A stretch of 38,389 bases of DNA, from contig JBBTUE010000003.1 of the NCBI GenBank assembly GCA_038063915.1, forward strand, positions 1 to 38,389, written 5' to 3'. The notes beneath the pieces are model-generated. The model saw only the letters and a list, made by a program, of their open reading frames with translations. It ran no database searches and was not told where the DNA came from. The number at the start of each line of letters is the position of its first letter. The first letter of the stretch is position 1. The translations under genes were made by a program, and so were the position numbers. The DNA is from Patescibacteria group bacterium (GTDB lineage Bacteria; Patescibacteriota; Minisyncoccia; Phycocordibacterales; UBA9973). Shown here one piece after another: positions 1 through 38,389 of this stretch.

Positions 1-3000
1 GGACAGACATCTGTAGGAGTTGGTGGTGGTGGAACATCTCCTCCTCCGCCAGACCCCCCACCTCCTCCAGAATTTTGCCCCCCACTTTGTTGTACCATTC
101 TCAAGAATTGCTCTTCAGTCACACAAGTACTACCCACACAAAGCTCTTTTGTTTCGATTTTATTACTATGAATAACAGAGGCGTATAGATTTTCTACTGT
201 GTTACCTACATCTGCTAAGAAGCTTTTCATTAAATAACCAACTGAATTATTGTCGGTCGTATCTAAAGATGAGAAACCTTGGATTTTTATATTTAACTCC
301 TGAATAGCTCCAACCACTTGCCACTGGCTTGGAAGCTCGACAGAGTACATACCACTAGGTCCTACAGTCACAAGCTCTGGGTGAGTAACAAGTACTTCTT
401 GGGCAATCACTCCTATCATCTTGTCCCCTGATGCTCTAACATTATATTGTCTTACTCTAAACGACTCAAAATATGATAGAGCCGAGGGTGCATCTGCAAT
501 ATTTTCTTTTAGACGTTCGTCAGATGAACAAGAGACTGTTACTCCTCCGGCTTCTGGATTATAGAGACATTCTCCATCGGAATCAGTAAGTGAGAATATA
601 TTGTTGTCTATCCCCGTATCGGCAACGTCGAGTTTATAGTCCGGTGTTGTATCCCCAATCCCGACGCTTCCCGCATCAAATATTCCTGCATAATTATTTG
701 TTCCCCCTGACGCTGTGGCATAAATACCATAGTTCGTATCGGCAGTACCAGATGCAGTGAAATGTCCAGCATAGTGCACAGTGGCTCCAGTTGTCGTTAA
801 GTTGCCAGTGGCTGAAGCAAGTAGTCCGTAAGAATTGACAGTAAGGCTAGCACTTCCAGCAGTCGATGTGGCATCTGTAAAGCTTCCACCTTTTGAGTTG
901 ATTGTCGCACCTGATACTGAGGTAAGTGTTGGAGTACCACTAACACTTCCGCTTACACCGATATTAGCTATTATAAAATCTGTTCCCGATGTTTCATTTA
1001 TTACCGAATTGCCAGAAACTACTCCAGATATACCTGTTAAGTTACCACGAATACCGAGAGATGCTGCAGCAAGATAAGTTAGATTAGTTGCGCTAGCGGT
1101 ATTGACACTAGGAAATACATTGATAACTGCTCCATCATCAACAGTCGCAGTCGGAGTCACTGTATTATCGATACCCCCAGCAGTGCGTCCTGCCGCAAGA
1201 GTTCCAAAGTTTTGTGTGCCCGTCATAAAGATACCGTACGAGCTTTCTGCCGCATCATCAGCTTGGGTGATATTTATCACACGACTGTGATCATTGCCTG
1301 TAGTACCAGCAAGAGATAAAAGATAGTCCGACGTCGGAGCGACTTGTGAACCAATTTGACCCGTAGTATTTATTTGGAAAAGATCAGTATTGCCGACAGT
1401 GAAGAGCGAGGCGGGGGTCGTGTCGCCAATGCCGACACTCCCTGCTTCAAAAATGGCCGCGTAATTATTTTGTGCTCCACTTGCTGTTGCATAGAGTCCG
1501 ACATTTGTCAGTGCGTTTGAGCCAGCTGATCGAGTAGATGTTGAAGAGAAATATCCGCCGTAAGAAGAAAGTACTCCAGCGGTAGTATCAAAAGTTGCTC
1601 CGGCATTTGAAATATTCGCAACACGGTTTGATGCAGTTTGGCCTGTTGTACTATTTAATACATCAAGACGATATGTCGGTGCCGAAGTAAGTCCTACCCC
1701 CCAACTTGTATTAATTCTTCCAGAGAAATTAGATAGTGAAATTGTTGTTGTCCCAGAACCATGACCTAGATAATCACCAACATATCCTCCAGCAGTTCCT
1801 GCGCTGTCTGTAACATAGAGACTACCATTTACACTCGTAGCATTTAAAACTGTCTGAGTTCCAGCACTGTTGTTTTCAAGAGAAAGATAAGAGCCATATG
1901 CGCCAGTAGAAGACTGAACTGAAGTTTTACCATTAAATATTCCAGCATAGTTATTCGTTCCCCCTGAGGCTGTTGCATAAAGTCCTACATTTGTTGATGT
2001 CCCTGTTTTAGTATTTGAAAGATAGGCACCATATGTAGTCTGAGCACCGGTTCCATTTGCTCCAGAGAGAGAAACATTGAGACCTTTCTGTCCTGTGAGT
2101 GCGCCAGTGCCAGTAGTGACAAGACTAAGTAATGTCCCTGATGTGAGCGTAGAAGATGAAATAGTGTGGAATGTTTCTGTGTCGGATTCTACGGTCCATG
2201 CATTGAGTTCAGTGTCATTAAAAGTGAGCGATTGAGTACCGGTAGGACTTGATATTGTATTCCACACAGATGACCCTCCGCAACCTGTACAAGAAGTGAC
2301 AGTAAGTGCACCTGTGTTGTCTATTTTGGCTTTAGAAACACCTCCCACTTGCCAATCTTGTAATAATTTTGCTCCAGAACCAGTGGCTGTTTCTGTCACA
2401 TTAAGTAGTAATCCGGTATATCCGGCAGTACTACTTTGGTTTACAGTCGGAGTGAGAGAAATCAAATTCTGAGTTCCAGACGAATCATTGTTGTCTGCCA
2501 AGAAGGTACCTATAGTTGTAAGAGCATTGTCAGATGAACTAGTTGTACTTGGGTAAGCAATTTTTAATAGTATATTTCCTCCATTGCCAGTACCTGTACC
2601 TTGGCCACCATTCACTAATATGTTTGTACCTGCCGTATCTGCTACTGCACCAGCTGAACTAGCATTTCCTCCTTGTAGGGTGAGTGTCCCGAAACGACTT
2701 GAATTAACCTGCATTCCATTTGTCGCTCCGTCTGCACCCATTTGACCCACCATTGAACCACCTGAAGAATTGAAAGTTAACAACTGCTCCCCAGAATTAT
2801 TACTGACAAGTAAAGCTCCCTGAGTAGTTCCCGAATCAGCACCGAAGATAGCTATGCCACCTGAATATCCAAGAATCTGTAGCTGTTGTCCTGACATTGC
2901 TTGAATCACTCCTGCCGTCCCACCATTTTGGAAAATTTGTAACCCTGTACCGATTTGAAGTTGTTTTGCGGGTGCTGTCGTTCCGATACCTACATTCCCT

Positions 3001-6000
3001 GCATTAAATATCGCCGCGTAGTTTGTATCCGCACCAGAAGCTGTTGCATATAGACCGATCGCAGTTGAAGTACCAGCTGTGTCTCCAAGTGCTGAGAAGT
3101 ACCCTCCATAGGTGTTCACAGTTCCAGCATCAGTTCGGCCGGTATTGTCAGCAGTATTATATGAACCATATAAATTATAAGTACCAGTTGCAGTATCTGC
3201 TCCTGATTTTGAGACAGCGTTATAAATTCCATATGCAGTCTGCCCTACGGATGCTCCAGCAACTACTGCAGCTGATTGCCAGAAATTCTGAAGACCGTAT
3301 GATGCAGTAAGTGCCCCGGTAGCGGTTTGAGTAGTAAGAAATCGTGCCCCTGGAACAAAGTCACTACTTGAGGTTGCATTTAATCTTAGAGTACCAGAGG
3401 TACTTGTGGCTGTTGAATTGGTAATTACAAGCGCTCCATTTCCAGCGACAGTATTACTAAACAACTGTCCGCTTGTCGGCGCAAATGTAATTGCGCCTGC
3501 ATCAGTAAACGTTGCGATTGCAGTACCGCTATCTTTGATAATAAAATCTCCTGTTGAAGTGAGGTCAATATATGAATCCGTCGCAGAGTTTGCATTTAGT
3601 AGATATGCTCCGGTTGACGTAATGCCAGTAGCAGCTGCGATTGCACCAGAGGAATTGACTTGGAATTGGGAAGTTGCACCGACAGAGAACAATGCATCTG
3701 GAGTTTCATCTCCACCAACGCCAACATTGCCAGCGCCATCTATCCAGAGTCTTTTATTGGTAACTCCATTACTGTTTGTAGCAAAGTATATTGGTACCGC
3801 TGTATTGGTGTACATATATGCCGCACTATCGAGTTTTCCAAAATCGAAATAACTACCGCCACTCGATTGCAATCGGAAAAAAGCAGCGCCACTACTAGTA
3901 GCAGTTATTTTCATTCCAGAATCTGGCCAACCATTACCAGTCACTTTCAACCACCCATCAATTAAAGCAGAGGCAGTAGTGTTTGTGTCGCTTCCTCCTG
4001 TTGCAGTCGCATAGATACCATAATTAACTGGCGTAGTCCCTGTGTGAGTGTTTGAGAAGTATCCAGCATAAGTCGTCTGGCTTGCTGTTCCACTTGCACC
4101 AGAAAGAGAAATGTTTAATCCTTTTTGTCCAGTTAGAGCAGCGGTACCATTAGAAGTTAAAGACAAAATATTTCCTGAAGTAAGTCCATTTCCTGTCATT
4201 AGTCCGATGGTGCCAGTGGTTGCAGAGTTCGCAACGACACTCAAAAGCCCCGTTCCTGTATAAACTCCGGTGTTGGTGATACCAAAATCAACACCTGTTG
4301 TAACAGAAGAATCTATATCAAAGAGCCCGTCTGGGCTTAGATCCCCTATTCCAACTGAGCCATCTTTTTTTATCACCATTTTAGAGCTATATGTCCCTCC
4401 ACCTCCGGATGCTGTTTGGAAATACAGGTCCGCACCGCCACCTCCAACTATATCTGAGACAATTCTCGATCCCAAACTAAATCCTCCACCGCTACCATAC
4501 ACAAATTCCAAAGCTGATGCCCCGGTACCATCTGTGTTTTGTTTAACCAGTATCGAAGAATCGGTAGCTCCTGCTCCTTCAATTGTAGAAATTGGAGTCC
4601 TGCTTACAGTCAACGAAGCAGCAGATGGATATGGTGTCCCGATTGCGACAACTCCTGTACTAGAGACCGCAAGTCCTGGGTAATTTATCTCATACGCTTG
4701 GCTTCCTACTGTTCCACTTTCAGCCACAGTTAAGTGAGTAGTATCGGTAAATGCCGTAATTCTCCTTCGTGTCCCATCAGCAAAGACAAAGTAGTTCGGC
4801 ACCATCGCGGATGTAAATGTCGTACCAACACCAGTGATAGTAGTACCTGATTGTGAAGCAGTACCTGTTGCGTATTGAACTGGTGCAGCCTGGAAAGAAT
4901 GTTCGGGGTTAATGATATCTATGCCGACATTACCGCTTGATGATGCAAGAAGTGTAGCACCAGAGACTTGAAGATTGTATGCTCCGAGGTCAGTTGCGGA
5001 ACCTATTTGTAACTCGCCAGCTCCAGTCAATCTTGCTAACTCATTTCTTGCTACAGAAGATGTGGCTGAGTACCAAGTATAGCGATCACTTGTACTTGCA
5101 GTATTAAATTCAAAGTTATTTGCACTAATACCTAAGCCATAATAATTTACATCTGTTTTACTTGTAGAGGCTCCGTATAATTTTATTTTAGTACCTACAG
5201 TAGCAGCAAAATCAAGTATTCCAAGTGTTCCATTCATTCTGAGGTATTCCGCATCGCCAGTAGCCACGGCTTGGGAAATTCCATAAACAGTAAAACCTGT
5301 AGCGTTAAACGCACTCCCCCCAACTTGTGCTGGACCATTTACCCAATAACTTGCAGTTTGAGATGCAGCGCTTTGGTTTTGAATATATGTAGATCCGGCT
5401 GGAATATCTGTTGTGTACGCAAGAGTCTTTCTTGTTGGACCAGTTGTTTGAGTGATGAAAAGATTTGTGCCATCCCATTCCATTGCCCCAGCTTCAGCAG
5501 CAGTTAAGTTTGTACCACTTGTGAATTTGAGAGGAGCTCCACTTGCCCCGCTTCCACCAGCCGAAATATGAAGGTTGGCTGTTGGTGTACCACTAGCTCC
5601 GATAAATGTTCTATTTGTTACATTTAATCCTGTTGCAGTACCTGGTGCAATTACAATGCCGCCTGTTGTCGAAATAGTTGAATACCCTATTTCCATTGAC
5701 GCAGTTTGATTGGCTGCAGTGATTTTTAATCCATGATTTGCGGTATTATCAACTGACCTGACGATGAGTGCATGGTTAGCATCTTGGTTGGCTGCTCCGA
5801 CATTTACTCTCTCATCAAAATAGGCCGACCAGTTTATTGGAGTTGTGCCCGTGTGGGTATTGCTTACTCGAAGTCCATATGTTGTTTGTGAAGCAGTTCC
5901 GTTTGCTCCCGTAAGAAGTACATTGATACCAGTTTGACCAGTTGAAGATGCTGCAGTGCTGTTGACTTGTATATCGACAACCTTTCCTGAAGATATAGAC

Positions 6001-9000
6001 GAGGATGCAAGATACATACCTGTACCTGTTGTGAGTGAATTAAAATTTCCAGCAAACGCTGACGCAGTTGTTACTTGTGTAGTATTTGCAGAGGTGATCG
6101 ACATTGTTCCGGCTGATTGGATATAGTTTCCAGCAGTTGTTATCGCGGTATCCCACCCAGCTCCAACATTAATCGCTGTCGAAGTAATCGCATCATCGCC
6201 AGTCGCACTTTCGGTCAAGTTCCCAATATTAAGTCCGCGGACAATTCCTGTGATTGCTCCTCCGGAATCATTTTGAGTGACAGTAAATGCATCAATGTCT
6301 AGCACATTCCAAGTTTCAGCATTGTTGCCGGCATCGTTGTCGGTAAATACTGGAGTAAGGTCTATAAGATTTCCTGATGCATCATCTGCCGTGAAAGTAA
6401 GTTGCAGATTGTCGACTCCATCAGTAGCTGAAGTTCCACCAGCTATTGAAAACACATCTACAGTTGGTGCTGCACCTTTAGAAATATTTACTCCATCGCC
6501 TGCATCTAGTACTACATTGAAGTCCCCACCGGAGAGATCAAGGTCGCCATTTGAAACTAAAATATCTCCAGTGGTCAGAGTTAGAGCATCAGTGCCGTCA
6601 GCAGAGCCAGCTATAGTGGTGGCGCCAGTATAGTCAATTGCAAATTTTTGAGAAGCGTTATTTGTCACTGTCAACAGGTTGCCACTTGCAACTGTAAATT
6701 CTGTACTGAATAAGAAATTATTTGCACCTATACCGAGCGATCTAAAGTTTATAGTATCGTTTCCAGAAAAAGAAACATAGGTACTACTGTGGGACGGATT
6801 ATATATACCTGGCACAAATACCCCTAAGTTGAAGATAGGCAAAGTACTACCACTTGCTGTAATAGTGAAGTAGACTGGGTCGTTACGCATCAAGATAGCA
6901 ACTCCACCTGTTTCTGTCCCAGCAACTTTGAAGTAGCTTCGTGTTCCATCACTGACATCTAGTATCCCAGTAGGTGCGGCAGTCCCAATTCCAACTCTGC
7001 CACCCAAAAATGCTGCTGCGTAAGTCGTATCAGCCGTGTTAGCAGTTGTGGCATCGATATAAAGTCCAGTGACAGTATTTGCGAGTGAGCCAGCGTCAAT
7101 AAATGAGATGTGTTGACCATAGAGAGTGTCTGCGTTTGTTGCTTGGTTGTTGGTGATGGCAAGTTTTTGTCCATAGTAAGTAGATGAGGCAGCTGAACCA
7201 GATATTGTAACTGTGTTTAAGAATCCTGATGAACCTGTAGTTGTAATTGCAGAGCTGGTAAGAGCAAGTGGTAATCCTGTTGCCGCATTAGTAGAGATTG
7301 TCACAATATCATTAGTCGTGGCTGGAGAAAGTGTTGTTCCACTTCGTGACCAGTAGCCAATTGTTCCAGTAGAGCCACCAGTTATATTGCCAGTACAAGA
7401 AAGATTTCCGGTTGTGCCGGCATCAGTGATAGTACAAAGAGTATTGGTTCCATCATTAACAACAAGAGAACCTGTGTTGCCGATGGAAATAGTAGGAGCA
7501 GTTTGGTTGAAAGTAATATTACCAGAAGTATTTATTTGAAAAAGATCAGTGTTGCCTACGGTAAATAGCGCAGATGGTGTCGTGTCGCCGATGCCAACAT
7601 TACCAGAAGAATCAATAAGAAGACGCGCAGTATTATTTGTTCCAAGTGCAAGTGGATCAGCCCCATTTGTTAAAATCCCCAATCCATTTATTTGACTCCC
7701 TTGAGCAAGAATATATGCCCATCCTGAATCATCTGATTTGGAGAGATTGGTTAAATAAAAATTACTTGGAAAAGTTGACCCGTGAGTCATAACCTGAACG
7801 AAATTATTGGCCCAATCGCCACTTGCTGAATTGCTAAGTATAAATCCTGAACGAGCTGTTGCTACAGAACTATCAAATTGTGCTAGGTTCGCATAGTCGG
7901 TAGTCGTTGAGTTCTTCACTGATATTGTTTTTGTTTGAGCTGTTCCTGAAATAGCTGAACCAATTTGCAATAAACTCGCTGGCGCTGTTGTCCCAATCCC
8001 TACATTCCCTCCATTAAACACCGCGGTGTAGTTATTCGTTGCTCCAGTTGGTGCAGAAACTGAAAGTCCGTAGGCATTTGTTGCAGTAGAAACAGCAGTT
8101 GCTGGAACCAATATTCCGTATGTATTTGTCAGGGCAACATTGGTTGACTTAATAGCTGGAGAGACGACAAGACCAGCGGCATCTGTAACTGTTTGATTAA
8201 TATTTGTACCGACGAGTGTCATTGCTCCGATTTGGTTAGCAAAAAATGTAGCATAAGTTGTAGGATTTGCACCAGAGAGAGTCACGGTGTGGGCACGAGT
8301 AGTTATTCCTGAGACTCCAGCTGCACTAAATGTTGCAGTAGGGAAAATGTCTAGAATAGAAGCAGGAGTTGCAGTTGCAGCTATTCCTACATTACCTGTA
8401 GCTGAAGCTATATATATTGCATTGTTTTTAAATACTGAGCTGTTTTGAACATCTATGTGATAACTTCCATCACCATCGACTATCCCCATTCTTGCTCCGT
8501 AACCTGTACTTGCATGCAAGAGAGAGATTGTTGGTTCGTGTGATCCTCCAAATTGATTTTTCTGAATTATTAAACCAGTTTGTCCACCAGTTGAGAGAAT
8601 ATATTGCTCGCCAGTTACTTGGAGTGGATAGGCACCACGATCAGTGAATGCATTGATCATGGTTTCGCCAGCAGTATTAACTGCAAGTCCTGGATAATTT
8701 ATTTTGTATGCTTGGCTCCCAACTGTGCCACTTTCAGCAACAGTCAAACTTGTGGTACTACCAAATGCAGTAATTGTCCTTCGTGTCCCATCATCAAATA
8801 CAAAGTAACTTCCTACCATTGCTGAAGTAAATGTTGTCCCTACACCTGTGATAGTAGTCGTAGATTGCGAAGCTGTACCAGTCGCATATTGTACTGGTGC
8901 TGCATGAAGCGGATGAGCTGGATTTTCAATACCTACACCAACAGTGCCATCAGCATAGACACCAAACACAGTACTTCCTGCAGTTGCAGCATTATCCACT

Positions 9001-10415
9001 TGAAGAATTGGCAAACCAGCTGAAGAAGAACCGGAAACTAGATTCAATACTCTACCTGACCCAGCAGGATAATTGTTCATCACAGATGCCCACGCGGTGT
9101 TTGATATTTGAGTCACTGTTAAGATATCAGTATTAGCTGTACCACTTACTACAAAATTCGAATTAGCATTAATTGCTGTACCTCCTGTCAATATATTTAA
9201 TCCACCGCCCGAACCTGCTCCTGTTGTTGCAAGACTGTGATCAATGATAGCAGCATACACACCGTTTGAACCTGGCCCAACTACCTGAAGTTTATAATTA
9301 CCTAAATCAGTAGCTGAACCAATATTTACTTCGTCACTTATTGTCGTTGGGCTAACAGTCGTACCTGCTCGTGACCAGTAACCAATTGCACCTGATGTTG
9401 GAGCAGTAGTGGTGAGAGTTCCGTTTCCTCCTGAAGTATATACGGCGCCGTTGGTTGTGAGAGATGAGAATTGGATAGTGCCAGAAGAAACAAGACCAGT
9501 CGCACCAGAAATAACTCCGGCGTTTGAAATATCGATATTTGTTGTATCGAGAGCAAATGTTCCCGATCCTCCACCAATAGAAACAAGTGCATTTGATGTG
9601 CCAGTATTTATATTCGTGGCAAAATTAGAACTTGTATTAATAGAAGTGGCTGCCCCAGAGACTGTTAAACCTAGGGTGCCTTGAATAAGCCCAGCCCCGG
9701 CATTGACTCCAACTGAAGTCAGAAGCCCAGCGATAGTAAGAGCTCCCGCAGAAGTGATTTTATTTGAACTTGAAAAAAACTGAATATCACCGGTTACACC
9801 AGCATTGAAAGTGAGAGGATTTGATCCAGTAGCTTTTAGCCCAGCAAGTGTTGCGTGACTAAGAACAAGTGCTCCTGTATCAACTACTGGAATTTGATTA
9901 CTTGTGGCACTTAGGCTTGGAGTGTATCCACCAACTCGCTCTGACTCGACAGCCGCAGGTACAGCACCGAGTGTTTTGCGTGGCGTCATTTCTCCATCCC
10001 ATCCTGGAGTACCAGTACCACCAATCTGAACTGACAAATATAAAGTTTGATTGAAATCAACACCAGAAAGTGTAGATACAGATCCAAGCATTACGCTAAA
10101 GAGTCCACTAGTTACTGTTACTTTATTTGCGCCAGTTCTTGTTTCAATCCAAGCACAACTTGTAGTACATGATCCTTGAGTAGTATCACCACCACTTGCA
10201 ACTGTCATCAACTTGAACTCCATATTGTAATCCCCATTCGCTACGGCTACACCAGAAGAGTTAGTAAGCTTACCTTGATAATTTATTTGTTTATTAAATA
10301 CTGCTTGTGCTAGTTGAGAAGATATACCGACAAGTATCAATACAATAAGTAAAACAGTGAAGAAATTCTTAACTCTTGTTGTTTTGCTTTTTAATTGTAA
10401 TTGGAGATACTTCAT
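1..10415 (-). CDS. Giant secreted fibre/adhesin-like protein (>=3471 aa, open at left edge): signal peptide, N-terminal INYQGKL domain, many GxVGIGxTxP repeats, C-terminal peptidase S74-like intramolecular chaperone
   Basis: Manual translation from ATG 10415 gives MKYLQLQLKSKTTRVKNFFTVLLIVLILVGISSQLAQA-VFNKQINYQGKLTNSSG...GLFSVMLG. The same frame at ~530-300 reads SSDERLKENI...GVIAQEV...PELV...GAIQELN, then LCVGSTCVTEEQF and a Gly/Pro tail. Spot-checked segments have no stops, and the ORF track lists nothing in this frame, consistent with an ORF running off the edge. Confidence 0.93.
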   Translation of the reverse strand, partial: MKYLQLQLKSKTTRVKNFFTVLLIVLILVGISSQLAQAVFNKQINYQGKLTNSSGVAVANGDYNMEFKLMTVASGGDTTQGSCTTSCAWIETRTGANKVTVTSGLFSVMLGSVSTLSGVDFNQTLYLSVQIGGTGTPGWDGEMTPRKTLGAVPAAVESERVGGYTPSLSATSNQIPVVDTGALVLSHATLAGLKATGSNPLTFNAGVTGDIQFFSSSNKITSAGALTIAGLLTSVGVNAGAGLIQGTLGLTVSGAATSINTSSNFATNINTGTSNALVSIGGGSGTFALDTTNIDISNAGVISGATGLVSSGTIQFSSLTTNGAVYTSGGNGTLTTTAPTSGAIGYWSRAGTTVSPTTISDEVNIGSATDLGNYKLQVVGPGSNGVYAAIIDHSLATTGAGSGGGLNILTGGTAINANSNFVVSGTANTDILTVTQISNTAWASVMNNYPAGSGRVLNLVSGSSSAGLPILQVDNAATAGSTVFGVYADGTVGVGIENPAHPLHAAPVQYATGTASQSTTTITGVGTTFTSAMVGSYFVFDDGTRRTITAFGSTTSLTVAESGTVGSQAYKINYPGLAVNTAGETMINAFTDRGAYPLQVTGEQYILSTGGQTGLIIQKNQFGGSHEPTISLLHASTGYGARMGIVDGDGSYHIDVQNSSVFKNNAIYIASATGNVGIAATATPASILDIFPTATFSAAGVSGITTRAHTVTLSGANPTTYATFFANQIGAMTLVGTNINQTVTDAAGLVVSPAIKSTNVALTNTYGILVPATAVSTATNAYGLSVSAPTGATNNYTAVFNGGNVGIGTTAPASLLQIGSAISGTAQTKTISVKNSTTTDYANLAQFDSSVATARSGFILSNSASGDWANNFVQVMTHGSTFPSNFYLTNLSKSDDSGWAYILAQGSQINGLGILTNGADPLALGTNNTARLLIDSSGNVGIGDTTPSALFTVGNTDLFQINTSGNITFNQTAPTISIGNTGSLVVNDGTNTLCTITDAGTTGNLSCTGNITGGSTGTIGYWSRSGTTLSPATTNDIVTISTNAATGLPLALTSSAITTTGSSGFLNTVTISGSAASSTYYGQKLAITNNQATNADTLYGQHISFIDAGSLANTVTGLYIDATTANTADTTYAAAFLGGRVGIGTAAPTGILDVSDGTRSYFKVAGTETGGVAILMRNDPVYFTITASGSTLPIFNLGVFVPGIYNPSHSSTYVSFSGNDTINFRSLGIGANNFLFSTEFTVASGNLLTVTNNASQKFAIDYTGATTIAGSADGTDALTLTTGDILVSNGDLDLSGGDFNVVLDAGDGVNISKGAAPTVDVFSIAGGTSATDGVDNLQLTFTADDASGNLIDLTPVFTDNDAGNNAETWNVLDIDAFTVTQNDSGGAITGIVRGLNIGNLTESATGDDAITSTAINVGAGWDTAITTAGNYIQSAGTMSITSANTTQVTTASAFAGNFNSLTTGTGMYLASSSISSGKVVDIQVNSTAASSTGQTGINVLLTGANGTASQTTYGLRVSNTHTGTTPINWSAYFDERVNVGAANQDANHALIVRSVDNTANHGLKITAANQTASMEIGYSTISTTGGIVIAPGTATGLNVTNRTFIGASGTPTANLHISAGGSGASGAPLKFTSGTNLTAAEAGAMEWDGTNLFITQTTGPTRKTLAYTTDIPAGSTYIQNQSAASQTASYWVNGPAQVGGSAFNATGFTVYGISQAVATGDAEYLRMNGTLGILDFAATVGTKIKLYGASTSKTDVNYYGLGISANNFEFNTASTSDRYTWYSATSSVARNELARLTGAGELQIGSATDLGAYNLQVSGATLLASSSGNVGIDIINPEHSFQAAPVQYATGTASQSGTTITGVGTTFTSAMVPNYFVFADGTRRRITAFTDTTHLTVAESGTVGSQAYEINYPGLAVSSTGVVAIGTPYPSAASLTVSRTPISTIEGAGATDSSILVKQNTDGTGASALEFVYGSGGGFSLGSRIVSDIVGGGGADLYFQTASGGGGTYSSKMVIKKDGSVGIGDLSPDGLFDIDSSVTTGVDFGITNTGVYTGTGLLSVVANSATTGTIGLMTGNGLTSGNILSLTSNGTAALTGQKGLNISLSGASGTASQTTYAGYFSNTHTGTTPVNYGIYATATGGSDTNTTASALIDGWLKVTGNGWPDSGMKITATSSGAAFFRLQSSGGSYFDFGKLDSAAYMYTNTAVPIYFATNSNGVTNKRLWIDGAGNVGVGGDETPDALFSVGATSQFQVNSSGAIAAATGITSTGAYLLNANSATDSYIDLTSTGDFIIKDSGTAIATFTDAGAITFAPTSGQLFSNTVAGNGALVITNSTATSTSGTLRLNATSSSDFVPGARFLTTQTATGALTASYGLQNFWQSAAVVAGASVGQTAYGIYNAVSKSGADTATGTYNLYGSYNTADNTGRTDAGTVNTYGGYFSALGDTAGTSTAIGLYATASGADTNYAAIFNAGNVGIGTTAPAKQLQIGTGLQIFQNGGTAGVIQAMSGQQLQILGYSGGIAIFGADSGTTQGALLVSNNSGEQLLTFNSSGGSMVGQMGADGATNGMQVNSSRFGTLTLQGGNASSAGAVADTAGTNILVNGGQGTGTGNGGNILLKIAYPSTTSSSDNALTTIGTFLADNNDSSGTQNLISLTPTVNQSSTAGYTGLLLNVTETATGSGAKLLQDWQVGGVSKAKIDNTGALTVTSCTGCGGSSVWNTISSPTGTQSLTFNDTELNAWTVESDTETFHTISSSTLTSGTLLSLVTTGTGALTGQKGLNVSLSGANGTGAQTTYGAYLSNTKTGTSTNVGLYATASGGTNNYAGIFNGKTSVQSSTGAYGSYLSLENNSAGTQTVLNATSVNGSLYVTDSAGTAGGYVGDYLGHGSGTTTISLSNFSGRINTSWGVGLTSAPTYRLDVLNSTTGQTASNRVANISNAGATFDTTAGVLSSYGGYFSSTSTRSAGSNALTNVGLYATASGAQNNYAAIFEAGSVGIGDTTPASLFTVGNTDLFQINTTGQIGSQVAPTSDYLLSLAGTTGNDHSRVINITQADDAAESSYGIFMTGTQNFGTLAAGRTAGGIDNTVTPTATVDDGAVINVFPSVNTASATNLTYLAAASLGIRGNLTGISGVVSGNSVINETSGTDFIIANIGVSGSVSGTPTLTSVSGATINSKGGSFTDATSTAGSASLTVNSYGLLASATGNLTTTGATVHYAGHFTASGTADTNYGIYATASGGTNNYAGIFDAGSVGIGDTTPDYKLDVADTGIDNNIFSLTDSDGECLYNPEAGGVTVSCSSDERLKENIADAPSALSYFESFRVRQYNVRASGDKMIGVIAQEVLVTHPELVTVGPSGMYSVELPSQWQVVGAIQELNIKIQGFSSLDTTDNNSVGYLMKSFLADVGNTVENLYASVIHSNKIETKELCVGSTCVTEEQFLRMVQQSGGQNSGGGGGSGGGGDVPPPPTPTDVC
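1366..1437. repeat. 72-bp internal repeat, second copy at 7528-7599
   Basis: Both copies encode VGIGDTTP(A/S)(S/A)LFTVGNTDLFQINT. Confidence 0.85.
4669..4889. repeat. 221-bp internal duplication in the giant gene, copy 1
   Basis: AAPVQYATGTASQSGTTITGVGTTFTSAMV...DGTRRRITAF...LTVAESGTVGSQAYEINYPGLA; same length as 8683-8903. Confidence 0.9.
8683..8903. repeat. 221-bp internal duplication in the giant gene, copy 2
   Basis: AAPVQYATGTASQSTTTITGVGTTFTSAMV...DGTRRTITAF...LTVAESGTVGSQAYKINYPGLA. Confidence 0.9.
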
Positions 10416-10420
10416 GTTTA

Positions 10421-10786
10421 TTAATTTCTAGTTTCCATTACTTCAACCTCAGAAGATAGTTCTGGGTTTACTACTCCTTTCTCTACAATATTTTTGTTTT
10501 TTAAATAAAAGGTAACAGAAAAAACTCCAACGAATATAATTAGAGTTGCTAGGAAAATATTACGAGTACGACGACGAGACAAAAAGCTTCCAACTGCAAA
10601 CTTGTCTTGTCTTATCTTTTGCTTAAAAAGATAGTTTTGTACCTCCTCTTCGGTTGTAACCCAGCTCCTACCGACTTTCTTACCTTTAATGTCTCCTTGG
10701 CGTATTAAATAACCTAAGTAGTCTTGTGTATAGCCACTTATTTTTGCAGCCTGGTTAAGATTTATGATTTTTTTTAGGGATTCCAT
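10421..10786 (-). CDS. Excisionase-like (HTH_17/MerR-type) helix-turn-helix protein with one C-terminal transmembrane helix
   Basis: INLNQAAKISGYTQDYLGYLIRQGDIKGKKVGRSWVTT, then a basic patch RRRTR and hydrophobic IFLATLIIFVGVFSVTFYL. Start moved to ATG 10786 (MESLKK); the ORF-track start 10840 is also possible. Confidence 0.8.
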   Translation of the reverse strand: MESLKKIINLNQAAKISGYTQDYLGYLIRQGDIKGKKVGRSWVTTEEEVQNYLFKQKIRQDKFAVGSFLSRRRTRNIFLATLIIFVGVFSVTFYLKNKNIVEKGVVNPELSSEVEVMETRN

Positions 10787-10918
10787 TTTGTTAATATATA
10801 TAAGGCTATATCGGATAGACGAGATAAAAATTTTACCCATCTCGGACTACCGATATCTCTTTAAAACTATATATATTATAGTCAAAAAGACCTTTTTAAT
10901 CCAATAAAAAAATCTTAG

Positions 10919-10927
10919 TTATGCACA
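10919..10927 (+). promoter_or_regulatory. DnaA-box-like site TTATGCACA upstream of the HTH gene promoter (-10 TATAAT at 10875-10880, minus strand)
   Basis: One mismatch to TTATCCACA; intergenic. Confidence 0.45.
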
Positions 10928-10946
10928 GGTCTTTAAATATTGTTTT

Positions 10947-12227
10947 TTAGAGCTCAGTTTTCTTTTTTAGCCATATAATACAAGCTAAAAGTACTACTAG
11001 TAAAAACGAAGCGGCTAGAGCTTCTGTATTCGATCCCCCTCTAGGAGTTTGAGTCTGTGTACTAGGCTCTACTCTTAGTATTCCTTCACTTAGGAGTACA
11101 GTGTGATCTTTGTTGAAACCGTAAATACGAACTTCATAATCGCCTTCCTGGCCAAGTGGTGGGATACTGGTTTGATAAGTTTTGTTTTGGCTATTATAGA
11201 TAAAAAGATAAGCCCTAGCGTCTGTTTTAGACGGTGTGGTTATCTCTAGCCATAAATCGCTAAATCCTTCGAATGTCTTTGATGTGCTTTGAGCACTAAT
11301 TGTATCAGTGCTAGTGACCTCCCTGATGTTGCCTATCGGAGAGATGACCTGACCCTTTTGTATTACAAGGAAGTGTGGAAGGAAATCCTTGCTTTTAATC
11401 GGAGGTGGGGGTAACACCACTGGAGTATTTTCTTGAAGATTGAAAAAAACTTTTACCCCAACCCCAGAAGAAAACTCTCCTGAGGTTTCTCGGGTAAAGA
11501 GAGTGTAATAATATGTTTGACCTATTACAACATTTTTATCAAGAAAATACTCAGAGCCCCCTTCATAAACCAAGGTACCAGTAAATGGACTAGACCGGAA
11601 ACGGTCACCACTCTTCATAATACGAATGTAATCAAAATCCTGATCAATTGGATTACTCCACCGCAGTGTGATGCCTTGCTGTCCTACTAAAGCGCGAACA
11701 TTTGATGGATTTGGTATATGGTATTCCTCAGGAAAAGAAATGGTGGTAAAGTTACTACTATAACTTGCGCCAATTGAATTAGTCCTTCCTTCTACTACAA
11801 TTAAAAAAAAGTATTGAGTCCCTGGTTTTAGCCCGGTTAGGACAGCACTGTGATCTGTCACAAAAACTATACTACGCATGCTACCATTTTTGACTTCGCT
11901 GGTTTCTCCCCATGTGACTGTGGCAAAAGTTGGTGATTGTGTTTTGAAATCAATAACAGCCTTATCGACTCCAAGGGTAATAACTACATCATGTATAAAT
12001 TGAGTATAACCTCCCCCGCCGTGAGGAGGGGGTGGTGGAGGAATAACCGCACAATCATTGGGACAACTAAGTACTGTTTCACCATTACTCGGCTCACAAA
12101 TACTATTATTATTGCAACCTTCAACAATAAGATTCACAGGGATGGTGGAGCTAGCTGCTAAAGCAATGTTCGTACTACTAAGTAAGAATAATATTAGGAA
12201 TAAAATTATTCGGTAGAAAGATTTCAT
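10947..12227 (-). CDS. Secreted, C-terminally membrane-anchored protein with a Cys-rich motif and two fibronectin type III-like domains
   Basis: Signal peptide; CNNNSICEPSNGETVLSCPNDC; HSAVLTGLKPGTQYFF; ITLRWSNP...YYYTLFT; C-terminal hydrophobic helix followed by KKK. Confidence 0.8.
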   Translation of the reverse strand: MKSFYRIILFLILFLLSSTNIALAASSTIPVNLIVEGCNNNSICEPSNGETVLSCPNDCAVIPPPPPPHGGGGYTQFIHDVVITLGVDKAVIDFKTQSPTFATVTWGETSEVKNGSMRSIVFVTDHSAVLTGLKPGTQYFFLIVVEGRTNSIGASYSSNFTTISFPEEYHIPNPSNVRALVGQQGITLRWSNPIDQDFDYIRIMKSGDRFRSSPFTGTLVYEGGSEYFLDKNVVIGQTYYYTLFTRETSGEFSSGVGVKVFFNLQENTPVVLPPPPIKSKDFLPHFLVIQKGQVISPIGNIREVTSTDTISAQSTSKTFEGFSDLWLEITTPSKTDARAYLFIYNSQNKTYQTSIPPLGQEGDYEVRIYGFNKDHTVLLSEGILRVEPSTQTQTPRGGSNTEALAASFLLVVLLACIIWLKKKTEL

Positions 12228-12234
12228 TATTTTA

Positions 12235-13014
12235 TTATAGCGTAACCGCCGTCACAGTAACAGTTGCAGTATAGTTCCCAGATGTTTGAATATGACTTGA
12301 ACCTGACTCAGCACGGAATCGCACAGTCACAGGTGTACCACTAGGATGATTACTAGATGCACTTCCGGCAATACTAGCAGGTGTAGTTGATAGCCCGTCC
12401 CAACATTTCCCACTCGTCTCTGATGAGCCAGTATTACAAGCGGACGTTCCATTATCCTTAAATCGAGCTATAGTATCAGCACCTTCTGGAGAAAAACCAA
12501 AAGACGAGTTGGCGGCTGCATTTGTAAAAGTATAGTCAGGATTCCCTCCAGCTGGTACATAATTTGCAAAAGAATCTAAAGAAGATTTAAGAGCTGGAGT
12601 GGTAGAAGTTTGAATAGTCATTGAGTACCCGGCGGTACTGTCAGTAGTTACTGTCCAAGTCGTTGTACCTTCGCTTCCTTCACCTGATATACCACCAATA
12701 GAAGATAGGGCTAGATCAGAAGGAGATGTGAGCGCAATATAAGCTCCTTGCATTTGCCAGTACCCAGCATGCATATAGTAGGTAGAGCTATTCGAATCCC
12801 CTGTTGCAATTTCACCCCCTGTGTCATTAAGATTATAGCTTGTTGATGTTGACGGAGCTCCTCCGACATTTACACTATCCGACTGGATCTTATAAGTAGT
12901 ACTTTGCATAACATACGCTCTACTTATATAAGATGGAAAAAATAACCCTAAAATTAGAATAGAAAACGCAAAACAGGCATATATGTCTTTAAAAAAAGAA
13001 TCAAGAAATTTCAT
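12235..13014 (-). CDS. Secreted WxL-like/pilin-like subunit with an N-terminal extension; paralog of 14020-14661
   Basis: Signal peptide; TTWTVTTDSTAGYSMT; terminal strand GNYTATVTVTAVTL. Family assignment is from motif recall only. Confidence 0.6.
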   Translation of the reverse strand: MKFLDSFFKDIYACFAFSILILGLFFPSYISRAYVMQSTTYKIQSDSVNVGGAPSTSTSYNLNDTGGEIATGDSNSSTYYMHAGYWQMQGAYIALTSPSDLALSSIGGISGEGSEGTTTWTVTTDSTAGYSMTIQTSTTPALKSSLDSFANYVPAGGNPDYTFTNAAANSSFGFSPEGADTIARFKDNGTSACNTGSSETSGKCWDGLSTTPASIAGSASSNHPSGTPVTVRFRAESGSSHIQTSGNYTATVTVTAVTL

Positions 13015-13024
13015 TTTAATTAAA

Positions 13025-14002
13025 CTACTTTCTCCTTAGTTCGAAACGAGTTGCAATATAGTAACCAATAGTAACGATAAGTATAATACCAACAAGAACC
13101 ATGAGTAATATCTTCCAAGGTATAATCCAGAAGGCTACTTTAGACTCTGCATATTCAGTTCCGTACCCTTTATAAAGAGAGAGATTCGCCGTATAGCGGC
13201 CAAGGCCAAAACCTTGTTTCCAAGACACTTCGTGGTATCGAATAGAATCAGGAAGTGCAAAGTATGCATTGACAGGCAATACTTCTATAGATTTACCGAA
13301 TATGTTCTTAATAGTTATTGTTCCATAAGGTACGAGGTGTACGTTACCTGTGTTTTTATATGCAATTTCAAACCCCTCAGGGCGTTTTTCATAGAATGCT
13401 TTGGATGGACCAATAACTTTAAAATCTGAAAGTGATCCTTCTTCTTTACCTTTACCATTAACTCTAACCAACAAAATAGACCCTATGCGAGATACAAGCC
13501 TTGTTTTGCCTTCTACTTCAGTAGGCTTGCTATTGGGTCCAATCTCCGGATTGTTTGTCACAATAAGGGCTCCATAATAACCTCTAGGCTCTACGTTGGT
13601 TGGCACAGATATATCTACTGGTATTGTAATACGCTCACCAAACTTTAATGAGAATGTGCTAATCTCAGGCTTTATAAAATCTTTAATAGAATAAGGCCCT
13701 CTTTCATTGCCTAGAAGTTTTATAGGTTGTTGTGAGTTATCACTACCAACCAAGTCCTCTGCACTTAAGATAAAGTCAACAGTTTTATTGATGCGGTTAG
13801 TTATACTGATTTGCTTTGTTACATGCTCTCCAGGGTTAAGAAATATTTCAGTTTTTCCTGGTTCTACTGCAAAGTCATTAAAATCCTGTGTCGTAATAAA
13901 AGTCCGATCTACAGCAGCAATGGCTGACTGACCAAAAAATAAGATTGCAGATAAAACCACAACAGAAAAAATTATTTTTTTATATTTGTTTATTATATTC
14001 AC
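13025..14002 (-). CDS. DUF916/WxL-interacting-like protein with a C-terminal TM helix
   Basis: Signal peptide; VEPGKTEIFLNPGE; IPVDISVPTNVEPRGYYGAL; YKNTGNVHLVPYGTITIKN; GRYTANLSLYKG; FWIIPW followed by a TM helix. Confidence 0.7.
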   Translation of the reverse strand: MNIINKYKKIIFSVVVLSAILFFGQSAIAAVDRTFITTQDFNDFAVEPGKTEIFLNPGEHVTKQISITNRINKTVDFILSAEDLVGSDNSQQPIKLLGNERGPYSIKDFIKPEISTFSLKFGERITIPVDISVPTNVEPRGYYGALIVTNNPEIGPNSKPTEVEGKTRLVSRIGSILLVRVNGKGKEEGSLSDFKVIGPSKAFYEKRPEGFEIAYKNTGNVHLVPYGTITIKNIFGKSIEVLPVNAYFALPDSIRYHEVSWKQGFGLGRYTANLSLYKGYGTEYAESKVAFWIIPWKILLMVLVGIILIVTIGYYIATRFELRRK

Positions 14003-14019
14003 AAAAAGGGGTTAATGAA

Positions 14020-14661
14020 TTAGATAGTGACGGCTGTTGCTGTAACTGTAGCTTGATATGATCCTGAGGCAGCATATATACCATCCTGTTCAGCAGCACC
14101 ACAAAAAGTAGTATCTATTCCAGTAGTTGGAGTTGTCGTCGCTCTAGTAGAAATTGCTACCAAGGCGACTTTAGTATTACGATATTTTAAAGTTGCGCTA
14201 GGTGTTCCAGCGGAACCACAATCTGAACCTGTCCCCCATGTACCAGTAGGAGTATCTGTTCCAAAGGCTGAGTAACCAAATTCTTTATTGCCAGAAGGAA
14301 CATCCCATGTTTCAGGAGTCTCTGCAACTGCTGTAGTATAGTCTGCAAAAGAATTACCTCCACTTACAAGAGAGGGAGAAGCTTGTGCATTGAAAGAAAG
14401 AGAATAGCCAGTAGCATTGTTGGTCTTCACATTCCAAGTAGAGCTACATATTGCACTATTTACAGAAACAGTAATAGCTGGTGACAAAGCACAATCAGCC
14501 GGTGAAGTAATAGTGATACCAGAAGTGACTGTTAAAGTAACTAATATATCATCTGTTATAGCTTCTACTATAGGAGCTTCGAACGCCATATAAAACAACT
14601 GGAGAGATAGGAGTGAGGCAATTGATAATGCGATAACTTTTTTAAATATGCTCTTTTTCAT
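14020..14661 (-). CDS. Secreted WxL-like/pilin-like subunit (single domain; candidate major subunit)
   Basis: Signal peptide; STWNVKTNNATGYSLS; terminal strand GSYQATVTATAVTI; clear similarity to 12235-13014. Confidence 0.6.
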   Translation of the reverse strand: MKKSIFKKVIALSIASLLSLQLFYMAFEAPIVEAITDDILVTLTVTSGITITSPADCALSPAITVSVNSAICSSTWNVKTNNATGYSLSFNAQASPSLVSGGNSFADYTTAVAETPETWDVPSGNKEFGYSAFGTDTPTGTWGTGSDCGSAGTPSATLKYRNTKVALVAISTRATTTPTTGIDTTFCGAAEQDGIYAASGSYQATVTATAVTI

Positions 14662-14669
14662 ATGAGTAT

Positions 14670-14719
14670 ATTATCGCAGAAAATTATATTAAAAGCAAGG
14701 AAAAGTCGAGTTATCCACA
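14670..14719 (-). promoter_or_regulatory. Sigma70-like promoter TTGCTT-17-GATAAT for 14661, plus a perfect DnaA box at 14711-14719
   Basis: Direct reading of the sequence. Confidence 0.6.
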
Positions 14720-14721
14720 GG

Positions 14722-15402
14722 CTAAAGTCCTTGTTTCCAAAGGTTTATTTTCTTATGGTCACCTGAGAGCAAAACTTTAGGAACTCTGTATTTCTTTTTG
14801 TTATAGACGAGTACCTCTGGTCGAGTGTAAACTTCACTTTTTGATATTCTCTCTTCTTCTCTAGAGCCAAAGTTGCCGAGTACACCCTCTATCTGACGAG
14901 AAATGGAGTCGATGAGTACCATAGCTGGAATTTCTCCTCCTGTGAGTACATAATCCCCTATTGAGTATTTTTTTGTCTTTAAAATTTTATCAAGACGAGC
15001 ATCGATGCCCTCGTAGCGACCACAAATCATGATAATGTCTGTATATTTTTTAGAAATATTTTTTGCAGAGCTTGTTGTAAACTTCTCCGCGCTTGGGACG
15101 AAGTTTATAGTTAGAATTTTTGTTTTTTTTCTTTTGTATATTTTCTTTGTAATTTGTTCAACTGCTTTTATTATCGGCTCAGCCATCATGACCATACCCG
15201 GACCCCCGGCGTATGGACGCTCGTCTATTTGGAGAGATACATTGCCATCGGGCCAGACTTTGCGGTATTTACCAGTCACAAATTTCCTAGGATTTACGAA
15301 CGACACACTGATCTTCTTTTGCTTTATTGCTCGCCCCAAAATAGACTCCTTTAGGTAGGAGTCAAACATCTCTGGAAATAGTGTCACTACATGAAAATTC
15401 AT
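14722..15402 (-). CDS. trmD: tRNA (guanine-N1)-methyltransferase
   Basis: MNFHVVTLFPEMF, DERPYAGGPGMVM, ICGRYEGIDAR, SIGDYVLTGGEIPAMVLIDSISR, YTRP, VPKVLLSGDH. Confidence 0.97.
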   Translation of the reverse strand: MNFHVVTLFPEMFDSYLKESILGRAIKQKKISVSFVNPRKFVTGKYRKVWPDGNVSLQIDERPYAGGPGMVMMAEPIIKAVEQITKKIYKRKKTKILTINFVPSAEKFTTSSAKNISKKYTDIIMICGRYEGIDARLDKILKTKKYSIGDYVLTGGEIPAMVLIDSISRQIEGVLGNFGSREEERISKSEVYTRPEVLVYNKKKYRVPKVLLSGDHKKINLWKQGL

Positions 15403-15431
15403 AAGGTCAATATATCACAAATATTCCCAAT

Positions 15432-15459
15432 TTGACACTTTTTTATATAGATGTATAGT
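15432..15459 (+). promoter_or_regulatory. Sigma70 promoter TTGACA-16-TATAGT for orphan 15485
   Basis: Near-consensus hexamers 25 nt before the ATG. Confidence 0.7.
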
Positions 15460-15484
15460 TAAAGAAAAATAAAAAATAATAGCT

Positions 15485-16162
15485 ATGAGTACCCATAAAT
15501 TTACTGTCGCTGAGTTAATGAATTTCTTTAGCGAAAATGTAGCCTTTGACGACAGAGGAGCTAAGTTTGCATATCATGCCTCAAAGCCATGGAAAAATAT
15601 GTTGCTTGAAAACGGAGACAAGATAATTAAAAGCATTGGTGATTACTTAAAAAAAATCAGTGAAATTAAATTTACGACGACAAGTGTCGAACCCGATATT
15701 GAGCAGTTGAAACAGTGTTGGATTATGCTCCTTCAAGATCTGGTAAAAAAAGAGGGAATCAAAACTGAGCCCGAAGTATTTGGTTTTACTAAATGGACTG
15801 AGTGGGCTTGTAATTATAAGACAGAGCAACTAATTAAAATACTGGAACAGAGAAGAATTAATGACCTTTTCACATTCTTTACTCAAGCCCTGCTCGAGGA
15901 AGACAGGGAGGAATATATCAATAAATCTGCTGAGAGAAACAGCATCATTACGCAGGGCAGAACTATAATACCAAAGATTGGTAATTATATGAAAAAAATA
16001 GATGACTTGCTCCATGAAGCAGATACAGAAGAATTAAATTGGGTAAAATATTGTTATGTAAATATGTTACATAACATAACAATTAAAGAAAAAATATTTC
16101 TGGATCATACCCTTCTTAATTTTGACGAATGGACGGAATGGGCATGTAGCTATGAGCCCTAA
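15485..16162 (+). CDS. Hypothetical protein with two copies of a ~70-aa domain ending WTEWACxY
   Basis: 225-aa ORF with its own promoter and terminator; the internal duplication is visible in the translation. Confidence 0.8.
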   Translation: MSTHKFTVAELMNFFSENVAFDDRGAKFAYHASKPWKNMLLENGDKIIKSIGDYLKKISEIKFTTTSVEPDIEQLKQCWIMLLQDLVKKEGIKTEPEVFGFTKWTEWACNYKTEQLIKILEQRRINDLFTFFTQALLEEDREEYINKSAERNSIITQGRTIIPKIGNYMKKIDDLLHEADTEELNWVKYCYVNMLHNITIKEKIFLDHTLLNFDEWTEWACSYEP

Positions 16163-16170
16163 AATAATAC

Positions 16171-16200
16171 AAAAAGTCCCGCAACTTCGCGGGACTTTTT
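16171..16200. terminator. Bidirectional intrinsic terminator between the orphan and khpA
   Basis: aaaaagtcccgc-aacttc-gcgggacttttt between convergent genes. Confidence 0.85.
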
Positions 16201-16211
16201 ACATATATAAT

Positions 16212-16544
16212 TTATATTCCTTTTAGGTCTTCCAGTGCAGAATCGACAGATCGGGAAGCTTCACTAGCTGGCATAGAGGCTGGAGCTTGGTGAGTACTGC
16301 CTTCTGGTTCATTAATTTTTAGGTTTACGCGAGCGTTGTTCTTCATACCAATAACACGCAAGAGTGTCCGGATAGCTTTAGCAGTATTGCCTTGGCGACC
16401 AATTATTTTACCCATATCAGCGGCGTTGACCGTCATAGTTATAAGTACCCCCATCTCATCGACTGTTCGGTCGATTTTTACATCCTCTGGATGATCAACC
16501 AATGCCTTAACTACATACTCAAGAAATGCTTTATCATCTGCCAT
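16212..16544 (-). CDS. khpA: KH-domain RNA-binding protein (KhpA/YlqC family)
   Basis: FLEYVVKALVDHPEDV, DMGKIIGRQGNTAKAIRTLL; lies directly downstream of rpsP. Confidence 0.93.
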   Translation of the reverse strand: MADDKAFLEYVVKALVDHPEDVKIDRTVDEMGVLITMTVNAADMGKIIGRQGNTAKAIRTLLRVIGMKNNARVNLKINEPEGSTHQAPASMPASEASRSVDSALEDLKGI

Positions 16545-16633
16545 ATAGTCTTTTGTAGTATTAATCTTAATCTGCGCAGTGTATCGACTACAACCTGCCT
16601 ATAAAATAGTATATCATAGCTATGTTTTGTTGC

Positions 16634-16667
16634 AATTAAAAACCCCTAGTTTGAGGGGTTTTTAATT
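16634..16667 (-). terminator. Intrinsic terminator after rpsP
   Basis: aattaaaaacccct-agtttg-aggggtttttaatt. Confidence 0.8.
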
Positions 16668-16971
16668 AGGCTTTTTTAAGTTCTTTACGAGCTTTGGTAG
16701 GAGATTTCTTAGACAAAGCATTCTTTTTCTTACCATCAATCACTTTCTGGTGGATGAGAAAGTTGTGGATAGTAGCTGAAGTTTGAGCTCCATTGCTTAT
16801 CCAGTGTTTGATGCGATCAGCTTTAAATAATACTTCACCACTTTTCAAATTATATGATCCAAGAATTTCCTTAAACTTTCCACTTTTAGCTGAATTCTTT
16901 GAATCTGTCAGGACAACACGAAAAGATGAATCATTCTTGCGACCTACTCTCTGTAATCTTATTTTTAACAT
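16666..16971 (-). CDS. rpsP: 30S ribosomal protein S16
   Basis: MLKIRLQRVGRKNDSSFRVVLTDS...GKFKEILGSYN...IKHWISNGAQTS. Confidence 0.97.
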   Translation of the reverse strand: MLKIRLQRVGRKNDSSFRVVLTDSKNSAKSGKFKEILGSYNLKSGEVLFKADRIKHWISNGAQTSATIHNFLIHQKVIDGKKKNALSKKSPTKARKELKKA

Positions 16972-17034
16972 AGGGACATCCTACCACAAAGCATTATATG
17001 AATCAAGCCTTTATTTATATGCTATACTGTCGAT

Positions 17035-19008
17035 GTGAAAGGGGCTAAACCAAAACCAAAAAATCGCCATAAGAGCACTAATAACACAAAAGAATGGCAT
17101 AAAGATCGCCATGTAGAAGGAATAATACATATATCTCATAAAGGTATAGGCACTCTGCGGATTAAAACGAGTAATGAGACAGTCGAAGTCGATCATAGCT
17201 TTTTACATACAGCTTGCAACGGTGATACGGTAAGAGTAATCCTCCATCCCAAAAAAAGAGATAGCGAGCAGACTGGTGAAGTATCGGCTATATTGCGTCG
17301 TTCAAAGAAAGGGTTTTCAGGAATACTTGAGCGTGAACATGAGACGTACTTCCTCATACCAAGTGATTTGAAAATGTATGCAGATATTATCATCCCAGAG
17401 AATAAATTGAATGGTGCTAAAATTGGTCAAAAAGTATTCGTGACTATAGTAGAGTGGAAAGATGCAAAGAAAGCTCCTATTGGTGAAGTTATAAAAATAC
17501 TGGGAATGCCTATGGAGCACAATGCCGAAATGGAAGCCATAGCCTTGGAAAAAGGTTTTGACGCGTTATTTCCACCAGATGTTGTAAAAGAATCAGAGTC
17601 AATTTCAAAGAATGGTATCAAAGAAGAGGATATAAAAGGACGACGTGATATACGCACGACCACAACGTTTACTATAGATCCAGAAGACGCTAAAGATTTT
17701 GACGACGCAATATCATTCAAGAAAATGTCTGATGGTCTATATGAAGTTGGTATCCATATTGCCGATGTATCATACTATGTAAGGCAAAATACTAGTTTGG
17801 ATGAAGAAGCCCGCAGGCGTGGAACTTCGGTGTATCTTGTAGATCGGACTATACCTATGTTGCCAGAGGAATTATCAAATGACCTCTGTAGCTTGAATCC
17901 AAATGTAGACAGACTTACATTCTCTGCCATATTTGAAATGGATATACATGGCCATGTACGTAAAGAATGGTTTGGGAGAACTATTATCCATTCAGATAAA
18001 CGTTTTACTTACGAGAATGCCCAGAAAGTCTTAGATGACGGACATGGGGTAATGTGGAGTGAACTAAACACTCTAAATAATATTGCGAAGAAATTGGCTA
18101 AAAAAAGATTCGACGAGGGAGCTATTATTCTCGATCAAGAAGAAGTTAAATTCAAATTAGACAAAGATGGTGTCCCTCTTTCTGTATATACCAAGGAGCG
18201 TGGTGATACGAACAAATTAATAGAAGAACTTATGCTTCTAGCAAATAGACGCGTGGCAGAACATATGTCTAACAAGAAAAGTGGCACGCAAGGTGTATTT
18301 TTATACCGTATCCATGGCCTGCCAAATAAGGAAAAGATGCAAGACTTGGTAACTTTCTTAAAAAGGCTTGGATACAATATGAAACTGAAAGACGGTATTA
18401 TCCCATCTGAGGAAATAAATACTCTCATTGGTAAACTCGAACACAACCCCCTTCGAGATACAGTTCATAGCGCTATTATACGAACTATGGCCAAGGCTAT
18501 CTACTCGACAAAAAATATTGGCCACTACGGCCTCGGATTTAAATTCTACACCCACTTTACATCTCCTATTCGTAGATACCCTGACATAATAGTGCATAGA
18601 CTTCTATCCTCTTATCTCTCAAATAAAGCTATACCAAAGGAAAGATGGCTTGAATACGAGGAGATGAGTACAGAGGCTTCAAATCGCGAGAAAGAAGCTG
18701 CTGAAGCTGAGCGCGAATCTATAAAGTACAAACAGGTTGAATATATGTCTTACCGTATTGGGGAAACCTATAGCGGTATCATCACTGGAGTTACAGAGTG
18801 GGGTCTTTATATCGAAGAAGAAACTACAAAATGTGAGGGTATGGCTCGTATGAGGGATTTGAAGGATGATTATTATGAATTTGATAAAAAGTATATGAGT
18901 ATAAAAGGTAAAAAGACTCATAAGAAATATACTTTGGGAGATAAACTAAAATTTAAAGTCAGAGCAGTTGATAGGAATAAGAAAACTATCGATTATGAGA
19001 TAATATAG
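17035..19008 (+). CDS. rnr: Ribonuclease R (RNB family)
   Basis: FTIDPEDAKDFDDAIS, VHIADVS-like GIHIADVSYYV, RGTSVYL, LIEELMLLAN, YTHFTSPIRRYPDIIVHR, C-terminal S1 domain. Confidence 0.95.
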   Translation: MKGAKPKPKNRHKSTNNTKEWHKDRHVEGIIHISHKGIGTLRIKTSNETVEVDHSFLHTACNGDTVRVILHPKKRDSEQTGEVSAILRRSKKGFSGILEREHETYFLIPSDLKMYADIIIPENKLNGAKIGQKVFVTIVEWKDAKKAPIGEVIKILGMPMEHNAEMEAIALEKGFDALFPPDVVKESESISKNGIKEEDIKGRRDIRTTTTFTIDPEDAKDFDDAISFKKMSDGLYEVGIHIADVSYYVRQNTSLDEEARRRGTSVYLVDRTIPMLPEELSNDLCSLNPNVDRLTFSAIFEMDIHGHVRKEWFGRTIIHSDKRFTYENAQKVLDDGHGVMWSELNTLNNIAKKLAKKRFDEGAIILDQEEVKFKLDKDGVPLSVYTKERGDTNKLIEELMLLANRRVAEHMSNKKSGTQGVFLYRIHGLPNKEKMQDLVTFLKRLGYNMKLKDGIIPSEEINTLIGKLEHNPLRDTVHSAIIRTMAKAIYSTKNIGHYGLGFKFYTHFTSPIRRYPDIIVHRLLSSYLSNKAIPKERWLEYEEMSTEASNREKEAAEAERESIKYKQVEYMSYRIGETYSGIITGVTEWGLYIEEETTKCEGMARMRDLKDDYYEFDKKYMSIKGKKTHKKYTLGDKLKFKVRAVDRNKKTIDYEII

Positions 19009-19011
19009 TTT

Positions 19012-19818
19012 ATGCGTCGTAAATTTATACTTATAACATGTGTGATCCTAACCTCAATTGTGGGATTCTGGGGAGGTTTTACTATTACAAAATTTATAGC
19101 TTCACCCAAAAAAGACATACCTCAAGTTCTCGATTCTATAAAGGAAAAGCCTAAAATAATAGAGGAGGTATCCCCTGTTGTTACCGTACTACCTGAGCAA
19201 AAGACGAAAGACAAACCTAAGGTAAGTAAGTGCCTACAACCAAAGAAAGAGTACGCCGATGAATCATATCTTGATGTCGGACAAGATGTTAGCCTAGAAG
19301 ATAAATCTTATATCCCTTCTGACTTGATATTGCTCGATAGCAGTATTACTGTATCCCCTGTTTGTTTAAAGAGAGAAGCTGGAGAAGCTGTAGTAAATAT
19401 GATAAAAGAGGCAATGGCTGACAGAATTAGAATAAAAGTATCATCTGGATTCCGTGACTACTCAACTCAAGAAATCATTTTAAATAGAAACATCAAAGAT
19501 GGCAACAAAAATGCGAGTGTCGCAGTCGCAAAGCCGGGCTACTCGGAACATCAGCTCGGTACAACTGTCGACCTAACAGGTTCTTCTGTAAACTACGCAA
19601 CTGCTTCTGGTAAATTTGATGGGAGTCCCGAAGCAAAGTGGCTAGAAGAACACTCATACGAGTATGGTTTTATAATGAGCTATCCAAAAGGCAAAGAAGA
19701 TATAACAGGCTATATGTACGAACCGTGGCATTATCGTTATGTAGGCATAAACTATGCCAAAGAGATAATAGAAAGTGGGCAGACTATAAACCAATTTTTG
19801 AAAGCGAAGAAAATTTAA
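19012..19818 (+). CDS. D-alanyl-D-alanine carboxypeptidase, M15B/VanY family, N-terminally membrane anchored
   Basis: SSGFRDYSTQ, AKPGYSEHQLGTTVD, YGFIMSYPKGKEDITGYMYEPWHYRYVG. Confidence 0.92.
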   Translation: MRRKFILITCVILTSIVGFWGGFTITKFIASPKKDIPQVLDSIKEKPKIIEEVSPVVTVLPEQKTKDKPKVSKCLQPKKEYADESYLDVGQDVSLEDKSYIPSDLILLDSSITVSPVCLKREAGEAVVNMIKEAMADRIRIKVSSGFRDYSTQEIILNRNIKDGNKNASVAVAKPGYSEHQLGTTVDLTGSSVNYATASGKFDGSPEAKWLEEHSYEYGFIMSYPKGKEDITGYMYEPWHYRYVGINYAKEIIESGQTINQFLKAKKI

Positions 19819-19852
19819 ATAAAAAAACACCCTACAACAAGGGAATTTTTAT

Positions 19853-19881
19853 TTGACAAAATTTGGTTAAAATTGTAATCT
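19853..19881 (+). promoter_or_regulatory. Sigma70 promoter TTGACA-17-TAATCT for orphan 19903
   Basis: Consensus -35 and a TAnnnT -10. Confidence 0.6.
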
Positions 19882-19902
19882 AAAAGAAAAAACCAACAAC
19901 TT

Positions 19903-20670
19903 ATGGGAAAGCAAATGCGTAAGGGTGACTGCTTTTTTATGGATAGTACAACCCCAACCGAAGAAATTAGAGATCTGATTCGGTACCTACTTTTGGAGTG
20001 TCGGGACGGTTGTGATTGGAAATTAGCAAAATTTCTTTTACAAAAAGAAGATTTTCTAATCGAGGACTTCTTCCTCCTATTCCGCTATTTTGACGGAATT
20101 AACTTTGGAGATGAACTTAATAAAGACATCCTATCCTGGGCAAAGACGACCTGGGGAAAATTAAAATTGAGAGGTTTATCAAGCGAAGAGCTGATCATGT
20201 TCACCCGGTTTTATTTTATAGATATTGCATCCGATGCTTGGGACTTGCTCAAAAAAAGAGATTTGGACAAAAAAAGTTTGTTATCTATAATTATTTACTG
20301 CAAACATAGCCAGGCCGAACATGCCTTTAAAGAAATTGGTAACTCCATAGACGAGACTAATTTAACCAGCGAAGAGATATCTTACCTATTTCATCGAATT
20401 GTATCGGACACAACTCCCGAAGGATTAAGAATTTTATATTTTCACTTATTCAAAAAACAAGACAGAGTGATAAAAAAATTCGGGAATACCACCCTCAGAT
20501 GTGTTTGCTTGAAGTCATATAATAGCCAGCCTAATATATATTTCATCATTTCAACATCAAACGGTGGAATGATAACCTGCCCAGGGATAAGATATCCCAC
20601 ATGGAGCCATATTAATCCCGATGGGTTATCTGCAGATAGGATACTGCAAAGCCCTATAGTTGCAAGTTAA
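19903..20670 (+). CDS. Hypothetical protein with probable alpha-helical repeats
   Basis: 255-aa Leu-rich ORF with recurring (A)W..L....L..EEL/I..-type units; has its own promoter and terminator. Confidence 0.7.
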   Translation: MGKQMRKGDCFFMDSTTPTEEIRDLIRYLLLECRDGCDWKLAKFLLQKEDFLIEDFFLLFRYFDGINFGDELNKDILSWAKTTWGKLKLRGLSSEELIMFTRFYFIDIASDAWDLLKKRDLDKKSLLSIIIYCKHSQAEHAFKEIGNSIDETNLTSEEISYLFHRIVSDTTPEGLRILYFHLFKKQDRVIKKFGNTTLRCVCLKSYNSQPNIYFIISTSNGGMITCPGIRYPTWSHINPDGLSADRILQSPIVAS

Positions 20671-20691
20671 CCTCAAAGAATTTATATAGAG

Positions 20692-20721
20692 ATAGTCCAC
20701 GCGTTATGTGGACTATTTTTT
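20692..20721 (+). terminator. Intrinsic terminator between orphan 19903 and smc
   Basis: atagtccac-gcgttat-gtggactat followed by a T-tract. Confidence 0.8.
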
Positions 20722-22984
20722 ATTTCGCATATGCGCTGGCGTCTTCGAGGTGAATTGAGAGAAGTTTTGATACTCCGGATGCATCCATGGTTACTCCATA
20801 GAGGACATTGGCGCGAGACATTGTCTCGCGGTTATGTGTTACTACTATGAGTTGTGAATACTTGGATAGATTCTCAAGCATATCTCCGTACTTGCGCGAG
20901 TTTGCTTCATCGAGGGCTGCATCCGTCTCATCTAGGACTAGGAACGGTGGTGGGTTGACTTGAGATATAGCAAAGAGAAGTGCGATAGATGCGAGCGAGC
21001 GCTCACCGCCGGATAGCATATGTAAATCCTTGACCTTCTTGTGGGGCAAAGTAACATTGATTTCAATCCCGCGCTCAAATCCTGGCTCCTCATCTTCAAG
21101 TTCTTCTTCATTAATTTCAATATCTTCATCGTCATTCTTTGCTCTTCCTCTTTTCTCGGCCATGACAACAGATAAGAAAGCTGACCCACCACCGAACATA
21201 AGCGAAAAAAATTCTTGAAATTGTTTATTTATCTTATGAACTCCTTCCTTGAATTCTGTATCTAGTGTTTCTTTTAATTCTTGAATAAGCAGACGCAAAG
21301 ATTCGACGCTCTTGGTCAAATCTGTGACTTCCCTACCTAGAAACAAATCACGCTCCTCTGTGTCTTTATATTCTTTGAGCACATCAGACCCACTGCCCGA
21401 GCCTGCATCCTCGAGTTTAATCTTTATGCGTTCAATTTTGCGGCGAGTGTCTTCTTGAGCTTGTCTACTGATACTATTATCAGTCTCTATGCCAGAGTAA
21501 TCTGTGACTTCTCTACCTATTAGAGCTCCAGCTTCAGCTAGCTCCATCTCAAATGCATTCTTGATAAGCAAGAGCTTTTCTTCTTCAAAATGAAGTGAGT
21601 GCTGATTTGAAGTAACTTCATTCTTGTCGCGAAGAGCCTCGTACAACACTTTCTCGCTCGAGCGTAGATGTATTTGCATCTCTTGCTCACGGATACGAAG
21701 TGTAGATATTTCGGAGAGTATTGACTCCTCATTTTCAGATATTTTTTCTAAGTCAGCGACAATTTTATCTCTGACGCTTTTCATCTCTTCATATTCTTTG
21801 TTTGCCGAGTTTTCTGTTGAATCTACTTTTGAACTTTTCTTTGTATCTAGTGTACTTATCTGCTCCCTCATCTGGTGGAGAACTCGAGTAACTTCTGCCA
21901 AATCTTCCAATCGAAGTGCTTCGTCAATCTTATCTTTAATCCCTGCGACTATACTTCGCCATTCCTTCTCAGGAATGACTTTCTCCCCTTCCTCACTACT
22001 GCGAGAGAGACTTTTTTCTATGGACTCTATAATACCTTCTATGCGACCAAGCTTGCGAACAAGCTCATCTTTCATAGAGCGAAGACCGACGATTTTAGCG
22101 TCATATTCTTTTATTTTTCTTCCATGCTCGCTTTCAACCTCGTCCTTTTTTGTATCTTTTTCTAGATTTGCGATTCGCGCATCAAGTACTTTCATACTAG
22201 AGTCTAGATTACGACGAAGTTCAGCCAACCTCTTCCCTTCAATATTTATATATGTCGACTCGGCAGAAAAGTATACTTTATAGAGCTCGCGTAGTTCTTT
22301 GCGCATCTCTTCTGCTTTCTCAATTATTTGCACCTGCTTCTTTAAAAATACGAGATGTGGAGCAAGCTCTCTACGAGAAGCTTGGGCTTCTTTCATATTT
22401 ATAATTGTTTTATCGAGTTTGCGCTCGGATTCCCTGATACGATATTGATATATTTTGAGTCCGAGCGCGTCTTCAATCATAGATCTGCGATCTTTATTCG
22501 AAGCATTCAATACTCGATCAGCTTCACCTTGTGAGATTATATGGTGCCCAGAGCTACCAATATTAACCGATGAAAGTAAATCTATTACATCTTTGAGTCT
22601 TACCTCAGTATCATTGATACTATATTTATTTATACCGTCAGTGAACACTTCGCGTCCAATTTTTACCTCATCATAATCAAGTGACACTCCCAGACCACTA
22701 TTTGTAAAGGAAAATATCTTCTTGCTATTATCAAAAGTTATATACACTTCGGCATGACTAGCTGACGGGACACCTTTAGACCCCTTAAATATCAAATCTA
22801 CCCCACCTTTACCACGCAGTGACTTCATAGATTGTTCGCCTAGGACAAACCTGATAGCTTCGACAATATTCGACTTACCAGAACCATTAGGCCCCACGAT
22901 AGACACGATGGGATTTGTAAATGACACTAGGCTCTTGCGACCAAATGATTTAAATCCATTGAGTTCAATAGACCGGAGAGTCAT
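20720..22984 (-). CDS. smc: Shortened SMC-family ATPase (754 aa, no recognisable hinge)
   Basis: Walker A GPNGSGKSN, ISQGE Q-loop, LSGGERSL signature, LVLDETDAALDEAN, VVTHN; directly downstream of rnc. Confidence 0.9.
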   Translation of the reverse strand: MTLRSIELNGFKSFGRKSLVSFTNPIVSIVGPNGSGKSNIVEAIRFVLGEQSMKSLRGKGGVDLIFKGSKGVPSASHAEVYITFDNSKKIFSFTNSGLGVSLDYDEVKIGREVFTDGINKYSINDTEVRLKDVIDLLSSVNIGSSGHHIISQGEADRVLNASNKDRRSMIEDALGLKIYQYRIRESERKLDKTIINMKEAQASRRELAPHLVFLKKQVQIIEKAEEMRKELRELYKVYFSAESTYINIEGKRLAELRRNLDSSMKVLDARIANLEKDTKKDEVESEHGRKIKEYDAKIVGLRSMKDELVRKLGRIEGIIESIEKSLSRSSEEGEKVIPEKEWRSIVAGIKDKIDEALRLEDLAEVTRVLHQMREQISTLDTKKSSKVDSTENSANKEYEEMKSVRDKIVADLEKISENEESILSEISTLRIREQEMQIHLRSSEKVLYEALRDKNEVTSNQHSLHFEEEKLLLIKNAFEMELAEAGALIGREVTDYSGIETDNSISRQAQEDTRRKIERIKIKLEDAGSGSGSDVLKEYKDTEERDLFLGREVTDLTKSVESLRLLIQELKETLDTEFKEGVHKINKQFQEFFSLMFGGGSAFLSVVMAEKRGRAKNDDEDIEINEEELEDEEPGFERGIEINVTLPHKKVKDLHMLSGGERSLASIALLFAISQVNPPPFLVLDETDAALDEANSRKYGDMLENLSKYSQLIVVTHNRETMSRANVLYGVTMDASGVSKLLSIHLEDASAYAK

Positions 22985-22986
22985 AA

Positions 22987-23682
22987 TTAATCGAGCCAGT
23001 CTTTAACTGCTAATGCATTACTAGCGGAATCTTGCTCAGCTTCTTGTTTTGATTTACCCTTACCTTCGGCAATACAGTCATCGCCGAAAAATACACCGAT
23101 AGTGAAATGCTTGTCGTGGTCGGGTCCGGATTCACTGATAACCTTGTAGGCTGGTGTTATGCCTAAATATTCTTGAGCCTTTTCTTGAACCAAACTCTTT
23201 GCGTCGCGCCACAATTTCTTGGCGACGATGGTATCTATTTTAATAAATAGAGTCTTGGCGATAAAGTCTCGAGCAACGTTGTATCCTTGGTCTATATATA
23301 CTGCACCTACATAAGCTTCGTAGGTATTGGCAAGTATAAAACTTCGAGCACGACCCGCGTCTTTAGCTTCACCTTTTGATAAAAGTAAATAATCATTCAT
23401 ACCGAGCGCCTGTGCTACTTCACCGATAATTACAGCGTTGACCAAGGCTGATCTATAAGCTGTCAGCTCGCCTTCATCACGATCAGGATATTTATTGTAA
23501 AGATAGTCAGTCACGATAAGCTCGAGGACTGCGTCTCCTAAAAATTCCAGACGCTCATTGTGTGAAATCTTTAAACCAGTATTTTCATTAATATAGGAAC
23601 GGTGAATAAAAGCCTGCTCTAGAAGCTTTTTATCTTTAAATATTATCTTTGTTTTCTCCTCAAATAATGATAGGTCAACCAT
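22987..23682 (-). CDS. rnc: Ribonuclease III
   Basis: HNERLEFLGDAVLEL, NTYEAYVGAVYID, dsRBD with GPDHDKHF and GKGKSKQEAEQ. Confidence 0.97.
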   Translation of the reverse strand: MVDLSLFEEKTKIIFKDKKLLEQAFIHRSYINENTGLKISHNERLEFLGDAVLELIVTDYLYNKYPDRDEGELTAYRSALVNAVIIGEVAQALGMNDYLLLSKGEAKDAGRARSFILANTYEAYVGAVYIDQGYNVARDFIAKTLFIKIDTIVAKKLWRDAKSLVQEKAQEYLGITPAYKVISESGPDHDKHFTIGVFFGDDCIAEGKGKSKQEAEQDSASNALAVKDWLD

Positions 23683-23688
23683 AAATTA

Positions 23689-24597
23689 TTATGACTTTGT
23701 TAGTATCTCTACAGCCTTTGTCAGAAGTGGGATCATATTCTCATACATCTTTAGATTTGCGACTTCTTCAAGCGGGAACCAACGCGCGTCATCGAGCCCA
23801 CCAGTACCTTTTTCAAGTACTATATCTTTATACTCGGACTCTCCTAAGAAGAATATGACTTGTTTACGAATCTTGCCTTTCTCTGGATGTGAGGCGATAT
23901 ACTCATTGCGACCAAGTAATTCTTTGATTTTCATATCGAGACCCATTTCTTCTTTTATCTCACGAATTGCACCCTCTTCTTCATTTTCACCTTCTTCTAT
24001 CCCTCCCTTAGAAAGAGTCCAGTACCCAAATACATCATGCACGAAAGCAAAATAAATATTACCATCATGCATGGCGTATACAACTGCACCGGCTTTTTTC
24101 TCTATTGGGAATTTTGCAGGATCAGTCTCAAAAAATACTGCTTTCTTCTTATTCTTACCCACGTCATCTTTGCCAGGCTCACCTATCTCTTTGTATACTC
24201 CACCGAGAACTCCATTTATAAACTTACTTGAATTCTCTCCACCAAAACTTTTGGCGAGCTCTATGGATTCATTTATCGCAACCTTTGGAGGAACTTGAGC
24301 GCGGTCACCAAATAACAACTCATAGAGTCCAATCCGAAGAATATTGCGATCAACTATTGATATCTTATCGATGGGCCAATCTGGAGCTGCTTTCTCTATA
24401 ATCTCATCAATAATTGTCCTCTTCTTTACCACTCCAAGGAAAAGCTCGCTCATGAAAGATGAGTCATCAAGCCCTGGTCCAAATTCTACAATATTTCGAG
24501 CAAGCATTTGCTCGGGAGTCATATCTTTCTCAGCCCCAAAATCCCACTCAAAGAGTGTTTGAAGAACAATTGAACGTGAAAGGTGCCGATTTGCCAT
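23689..24597 (-). CDS. nusB: Transcription antitermination factor NusB fused to a C-terminal Nudix hydrolase
   Basis: RHLSRSIVLQTLF, DRNILRIGLYEL, VAINESIELAKSFGGENSSKFINGVL; then an intact Nudix box GGIEEGENEEEGAIREIKEEMG. Confidence 0.93.
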   Translation of the reverse strand: MANRHLSRSIVLQTLFEWDFGAEKDMTPEQMLARNIVEFGPGLDDSSFMSELFLGVVKKRTIIDEIIEKAAPDWPIDKISIVDRNILRIGLYELLFGDRAQVPPKVAINESIELAKSFGGENSSKFINGVLGGVYKEIGEPGKDDVGKNKKKAVFFETDPAKFPIEKKAGAVVYAMHDGNIYFAFVHDVFGYWTLSKGGIEEGENEEEGAIREIKEEMGLDMKIKELLGRNEYIASHPEKGKIRKQVIFFLGESEYKDIVLEKGTGGLDDARWFPLEEVANLKMYENMIPLLTKAVEILTKS

Positions 24598-24610
24598 AAA
24601 TATAAGGAGT

Positions 24611-24674
24611 AACTAGGTTCTAGTTGCTAGGGACTAGAGAATCTAGAACCCAAGAACTAACACCTAGAAACTAA
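24611..24674. repeat. Degenerate 7-bp periodic CTAG/CTAA repeat between rpmF and nusB
   Basis: Cores start at 24613, 24620, 24627, 24634, 24643, (24650 ccaa), 24657, 24664 and 24671. Confidence 0.75.
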
Positions 24675-24889
24675 TTCTTCTTAGCTTTCGCTTTAGCCTG
24701 CTTCTTCTCTACCTTCTTTACTACATCTACGACTTTGCGTCCACGATAAAAACCGCAATTCTTGCAGACTATATGAGTCTCCTTAGCCTGCTTGCAGTTT
24801 GAACATGTAGCAAAAGTCTTCGCTTTTAGCGCGTGATGACTTCTCCTGTTCCCTGTGTGGGAACGTGTGTGTCGCATTCGTATAACCAT
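24671..24889 (-). CDS. rpmF: 50S ribosomal protein L32 (Zn-ribbon type)
   Basis: RRSHHAL...CSNC...HIVCKNCGFYRGRKV. Confidence 0.95.
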   Translation of the reverse strand: MVIRMRHTRSHTGNRRSHHALKAKTFATCSNCKQAKETHIVCKNCGFYRGRKVVDVVKKVEKKQAKAKAKKN

Positions 24890-24921
24890 ATAGATAGTAT
24901 AGCTATTTTTCGAAAATATGC

Positions 24922-24960
24922 AAATAAATAACCCAAACGTTGTTAAGACGTTCGGGTTAT
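24922..24960 (-). terminator. Intrinsic terminator after the Nudix-like orphan
   Basis: Minus strand ATAACCCGAACGT-CTTAACA-ACGTTTGGGTTAT-TTATTT (one G-U pair). Confidence 0.8.
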
Positions 24961-24973
24961 CAGTATTATATTA

Positions 24974-25705
24974 TTATATTGGATTAGTAGAAGTCCAATA
25001 TTCCTTTAGCTCACTAACTCTTGGGTGAAGATTCCCTTCAATGGCTTCACGCATAGCGCTTTGCAACAAATTTCCATGATGGGCTGATTTTGATGCGAAG
25101 AGCTTCTTATAAATCTCTCCAACTGGCTTCCAATGAGAAAGCCAAATATCACCGTCACCAGAACCCTGGTAGAAATCAGGAGCTTTGACTTTAACAGAAA
25201 CGAACCCGCATTTTTCGTGGCCATTACTTAACCGGTAAACTGACATCGGTATAAGCTTACCAACTTCGGAGGCATTCGTCTCCAGGATAAATTTCCTGGT
25301 CATTGTTTCCTCCCGGGATTTGTAAGAAATTTTTTCAATCAAATCTTCATCGACTTTGATCGACTCCATGGTTGCGATAACCTCATCAAGCTTATGTCCG
25401 AAGAATTTATTCTTTTCGTGTCTTTCTTTATAATTATTGATCGACTCTTTAAAAGAAGACTCAATCCCCCTTACCTGATCAATAATCGTATGAAAAACAC
25501 TTTCTTCGTATTTTGTATTTTCTTCTTTAACCTTATTAATCGCATTCAGGATATCTTCAAATGTTACTGTACCACCGGGTAATCTTTTTTGATTTACTCC
25601 ATAATCGTTGTACTCAACGAGTAAGACCTCAGGTGCTACATTATCAAGAAAACGAAACGCAGCTCCGAGACAAGCGTAATTCAGATTAAATAAATTAAAT
25701 CTCAT
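24974..25705 (-). CDS. Divergent Nudix-fold protein with a split, degenerate Nudix box
   Basis: VLLVEY...LPGGTV, then ~80 aa of helical sequence, then REETMTRKFILET. Start placed at ATG 25705 behind AAGGAGG (ORF-track start 25744). The ORF is solid; the fold call is tentative. Confidence 0.55.
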   Translation of the reverse strand: MRFNLFNLNYACLGAAFRFLDNVAPEVLLVEYNDYGVNQKRLPGGTVTFEDILNAINKVKEENTKYEESVFHTIIDQVRGIESSFKESINNYKERHEKNKFFGHKLDEVIATMESIKVDEDLIEKISYKSREETMTRKFILETNASEVGKLIPMSVYRLSNGHEKCGFVSVKVKAPDFYQGSGDGDIWLSHWKPVGEIYKKLFASKSAHHGNLLQSAMREAIEGNLHPRVSELKEYWTSTNPI

Positions 25706-25786
25706 ATAATCCCCCTCCTTTCGGGTAGATTTTTTAAAAATCATAGGCTAAATTAAGAGAGCAAATGCCCTCACCTATTTGCGTGT

Positions 25787-25815
25787 ATATTATCACATAT
25801 TTGCCATTTAGTCAA
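25787..25815 (-). promoter_or_regulatory. Sigma70 promoter TTGACT-17-TAATAT for the Nudix-like orphan
   Basis: Direct reading; divergent from thrS. Confidence 0.55.
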
Positions 25816-25862
25816 GTAAATTGCACCCTTACAAAACAAGGCTACTGTGGTATTATAAGGAG

Positions 25863-27611
25863 ATGGAAAATAGTGAACATCTAGCTCATATCCGCCACAC
25901 TCTGGCTCACCTACTCGCCCAAGCAGTCCTTGAGCATTATCCTAGCGCCCTCCTTACTCTTGGCCCTGCTGTAGATAACGGTTTCTATTATGATATTGAT
26001 TTTGGCACAGATAAAGTAAGCGACGAAGATTTGGGAAAAATAAGTAAGACAATGGTAAAGAATCTGTCCAAGTGGACAGAGTTTACTCACAAGGAAGTAA
26101 GTAAGGGCGAGGCTCTGAAATCTTTTGCCGGTAATATATATAAAGCTGAACTTATAAATGAAATTGCAGAACGTGGTGAGAAGATTACCCTTTATACTTG
26201 TGGTGGATTTACGGATTTATGCCGTGGAGGACATACCGAGCATCCAAACAAAGATATATCTCCTGATTCATTTGTCCTTGATCGTATAGCCGGGGCGTAT
26301 TGGCGTGGAAGCGAGGATAATAAAATGCTAACTCGTATATATGGATTGGCTTTTGAAACAAAGAAAGATTTGAATGCCTATAAAATACAACAAGAAGAAG
26401 CAAGGAAGCGTGACCACCGAAAGCTTGGGCGAGAACTAGATCTATTTACTTTCTCTGATTTAGTCGGAGTTGGCATGCCACTTTTCACCCCTCGCGGTAA
26501 TATCGTAAGGGAGCAGATTATAGGATTCTCTCGAGAGCTCAACGATAGCCTCGGCTTTGGTGAAGTTCATACTCCAAATATAAATAAGGCTGAGCTTTTT
26601 AAAATCTCTGGTCATTATGATAAATACAAAGAAGATATGCTTTCTGTTCGTTCTCAATATGTCAGTGATGAAATGTTCTTAAAACCTATGAACTGCCCAC
26701 AGCATACTCAAATATATGCATCAGCGCCACGCAGTTACAGAGACTTACCGATTCGCTATTCTGATTTTGCAGTCCTATATCGTGACGAACGTCCAGGAGA
26801 GATGTCGGGACTGACACGCTTGCGTTCATTCTCCCAAGATGACGGACACATATTCTGTCGTCCAGATCAGGTTGAAGAAGAGATAGGTAGTGTGCTTGGT
26901 GCAATACAAAAAGCATTAGAAGTTTATAAAATTGACTCGTGGATGCGTTTATCCCTGCGCGACCCAAACAATAAAGAGAAATATCTCGGGGATGATGAAA
27001 CTTGGGAAAAATCACAAGCAATCATGAAATCTCTCCTGAAAGAAAAAAATATTGCCCACAAAGAGGCTATCGGTGAAGCAGCTTTCTATGGGCCGAAAAT
27101 CGATATCATGGCAGTTGATGCTATAGGACGAGAATGGCAAATATCAACTATCCAGCTAGACTTTAATCAACCAGCCCGTTTTGAGCTTGTTTACACTGAT
27201 TCTGATGGTAAGCAAAAGACTCCAGTTATGATCCATCGAGCGCTTATTGGCTCACCTGATCGATTTTTGGGTATACTTACAGAGCATTATGCCGGGGCCT
27301 TCCCTACTTGGCTATCTCCAGTGCAAGTATCAATAATCCCAGTGCGAGAAGAACACGAGGACGAAGCTGAGAAAATTTACGCAAAATTAAAAAGCGAATC
27401 TATCCGTGTCGAGAAAATTTCAGGCAATGAATCATTGGGCAAGAGAATACATAAAGCAAAAGATTTTAATGTTCCATATGTAATTATTTTCGGAGATAAA
27501 GAAAAAGAATCTGGCGTCCTTACTATCGAGAAACGTGACGGAAGCAAGATCGAAGTATCGCTCGACGACTTCATCGCTCACATAAAAGAAGAAACTAAAA
27601 ACCGCTCATAA
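25863..27611 (+). CDS. thrS: Threonine--tRNA ligase (no N-terminal TGS domain)
   Basis: HTLAHLLAQAV, DLCRGGH, RDHRKLGRELDLF, LKPMNCPQH, AAFYGPKID, MIHRALIGSPDRF. Start moved to ATG 25863. Confidence 0.97.
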   Translation: MENSEHLAHIRHTLAHLLAQAVLEHYPSALLTLGPAVDNGFYYDIDFGTDKVSDEDLGKISKTMVKNLSKWTEFTHKEVSKGEALKSFAGNIYKAELINEIAERGEKITLYTCGGFTDLCRGGHTEHPNKDISPDSFVLDRIAGAYWRGSEDNKMLTRIYGLAFETKKDLNAYKIQQEEARKRDHRKLGRELDLFTFSDLVGVGMPLFTPRGNIVREQIIGFSRELNDSLGFGEVHTPNINKAELFKISGHYDKYKEDMLSVRSQYVSDEMFLKPMNCPQHTQIYASAPRSYRDLPIRYSDFAVLYRDERPGEMSGLTRLRSFSQDDGHIFCRPDQVEEEIGSVLGAIQKALEVYKIDSWMRLSLRDPNNKEKYLGDDETWEKSQAIMKSLLKEKNIAHKEAIGEAAFYGPKIDIMAVDAIGREWQISTIQLDFNQPARFELVYTDSDGKQKTPVMIHRALIGSPDRFLGILTEHYAGAFPTWLSPVQVSIIPVREEHEDEAEKIYAKLKSESIRVEKISGNESLGKRIHKAKDFNVPYVIIFGDKEKESGVLTIEKRDGSKIEVSLDDFIAHIKEETKNRS

Positions 27612-27639
27612 TTTATTGAAATTAATCTGTACTTTTCCC

Positions 27640-27677
27640 CTGCTCGTAATTTCAGCATATGCTGAAATTACGAGCAG
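27640..27677. repeat. 38-bp perfect loop-less palindrome
   Basis: ctgctcgtaatttcagcat|atgctgaaattacgagcag equals its own reverse complement. Confidence 0.95.
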
Positions 27678-27694
27678 ATGTTAGTATTGAAGAT

Positions 27695-28147
27695 TTAAAC
27701 TAAATAGACAATTTCTAAACCTAGCTGTTTGGCTTGATCATGTTCCCAATTTGCACCCTTTGAAGTCTCCCAACCTTTTATAAAATACAGGGTTGTAATT
27801 TTTCCTGATTTAAATATTGGTAAATAAAAATCTTCTAATATACTTTTAACTCCTTCAGTAACAGTTTTCTTTAACTCCTGCATAGGCCATTCAAATGGAA
27901 TCTGGTCAAATATTATCTTCCCTTCTTCTTGGAGTATGCGCACTGTTTCGTCAAACTTTTTTAGATTCGCTTCTACTGATCCAAGACCTCCTGTTGCAAT
28001 TGGTCCACATACTTGCCCTATGTCCTCTGGCATTCTATCAAGCACTTGATGTGCAATTTTATATAAATCCTTGAAATTTTTAGCTTTTTGTAAATCTTTA
28101 TAATTTTCTTCTGTCCAATACTTTGCTGTGTGAGGGTTATCGATCAT
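27695..28147 (-). CDS. DUF4406/nucleoside 2-deoxyribosyltransferase-like protein
   Basis: VCGPIATGG...NLKKF and FIKGWETSKGANWEHDQAKQLGLEI match the family pattern as recalled; starts 2 nt after the gyrB stop. Confidence 0.65.
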   Translation of the reverse strand: MIDNPHTAKYWTEENYKDLQKAKNFKDLYKIAHQVLDRMPEDIGQVCGPIATGGLGSVEANLKKFDETVRILQEEGKIIFDQIPFEWPMQELKKTVTEGVKSILEDFYLPIFKSGKITTLYFIKGWETSKGANWEHDQAKQLGLEIVYLV

Positions 28148-28149
28148 AG

Positions 28150-30243
28150 TTATATATCAAGTCTGGCCATTTTGGCGTGAGACTGGATGAAGGCTTTGCG
28201 AGGAGGAACTTCGGAGCCCATGAGCATATCAAATACTTTATTTGCATCTTCGGCATCATTTATAGTTACTTGTTTGAGTATTCGACGTACTGGATCCATA
28301 GTAGTCTCCCAAAGTTCTTCAGCGTTCATTTCTCCGAGACCTTTATAGCGTTGTACGTGGATTTTGTTTTTCTTCTTTGCTTTTTTATCTTCTTCAACCT
28401 CTGTCTCTTCCTCGCTCTCCTCAGAGCCACCTTCTTCATTTGCGGATTCTGTCAGGAGTTCTTCAATGGACGGAGCATCTTTACCGAGTAGTAAATCTCG
28501 CTCTTCATCAGAGTAAGCATAAAATACTTCTTTGCCTATTTTTATTTTAAACAGTGGCGGCTGGGCAATATATACATAGCCAGCATCAAGTACTGCACGG
28601 AAATATCTGTACATGAGAGTGAGGATGAGAGTACGAATATGTGCGCCATCCACATCGGCATCCGTTGCGATAATCATTTTATGATAACGCATCTTCTCAA
28701 TATCAAATGTATCTCCTATCGATGTACCCATAGCTATGACTAGATTCTTGATCTGTTCTGACCCGAGCATACGGTCAAGACGCGCGCGTTCGACGTTTAG
28801 AATTTTTCCACGAAGTGGCAAGATGGCTTGGGTTTTCCTGTCGCGACCCATTTTAGCCGTACCACCAGCAGAATCTCCCTCTACTATAAATAGCTCGGCT
28901 TCCTCGGCTGATTTTGTCTGACAGTCAGCAAGCTTGCCAGGCAGAGTCATACCCTCAAGAGCACCTTTACGGAGGATGGAGTCCTTGGCTGCTTTGGCAG
29001 CTTTTCGAGACCTGAGAGCTAGGATAGATTTATTTATGATTAATTTGGCTTCATCTGGATTCTCTTCGAGAAAACTTGTAAAAGCATCTCCAAATACGGT
29101 CGCCACAGCGCCCTGAGCCTCAGTAGAGCCGAGTTTGCCCTTGGTTTGACCTTCAAATTGAATTTCACGAAGCTTCACCGATATGACGGCCATAAGCCCT
29201 TCGAGGACATCATCTCCAGTGAACGCCCCATCAGCCTCCTTTAACATATTATTCTTCTTACTATAGGTATTTAGTACGCGAGTAAGTGCAGTTTTAAAGC
29301 CAGTGATATGAGTACCACCTTCGGGGTTATATATATTATTAGCAAAAGGAACTATGTGAGCATTTACATCATCTACATATTGAAGTGCAACTTCTACCCC
29401 GACACTATCCAGCTCGCGTTCAATATAAAATACGCTAGGGTGAATAGCTTTCTCGGATTTATTATAAAATTTCACTAGAGATATTAGTCCGCCTTCAAAG
29501 TAAAAAGTAGTAGAAGGAACTTCAATGGCAAGCTCCGAGAACCAGAAGACCTCTTCCTTTTTTGCAATATCTTTTGCAGATAGTCCTCGAGCATCGATAA
29601 TATTTATGAGCAAACCTTTTACTAAGTAAGCTTGCTGACGCAAATGATTGATAACAGTGTCCCATTCAAACTTGACCTGTTTAAAAATTTCTTCATCCGG
29701 CGTAAAAGTTATGATTGTGCCGTGTTCTTTTGAGGTACCAATTTTTTTAACAATGGCTTTACGTTTACCTTGTGAATATTCTTGAATGTGTTTACCCCCA
29801 TCACGATGAACTATTGCTTGGGTAAATATAGACAAGGCATTGACTACAGATGCACCGACGCCGTGAAGCCCTCCTGATACTTTATAACCACTATCATCTC
29901 CACCAAATTTTCCCCCAGCGTGCAGTGTCGTCATGACAGTCTCAAGTGCAGAAACTTTTGTTTTCGGATGGATATCGACGGGAATACCACGCCCATTGTC
30001 TGCTACTCTAACTGAGTTATCTGGTAGTAATGTGACCTCGATATGATTACAAAATCCACCCATCGCTTCGTCGCGAGAGTTATCAAATATTTCCCAAATC
30101 AAATGATGGAGTCCTTCTACCCCGGTCGAGCCGATGTACATACCAGGGCGTCGTCGCACTGGCTCTAATCCCTCAAGAACAGAAATCTGACTAGCACCGT
30201 ATTTGCCCGTAGAATTTGCTTTTTTTTCTTCCTTTTTGGCCAT
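28150..30243 (-). CDS. gyrB: DNA gyrase subunit B
   Basis: LEGLEPVRRRPGMYIG, DNGRGIP, SGGLHGVGASVVNALS, FEGQTKGKLG, VEGDSAGG, TDADVDGAHI, QRYKGLGEMN, PRKAFIQ. Confidence 0.96.
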   Translation of the reverse strand: MAKKEEKKANSTGKYGASQISVLEGLEPVRRRPGMYIGSTGVEGLHHLIWEIFDNSRDEAMGGFCNHIEVTLLPDNSVRVADNGRGIPVDIHPKTKVSALETVMTTLHAGGKFGGDDSGYKVSGGLHGVGASVVNALSIFTQAIVHRDGGKHIQEYSQGKRKAIVKKIGTSKEHGTIITFTPDEEIFKQVKFEWDTVINHLRQQAYLVKGLLINIIDARGLSAKDIAKKEEVFWFSELAIEVPSTTFYFEGGLISLVKFYNKSEKAIHPSVFYIERELDSVGVEVALQYVDDVNAHIVPFANNIYNPEGGTHITGFKTALTRVLNTYSKKNNMLKEADGAFTGDDVLEGLMAVISVKLREIQFEGQTKGKLGSTEAQGAVATVFGDAFTSFLEENPDEAKLIINKSILALRSRKAAKAAKDSILRKGALEGMTLPGKLADCQTKSAEEAELFIVEGDSAGGTAKMGRDRKTQAILPLRGKILNVERARLDRMLGSEQIKNLVIAMGTSIGDTFDIEKMRYHKMIIATDADVDGAHIRTLILTLMYRYFRAVLDAGYVYIAQPPLFKIKIGKEVFYAYSDEERDLLLGKDAPSIEELLTESANEEGGSEESEEETEVEEDKKAKKKNKIHVQRYKGLGEMNAEELWETTMDPVRRILKQVTINDAEDANKVFDMLMGSEVPPRKAFIQSHAKMARLDI

Positions 30244-30290
30244 AAAATAATTTAAAATACCCCATCAAAACCACCTCGGGATACCCCAAT

Positions 30291-30299
30291 ATTATACCA
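30291..30299 (-). promoter_or_regulatory. Extended -10 promoter TGGTATAAT of gyrB
   Basis: Perfect TGnTATAAT about 47 nt upstream of the ATG. Confidence 0.7.
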
Positions 30300-30312
30300 A
30301 AAGTTAACAACT

Positions 30313-30359
30313 AAAACAAGCCCAAAATCCTTATTTTATAAGGATTTTGGGCTTGTTTT
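30313..30359 (-). terminator. 22-bp perfect hairpin (3-nt loop) after the sensor gene, upstream of the gyrB promoter
   Basis: aaaacaagcccaaaatccttat-ttt-ataaggattttgggcttgtttt. Confidence 0.75.
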
Positions 30360-30365
30360 TAAGGA

Positions 30366-31499
30366 TTATTTTAGGTCAATATTCTTTATCCTATTTTGGA
30401 TGTTTTCTTCTAAGGTTTTTATATTGTGGAGCTCTTCTACTAGACCCTGACTTGCATCTTCGAGTTCAGCAATTTCTTCTTTTAATTCGCTAATACCACC
30501 CCTCCTGCCTAAATGTGGGAATGGATATCTCCTTCTTTGAAGAATTGCAATGACAATTGCTGCAACTCCCAAAGTAAAAAGAATGTAGATAGTACCAGGG
30601 CCCAAGAAATCTTGAACCTTTGCAAGAGTAGAAGGGTCGCCGTTATTTTCCATACCGGGGACTGTAATCCATTTATCATTAAGTATCTGTCGATCGTTTG
30701 TGCTTATTTGCTGTAAACCTTTGTCTAAGATTGATTGGAGAATTTCCTTGTCTTTTGGAATACCAAAGGAAAGCTTGTATTCATATCCAATATTTCCTGA
30801 AACCTTCACCGCATTTAGAACTTGCTTAGAAAGATAAAATGATAAGGACGCTATATCCATAACAGCAGCATCGACTTCTCCTAAGACCACTTGCTGGAGG
30901 GATATCTCATCATCAGTCATAGATTCAATGATTATTCTAGGGTTATTCTTTCGGACAAATTCTTCTAACGCCGACTTGTCGATAATTGCAACTTTTTTCC
31001 CTACTAAATCATTAATATTGCGCATATTGCCATTATCATAATCTTTGCGTACAACTATAACAGCTGGTACTGCGACGAAATTATCTGTAAAGTACAGATA
31101 CTCCTCCCTGTCTTTTGTGTCTGTAATAGATGCAATGACATCCCCTTTCCCTTGCTTTACGTCGTCAAGTATTTGAGATAGAGGTCTACTTTGTAAGTAC
31201 TCGACTTTCGCACCGACTTTTTGAGCAATTAATTCTATATAATCTACAGAGAGTCCTTGGGGAGTGCCGGCAGTATTTTCATATGAAAAAGGGGGGGAAT
31301 TTTTACGCGGGTAAACAACGATCGTGTTGTTACGAGATTTGAGCCATAAATTTTCCTCTGGTGTAAGAAGCGTAGATTCAGCATTTACTATATTACTAGT
31401 AAATAGTACCGCCAATGCAAATATATACACGAAGAAGGTATGGGAGATTTTTCTCATCTGTGACATTTTAGCATAAAATAAACTTTTTTCATTAATCAC
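30366..31499 (-). CDS. SBP family 3 (BvgS/EvgS-type Venus-flytrap) sensor domain + TM helix + short cytoplasmic coiled coil, no kinase domain
   Basis: LTPEENLWLK...PPFSY...GLSVDYIELIA...GEVDAAV...LQSILDKGL...LNDKW; TM IYILFTLGVAAIVIAIL; heptad tail ISELKEEIAELEDASQGLVEEL. Confidence 0.8.
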   Translation of the reverse strand: MINEKSLFYAKMSQMRKISHTFFVYIFALAVLFTSNIVNAESTLLTPEENLWLKSRNNTIVVYPRKNSPPFSYENTAGTPQGLSVDYIELIAQKVGAKVEYLQSRPLSQILDDVKQGKGDVIASITDTKDREEYLYFTDNFVAVPAVIVVRKDYDNGNMRNINDLVGKKVAIIDKSALEEFVRKNNPRIIIESMTDDEISLQQVVLGEVDAAVMDIASLSFYLSKQVLNAVKVSGNIGYEYKLSFGIPKDKEILQSILDKGLQQISTNDRQILNDKWITVPGMENNGDPSTLAKVQDFLGPGTIYILFTLGVAAIVIAILQRRRYPFPHLGRRGGISELKEEIAELEDASQGLVEELHNIKTLEENIQNRIKNIDLK

Positions 31500-31531
31500 C
31501 CTAGTATTATACTATGGCTGGGGATCAAGAG

Positions 31532-32623
31532 CTATATATTATCATGCTTTGCAGGTATGTCTTGTACTTCATCTTGCCGTTTTAGTTGATGCTGGGAAAT
31601 CTCAATTTTCTCCTCCTCAAGACCAATCTTCTTCTTTATTATACGCATACGAAGCCACGAATACCATGGTATAAAGTAGATAATAACTATGAGCCCTACC
31701 ACTGGGATTAGGAGTCCTAGTATATTAATAAATACCACAATGTAGTGAATTATCTTACTATCACTAACTAATAATTGCACCCCGAGGCCTGGTTTTTCTA
31801 CATTTTTGTTTGGGTCCACTAGGAACGGTGTAGCATTATATGCTCCCGTTAATAAATTAGACGAGCTCGCATACTGAAAAGCACCAGATGCGTCATTTTT
31901 AACAAGCACATCAGTCAATCTTTTCTTTTTGGTTTGTAGATATTCGATAAACCTCTCTCCTATGGATTTTTGAGAGGTATCTTTAAATGAGATTTTAGTG
32001 AGAGCATTGGGCTCGCCCTTGCCTTTTACAAATATCGACTGTTTTGATAAAATTGCCCGTGAATAATCAGTAATAACAGGTAATGCTATTATTTTTTGAG
32101 AATCATACACAGGAGTGGTCACTACCGCGATAGATTTACTTTCTAGTATATTAAGAGAAATTGATTTTAAGGAATCAAGTATGTTTGTACCTAATCCATC
32201 ATTAGCTAGAACTGCCCCCTCAGAAAGTCCTATGAATGACTCGCCAGATCGTTTGGTTTCAAATGTAATATCAAATATATTACCTGACTGACCTAAATAT
32301 CCAGGATTTAGTATTATTCCTTCAAAGCTTACTCTATTCCTTCCTAGGGATGGTTCTCTTGTCCAAAGGTTGACTATACTGTGAGACTTTGAAACAGCAA
32401 TGACCCTGAGTCTGTCTTCCGGAAAAGAGACAGAGCCTGAGACCGCGTTTATAGATTGCTCTGTTGACTGAGCCTTTATACTGATAGTAATCCTATCGCC
32501 TACTTCTATGTTTTGTGCTGGTTTAGATATGAAAAGTGATGCTGATCTTTCAAAGGCATCTGCCTTGATAAATATAGAGGAGAAGATAATAGAATATACT
32601 ATGAGTTTTATTTTATAATTCAT
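31532..32623 (-). CDS. Cohesin-domain protein with an Ig-like domain and a C-terminal TM helix
   Basis: VGDRITISI...SINAVSGSVSFPEDRL...NLWTREP...AVLANDGLGTNIL; TM near the C-terminus. Confidence 0.72.
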   Translation of the reverse strand: MNYKIKLIVYSIIFSSIFIKADAFERSASLFISKPAQNIEVGDRITISIKAQSTEQSINAVSGSVSFPEDRLRVIAVSKSHSIVNLWTREPSLGRNRVSFEGIILNPGYLGQSGNIFDITFETKRSGESFIGLSEGAVLANDGLGTNILDSLKSISLNILESKSIAVVTTPVYDSQKIIALPVITDYSRAILSKQSIFVKGKGEPNALTKISFKDTSQKSIGERFIEYLQTKKKRLTDVLVKNDASGAFQYASSSNLLTGAYNATPFLVDPNKNVEKPGLGVQLLVSDSKIIHYIVVFINILGLLIPVVGLIVIIYFIPWYSWLRMRIIKKKIGLEEEKIEISQHQLKRQDEVQDIPAKHDNI

Positions 32624-33492
32624 CTCTTCTTTTTATACCACGAAAAACGTGTATAAGCAAATACTAGTATCAGTATAGCTATAGATACTAGAGAAATTGT
32701 GCTTAATATCCCTGGAATGATAATATTTGATTCCCGTATATTTCCACTATAATCTACAGCTCTGATTGTTACTTGTTTAGAAAAGAAACCCCTATACATG
32801 GGCAACGGACTCGAGACTGTGGCCCACTCACCCCTATCATTCATCTCATACTTTTTAACTCCTGAGACAGAATCAATAGCGCTAAAGATAAGCATCGAGG
32901 GTGTGCGTGAAAAATAACTAGATTTTACTAGGCTCAGATCAAATGGTTCTGGAGGCTCGGCATCGTCTGTATTACTATTCTCTACTGTTGCTTCGAAACC
33001 TACTCCTTTGTCTTTCGTTATATTAATCGAGTTATTTAATTTGTTATGAGAAAGCTCTGTGCCATAACCATCATTTAAAAGCACAGTTGAATGATCTATA
33101 GACAGCACCCCGCCGCCTAACTCCTTAGCAACAAACAATAACCTTACGAGGGTCAGTGGACCTAAGGTCGTTTTATTTGGAGTATATAATCCCTCGACTC
33201 CGCCAGGAATAATACCACTCATCTGGATAACTCCAGATTTATCCTCGGGGTGTTTCAACCATAGTTTTATAATGCCACCACTCTCTTGATAGCCCTTAAA
33301 TACTAATAAATCTTTTGGGTAAGAAACTCCAATATCGATAGAATTGATAGACACCCCTCCAGTCTCTAGCACTATATCTATACTAAACTTTTGCCCTACG
33401 TTTATATTCGAAGGAACATCAAAAGATATGTCAGCTGCTTTAGCTGTGATAAATGAACCTAAGAACACAAGAATTATTATAAGTTTTTTCAT
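32620..33492 (-). CDS. Cohesin-domain protein with a C-terminal TM helix
   Basis: VGQKFSIDIVLET...INSIDIGVSYPKDLL...LWLKHP...VLLNDGYGTEL; AIDSVSGVKKYE...IRAVDYSGN; ATGA overlap with the next gene. Confidence 0.72.
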   Translation of the reverse strand: MKKLIIILVFLGSFITAKAADISFDVPSNINVGQKFSIDIVLETGGVSINSIDIGVSYPKDLLVFKGYQESGGIIKLWLKHPEDKSGVIQMSGIIPGGVEGLYTPNKTTLGPLTLVRLLFVAKELGGGVLSIDHSTVLLNDGYGTELSHNKLNNSINITKDKGVGFEATVENSNTDDAEPPEPFDLSLVKSSYFSRTPSMLIFSAIDSVSGVKKYEMNDRGEWATVSSPLPMYRGFFSKQVTIRAVDYSGNIRESNIIIPGILSTISLVSIAILILVFAYTRFSWYKKKR

Positions 33493-33503
33493 ATGATTCT
33501 ATT

Positions 33504-34382
33504 TTATCCAGTCCAATAGAAAGCAAGTATCGAGAAGTCGACAAGATTGATAATATTGTCATTGTTAGTATCTACACATCGAGGTGGATTATCTTTACCG
33601 TACCAGAAGGCCAGAACCGAGAAATCAACAATGTTTATAATTTGATCAGCATTGCAATCTCCCGGAATATTATTCACAGATTCTGTGCTTGGGATATTTA
33701 TATTACTTATAGTAAATTTAACCACCTTACTATTTCTCTTATCATTTTTATAATTTATCCTCACATTATAGTCTCCTCTCTGGAAACCAGCGAGTGAGTA
33801 TATAAATTTATATGTCCCATTAGATTCAGTAGTACCCAAGAAAGTTTCACTTTGTTGGCCATAAATTAATACCTCTACCTCTTTATCTGGAAGTGCGTAC
33901 CCCGAGATTGTGATAGAATCGGAAAATTTTACTTCGACTCGATCAGTAGAAATTGTAGGGGGAAAGCGTACTCCACTTACTGAAGTATAGTAGCCGTTTG
34001 TGACAACTATAGGGTAATTGAGTAGTAGCGACCTACGAGACTCCTCATCTATTGCATAGAGTGTATATATTGAATTTGTACTATATTGCTCGTAGAGATC
34101 AGCTGTAAACACCCCACCTACGTCAGCTATCGTAGTAGTGACGGGTAGACCATTTCTCCATATGTGAACTATGGCGCCTGGATATGCGAAGCCAGAGAAA
34201 CTCACAGTCGTACGAAATGAATAATCTCCCCCACCTCCGCCTATAGCAGTAGAGCCGACAACAGCTGAGACTGACACATTCTCTGGGGGAAGTACAATAT
34301 CAAAAGCGAGAATGGAAAGTGGAGTAGCTAGAGCTATCCAAAATATAAAAAATGATTGAATTATGAATTTGGTATTACACAT
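33504..34382 (-). CDS. Secreted Ig-like protein with a C-terminal dockerin
   Basis: Duplicated Ca-loop/helix segments GDCNADQIINIVDFSVL and VDTNNDNIINLVDFSIL; no TM anchor. Confidence 0.8.
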   Translation of the reverse strand: MCNTKFIIQSFFIFWIALATPLSILAFDIVLPPENVSVSAVVGSTAIGGGGGDYSFRTTVSFSGFAYPGAIVHIWRNGLPVTTTIADVGGVFTADLYEQYSTNSIYTLYAIDEESRRSLLLNYPIVVTNGYYTSVSGVRFPPTISTDRVEVKFSDSITISGYALPDKEVEVLIYGQQSETFLGTTESNGTYKFIYSLAGFQRGDYNVRINYKNDKRNSKVVKFTISNINIPSTESVNNIPGDCNADQIINIVDFSVLAFWYGKDNPPRCVDTNNDNIINLVDFSILAFYWTG

Positions 34383-35406
34383 GTGAAGGCGTATCGTTTG
34401 GCATACTCATACCAGCACGTGCCTTCTTTATAATGTGTCTGTTGTAACGTTTAATGAGCTTTCTTCCACCCCAGAACACAATAATAAATATTATAGCGAG
34501 GAATATAAGTAACTGCCATGGGAAAACAAAAAAGAACACATTCTTAGTAGCACGTAGAGCTTCAGTACCATAGAGAAGATCCATCTTGGCCATATAAGGA
34601 CCAAAAGCATAATTGTGCCATTGGTATAGTGCAGTATCGAAAAATTGAGCAAATCTACCACTCGGAGCTACGTAATCTTTCGGGTTAGGATTCTTTATCC
34701 AGTTTACTTCAAATCGTCGAGTACTACTTGGTAGTATGTTACCACTCGTAGGATTAGCATCTATTTTATCTTCAGGAATATAAAAGAGATCATGCATAAC
34801 AATCTTACCTACAGGTTTTATGCGGTCACCTCCATCATTTTTAAAACGATATGTAAACGAGACAGGTAAAGTATTATACCAAAATTTATTATCGATTGTA
34901 TTGAAGTCTACAAGTCCACCTGCTTCTTTTACATCACCACTCACAGAAAGAAGCACTAATATTCCGGTTTTTGCACCGATAGAAACCCCAGAATTTGCAT
35001 CACTCGGACTATTACCAAAAAAGATTGCACCGAAATGTCCTCCTGGTTCAGCATTTTTAGGAATATTTATAGAGAGATTTACTATTTTTGATTCTTTTGG
35101 TTTAAGTGTTAGTACAGAAGGAGCATTCATCCAAGTCCCAATATCATTCTTGGGTACCACAAACGAAGGATTACCTGTGTCTCCTGATGCTTCAAAGTTT
35201 GCGAAAGAAGAATAGTACGTCTCTGTACCATCATTTTCGTTTATTAATGTAACTTCTTTAGTAAGAGACTCGCCTGGATTACCGCTTATCTCTATTCTCG
35301 CAGGAGACAGACTAAGAGCAGAAGCTAGGTTTGCACTAAATAATACCCCTATAATTATTATTATAAAGAGCGCAAGTGTACTCCTGTTTTTGGAAAAAAT
35401 ATGCAT
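34375..35406 (-). CDS. DUF916/WxL-interacting-like protein with a C-terminal TM helix; paralog of 13025-14002
   Basis: LSPARIEISGNPGE, INIPKNAEPGGHFGAIFF, FKNDGGDRIKPVGKI, GPYMAKMDLLYG, FFVFPW followed by a TM helix. Confidence 0.7.
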   Translation of the reverse strand: MHIFSKNRSTLALFIIIIIGVLFSANLASALSLSPARIEISGNPGESLTKEVTLINENDGTETYYSSFANFEASGDTGNPSFVVPKNDIGTWMNAPSVLTLKPKESKIVNLSINIPKNAEPGGHFGAIFFGNSPSDANSGVSIGAKTGILVLLSVSGDVKEAGGLVDFNTIDNKFWYNTLPVSFTYRFKNDGGDRIKPVGKIVMHDLFYIPEDKIDANPTSGNILPSSTRRFEVNWIKNPNPKDYVAPSGRFAQFFDTALYQWHNYAFGPYMAKMDLLYGTEALRATKNVFFFVFPWQLLIFLAIIFIIVFWGGRKLIKRYNRHIIKKARAGMSMPNDTPSHV

Positions 35407-35427
35407 CTAGTGAAAGAAAGGGGTTAC

Positions 35428-36633
35428 TTAGAATGTTCCGGTCGCTATGAATGTTAGAGTATCTGTATAGTCATTGTGAGCAACAGTAGCAGTAGATATC
35501 GCAGCATTAACTACTACTTCTGCGTGACCTCCAGTAAATGGAGCGCCTCCAGAGTTTAATATATTTTCTCCAGCCGTTGTCAATAATTGAACTCCATTTG
35601 TTTCAGAGTTGGTAGCGCATGTGTCAGTGTTGTAAGGTGATGCACGAGAGAATGCTGTAAGTCCAGCCGTTGCTACACATAGGCCGTAGTTCTCTGTACC
35701 ATCGGCTATCGTACCATCAGCACTACCAATATTGTCACCACCAGCCGATGTGGACACAAGGCCACTTCCTCCATTAGCATTCTGTACAGTGACTACCATA
35801 CCTCCGGCACCACTTGTATCCCCTTCAAGTACTATCAGTTGCACAGCATCCGTTGTGCCAGAAACGCGAGTATCAACCGTTGTGATTGTACCAAGAGCAA
35901 CATTATATGGAGCACTTGATTCTCCTGTTGTACCGCCAGTTTCTGTATCGATATCAAATGTGATAGATGACCCAACGATAGCAGTAACAGTCACTTGGTC
36001 ATCATCAGCAATAGCATATGCTATCTGACTTGAGTGAGTTCCGACGAATGTTGTGAAGCAACCAGGTTGTTCATCACACATTTTAAAATCGATGTTTGTC
36101 GCAGCCACAGATGCTGGATTCAATAGCGTACCACCTGCACCTGTACCTAAAATTGTAAATGTAACTGCTGATGCTGCTGAAGTAGTAGTAAATGTTCCCG
36201 CTGATGGCTTGACGGTAAATATATTGTTTGTCGTATCAAAAGCGACACAAACATTTTCAGCAGTAGCAGAAGTACAAGTAATAGTACCGGCACCTTGAGT
36301 TGTGCCCTCTATTGTACGCGAACCAGTGCTGTCAACAAAGGTAAAGTCAGCATTGGCCCAAGTACCAGATGAAACAAAGCTTGCAGGAAAATCAAATTGG
36401 AATCCGTCTTGATTAGTACTTGTATCAAAAGTAATAGCAGTTGGCATTGTAAAGGTTATAACGTGGTCTGCGTTAGTACTAATTTTAAGCCTAGTTGCTG
36501 TGTCTTTTGATGCTGTAAAACTCGCGGCTATAGCCAAATTAGGCCCAAAAGAAGTAACAAGTATCAGGGCAATCATGGTTATAGCGCTTGTAAATTTCGA
36601 CAACGTATTTTTTGTAAACATTAGTATTTTCAT
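35428..36633 (-). CDS. Secreted two-domain protein with a WxL-like/pilin-like C-terminal domain
   Basis: Signal peptide from ATG 36633 (MKILMF); ends HNDYTDTLTFIATGTF; C-terminal ~180 aa shared with 36747-37847. Confidence 0.65.
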   Translation of the reverse strand: MKILMFTKNTLSKFTSAITMIALILVTSFGPNLAIAASFTASKDTATRLKISTNADHVITFTMPTAITFDTSTNQDGFQFDFPASFVSSGTWANADFTFVDSTGSRTIEGTTQGAGTITCTSATAENVCVAFDTTNNIFTVKPSAGTFTTTSAASAVTFTILGTGAGGTLLNPASVAATNIDFKMCDEQPGCFTTFVGTHSSQIAYAIADDDQVTVTAIVGSSITFDIDTETGGTTGESSAPYNVALGTITTVDTRVSGTTDAVQLIVLEGDTSGAGGMVVTVQNANGGSGLVSTSAGGDNIGSADGTIADGTENYGLCVATAGLTAFSRASPYNTDTCATNSETNGVQLLTTAGENILNSGGAPFTGGHAEVVVNAAISTATVAHNDYTDTLTFIATGTF

Positions 36634-36680
36634 GAATAAAAAATTAATATTAATAATAAAATTTATAATAATCCACTCGT

Positions 36681-36733
36681 ATTTTAGCATATTTTACCAA
36701 TAAAAGATACTCTTTTATTGTAGTTGTGGATAA
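36681..36733 (-). promoter_or_regulatory. Extended -10 TGCTAAAAT, a 10-bp inverted repeat (36698-36720) and a perfect DnaA box (36725-36733) upstream of 36633
   Basis: Direct reading of the sequence. Confidence 0.55.
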
Positions 36734-36746
36734 CTTTCTCCTTGTT

Positions 36747-37847
36747 TTAAAACGTTCCAGTCGCTATGAATGTTAGAGTGTCTGTATAGTCATTGTGGGA
36801 TGGGGTTACATTACTTACTTCAGCATTTACGACTACTTCGGCATGTCCACCAGAGAGTGGAGCGCCAGCAGAATTGAGGATGTTTGTAGGTGATATAGAG
36901 AGAGCTCTCACCCCATTCGTGCCAGAGGAAAGTGCACATGAATCTGACACATATCCGGTTGCTCTTGTGAATCCTGTGAGGCCTGCTGTTGCCACGCATA
37001 GGCCATAATTCTCGCTACCGGCAGCCATTGTAGCTTGTGCACTATTAATATTATCTCCTGGTACTGAAGTAGAAACGAGGCCACTTCCTCCATTAGTATT
37101 TTGAACTGTTATTACAATACCCCCGAGAGCATTTGTATCAGCTTCGACGACAATCATCCGAACGGTATCCCCCGAGCCACCGTTTGAATGAACAACCGCA
37201 GACGGAGTAATAGTTCCCAAGGCGACTGAGTAAGGAGCACCGGACTCCCCACTCCCAAAGTCAGATGCGGTATCCAAATCGAAACTTATTGTCTGTGGAG
37301 TAACAGTCGCGCAAATTTTTCTGGTATACGCAGATCCATCTCCAACATGGGCGTTATCAGATGCAGATATCGATGCAATAGTCGTATCGTACCCTGTGCA
37401 ATTTGAATTCTGATAACCGACAGTTATAGTATCATTGCCAATTAAATCAGATAGACAAACATCTGTACCATAAGTATTAATACTAGTCTCTTGAATTGTG
37501 CCATTTGTTACTCCAGATATTCTGGCGAAAATTTGTTTATTAAAAGCTCCACACGAGTTTCCAATTGAAGAAGAGCTTGAGCAACAGACTACATTGTTAT
37601 CATAATTTGTATTCGACTGGCTCGGAAGTTCTGAGTGGGCATTTGTCGAGCCTGACATACGCAGAAGTGTAACACTGCCCCCAGTGCAGGCAGCTTGTGT
37701 TGTAACAGAGCAAGAAATTGCAGCAAAAATATAATGTGCAGGATAAAAAAGCAACGATAATATTATACCTAGATTGATATAATTAGAATTTTTTGTCTTT
37801 GAGCGGGCCTGTTGTTGCCTCGGGTATTTTAGTATTTGTTTGATCAT
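36747..37847 (-). CDS. Secreted protein with a Cys-rich N-domain and a WxL-like/pilin-like C-domain
   Basis: ISCSVTTQAAC...NVVCCS...TDVCL...SNC...RKICA; ends HNDYTDTLTFIATGTF. The start overlaps the upstream gene by 65 nt and is uncertain. Confidence 0.65.
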   Translation of the reverse strand: MIKQILKYPRQQQARSKTKNSNYINLGIILSLLFYPAHYIFAAISCSVTTQAACTGGSVTLLRMSGSTNAHSELPSQSNTNYDNNVVCCSSSSSIGNSCGAFNKQIFARISGVTNGTIQETSINTYGTDVCLSDLIGNDTITVGYQNSNCTGYDTTIASISASDNAHVGDGSAYTRKICATVTPQTISFDLDTASDFGSGESGAPYSVALGTITPSAVVHSNGGSGDTVRMIVVEADTNALGGIVITVQNTNGGSGLVSTSVPGDNINSAQATMAAGSENYGLCVATAGLTGFTRATGYVSDSCALSSGTNGVRALSISPTNILNSAGAPLSGGHAEVVVNAEVSNVTPSHNDYTDTLTFIATGTF

Positions 37848-38238
37848 CTTTACTATTATTTAGTGGAGCAGTCTCAATAATCTTGTTGATGCTTGGGCGA
37901 TACAACACCGCCTTTCTAGCATTACTAAATATCAAGACTTTGTCGCCTTTTTGAGACTGGGTGAAAAAAGATTGGTCCTTTAGAGCGTTTGGGTCAGAAA
38001 CAGTGGCAACAGTGGGCTCCTCCCCAGTAGGTATAAGATATATTTTTGCAACCTTTGATAATAAGTCTTCTGCCTCTTTTTTGGCTTCAGCGTTAGGATT
38101 TTTGATCAACTTAGTATATTTGTAGTAAAAATAACCTCCAAACGAAAGCGAAGTAGCAATAATCACTATAATAATAATAGCGGAGGGACGGAAAAATTTC
38201 CTTTTACTTATTGATTTTTCATCTTCGTAATATTCCAC
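37783..38238 (-). CDS. Bitopic membrane protein of a CPR-type conserved hypothetical family
   Basis: TM AIIIIVIIATSLSFGGYFYY; EEPTVATVSD...FF...KGDKVLIF...KAVLYRPS..KIIE motif; GTG start. Confidence 0.75.
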   Translation of the reverse strand: MEYYEDEKSISKRKFFRPSAIIIIVIIATSLSFGGYFYYKYTKLIKNPNAEAKKEAEDLLSKVAKIYLIPTGEEPTVATVSDPNALKDQSFFTQSQKGDKVLIFSNARKAVLYRPSINKIIETAPLNNSKDDQTNTKIPEATTGPLKDKKF

Positions 38239-38274
38239 TTGTGTAATTATAGAACAAATGTATTAATTCAGCAA

Positions 38275-38389
38275 TTAGGCAGATATTGGTTCTGGGATTG
38301 GAGTTTCAGCCGGAGGCTGTTCAGTCTCTGGCTGAGGAGTAGGGTCAGCACAAGTGTTCGTTGTTGTATCTAGTATCTGTGGCTCTACA
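38275..38389 (-). CDS. C-terminal fragment of a secreted-type protein (open at right edge); in frame with the giant ORF if the ends are joined
   Basis: VEPQILDTTTNTCADPTPQPETEQPPAETPIPEPISA-TAA(38277-38275); one spare base (38389) precedes the first full codon. Confidence 0.7.
   Translation of the reverse strand, partial: VEPQILDTTTNTCADPTPQPETEQPPAETPIPEPISA

Follow-up and report, generated by a model that had tools for sequence, protein, structure and literature searches.

The window, that is, the whole stretch of DNA analysed here (38,389 nt; positions 1-38389 of scaffold C3), is almost certainly the first N-free piece of an ordinary chromosomal scaffold of 73 kb, and its apparent closure into a circle is an artefact of windowing and assembly. 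This reading is carried by the continuity of the scaffold, the identity of a repeat on both sides of a gap, the reading frame, synteny with relatives and the single-copy status of core genes. The host is an ultra-small bacterium of the Patescibacteria (Paceibacteria/Nomurabacteria-type), and its genome (G000) is assembled into 648 kb in 6 contigs. Scaffold C3 is 73,354 bp long and carries 23S/5S rRNA at its far end. Directly after base 38389 stands a run of 100 N (C3:38390-38489), which are the only Ns in the genome, and a further 34.9 kb of sequence follows it. Thus, the right edge of the window is a scaffold gap and the end of neither a molecule nor a contig, contrary to what an earlier note on this DNA had assumed for both edges. 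The left edge is the true left end of C3, a real contig break. Start and end of the window have a terminal overlap of 0 nt, and the longest word common to the first and last 300 nt is 8 nt. For an independent assembly, exact-pattern scans of metagenomes with a 30-mer from the left end and a 32-mer from the repeat described below gave 0 matches, and exact-protein look-ups of the genes adjoining both edges found no independent contig on record. The window and its continuation on C3 carry the following features.

1..10415 (ORF 3..10415), minus strand: giant surface-protein gene 1, 3471 codons, open at the left edge, its 3' end cut by the left end of C3
10421..14661, minus strand: surface cluster A, five co-oriented genes (139, 426, 259, 325 and 213 aa) upstream of giant gene 1, with a signal peptide or TM segment
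14722..31499, no strand assigned: conserved chromosomal core block, collinear with relatives
31532..38238, minus strand: surface cluster B, seven co-oriented exported or membrane-anchored genes (363, 290, 292, 343, 420, 366 and 151 aa) downstream of giant gene 2
38275..38389, minus strand: end of giant gene 2, its last 37 codons and TAA (38275-38277), with the terminal, partly diverged repeat copy VEPQILDTTTNTCADPTPQPETEQPPAETPIPEPISA before the stop
C3:49533 down to 38275, minus strand: giant gene 2, at least 3711 aa with the gap bridged

First, the gap lies within a repeat of giant gene 2. The tail of this gene is built from a tandem unit of 78 nt (26 aa; CVEPQILDTTTNTCADPTPTPETPPT) encoding a Cys-loop/Pro-rich module, present in at least two full copies and the terminal one, and the motif has no other occurrence in the genome. 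The last 55 nt of the window (38335..38389) are identical to both repeat copies past the gap (C3:38490 onward), and the last 23 nt of the window return, exactly and in the same reading frame, as the opening 23 nt past the gap. Therefore, the peptide at the right edge forms the C-terminal end of giant gene 2 and does not belong to giant gene 1. To the left and to the right of the N run, the same unit stands with matching register and frame. The minus-strand frame past the gap runs without a stop over 3686 codons, 3681 of them from the first ATG up to the gap, where the tail reads ...PPTCVEPQILDTTTNTCADPTPTPETPPTCVEPQILD; read literally across the Ns, it stays open over 3757 codons. The earlier note had listed a second, paralogous giant gene past the right edge among its options, and such a gene is indeed seen on the scaffold after the N run. 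The frame is kept under a 23-nt overlap, the literal 100 N or 55+78n nt. The 100-N gap is the scaffolder's statement and not sequence, and its true extent would be a 23-nt overlap or 55+78n nt, according to the number of repeat copies. A literal masking of a perfectly periodic repeat by the 100 N was considered and rejected, since the register demands 55+78n nt or a 23-nt overlap and not 100. TRF returned no row for the post-gap region, where fewer than two copies lie on that side, and alignment served to document the repeat.

The termini of the assembled pieces point to the origin of this gap. Recurring termini of exactly 55 nt were found at both piece ends that flank it, and 55 is a common assembler k. 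At the other termini of C1-C5, and at the left one of C6, the recurrence is 9-11 nt (9 nt at the left end of C3), and the right end of C6 recurs over 52 nt as an inverted repeat within C6. A short-read assembler almost certainly collapsed the 78-nt repeat, which left two pieces, each ending in 55 repeat bases; both were then scaffolded with 100 N, and the window was cut at this N run. The minus-strand reading of the window opens with the last 37 codons of giant gene 2 because of this cut. Repeat-driven fragmentation of giant genes in short-read assemblies has been documented (bioRxiv 10.1101/2023.11.21.568195). The present case resembles those breaks: a very long surface-protein gene contains a tandem repeat that exceeds the k-mer in length, the pieces have k-length (55-nt) repeat ends and are joined by an N run, and the gene is seemingly truncated at the piece ends. 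Nothing essential differs, except that the repeat here is short (78 nt), lies in the extreme C-terminal tail and belongs to a protein of ~3.7 kaa, not >30 kaa.

It is very improbable that the 100-N link is a scaffold misjoin, in which the right-edge fragment would supply the end that giant gene 1 lacks and giant gene 2 would end elsewhere. Sequence proof is absent from the gap itself, the end of giant gene 1 is indeed missing and the corresponding proteins of relatives have Cys-loop modules, but the 55-nt identity and the 23-nt overlap bind the fragment to the repeat of giant gene 2. In addition, the visible tail of giant gene 1 is unalignable to this repeat and its terminal bases recur nowhere, and no other contig end could serve as the end of giant gene 2. 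The fragment is also continuous with the gene u151 and cluster B, which follow a giant2-type gene in three relatives (L033, L041 and G004), the homologue of giant gene 2 standing just upstream of that of u151. In L033 and L041, where the giant2-type C-terminus could be read, it is a low-complexity tail with its stop ~40-50 nt before the u151 homologue, and the L041 protein also carries the ...FSV..P.IFES.I.GLT block; giant gene 2 itself has a conserved ...IFESIFKGLT block.

Second, the seam that appears when the window ends are concatenated has a simple explanation. Its arithmetic as given in the earlier note is correct: the minus-strand giant ORF exits at the left with CC, the right edge supplies T and then GTA GAG ... 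GCC TAA (37 codons, stop at 38275-38277), and 3471+1+37 yields a protein of 3509 aa that reads ...PTDVC-P-VEPQILD... across the join. Of the three frames entering from the right edge, a single one is open, namely the one that fits the left-edge leftover, and chance alone gives such a fit with 1-in-3 odds. What makes the seam look natural is that the two protein types have a similar terminal module, C-x3-[QE]-x-L-...-C. At the seam, 4 residues separate Cys from Q-I-L, against 3 in all 5 distinct natural modules seen. The Cys pair that had been noticed across the seam has its origin in these short Cys-loop modules at the ends of both types, and the right-edge peptide that contributes to it comes from giant gene 2 and not from giant gene 1. 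A continuation of DVCP as a repeat or as different sequence had been named as evidence against closure; what was found agrees with this in spirit, since the peptide at the right edge belongs to giant gene 2 as the final copy of its tandem repeat.

The fitting frames, the plausible Cys-loop at the seam and the position of both ends in low-complexity tails of co-oriented giant genes are what could be said for a real extrachromosomal circle or mini-replicon of 38.4 kb, which would carry gyrB, thrS, smc, rnc, rnr and rpsP and a 3509-aa fusion over its closure. We consider it extremely unlikely, as the common repeat, register and frame on the two sides of the right-end gap, the lack of terminal overlap and the aberrant spacing of the seam module all stand against it. 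The gene content argues in the same direction. The core block consists of trmD, khpA, rpsP, rnr, vanY, a 754-aa SMC-like ATPase, rnc, nusB-NUDIX, thrS, DUF4406, gyrB and a solute-binding protein. Additional copies of gyrB, thrS and smc in the genome had been proposed as a check for a mini-replicon; each of them is single-copy, as are rnr, rnc, rpsP, trmD and nusB (8 of 8 tested, the test leaving out vanY, khpA, DUF4406 and the binding protein). The earlier remark that no rep, par or integrase gene is recognisable was borne out by Pfam, which found no Rep, Par or integrase domain among the 27 non-giant ORFs of the window and both giant proteins; 15 of the 27 had no match at all, so that this negative falls short of being absolute.

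Third, the order of these genes is that of a chromosome. The contigs of relatives, which reach 840 kb, run linearly from pheS/T over a surface island and gyrB ... trmD to rpoB-rpoC-dnaG, and the tested core genes keep their order on chromosomal contigs of 159-840 kb. In two congeners, G004 (on a 273-kb contig) and G017 (on a 159-kb contig), collinearity extends from pheS/T over gyrB as far as trmD; rpoB, rpoC and dnaG come next, and with them a block that has its orthologue in contig C6. Among 80 relatives, thrS lies near gyrB in 68 and pheS near gyrB in 39. Clusters orthologous to cluster B are found between pheS/T and gyrB in G004, L027, L028, L029, L033 and L041. Across the right edge, G004 has u151, a giant2-like gene and pheT/pheS, and L033 and L041 have u151 and the giant2-like gene. 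In the congeners, pheS/T were placed by local tblastn on fetched regions; a pheS search there at E<=1e-30 gave no match, this threshold being too strict for the atypical PheRS of G000. A break in gene order at the supposed closure point had been suggested as a further check, and the gene order continues across the right edge without interruption. Together with the scaffold gap at that edge, this synteny with large chromosomal contigs leaves two of the options that had been raised, a mini-replicon and a rotated assembly loop, without support.

No equivalent of cluster A was found between trmD and rpoB in G004 and G017, and cluster A is therefore a variable island. The large ORFs after trmD in relatives were considered as a candidate surface cluster and rejected, since Pfam identifies them as rpoB, rpoC and dnaG.

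The left edge is a break of another kind. Giant gene 1 begins with an N-terminal signal peptide and has a Peptidase_S74 intramolecular-chaperone domain (PF13884) near its C-terminus, at aa 3298-3349, above the Pfam gathering score (29.6 bits against a cut-off of 22). With this predicted domain after a very long extracellular region, it resembles tail-spike/endosialidase-type fibres. It differs from them in being a cellular (Patescibacteria) gene of 3471+ aa, with a Gly/Pro linker and one or more Cys-loop modules behind the predicted chaperone. Its visible end is a Gly/Pro-rich linker, ...PPPPTPTDVC, followed by 2 nt (CC). In the giant1-type proteins of relatives, Cys-loop modules come after a similar linker, and judged from sequence the DVC of giant gene 1 is predicted to be the first Cys of its own missing module. 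The break lies inside the Gly/Pro-rich tail, with the last ~40-150 residues missing from the assembly. No repeat is visible at the left end of C3, and no continuation of giant gene 1 was found on the other contig ends of the genome. The right end of C6, the syntenic neighbour, was tried as the continuation and rejected, being non-coding and one arm of the 52-nt inverted repeat. The genes rpoB, rpoC and dnaG are absent from the G000 assembly; they probably lie beyond the left edge, after the tail of giant gene 1, a placement drawn from the two congeners. The cause of the left break and this position of rpoBC are the parts of the artefact reading that we infer.

Since a similar Cys-loop module occurs in both protein types, a linear chromosome might be imagined in which the 78-nt module also occurs in the missing tail of giant gene 1 and the two tails recombine, swapping C-termini or looping out the 38 kb in a subpopulation. 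Such exchange would explain why both assembly breaks fall at modules of this kind, but the visible tail of giant gene 1 has no similarity to the 78-nt repeat at the DNA level (longest common word 8-9 nt), excision would take out single-copy essential genes and the tandem repeat within giant gene 2 alone fully accounts for the gap. We regard it as highly unlikely, and the reading of the window as a piece of chromosomal scaffold is retained.

If true, it would be a remarkable genome architecture for an ultra-small bacterium to keep gyrB, thrS and further single-copy essential genes on a 38-kb circle. Such a circle does not exist here. The likeness to metagenomic circular contigs, plasmids or mini-chromosomes is superficial, in that the window ends concatenate without breaking the frame, whereas the window lacks terminal overlap and replication or partition genes, its single-copy housekeeping content is syntenic with chromosomes, and one of its ends is no end at all. 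Window edges can be cut points at N runs, and where two low-complexity tails agree in frame, as they will in 1 of 3 cases, this does not count as evidence for a closed molecule. The repetitive Cys-loop/Pro-rich tails of giant genes break short-read assemblies, and the real arrangement in this genome is a conserved housekeeping block with a variable island of surface-protein genes on either side, each island including a giant gene.

The in-frame fusion of the window's two ends, taken in the earlier note as the sign of a possible 38.4-kb circle or mini-replicon, is a coincidence made by cutting the window at a run of N. The right edge lies inside scaffold C3, which is 73,354 bp long and belongs to a genome (G000) of 647,918 bp in six contigs, 96% complete. 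The 100 N at C3:38390-38489 are the sole Ns in this genome, and 34.9 kb of sequence follows them. The features concerned are:

1-10415, minus strand: giant gene 1, a surface-protein gene
10421-14661, minus strand: cluster A, five surface genes
13025-14002 and 34375-35406, minus strand: u325 and u343 (named by length in aa), the one clear paralogue pair across the clusters, 25% identity over 284 aa
31532-38238, minus strand: cluster B, seven surface genes
C3:49533 down to 38275, minus strand: giant gene 2
1-120 and 38275-38389, minus strand: tail module sites, found also in loci L009 and L011 of relatives
G000:C3:49700-50899 (L005:11211-12410), minus strand, outside the window: single-chain PheRS-like protein, 399 aa

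The arithmetic of the closure was right. The ORF of giant gene 1 (3..10415, minus strand) is open at the left edge, with 3471 codons, the last residues ...GGGGDVPPPPTPTDVC and two spare bases, CC. From the right edge, the minus strand supplies T and then GTA GAG CCA ... GCC TAA, 37 codons (VEPQILDTTTNTCADPTPQPETEQPPAETPIPEPISA) with the stop at 38275-38277, so that CC+T makes Pro and 3471+1+37 gives 3509 aa. Only one of three possible frames is open on entry from the right edge, namely that completing CC+T, and the frame match by itself is a one-in-three event. The window's start and end have no terminal overlap (no word longer than 8 nt is common to the first 300 and the last 300 nt), and the visible tail of giant gene 1 does not align with the repeat of giant gene 2. 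A circular replicon would show truly joined ends, genes for replication or partition and a synteny break where it closes; these were looked for and not found. The sequence-level signs of a tandem repeat collapsed at a scaffold gap are present.

The right-edge peptide belongs to giant gene 2, which bears out another option of the earlier note, a second giant gene past the right edge. Directly past the gap, a minus-strand frame runs open through 3686 codons, or 3681 when counted from its first ATG (C3:49533), and this piece reads ...FSWNAFSVKDPSIFESIFKGLTIDPTPTPEETPEPTPTPETPPTCVEPQILDTTTNTCADPTPTPETPPTCVEPQILD up to the gap; the tail thus consists of a 78-nt/26-aa unit in tandem, CVEPQILDTTTNTCADPTPTPETPPT, and the same repeat stands on both sides of the gap. 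In alignment, the last 55 nt of the window are identical to both post-gap copies and then diverge into a stop-bearing terminal copy. The window's end also matches the first bases after the gap exactly over 23 nt in the same reading frame, and the frame stays open in every bridging (by a 23-nt overlap, by 55+78n nt, or by the 100 N taken literally, which gives 3757 codons). From repeat identity, overlap and frame, the peptide is thus the C-terminus of giant gene 2, at least 3711 aa long. Its tail motif has no other occurrence genome-wide. The recurring bases at both gap-flanking piece ends number exactly 55, and only 9-11 at the ends of contigs C1-C5 and the left end of C6; a de Bruijn assembler at k = 55 that breaks on a repeat leaves recurring ends of 55 bases. 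The two giant proteins are related to each other only as mosaics (modules of 39-176 aa, 45-74% identity). Neither exact-protein look-ups, which may leave out records of the genome itself, nor two metagenome pattern scans yielded an independent assembly. That short-read assemblies split giant genes at their internal repeats is well documented (bioRxiv 10.1101/2023.11.21.568195).

The circle does not exist, and the segment is an ordinary linear chromosomal stretch of a Patescibacteria MAG. Its housekeeping genes were confirmed by Pfam (trmD, khpA, rpsP, rnr, vanY, a 754-aa SMC-like ATPase, rnc, nusB-NUDIX, thrS and gyrB). A search for further copies gave none, all eight core genes tested (gyrB, thrS, smc, rnr, rnc, rpsP, trmD, nusB) being single-copy and on C3 only; the scaffold closes with 23S rRNA (3′ end) and 5S rRNA. 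In the congener G004 (273-kb contig), the order is pheS, pheT, a 919-aa surface gene with the N-terminus of giant gene 2, orthologues of u151, u366, u420, u343, u292, u290 and u363, then gyrB, thrS, nusB, rnc, smc, vanY, rnr, rpsP, khpA and trmD. This is collinear with C3 from 50.9 to 14.7 kb, straight across the window's right edge. A second congener, G017 (159-kb contig), shares the core order but lacks the island. The best 80 gyrB loci among GTDB species representatives, on contigs of as much as 840 kb, come from Paceibacteria/Nomurabacteria-type Patescibacteria, and their flanks hold thrS in 68/80 and pheS in 39/80. In all 30 gyrB loci inspected thrS lies 2-6 kb downstream, and pheS, if present, 1-3.5 kb upstream. 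Cluster B lies between pheS/T and gyrB in six relatives, and a giant2-like gene is immediately upstream of the u151 homologue in L033, L041 and G004. That of L041 closes with the conserved ...FSV..P.IFES.I.GLT block and a variable tail of low complexity, and its stop comes ~40 nt ahead of the u151 homologue; that of L033 has a low-complexity tail and a stop ~50 nt ahead of it. This is the arrangement of G000 once the gap is bridged. At the PheRS position, G004 and G017 have a 237-aa pheS and a ~600-aa pheT. No pheT was found in G000, and its 399-aa protein has a class-II core (tRNA-synt_2d) and, at the C-terminus, an FDX-ACB anticodon-binding domain, the same layout as in monomeric mitochondrial PheRS.

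At the left edge, C3:1, the contig truly ends, and no continuation of giant gene 1 was found at the other contig ends of the genome. After trmD, both G004 and G017 have rpoB, rpoC and dnaG (verified by Pfam in G004) and then a block orthologous to C6, read from its right end. G000 is rated 96% complete, yet tblastn gave no match to these three genes, and PF04563 had 0 matches against 14/14 control genomes matched. From this absence and the congener order, the stretch past base 1 would be unassembled; we infer that it holds the rest of giant gene 1, followed by rpoB-rpoC-dnaG and lastly C6. The missing part, ~13 kb or more, probably lies between the left end of C3 and the right end of C6. No repeat is visible at the left end of C3, a G/C-homopolymer-rich, low-complexity region. 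Separately, a perfect 52-nt inverted repeat (G000:C6:16571-16622 and 19197-19248) brackets the last ~2.6 kb of C6, including a MerR/excisionase-like HTH ORF. Since one arm forms the contig end, this segment may be invertible or the cause of an assembly break.

The relatives show why the seam looked natural. Giant1-type relatives have their C-terminal region in common with giant gene 1, in which alone Peptidase_S74 was scored (aa 3298-3349, 29.6 bits against a cut-off of 22). Their ends consist of a CxxxxC / KEQF-type helix, a Gly/Pro linker, between one and three short Cys-loop modules and, last, a Pro-rich stretch. Such modules are CTDTQTLVDNVCVD in L009 and CGDTETLVNGACVK, CNENQTLTDGVCVD and CSSSQTLVDGACVE in L011, and CVEPQILDTTTNTCAD of giant gene 2 is of the same kind. 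The consensus is C-x3-[QE]-[TI]-L-x(4-7)-C-[VA]-[DEK], with Pro/Thr-rich linkers on either side; one to three copies stand at the ends of two different large-surface-protein types in the genus, and the pattern is rare elsewhere, with a single match across 89,444 aa of ORF bodies. As giant1-type relatives carry modules after the linker, ...PTDVC is read as the first Cys of giant gene 1's own missing module. Any such module placed after ...PTDVC would yield a Cys pair across the seam. The seam module, C-PVEP-QIL, would have four residues from Cys to [QE]-x-L against three in 5/5 distinct natural modules, a small additional argument against the join. Judged against relatives, giant gene 1 lacks about 40-150 residues. 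Recombination between the shared tail modules is a residual reading of very slight probability. The tail module may form a disulfide-bonded knob for anchoring or recognition.

Cluster A and giant gene 1 (14661..1) form an island between trmD and rpoB relative to G004 and G017, and are absent from that junction in both of these well-assembled congeners. Cluster B and giant gene 2 lie between pheT and gyrB in only some relatives. Both islands are thus variable, at fixed chromosomal slots. Within cluster B, u366 and u420 have a common 180-aa C-terminal domain (64% identity). The cross-cluster paralogues u325 and u343 each have a signal peptide and a C-terminal TM segment. The two islands are thus related versions of one kind of apparatus. 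The stretch has a conserved core with a variable surface-protein island on each side.

What the first reader, a model, noticed from the sequence alone, without database searches (positions are those of the whole stretch)
1..10415. Unannotated >=3471-aa signal-peptide fibre with an autocleaving chaperone and no obvious anchor
The ORF track misses it entirely. It has a cleavable signal (AQA-V) and a phage-tailspike-type S74 motif (SSDERLK; predicted cleavage Ser at 522-524, residue ~3298), but no TM helix or lipobox in the parts I translated. S74 domains are established as trimerisation chaperones of phage spikes and of Bdellovibrio adhesive fibres. How this protein is held on the cell is open; the N-terminal INYQGKL...GLFSVMLG domain is a candidate docking module. 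The sequence also continues past the chaperone (LCVGSTCVTEEQF, Gly linker, Pro tail), and that extension would be released on cleavage.
Basis: partly seen in the sequence, partly recalled or inferred. Interest (0 to 1): 0.65.

Follow-up and report, generated by a model that had tools for sequence, protein, structure and literature searches.

The report
Giant self-cleaving surface fibre, CPR bacterium
An ultra-small (Patescibacteria) bacterium encodes a real surface-fibre protein of about 3,500 residues, built like a phage tail fibre with a self-cleaving folding domain. It is probably a fibre for attaching to a host cell, and its most likely membrane anchor is a small DNA-binding membrane protein encoded just upstream.

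Summary
Window 3-10415 (minus strand) is one uninterrupted ORF of 3471 codons, cut only by the contig end. About 55 residues are missing, judging by the orthologue.

- **Signal peptide:** Sec-type, with AQA|V. The AxA site is conserved in 25 relatives.
- **Other anchors:** no other TM segment, no lipobox, no LPXTG.
- **S74 chaperone:** genuine, with an invariant S3298-D-x-R-x-K3303. The family profile matches solved chaperone structures from phage fibres and MyRF.
- **N-terminal domain:** residues 44-149 fold as an Ig-like beta-sandwich, the most conserved part of the protein. It heads more than 8000 protein clusters, mostly Patescibacteria where named, and was not found in viral contigs.
- **Shaft:** about 3100 residues, mosaic.

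**New here:** the gene belongs to a conserved locus. This runs: pilus-like operon, FN3 protein, small HTH-TM protein, fibre. The HTH-TM gene abuts the fibre gene in 40 of 77 species. In other relatives the same HTH-TM is fused to S74 fibres. Its promoter carries twin palindromic boxes.

**Best reading:** a Bdellovibrio-MAT-like trimeric adhesive fibre, roughly 0.24 µm long, docked by its N-domain to the HTH-TM protein or to the pilus system. This is a new variant of a known kind. No experiment or read-level check was possible.

The parts
3..10415 (-). Fibre gene, 3471 codons, 3' end cut by the contig end (about 55 codons missing by comparison with orthologue P0004)
10302..10415 (-). Sec-type signal peptide, aa 1-38 (basic n-region, h-region FFTVLLIVLILVGI, c-region SSQLAQA, predicted cut AQA|V)
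   Evidence: Sequence. This is the only TM-grade segment. The AxA site is conserved in 25 relatives. AF2 models a helix at aa 12-30.
9966..10301 (-). Conserved N-terminal Ig-like beta-sandwich domain, aa 39-150 (INYQGKL ... GEMTPRK); candidate cell-proximal docking module
   Evidence: AF2 gives 8 strands at aa 44-149, with block pLDDT mostly 70-94. The domain matches 8082 cluster representatives, nearly always at the protein N-terminus. It has no Pfam model and no specific PDB fold match.
525..9965 (-). Mosaic Thr/Gly/Ser/Ala/Asn-rich shaft, aa 151-3297. It has 9 G-x-V-G-[IV]-G..P capping-loop-like motifs, three of the protein's five paired Cys loops, and a duplicated ~93-aa module (aa 496-590 and 1835-1927).
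369..524 (-). Peptidase_S74 core, aa 3298-3349. Catalytic Ser3298 is codon 522-524 and Lys3303 is codon 507-509, within SDERLK. The predicted self-cleavage is just before Ser3298.
78..368 (-). Rest of the chaperone domain, aa 3350-3446: two long helices, then the conserved motif K-I-E-T-K-E-L-C-VGST-C-V-T-EEQF (Cys3426/Cys3431 hairpin plus helix)
3..77 (-). Gly-rich linker and start of the Pro-rich tail, aa 3447-3471, truncated. The orthologue continues with a Cys-x22-Cys loop and an acidic Pro/Thr tail.
10421..10786 (-). Small partner gene (121 aa from ATG 10786): cytoplasmic excisionase/MerR-like HTH, basic stretch, one TM helix, and a 25-aa external tail ending in the strand-like ELSSEVEVME. 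A double stop TAATAA lies 5 nt before the fibre ATG.
10808..10857 (-). Twin palindromic boxes (core TCG-N6-CGA) 31 bp apart, at -67 and -36 from the HTH start codon; putative operator
10947..14661 (-). Upstream conserved genes of the same locus: an FN3-like secreted protein (10947-12227) and a three-gene pilus-like cluster (12235-14661)

Best explanation
The gene encodes a secreted, self-maturing, probably homotrimeric surface fibre. It is a Patescibacteria counterpart of the mosaic adhesive trimeric (MAT) fibres of Bdellovibrio and of phage tail fibres.

**Shown by sequence**
- A Sec signal peptide with a conserved AxA site.
- A conserved Ig-like N-terminal domain.
- A mosaic shaft of about 3100 residues.
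- A genuine C-terminal S74 intramolecular chaperone with the Ser3298/Lys3303 dyad.
- A conserved Cys-loop/helix and a Pro-rich tail after the chaperone.

**Inferred from established knowledge of S74 domains (endosialidase K1F, T5 pb1, Bd3182)**
- After export, three C-terminal chaperone domains associate and nucleate folding of the trimeric shaft.
- Each chain then cuts itself just before Ser3298.
- This releases a C-terminal fragment of about 230 residues (chaperone, Cys-loop and tail) and exposes the distal tip.
- The mature chain is aa 39-3297. At the rise per residue I derive from the published Bd3182 model (about 550 Å; I took about 760 mature residues), the fibre would be about 0.24 µm long. 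That is about the diameter I assume for such ultra-small cells.

**Inferred from comparative genomics**
- The three N-terminal Ig-like domains stay at the cell and dock non-covalently on a partner encoded in the same conserved locus.
- The most likely partner is the small HTH-TM protein translated just upstream. Its short external tail ends in a conserved amphipathic strand. The same HTH-TM module is covalently fused to the N-terminus of related S74 fibres.
- The distal end binds a host or partner cell surface.
- The HTH probably also binds the twin palindromic boxes in its own promoter, which would regulate the pair.
For: - **Intact ORF:**
- **S74:** Pfam match above cut-off. S, D, R and K of SDxRxK, plus AQ and P, are invariant in 20 relatives. 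The family profile hits solved chaperone domains: 8jov 5e-19, 6f45 4e-16, MyRF 7dc3 1e-13, T5 8hqz 5e-7, phi29 3gud 1e-6. The region matches phage tail-fibre genes at 30-38%.
- **Signal peptide:** it is the only hydrophobic segment, and the AxA site is conserved.
- **N-domain:** a beta-sandwich. It is present in 8082 cluster representatives, nearly always N-terminal, at 48-88% identity among the best 150. It occurs in 446 species genomes, nearly all labelled Patescibacteria among the 80 listed. No relative was found in IMG/VR viral contigs.
- **Mosaicism:** the positional orthologue P0004 shares only the first ~230 aa (61%) and the last ~227 aa (79%).
- **Conserved locus:** the order is pilus-like genes, FN3/CarboxypepD_reg protein, HTH-TM, fibre. 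trmD also flanks it in L002.
- **HTH-TM adjacency:** the HTH-TM ORF abuts the fibre start on the same strand in 40 of 77 loci, and never lies on the opposite strand. All 8 strong HTH hits among 61 relatives lie upstream of the N-domain gene on the same strand, 6 of them within about 300 nt.
- **Fusions:** the HTH hits lie inside large ORFs that also carry S74 in G045, G051 and G054. Fused forms include P0065, P0095, P0096, P0102 and P0109.
- **External tail motif:** conserved in the small HTH-TM proteins.
- **Twin boxes:** present in 21 of 25 promoters, against a background of 0.03 per 160 nt.
- **MAT architecture for comparison:** PMC10769870.
- **Published co-localisation:** a 'tail fibre-like protein' is reported to co-localise with CPR pam pilus operons (PMC13278184).
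Against:
- Trimerisation, cleavage, surface location and host binding are all inferred.
- The monomer AF2 model of the S74 region is poor (pLDDT 66). Its top fold hit, the K1F chaperone 3gw6, is not significant (E 0.03, TM 0.30).
- No direct evidence links the N-domain physically to the HTH-TM tail. 29 of 77 loci show no recognisable HTH gene within 2.5 kb upstream.
- The match between N-domain subtype and HTH class may reflect shared ancestry only.
- Homology of the N-domain to the Bdellovibrio MAT N-domain could not be tested.
- The gene is incomplete at the contig end. An internal near-duplicate module could hide an assembly error.
Confidence: 0.65

Rival explanations
1. Same fibre, different anchor. 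The N-terminal Ig-like domain is joined to the neighbouring chaperone-type (Pam-like) pilus system by strand complementation. The fibre would then be a pilus-associated tip or base adhesin, and the HTH-TM protein would be only a regulator.
For: - Strong orthologues of the pilus-chaperone-like gene (window 13025-14002) occur in 12 of 61 relatives. In 10 of these it lies about 2.3-4.3 kb upstream of the N-domain gene on the same strand.
- The synteny is the same in L002-L004.
- Troman et al. report that a tail fibre-like protein co-localises with pam operons.
- The N-domain has an Ig-like fold. Its most conserved motif is the first strand of the mature protein.
Against: - Profile comparison finds no similarity between the N-domain and the three neighbouring secreted proteins.
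- A trimer would present three N-domains, which is hard to fit onto a single-file pilus.
- The HTH-TM module, not a pilin, is what is found covalently fused to related fibres.
- In at least one orthologous locus (L038) a terminator-like hairpin appears to separate the pilus genes from the HTH/fibre promoter. This is my reading of the sequence.
Confidence: 0.2
2. The fibre is not retained on the producer. It is shed after maturation as a free or matrix-forming fibre, or the Pro-rich C-terminal tail is the transient cell-proximal end and S74 cleavage releases the fibre.
For: - The mature chain has no covalent or TM anchor.
- Pro/Thr-rich acidic tails end most relatives, whether or not they carry S74. 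This suggests the tail has a role of its own.
Against: - The N-domain is far more conserved than the rest of the protein, and it is genetically coupled to membrane proteins. That is what one expects of a docking module.
- In phage and Bdellovibrio S74 fibres the N-terminus is the attached end (PMC10769870).
Confidence: 0.08
3. It is a prophage or tailocin tail-fibre gene rather than a cellular surface protein.
For: S74 domains and GNVGIG..P motifs are typical of phage tail fibres. The C-terminal region matches phage fibre genes at 30-38%.
Against: - The flanks are housekeeping genes: trmD, rpsP, a KH protein and RNase R here, and rpoB/rpoC in the orthologue.
- The chromosomal synteny is fixed across species.
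- The protein has a Sec signal peptide.
- PHROGs gives no hit.
- No relative of the N-domain was found in 2.9 million viral contigs.
Confidence: 0.03
4. The long ORF is partly an assembly artefact, with repeats collapsed or mis-joined in a metagenome-assembled genome.
For: - The gene ends at a contig end.
- A second giant fibre gene on the same contig spans a 100-N scaffold gap.
- The protein holds two copies of a ~93-aa module that match strongly (domain E 2.7e-38).
Against: - 10.4 kb stays in frame.
- The positional orthologue has a similar length (3721 aa), lies on an 840-kb contig and has matching ends.
- More than 100 relatives of 2-6 kaa come from independent assemblies.
Confidence: 0.04

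Closest known systems
Bdellovibrio bacteriovorus MAT (mosaic adhesive trimeric) fibres, S74 subgroup, e.g. Bd3182 (Caulton et al. 2024, PMC10769870)
   Same: - The domain order matches: signal peptide, conserved beta-rich N-terminal domain of about 110-130 aa with no PDB homologue, long mosaic shaft with V-G-x-G..P..L capping-loop-like motifs, then a C-terminal S74 with SDxxxK.
- Sister proteins share the N-domain but carry non-S74 tips.
- The surface partner of the N-domain is unknown in both cases.
   Different: - This protein is about four times longer (3259 mature residues, against roughly 760 for Bd3182 by my estimate).
- The organism is a Patescibacteria bacterium.
- It has an extra Cys-loop and a Gly/Pro tail after the chaperone.
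- It is genetically coupled to an HTH-TM protein and a pilus-like operon.
- Homology of the two N-domains was not tested.
- The loop motif is one residue longer than the published consensus.
Phage tail fibres and spikes with a C-terminal intramolecular chaperone (K1F endosialidase 3gw6, T5 pb1 8hqz, S16 long tail fibre 6f45, phi29 gp12 3gud)
   Same: S74 core with a Ser-Lys dyad, and a chaperone placed after a fibrous region. Profile-level sequence similarity.
   Different: It is a cellular, Sec-exported protein in a conserved chromosomal locus. It has no virion-attachment domain and there are no phage genes nearby.
HTH-TM-fused giant S74 fibres of Patescibacteria
   Same: Shaft modules, S74 and lineage are shared. 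The HTH-TM module is homologous to the small protein encoded upstream here.
   Different: Here the HTH-TM is a separate 121-aa protein (double stop, different frame). The fibre has its own cleavable signal peptide and an Ig-like N-domain that the fused forms lack.
'Tail fibre-like protein' co-localised with pam pilus operons of CPR bacteria (Troman et al. 2026 preprint, PMC13278184)
   Same: A tail-fibre-like gene sits next to a chaperone-type pilus operon in CPR genomes.
   Different: The paper only mentions the co-localisation. I did not verify that its protein, or the pam genes, are homologous to those here.
Membrane-tethered one-component regulators (ToxR, CadC, TcpP) and MyRF
   Same: The partner protein has a cytoplasmic DNA-binding domain, one TM helix and an external part, with a conserved operator-like site in its own promoter. 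MyRF also combines a DNA-binding domain with an S74 domain.
   Different: The HTH is of the excisionase/MerR-like type. The external part is only about 25 residues. The S74 domain is on a different polypeptide and outside the cell, so it cannot release the HTH as it does in MyRF.

Membership tests
Peptidase S74 / C-terminal intramolecular chaperone domain (PF13884) | Match to the family HMM above the curated cut-off | tested here: met
   29.6 bits against 22; 37.2 bits in the genome search
Peptidase S74 / C-terminal intramolecular chaperone domain (PF13884) | Catalytic Ser-Lys dyad in S-D-x-x-x-K | tested here: met
   S3298 and K3303 in SDERLK; S, D, R and K are invariant in 20 aligned relatives
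Peptidase S74 / C-terminal intramolecular chaperone domain (PF13884) | Similarity to solved chaperone domains | tested here: met
   Profile against PDB: 8jov 5e-19, 6f45 4e-16, 7dc3 1e-13, 8hqz 5e-7, 3gud 1e-6. Fold search of a monomer model puts 3gw6 first but without significance.
Peptidase S74 / C-terminal intramolecular chaperone domain (PF13884) | Trimerisation-dependent autocleavage | not testable with these tools
   Needs expression of the wild type against S3298A/K3303A
MAT-type bacterial adhesive fibre (Bdellovibrio) | Signal peptide followed at once by a conserved beta-rich N-terminal domain of about 130 aa | tested here: met
   Searches show an equivalent layout. Homology to the Bdellovibrio domain itself was not tested (no Bdellovibrio sequence to hand).
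MAT-type bacterial adhesive fibre (Bdellovibrio) | Mosaic shaft with interchangeable tips (S74 or non-S74) among family members | tested here: met
   The orthologue shares only its two ends. Segments match other proteins at shifted positions. About 9 of 65 giant N-domain proteins carry S74, and the others have different C-termini.
MAT-type bacterial adhesive fibre (Bdellovibrio) | Trimeric fibre exposed on the cell surface and binding another cell | not testable with these tools
   Inference only
Phage or prophage tail fibre | Encoded within a phage structural module | tested here: not met
   Housekeeping flanks and conserved chromosomal synteny; no PHROG hit
Phage or prophage tail fibre | N-terminal virion-attachment domain shared with phages | tested here: not met
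   Sec signal peptide. No relative of the N-domain was found in IMG/VR, where 120 pattern matches gave no confirmed relative.
HTH-TM-fused giant fibres of Patescibacteria | Cytoplasmic HTH and TM helix in the same polypeptide as the fibre | tested here: not met
   Separate gene, stops TAA TAA, 5-nt gap, different frame. A homologous HTH-TM is present as the adjacent gene.
Covalently or membrane-anchored Gram-positive-type adhesin / lipoprotein / trimeric autotransporter | LPxTG sorting signal, lipobox, C-terminal TM or beta-barrel anchor | tested here: not met
   None found in the 3471 residues or in the complete orthologue tail. Pfam shows no autotransporter domain.
Pam pilus locus component (Troman et al. 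2026) | Gene adjacent to a chaperone-type pilus operon | tested here: met
   against 36. Homology of the neighbouring genes to PamA-D was not tested by me.

The most novel reading that the evidence does not exclude
The small HTH-TM protein and the fibre together form a split version of the one-polypeptide 'adhesin plus membrane-tethered transcription factor' found in related Patescibacteria.
- The three Ig-like N-domains of each fibre would clamp the strand-like external tails of three HTH-TM molecules.
- Fibre assembly, load or loss, for example on contact with a host cell, would then change how the cytoplasmic HTH domains occupy the twin palindromic boxes. These boxes sit 31 bp apart in the pair's own promoter.
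- A micrometre-scale surface fibre would in that case act both as an attachment organ and as the sensor of a direct contact-to-transcription switch.
Probability: 0.15. Interest if true: 0.8.

Novelty: new variant of a known kind. Interest (0 to 1): 0.5.

Why it matters
How ultra-small Patescibacteria find and hold their host cells is largely unknown. Type IV pili and, in a 2026 preprint, Pam pili are the systems I found described.

This gene shows that a phage-type, self-chaperoned trimeric fibre design, so far characterised in a bacterium only for the predator Bdellovibrio, is widespread in Patescibacteria.
- S74 domains occur in 32 of 61 relatives.
- The N-terminal module occurs in more than 8000 protein clusters.
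- The fibre sits in a fixed locus with a pilus system and a membrane-tethered DNA-binding protein.

This gives concrete, testable candidates for the fibre's anchor and its regulation. The mosaic shaft and tip are natural candidates for host-range determinants.

Tried and rejected
- **NCBIfam and PHROGs on the whole protein:** no hits.
- **Single-sequence PDB search of the last 266 aa:** only low-complexity Gly/Pro linker hits. A family profile was needed.
- **N-domain profile against PDB sequences:** nothing.
- **Foldseek of the N-domain model:** only generic Ig-like hits, none at E<1e-3.
- **Foldseek of the monomer S74 model:** 3gw6 ranks first but is not significant.
- **hhalign of the N-domain against the three neighbouring secreted proteins:** no similarity. 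I therefore dropped the idea that the N-domain is a recognisable pilin paralogue.
- **The search for related loci with the 25-sequence alignment:** A 5-sequence alignment worked.
- **Viral contigs:** no relative of the N-domain.
- **Own-genome search:** no second N-domain gene. The two paralogous fibres lack it.
- **Simple promoter/terminator scan of 10300-11100:** uninformative.
- **Literature:** no paper joins Patescibacteria with 'intramolecular chaperone'. Other searches gave nothing specific.
- **Homology to the Bdellovibrio MAT N-domain:** could not be tested. No Bdellovibrio sequence or AlphaFold DB library was available.
Full report
**The ORF**

With open ends allowed, the window holds one minus-strand ORF at 3..10415. 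It has an ATG start, 3471 codons and no stop. The window is the first 38,389 bases of contig C3 of a 648-kb, six-contig genome estimated 96% complete. The gene is therefore cut by a contig end, not by a mutation.

Ser3298 is codon 522-524, as stated. The protein is 57% Thr/Gly/Ser/Ala/Asn and is acidic (D+E 202, K+R 108). Ten of its eleven cysteines form five close pairs: 83/87, 994/1007, 2709/2712, 3283/3296 and 3426/3431. That pattern suits an extracellular protein.

Record titles of the closest relatives place the genome in Patescibacteria (Paceibacterota/Minisyncoccia).

**The S74 chaperone**

- Pfam reports only Peptidase_S74 (PF13884), at aa 3298-3349, above the gathering score. The six-frame genome search finds the same match.
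- I aligned this region with 19 related C-termini. S3298, D3299, R3301 and K3303 of SDERLK are invariant, as are the AQ of IAQE and a Pro.
- The alignment profile matches solved intramolecular chaperone domains: a phage tail fibre (8jov, 5e-19), the phage long tail fibre distal subunit 6f45 (4e-16), MyRF (7dc3, 1e-13), T5 pb1 (8hqz, 5e-7) and phi29 gp12 (3gud, 1e-6).
- The last 400 residues match annotated phage tail-fibre genes at 30-38% identity.
- A monomer AlphaFold model of aa 3266-3446 is only moderately confident (pLDDT 66). The K1F chaperone 3gw6 is the top fold hit but not significant. That is expected when one chain of an intertwined trimer is modelled alone.

**What follows the chaperone core**

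The model shows two long helices, then a hairpin and a helix. These correspond to KIETKELC-VGST-CVTEEQFLRMV.

- This Cys-loop/helix motif recurs in 8 of the 20 aligned sequences, including the S74 paralogue on contig C2.
- The positional orthologue P0004 is 79% identical over the last 227 aligned residues. It continues after ...TDVC with about 55 more residues: a Cys-x22-Cys loop and an acidic Pro/Thr tail. This shows what is missing here.
- Pro/Thr-rich acidic tails end most giant relatives, with or without S74.

**The N-terminus**

- The only TM-grade hydrophobic stretch is aa 12-41. There is no lipobox and no LPxTG.
- In 25 aligned relatives, an AxA-type site sits 5-7 residues before the invariant I-N-[YF]-Q-G-[KR]-L. 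This is the signature of signal peptidase I cleavage, not of a retained anchor.
- AlphaFold with this alignment gives a helix at aa 12-30 and an eight-strand beta-sandwich at aa 44-149, with block pLDDT mostly 70-94.
- The domain has no Pfam model, no PDB sequence relative, and only generic Ig-like fold matches.

**Distribution of the N-domain**

- An exhaustive HMMER search with aa 1-200 against 1.84 billion cluster representatives finds 8082 proteins at E<=1e-3 and 331 at E<=1e-30.
- The match nearly always starts within the first 30 residues. The proteins range from 170 to 5744 aa, and identity is 48-88% among the best 150.
- The domain occurs in 446 species genomes. Among the 80 listed, nearly all titles name Patescibacteria groups, including Nomura-, Kaiser-, Campbell-, Falkow- and Saccharibacteria-labelled bins.
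- It occurs in 17 of 61 close relatives, once per genome.
- No relative was found in IMG/VR viral contigs.

**The shaft**

The shaft is mosaic.

- The positional orthologue shares only the first ~230 residues (61%) and the last ~227 (79%).
- Other giants share internal blocks at shifted positions.
- Nine G-x-V-G-[IV]-G..P motifs resemble the capping loops described for MAT fibres and MyRF. They are one residue longer than the published consensus.
- A ~93-aa module is duplicated at aa 496-590 and aa 1835-1927.

**Genomic context**

The flanks are housekeeping genes: trmD, rpsP, a KH protein and RNase R. In the orthologue, rpoB/rpoC follow the fibre, so this is not a prophage.

The locus order is conserved:
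1. trmD (in L002);
2. three pilus-like genes;
3. an FN3/CarboxypepD_reg-like protein;
4. a small protein of 118-130 aa;
5. the fibre.

*The small protein.* It has an excisionase/MerR-like HTH, a basic stretch, one TM helix and a ~25-residue external tail. The likely start is ATG 10786, giving 121 aa. It ends with TAA TAA, 5 nt before the fibre ATG and in another frame. It is 46-53% identical in the orthologous loci.

*Adjacency.*
- Among 61 relatives, all eight strong matches to it lie upstream of the N-domain gene on the same strand, six of them within about 300 nt.
- Among 77 loci from different species, an HTH homologue abuts the fibre start in 40. It lies within 2.5 kb in 48, and never on the opposite strand.

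*Fusions.* Weaker matches of the same HTH fall inside large ORFs that also contain S74 (G045, G051, G054). Several giant relatives are HTH-TM-fibre fusions, some with S74: P0065, P0095, P0096, P0102 and P0109. This fusion/fission pattern argues for a functional, and probably physical, link.

*External tail.* The tails of the small proteins end in a conserved alternating motif, such as LSSEVEVME or LSSEVEIIN, that looks like an amphipathic strand.

*Pilus genes.* Strong orthologues of the pilus-chaperone-like gene occur in 12 of 61 relatives. Ten of them lie about 2.3-4.3 kb upstream of the N-domain gene. A 2026 preprint notes that a 'tail fibre-like protein' consistently co-localises with pam pilus operons in CPR genomes, without characterising it (PMC13278184).

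**Regulation**

Upstream of the HTH gene there are two copies of a palindromic box with core TCG-N6-CGA. They sit at -67 and -36 from the start codon, 31 bp apart.

- The core occurs in 21 of 25 orthologous upstream regions. In 10 of these it occurs twice, always 31 bp apart. The background is 0.03 per 160 nt.
- A stricter version of the box hits only this promoter and one other site in the whole genome.
- A DnaA-box-like TGTGNATAA is present in 19 of 25 of these regions.

The HTH-TM protein is the obvious candidate to bind the palindromes. That is an inference.

**Comparison with what is known**

The layout is that of the Bdellovibrio MAT fibres: signal peptide, conserved beta-rich N-domain with no PDB homologue, mosaic trimeric shaft, S74 with SDxxxK, and sister proteins with other tips (PMC10769870). 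From the ~550 Å reported for the Bd3182 model I estimate about 0.72 Å per residue, taking ~760 mature residues. On that basis the 3259-residue mature chain would give a fibre of roughly 0.24 µm.

The differences from MAT fibres are:
- the size;
- the lineage;
- the extension after the chaperone;
- the coupling to an HTH-TM protein and a pilus-like operon.

I found no paper describing S74 fibres of Patescibacteria. Earlier notes from this scan describe many related HTH-fused and signal-peptide fibres. I treated these as leads and tested here the adjacency, the fusions and the promoter palindrome.

**Verdict**

The protein is best filed as a new variant of a known kind: S74-matured bacterial adhesive fibres.

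The step from 'conserved N-domain' to 'docks on the HTH-TM tail' is the weakest link, at perhaps 35-40%. The pilus system is the main alternative. Nothing here is experimental, and the reads could not be examined.

Noticed in passing
window 38278-38389 (minus strand) and beyond the 100-N scaffold gap, G000:C3:38490-49548: This is the tail end of a second giant fibre gene (about 3700 aa, P0051). It has a different N-terminus and no S74 motif, and it ends in tandem PPTCVEPQILDTTTNTCADPTP repeats that probably caused the scaffold gap. It shares two blocks (65% and 74% identity) with the fibre studied here.
   Followed up: partly
G000:C2:49296-53053 (+): This is a third, shorter S74 fibre paralogue. 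It is split into two overlapping ORFs (707 and 705 aa), so it carries a frameshift or a sequencing error near C2:51000-51400. Its S74 match is the strongest in the genome (69.6 bits), and it has the same Cys-loop/helix and Pro-rich tail.
   Followed up: partly
window 10808-10857 (minus strand): Twin palindromic boxes (TCG-N6-CGA core) lie 31 bp apart, between a TATAAT-like element and the HTH start codon. They are conserved in 21 of 25 orthologous promoters and are nearly unique in the genome. They are a likely operator for the HTH-TM protein.
   Followed up: partly
window 10918-10927 (minus strand); also C3:14719, C3:36725, C3:49621: A DnaA-box-like TGTGNATAAC lies upstream of the HTH/fibre promoter in 19 of 25 species, often doubled as TGTGGATAACTAGTGGATA. 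The genome has 18 copies, against about 8 expected by my estimate. Several lie just upstream of other surface-structure genes on this contig, including the second giant fibre.
   Followed up: partly
window 8646-8930 and 4635-4913 (minus strand; aa 496-590 and 1835-1927): A duplicated ~93-aa module (..AAPVQYATGTASQS.TTITGVGTTFTSAMV..F.F.DGT.R.ITAF..) is embedded in the shaft. It was found in only two other proteins of the set. It may be a small globular insert.
   Followed up: partly
relatives P0065, P0096, P0102, P0109, P0095; G054:C4 (6630-aa ORF): Related giant fibres carry one or two N-terminal MerR/excisionase-like HTH domains and a TM helix fused to the fibre. They end in a different C-terminal 'F[DN]W[WL][IM][IV]' beta domain placed after the S74.
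   Followed up: partly
loci L012, L014, L015, L028, L046, L052 (bins labelled Saccharibacteria): In these loci the gene upstream of the N-domain fibre is a short HTH protein (69-114 aa) with no detectable TM helix. The membrane tether is therefore not universal.
   Followed up: no
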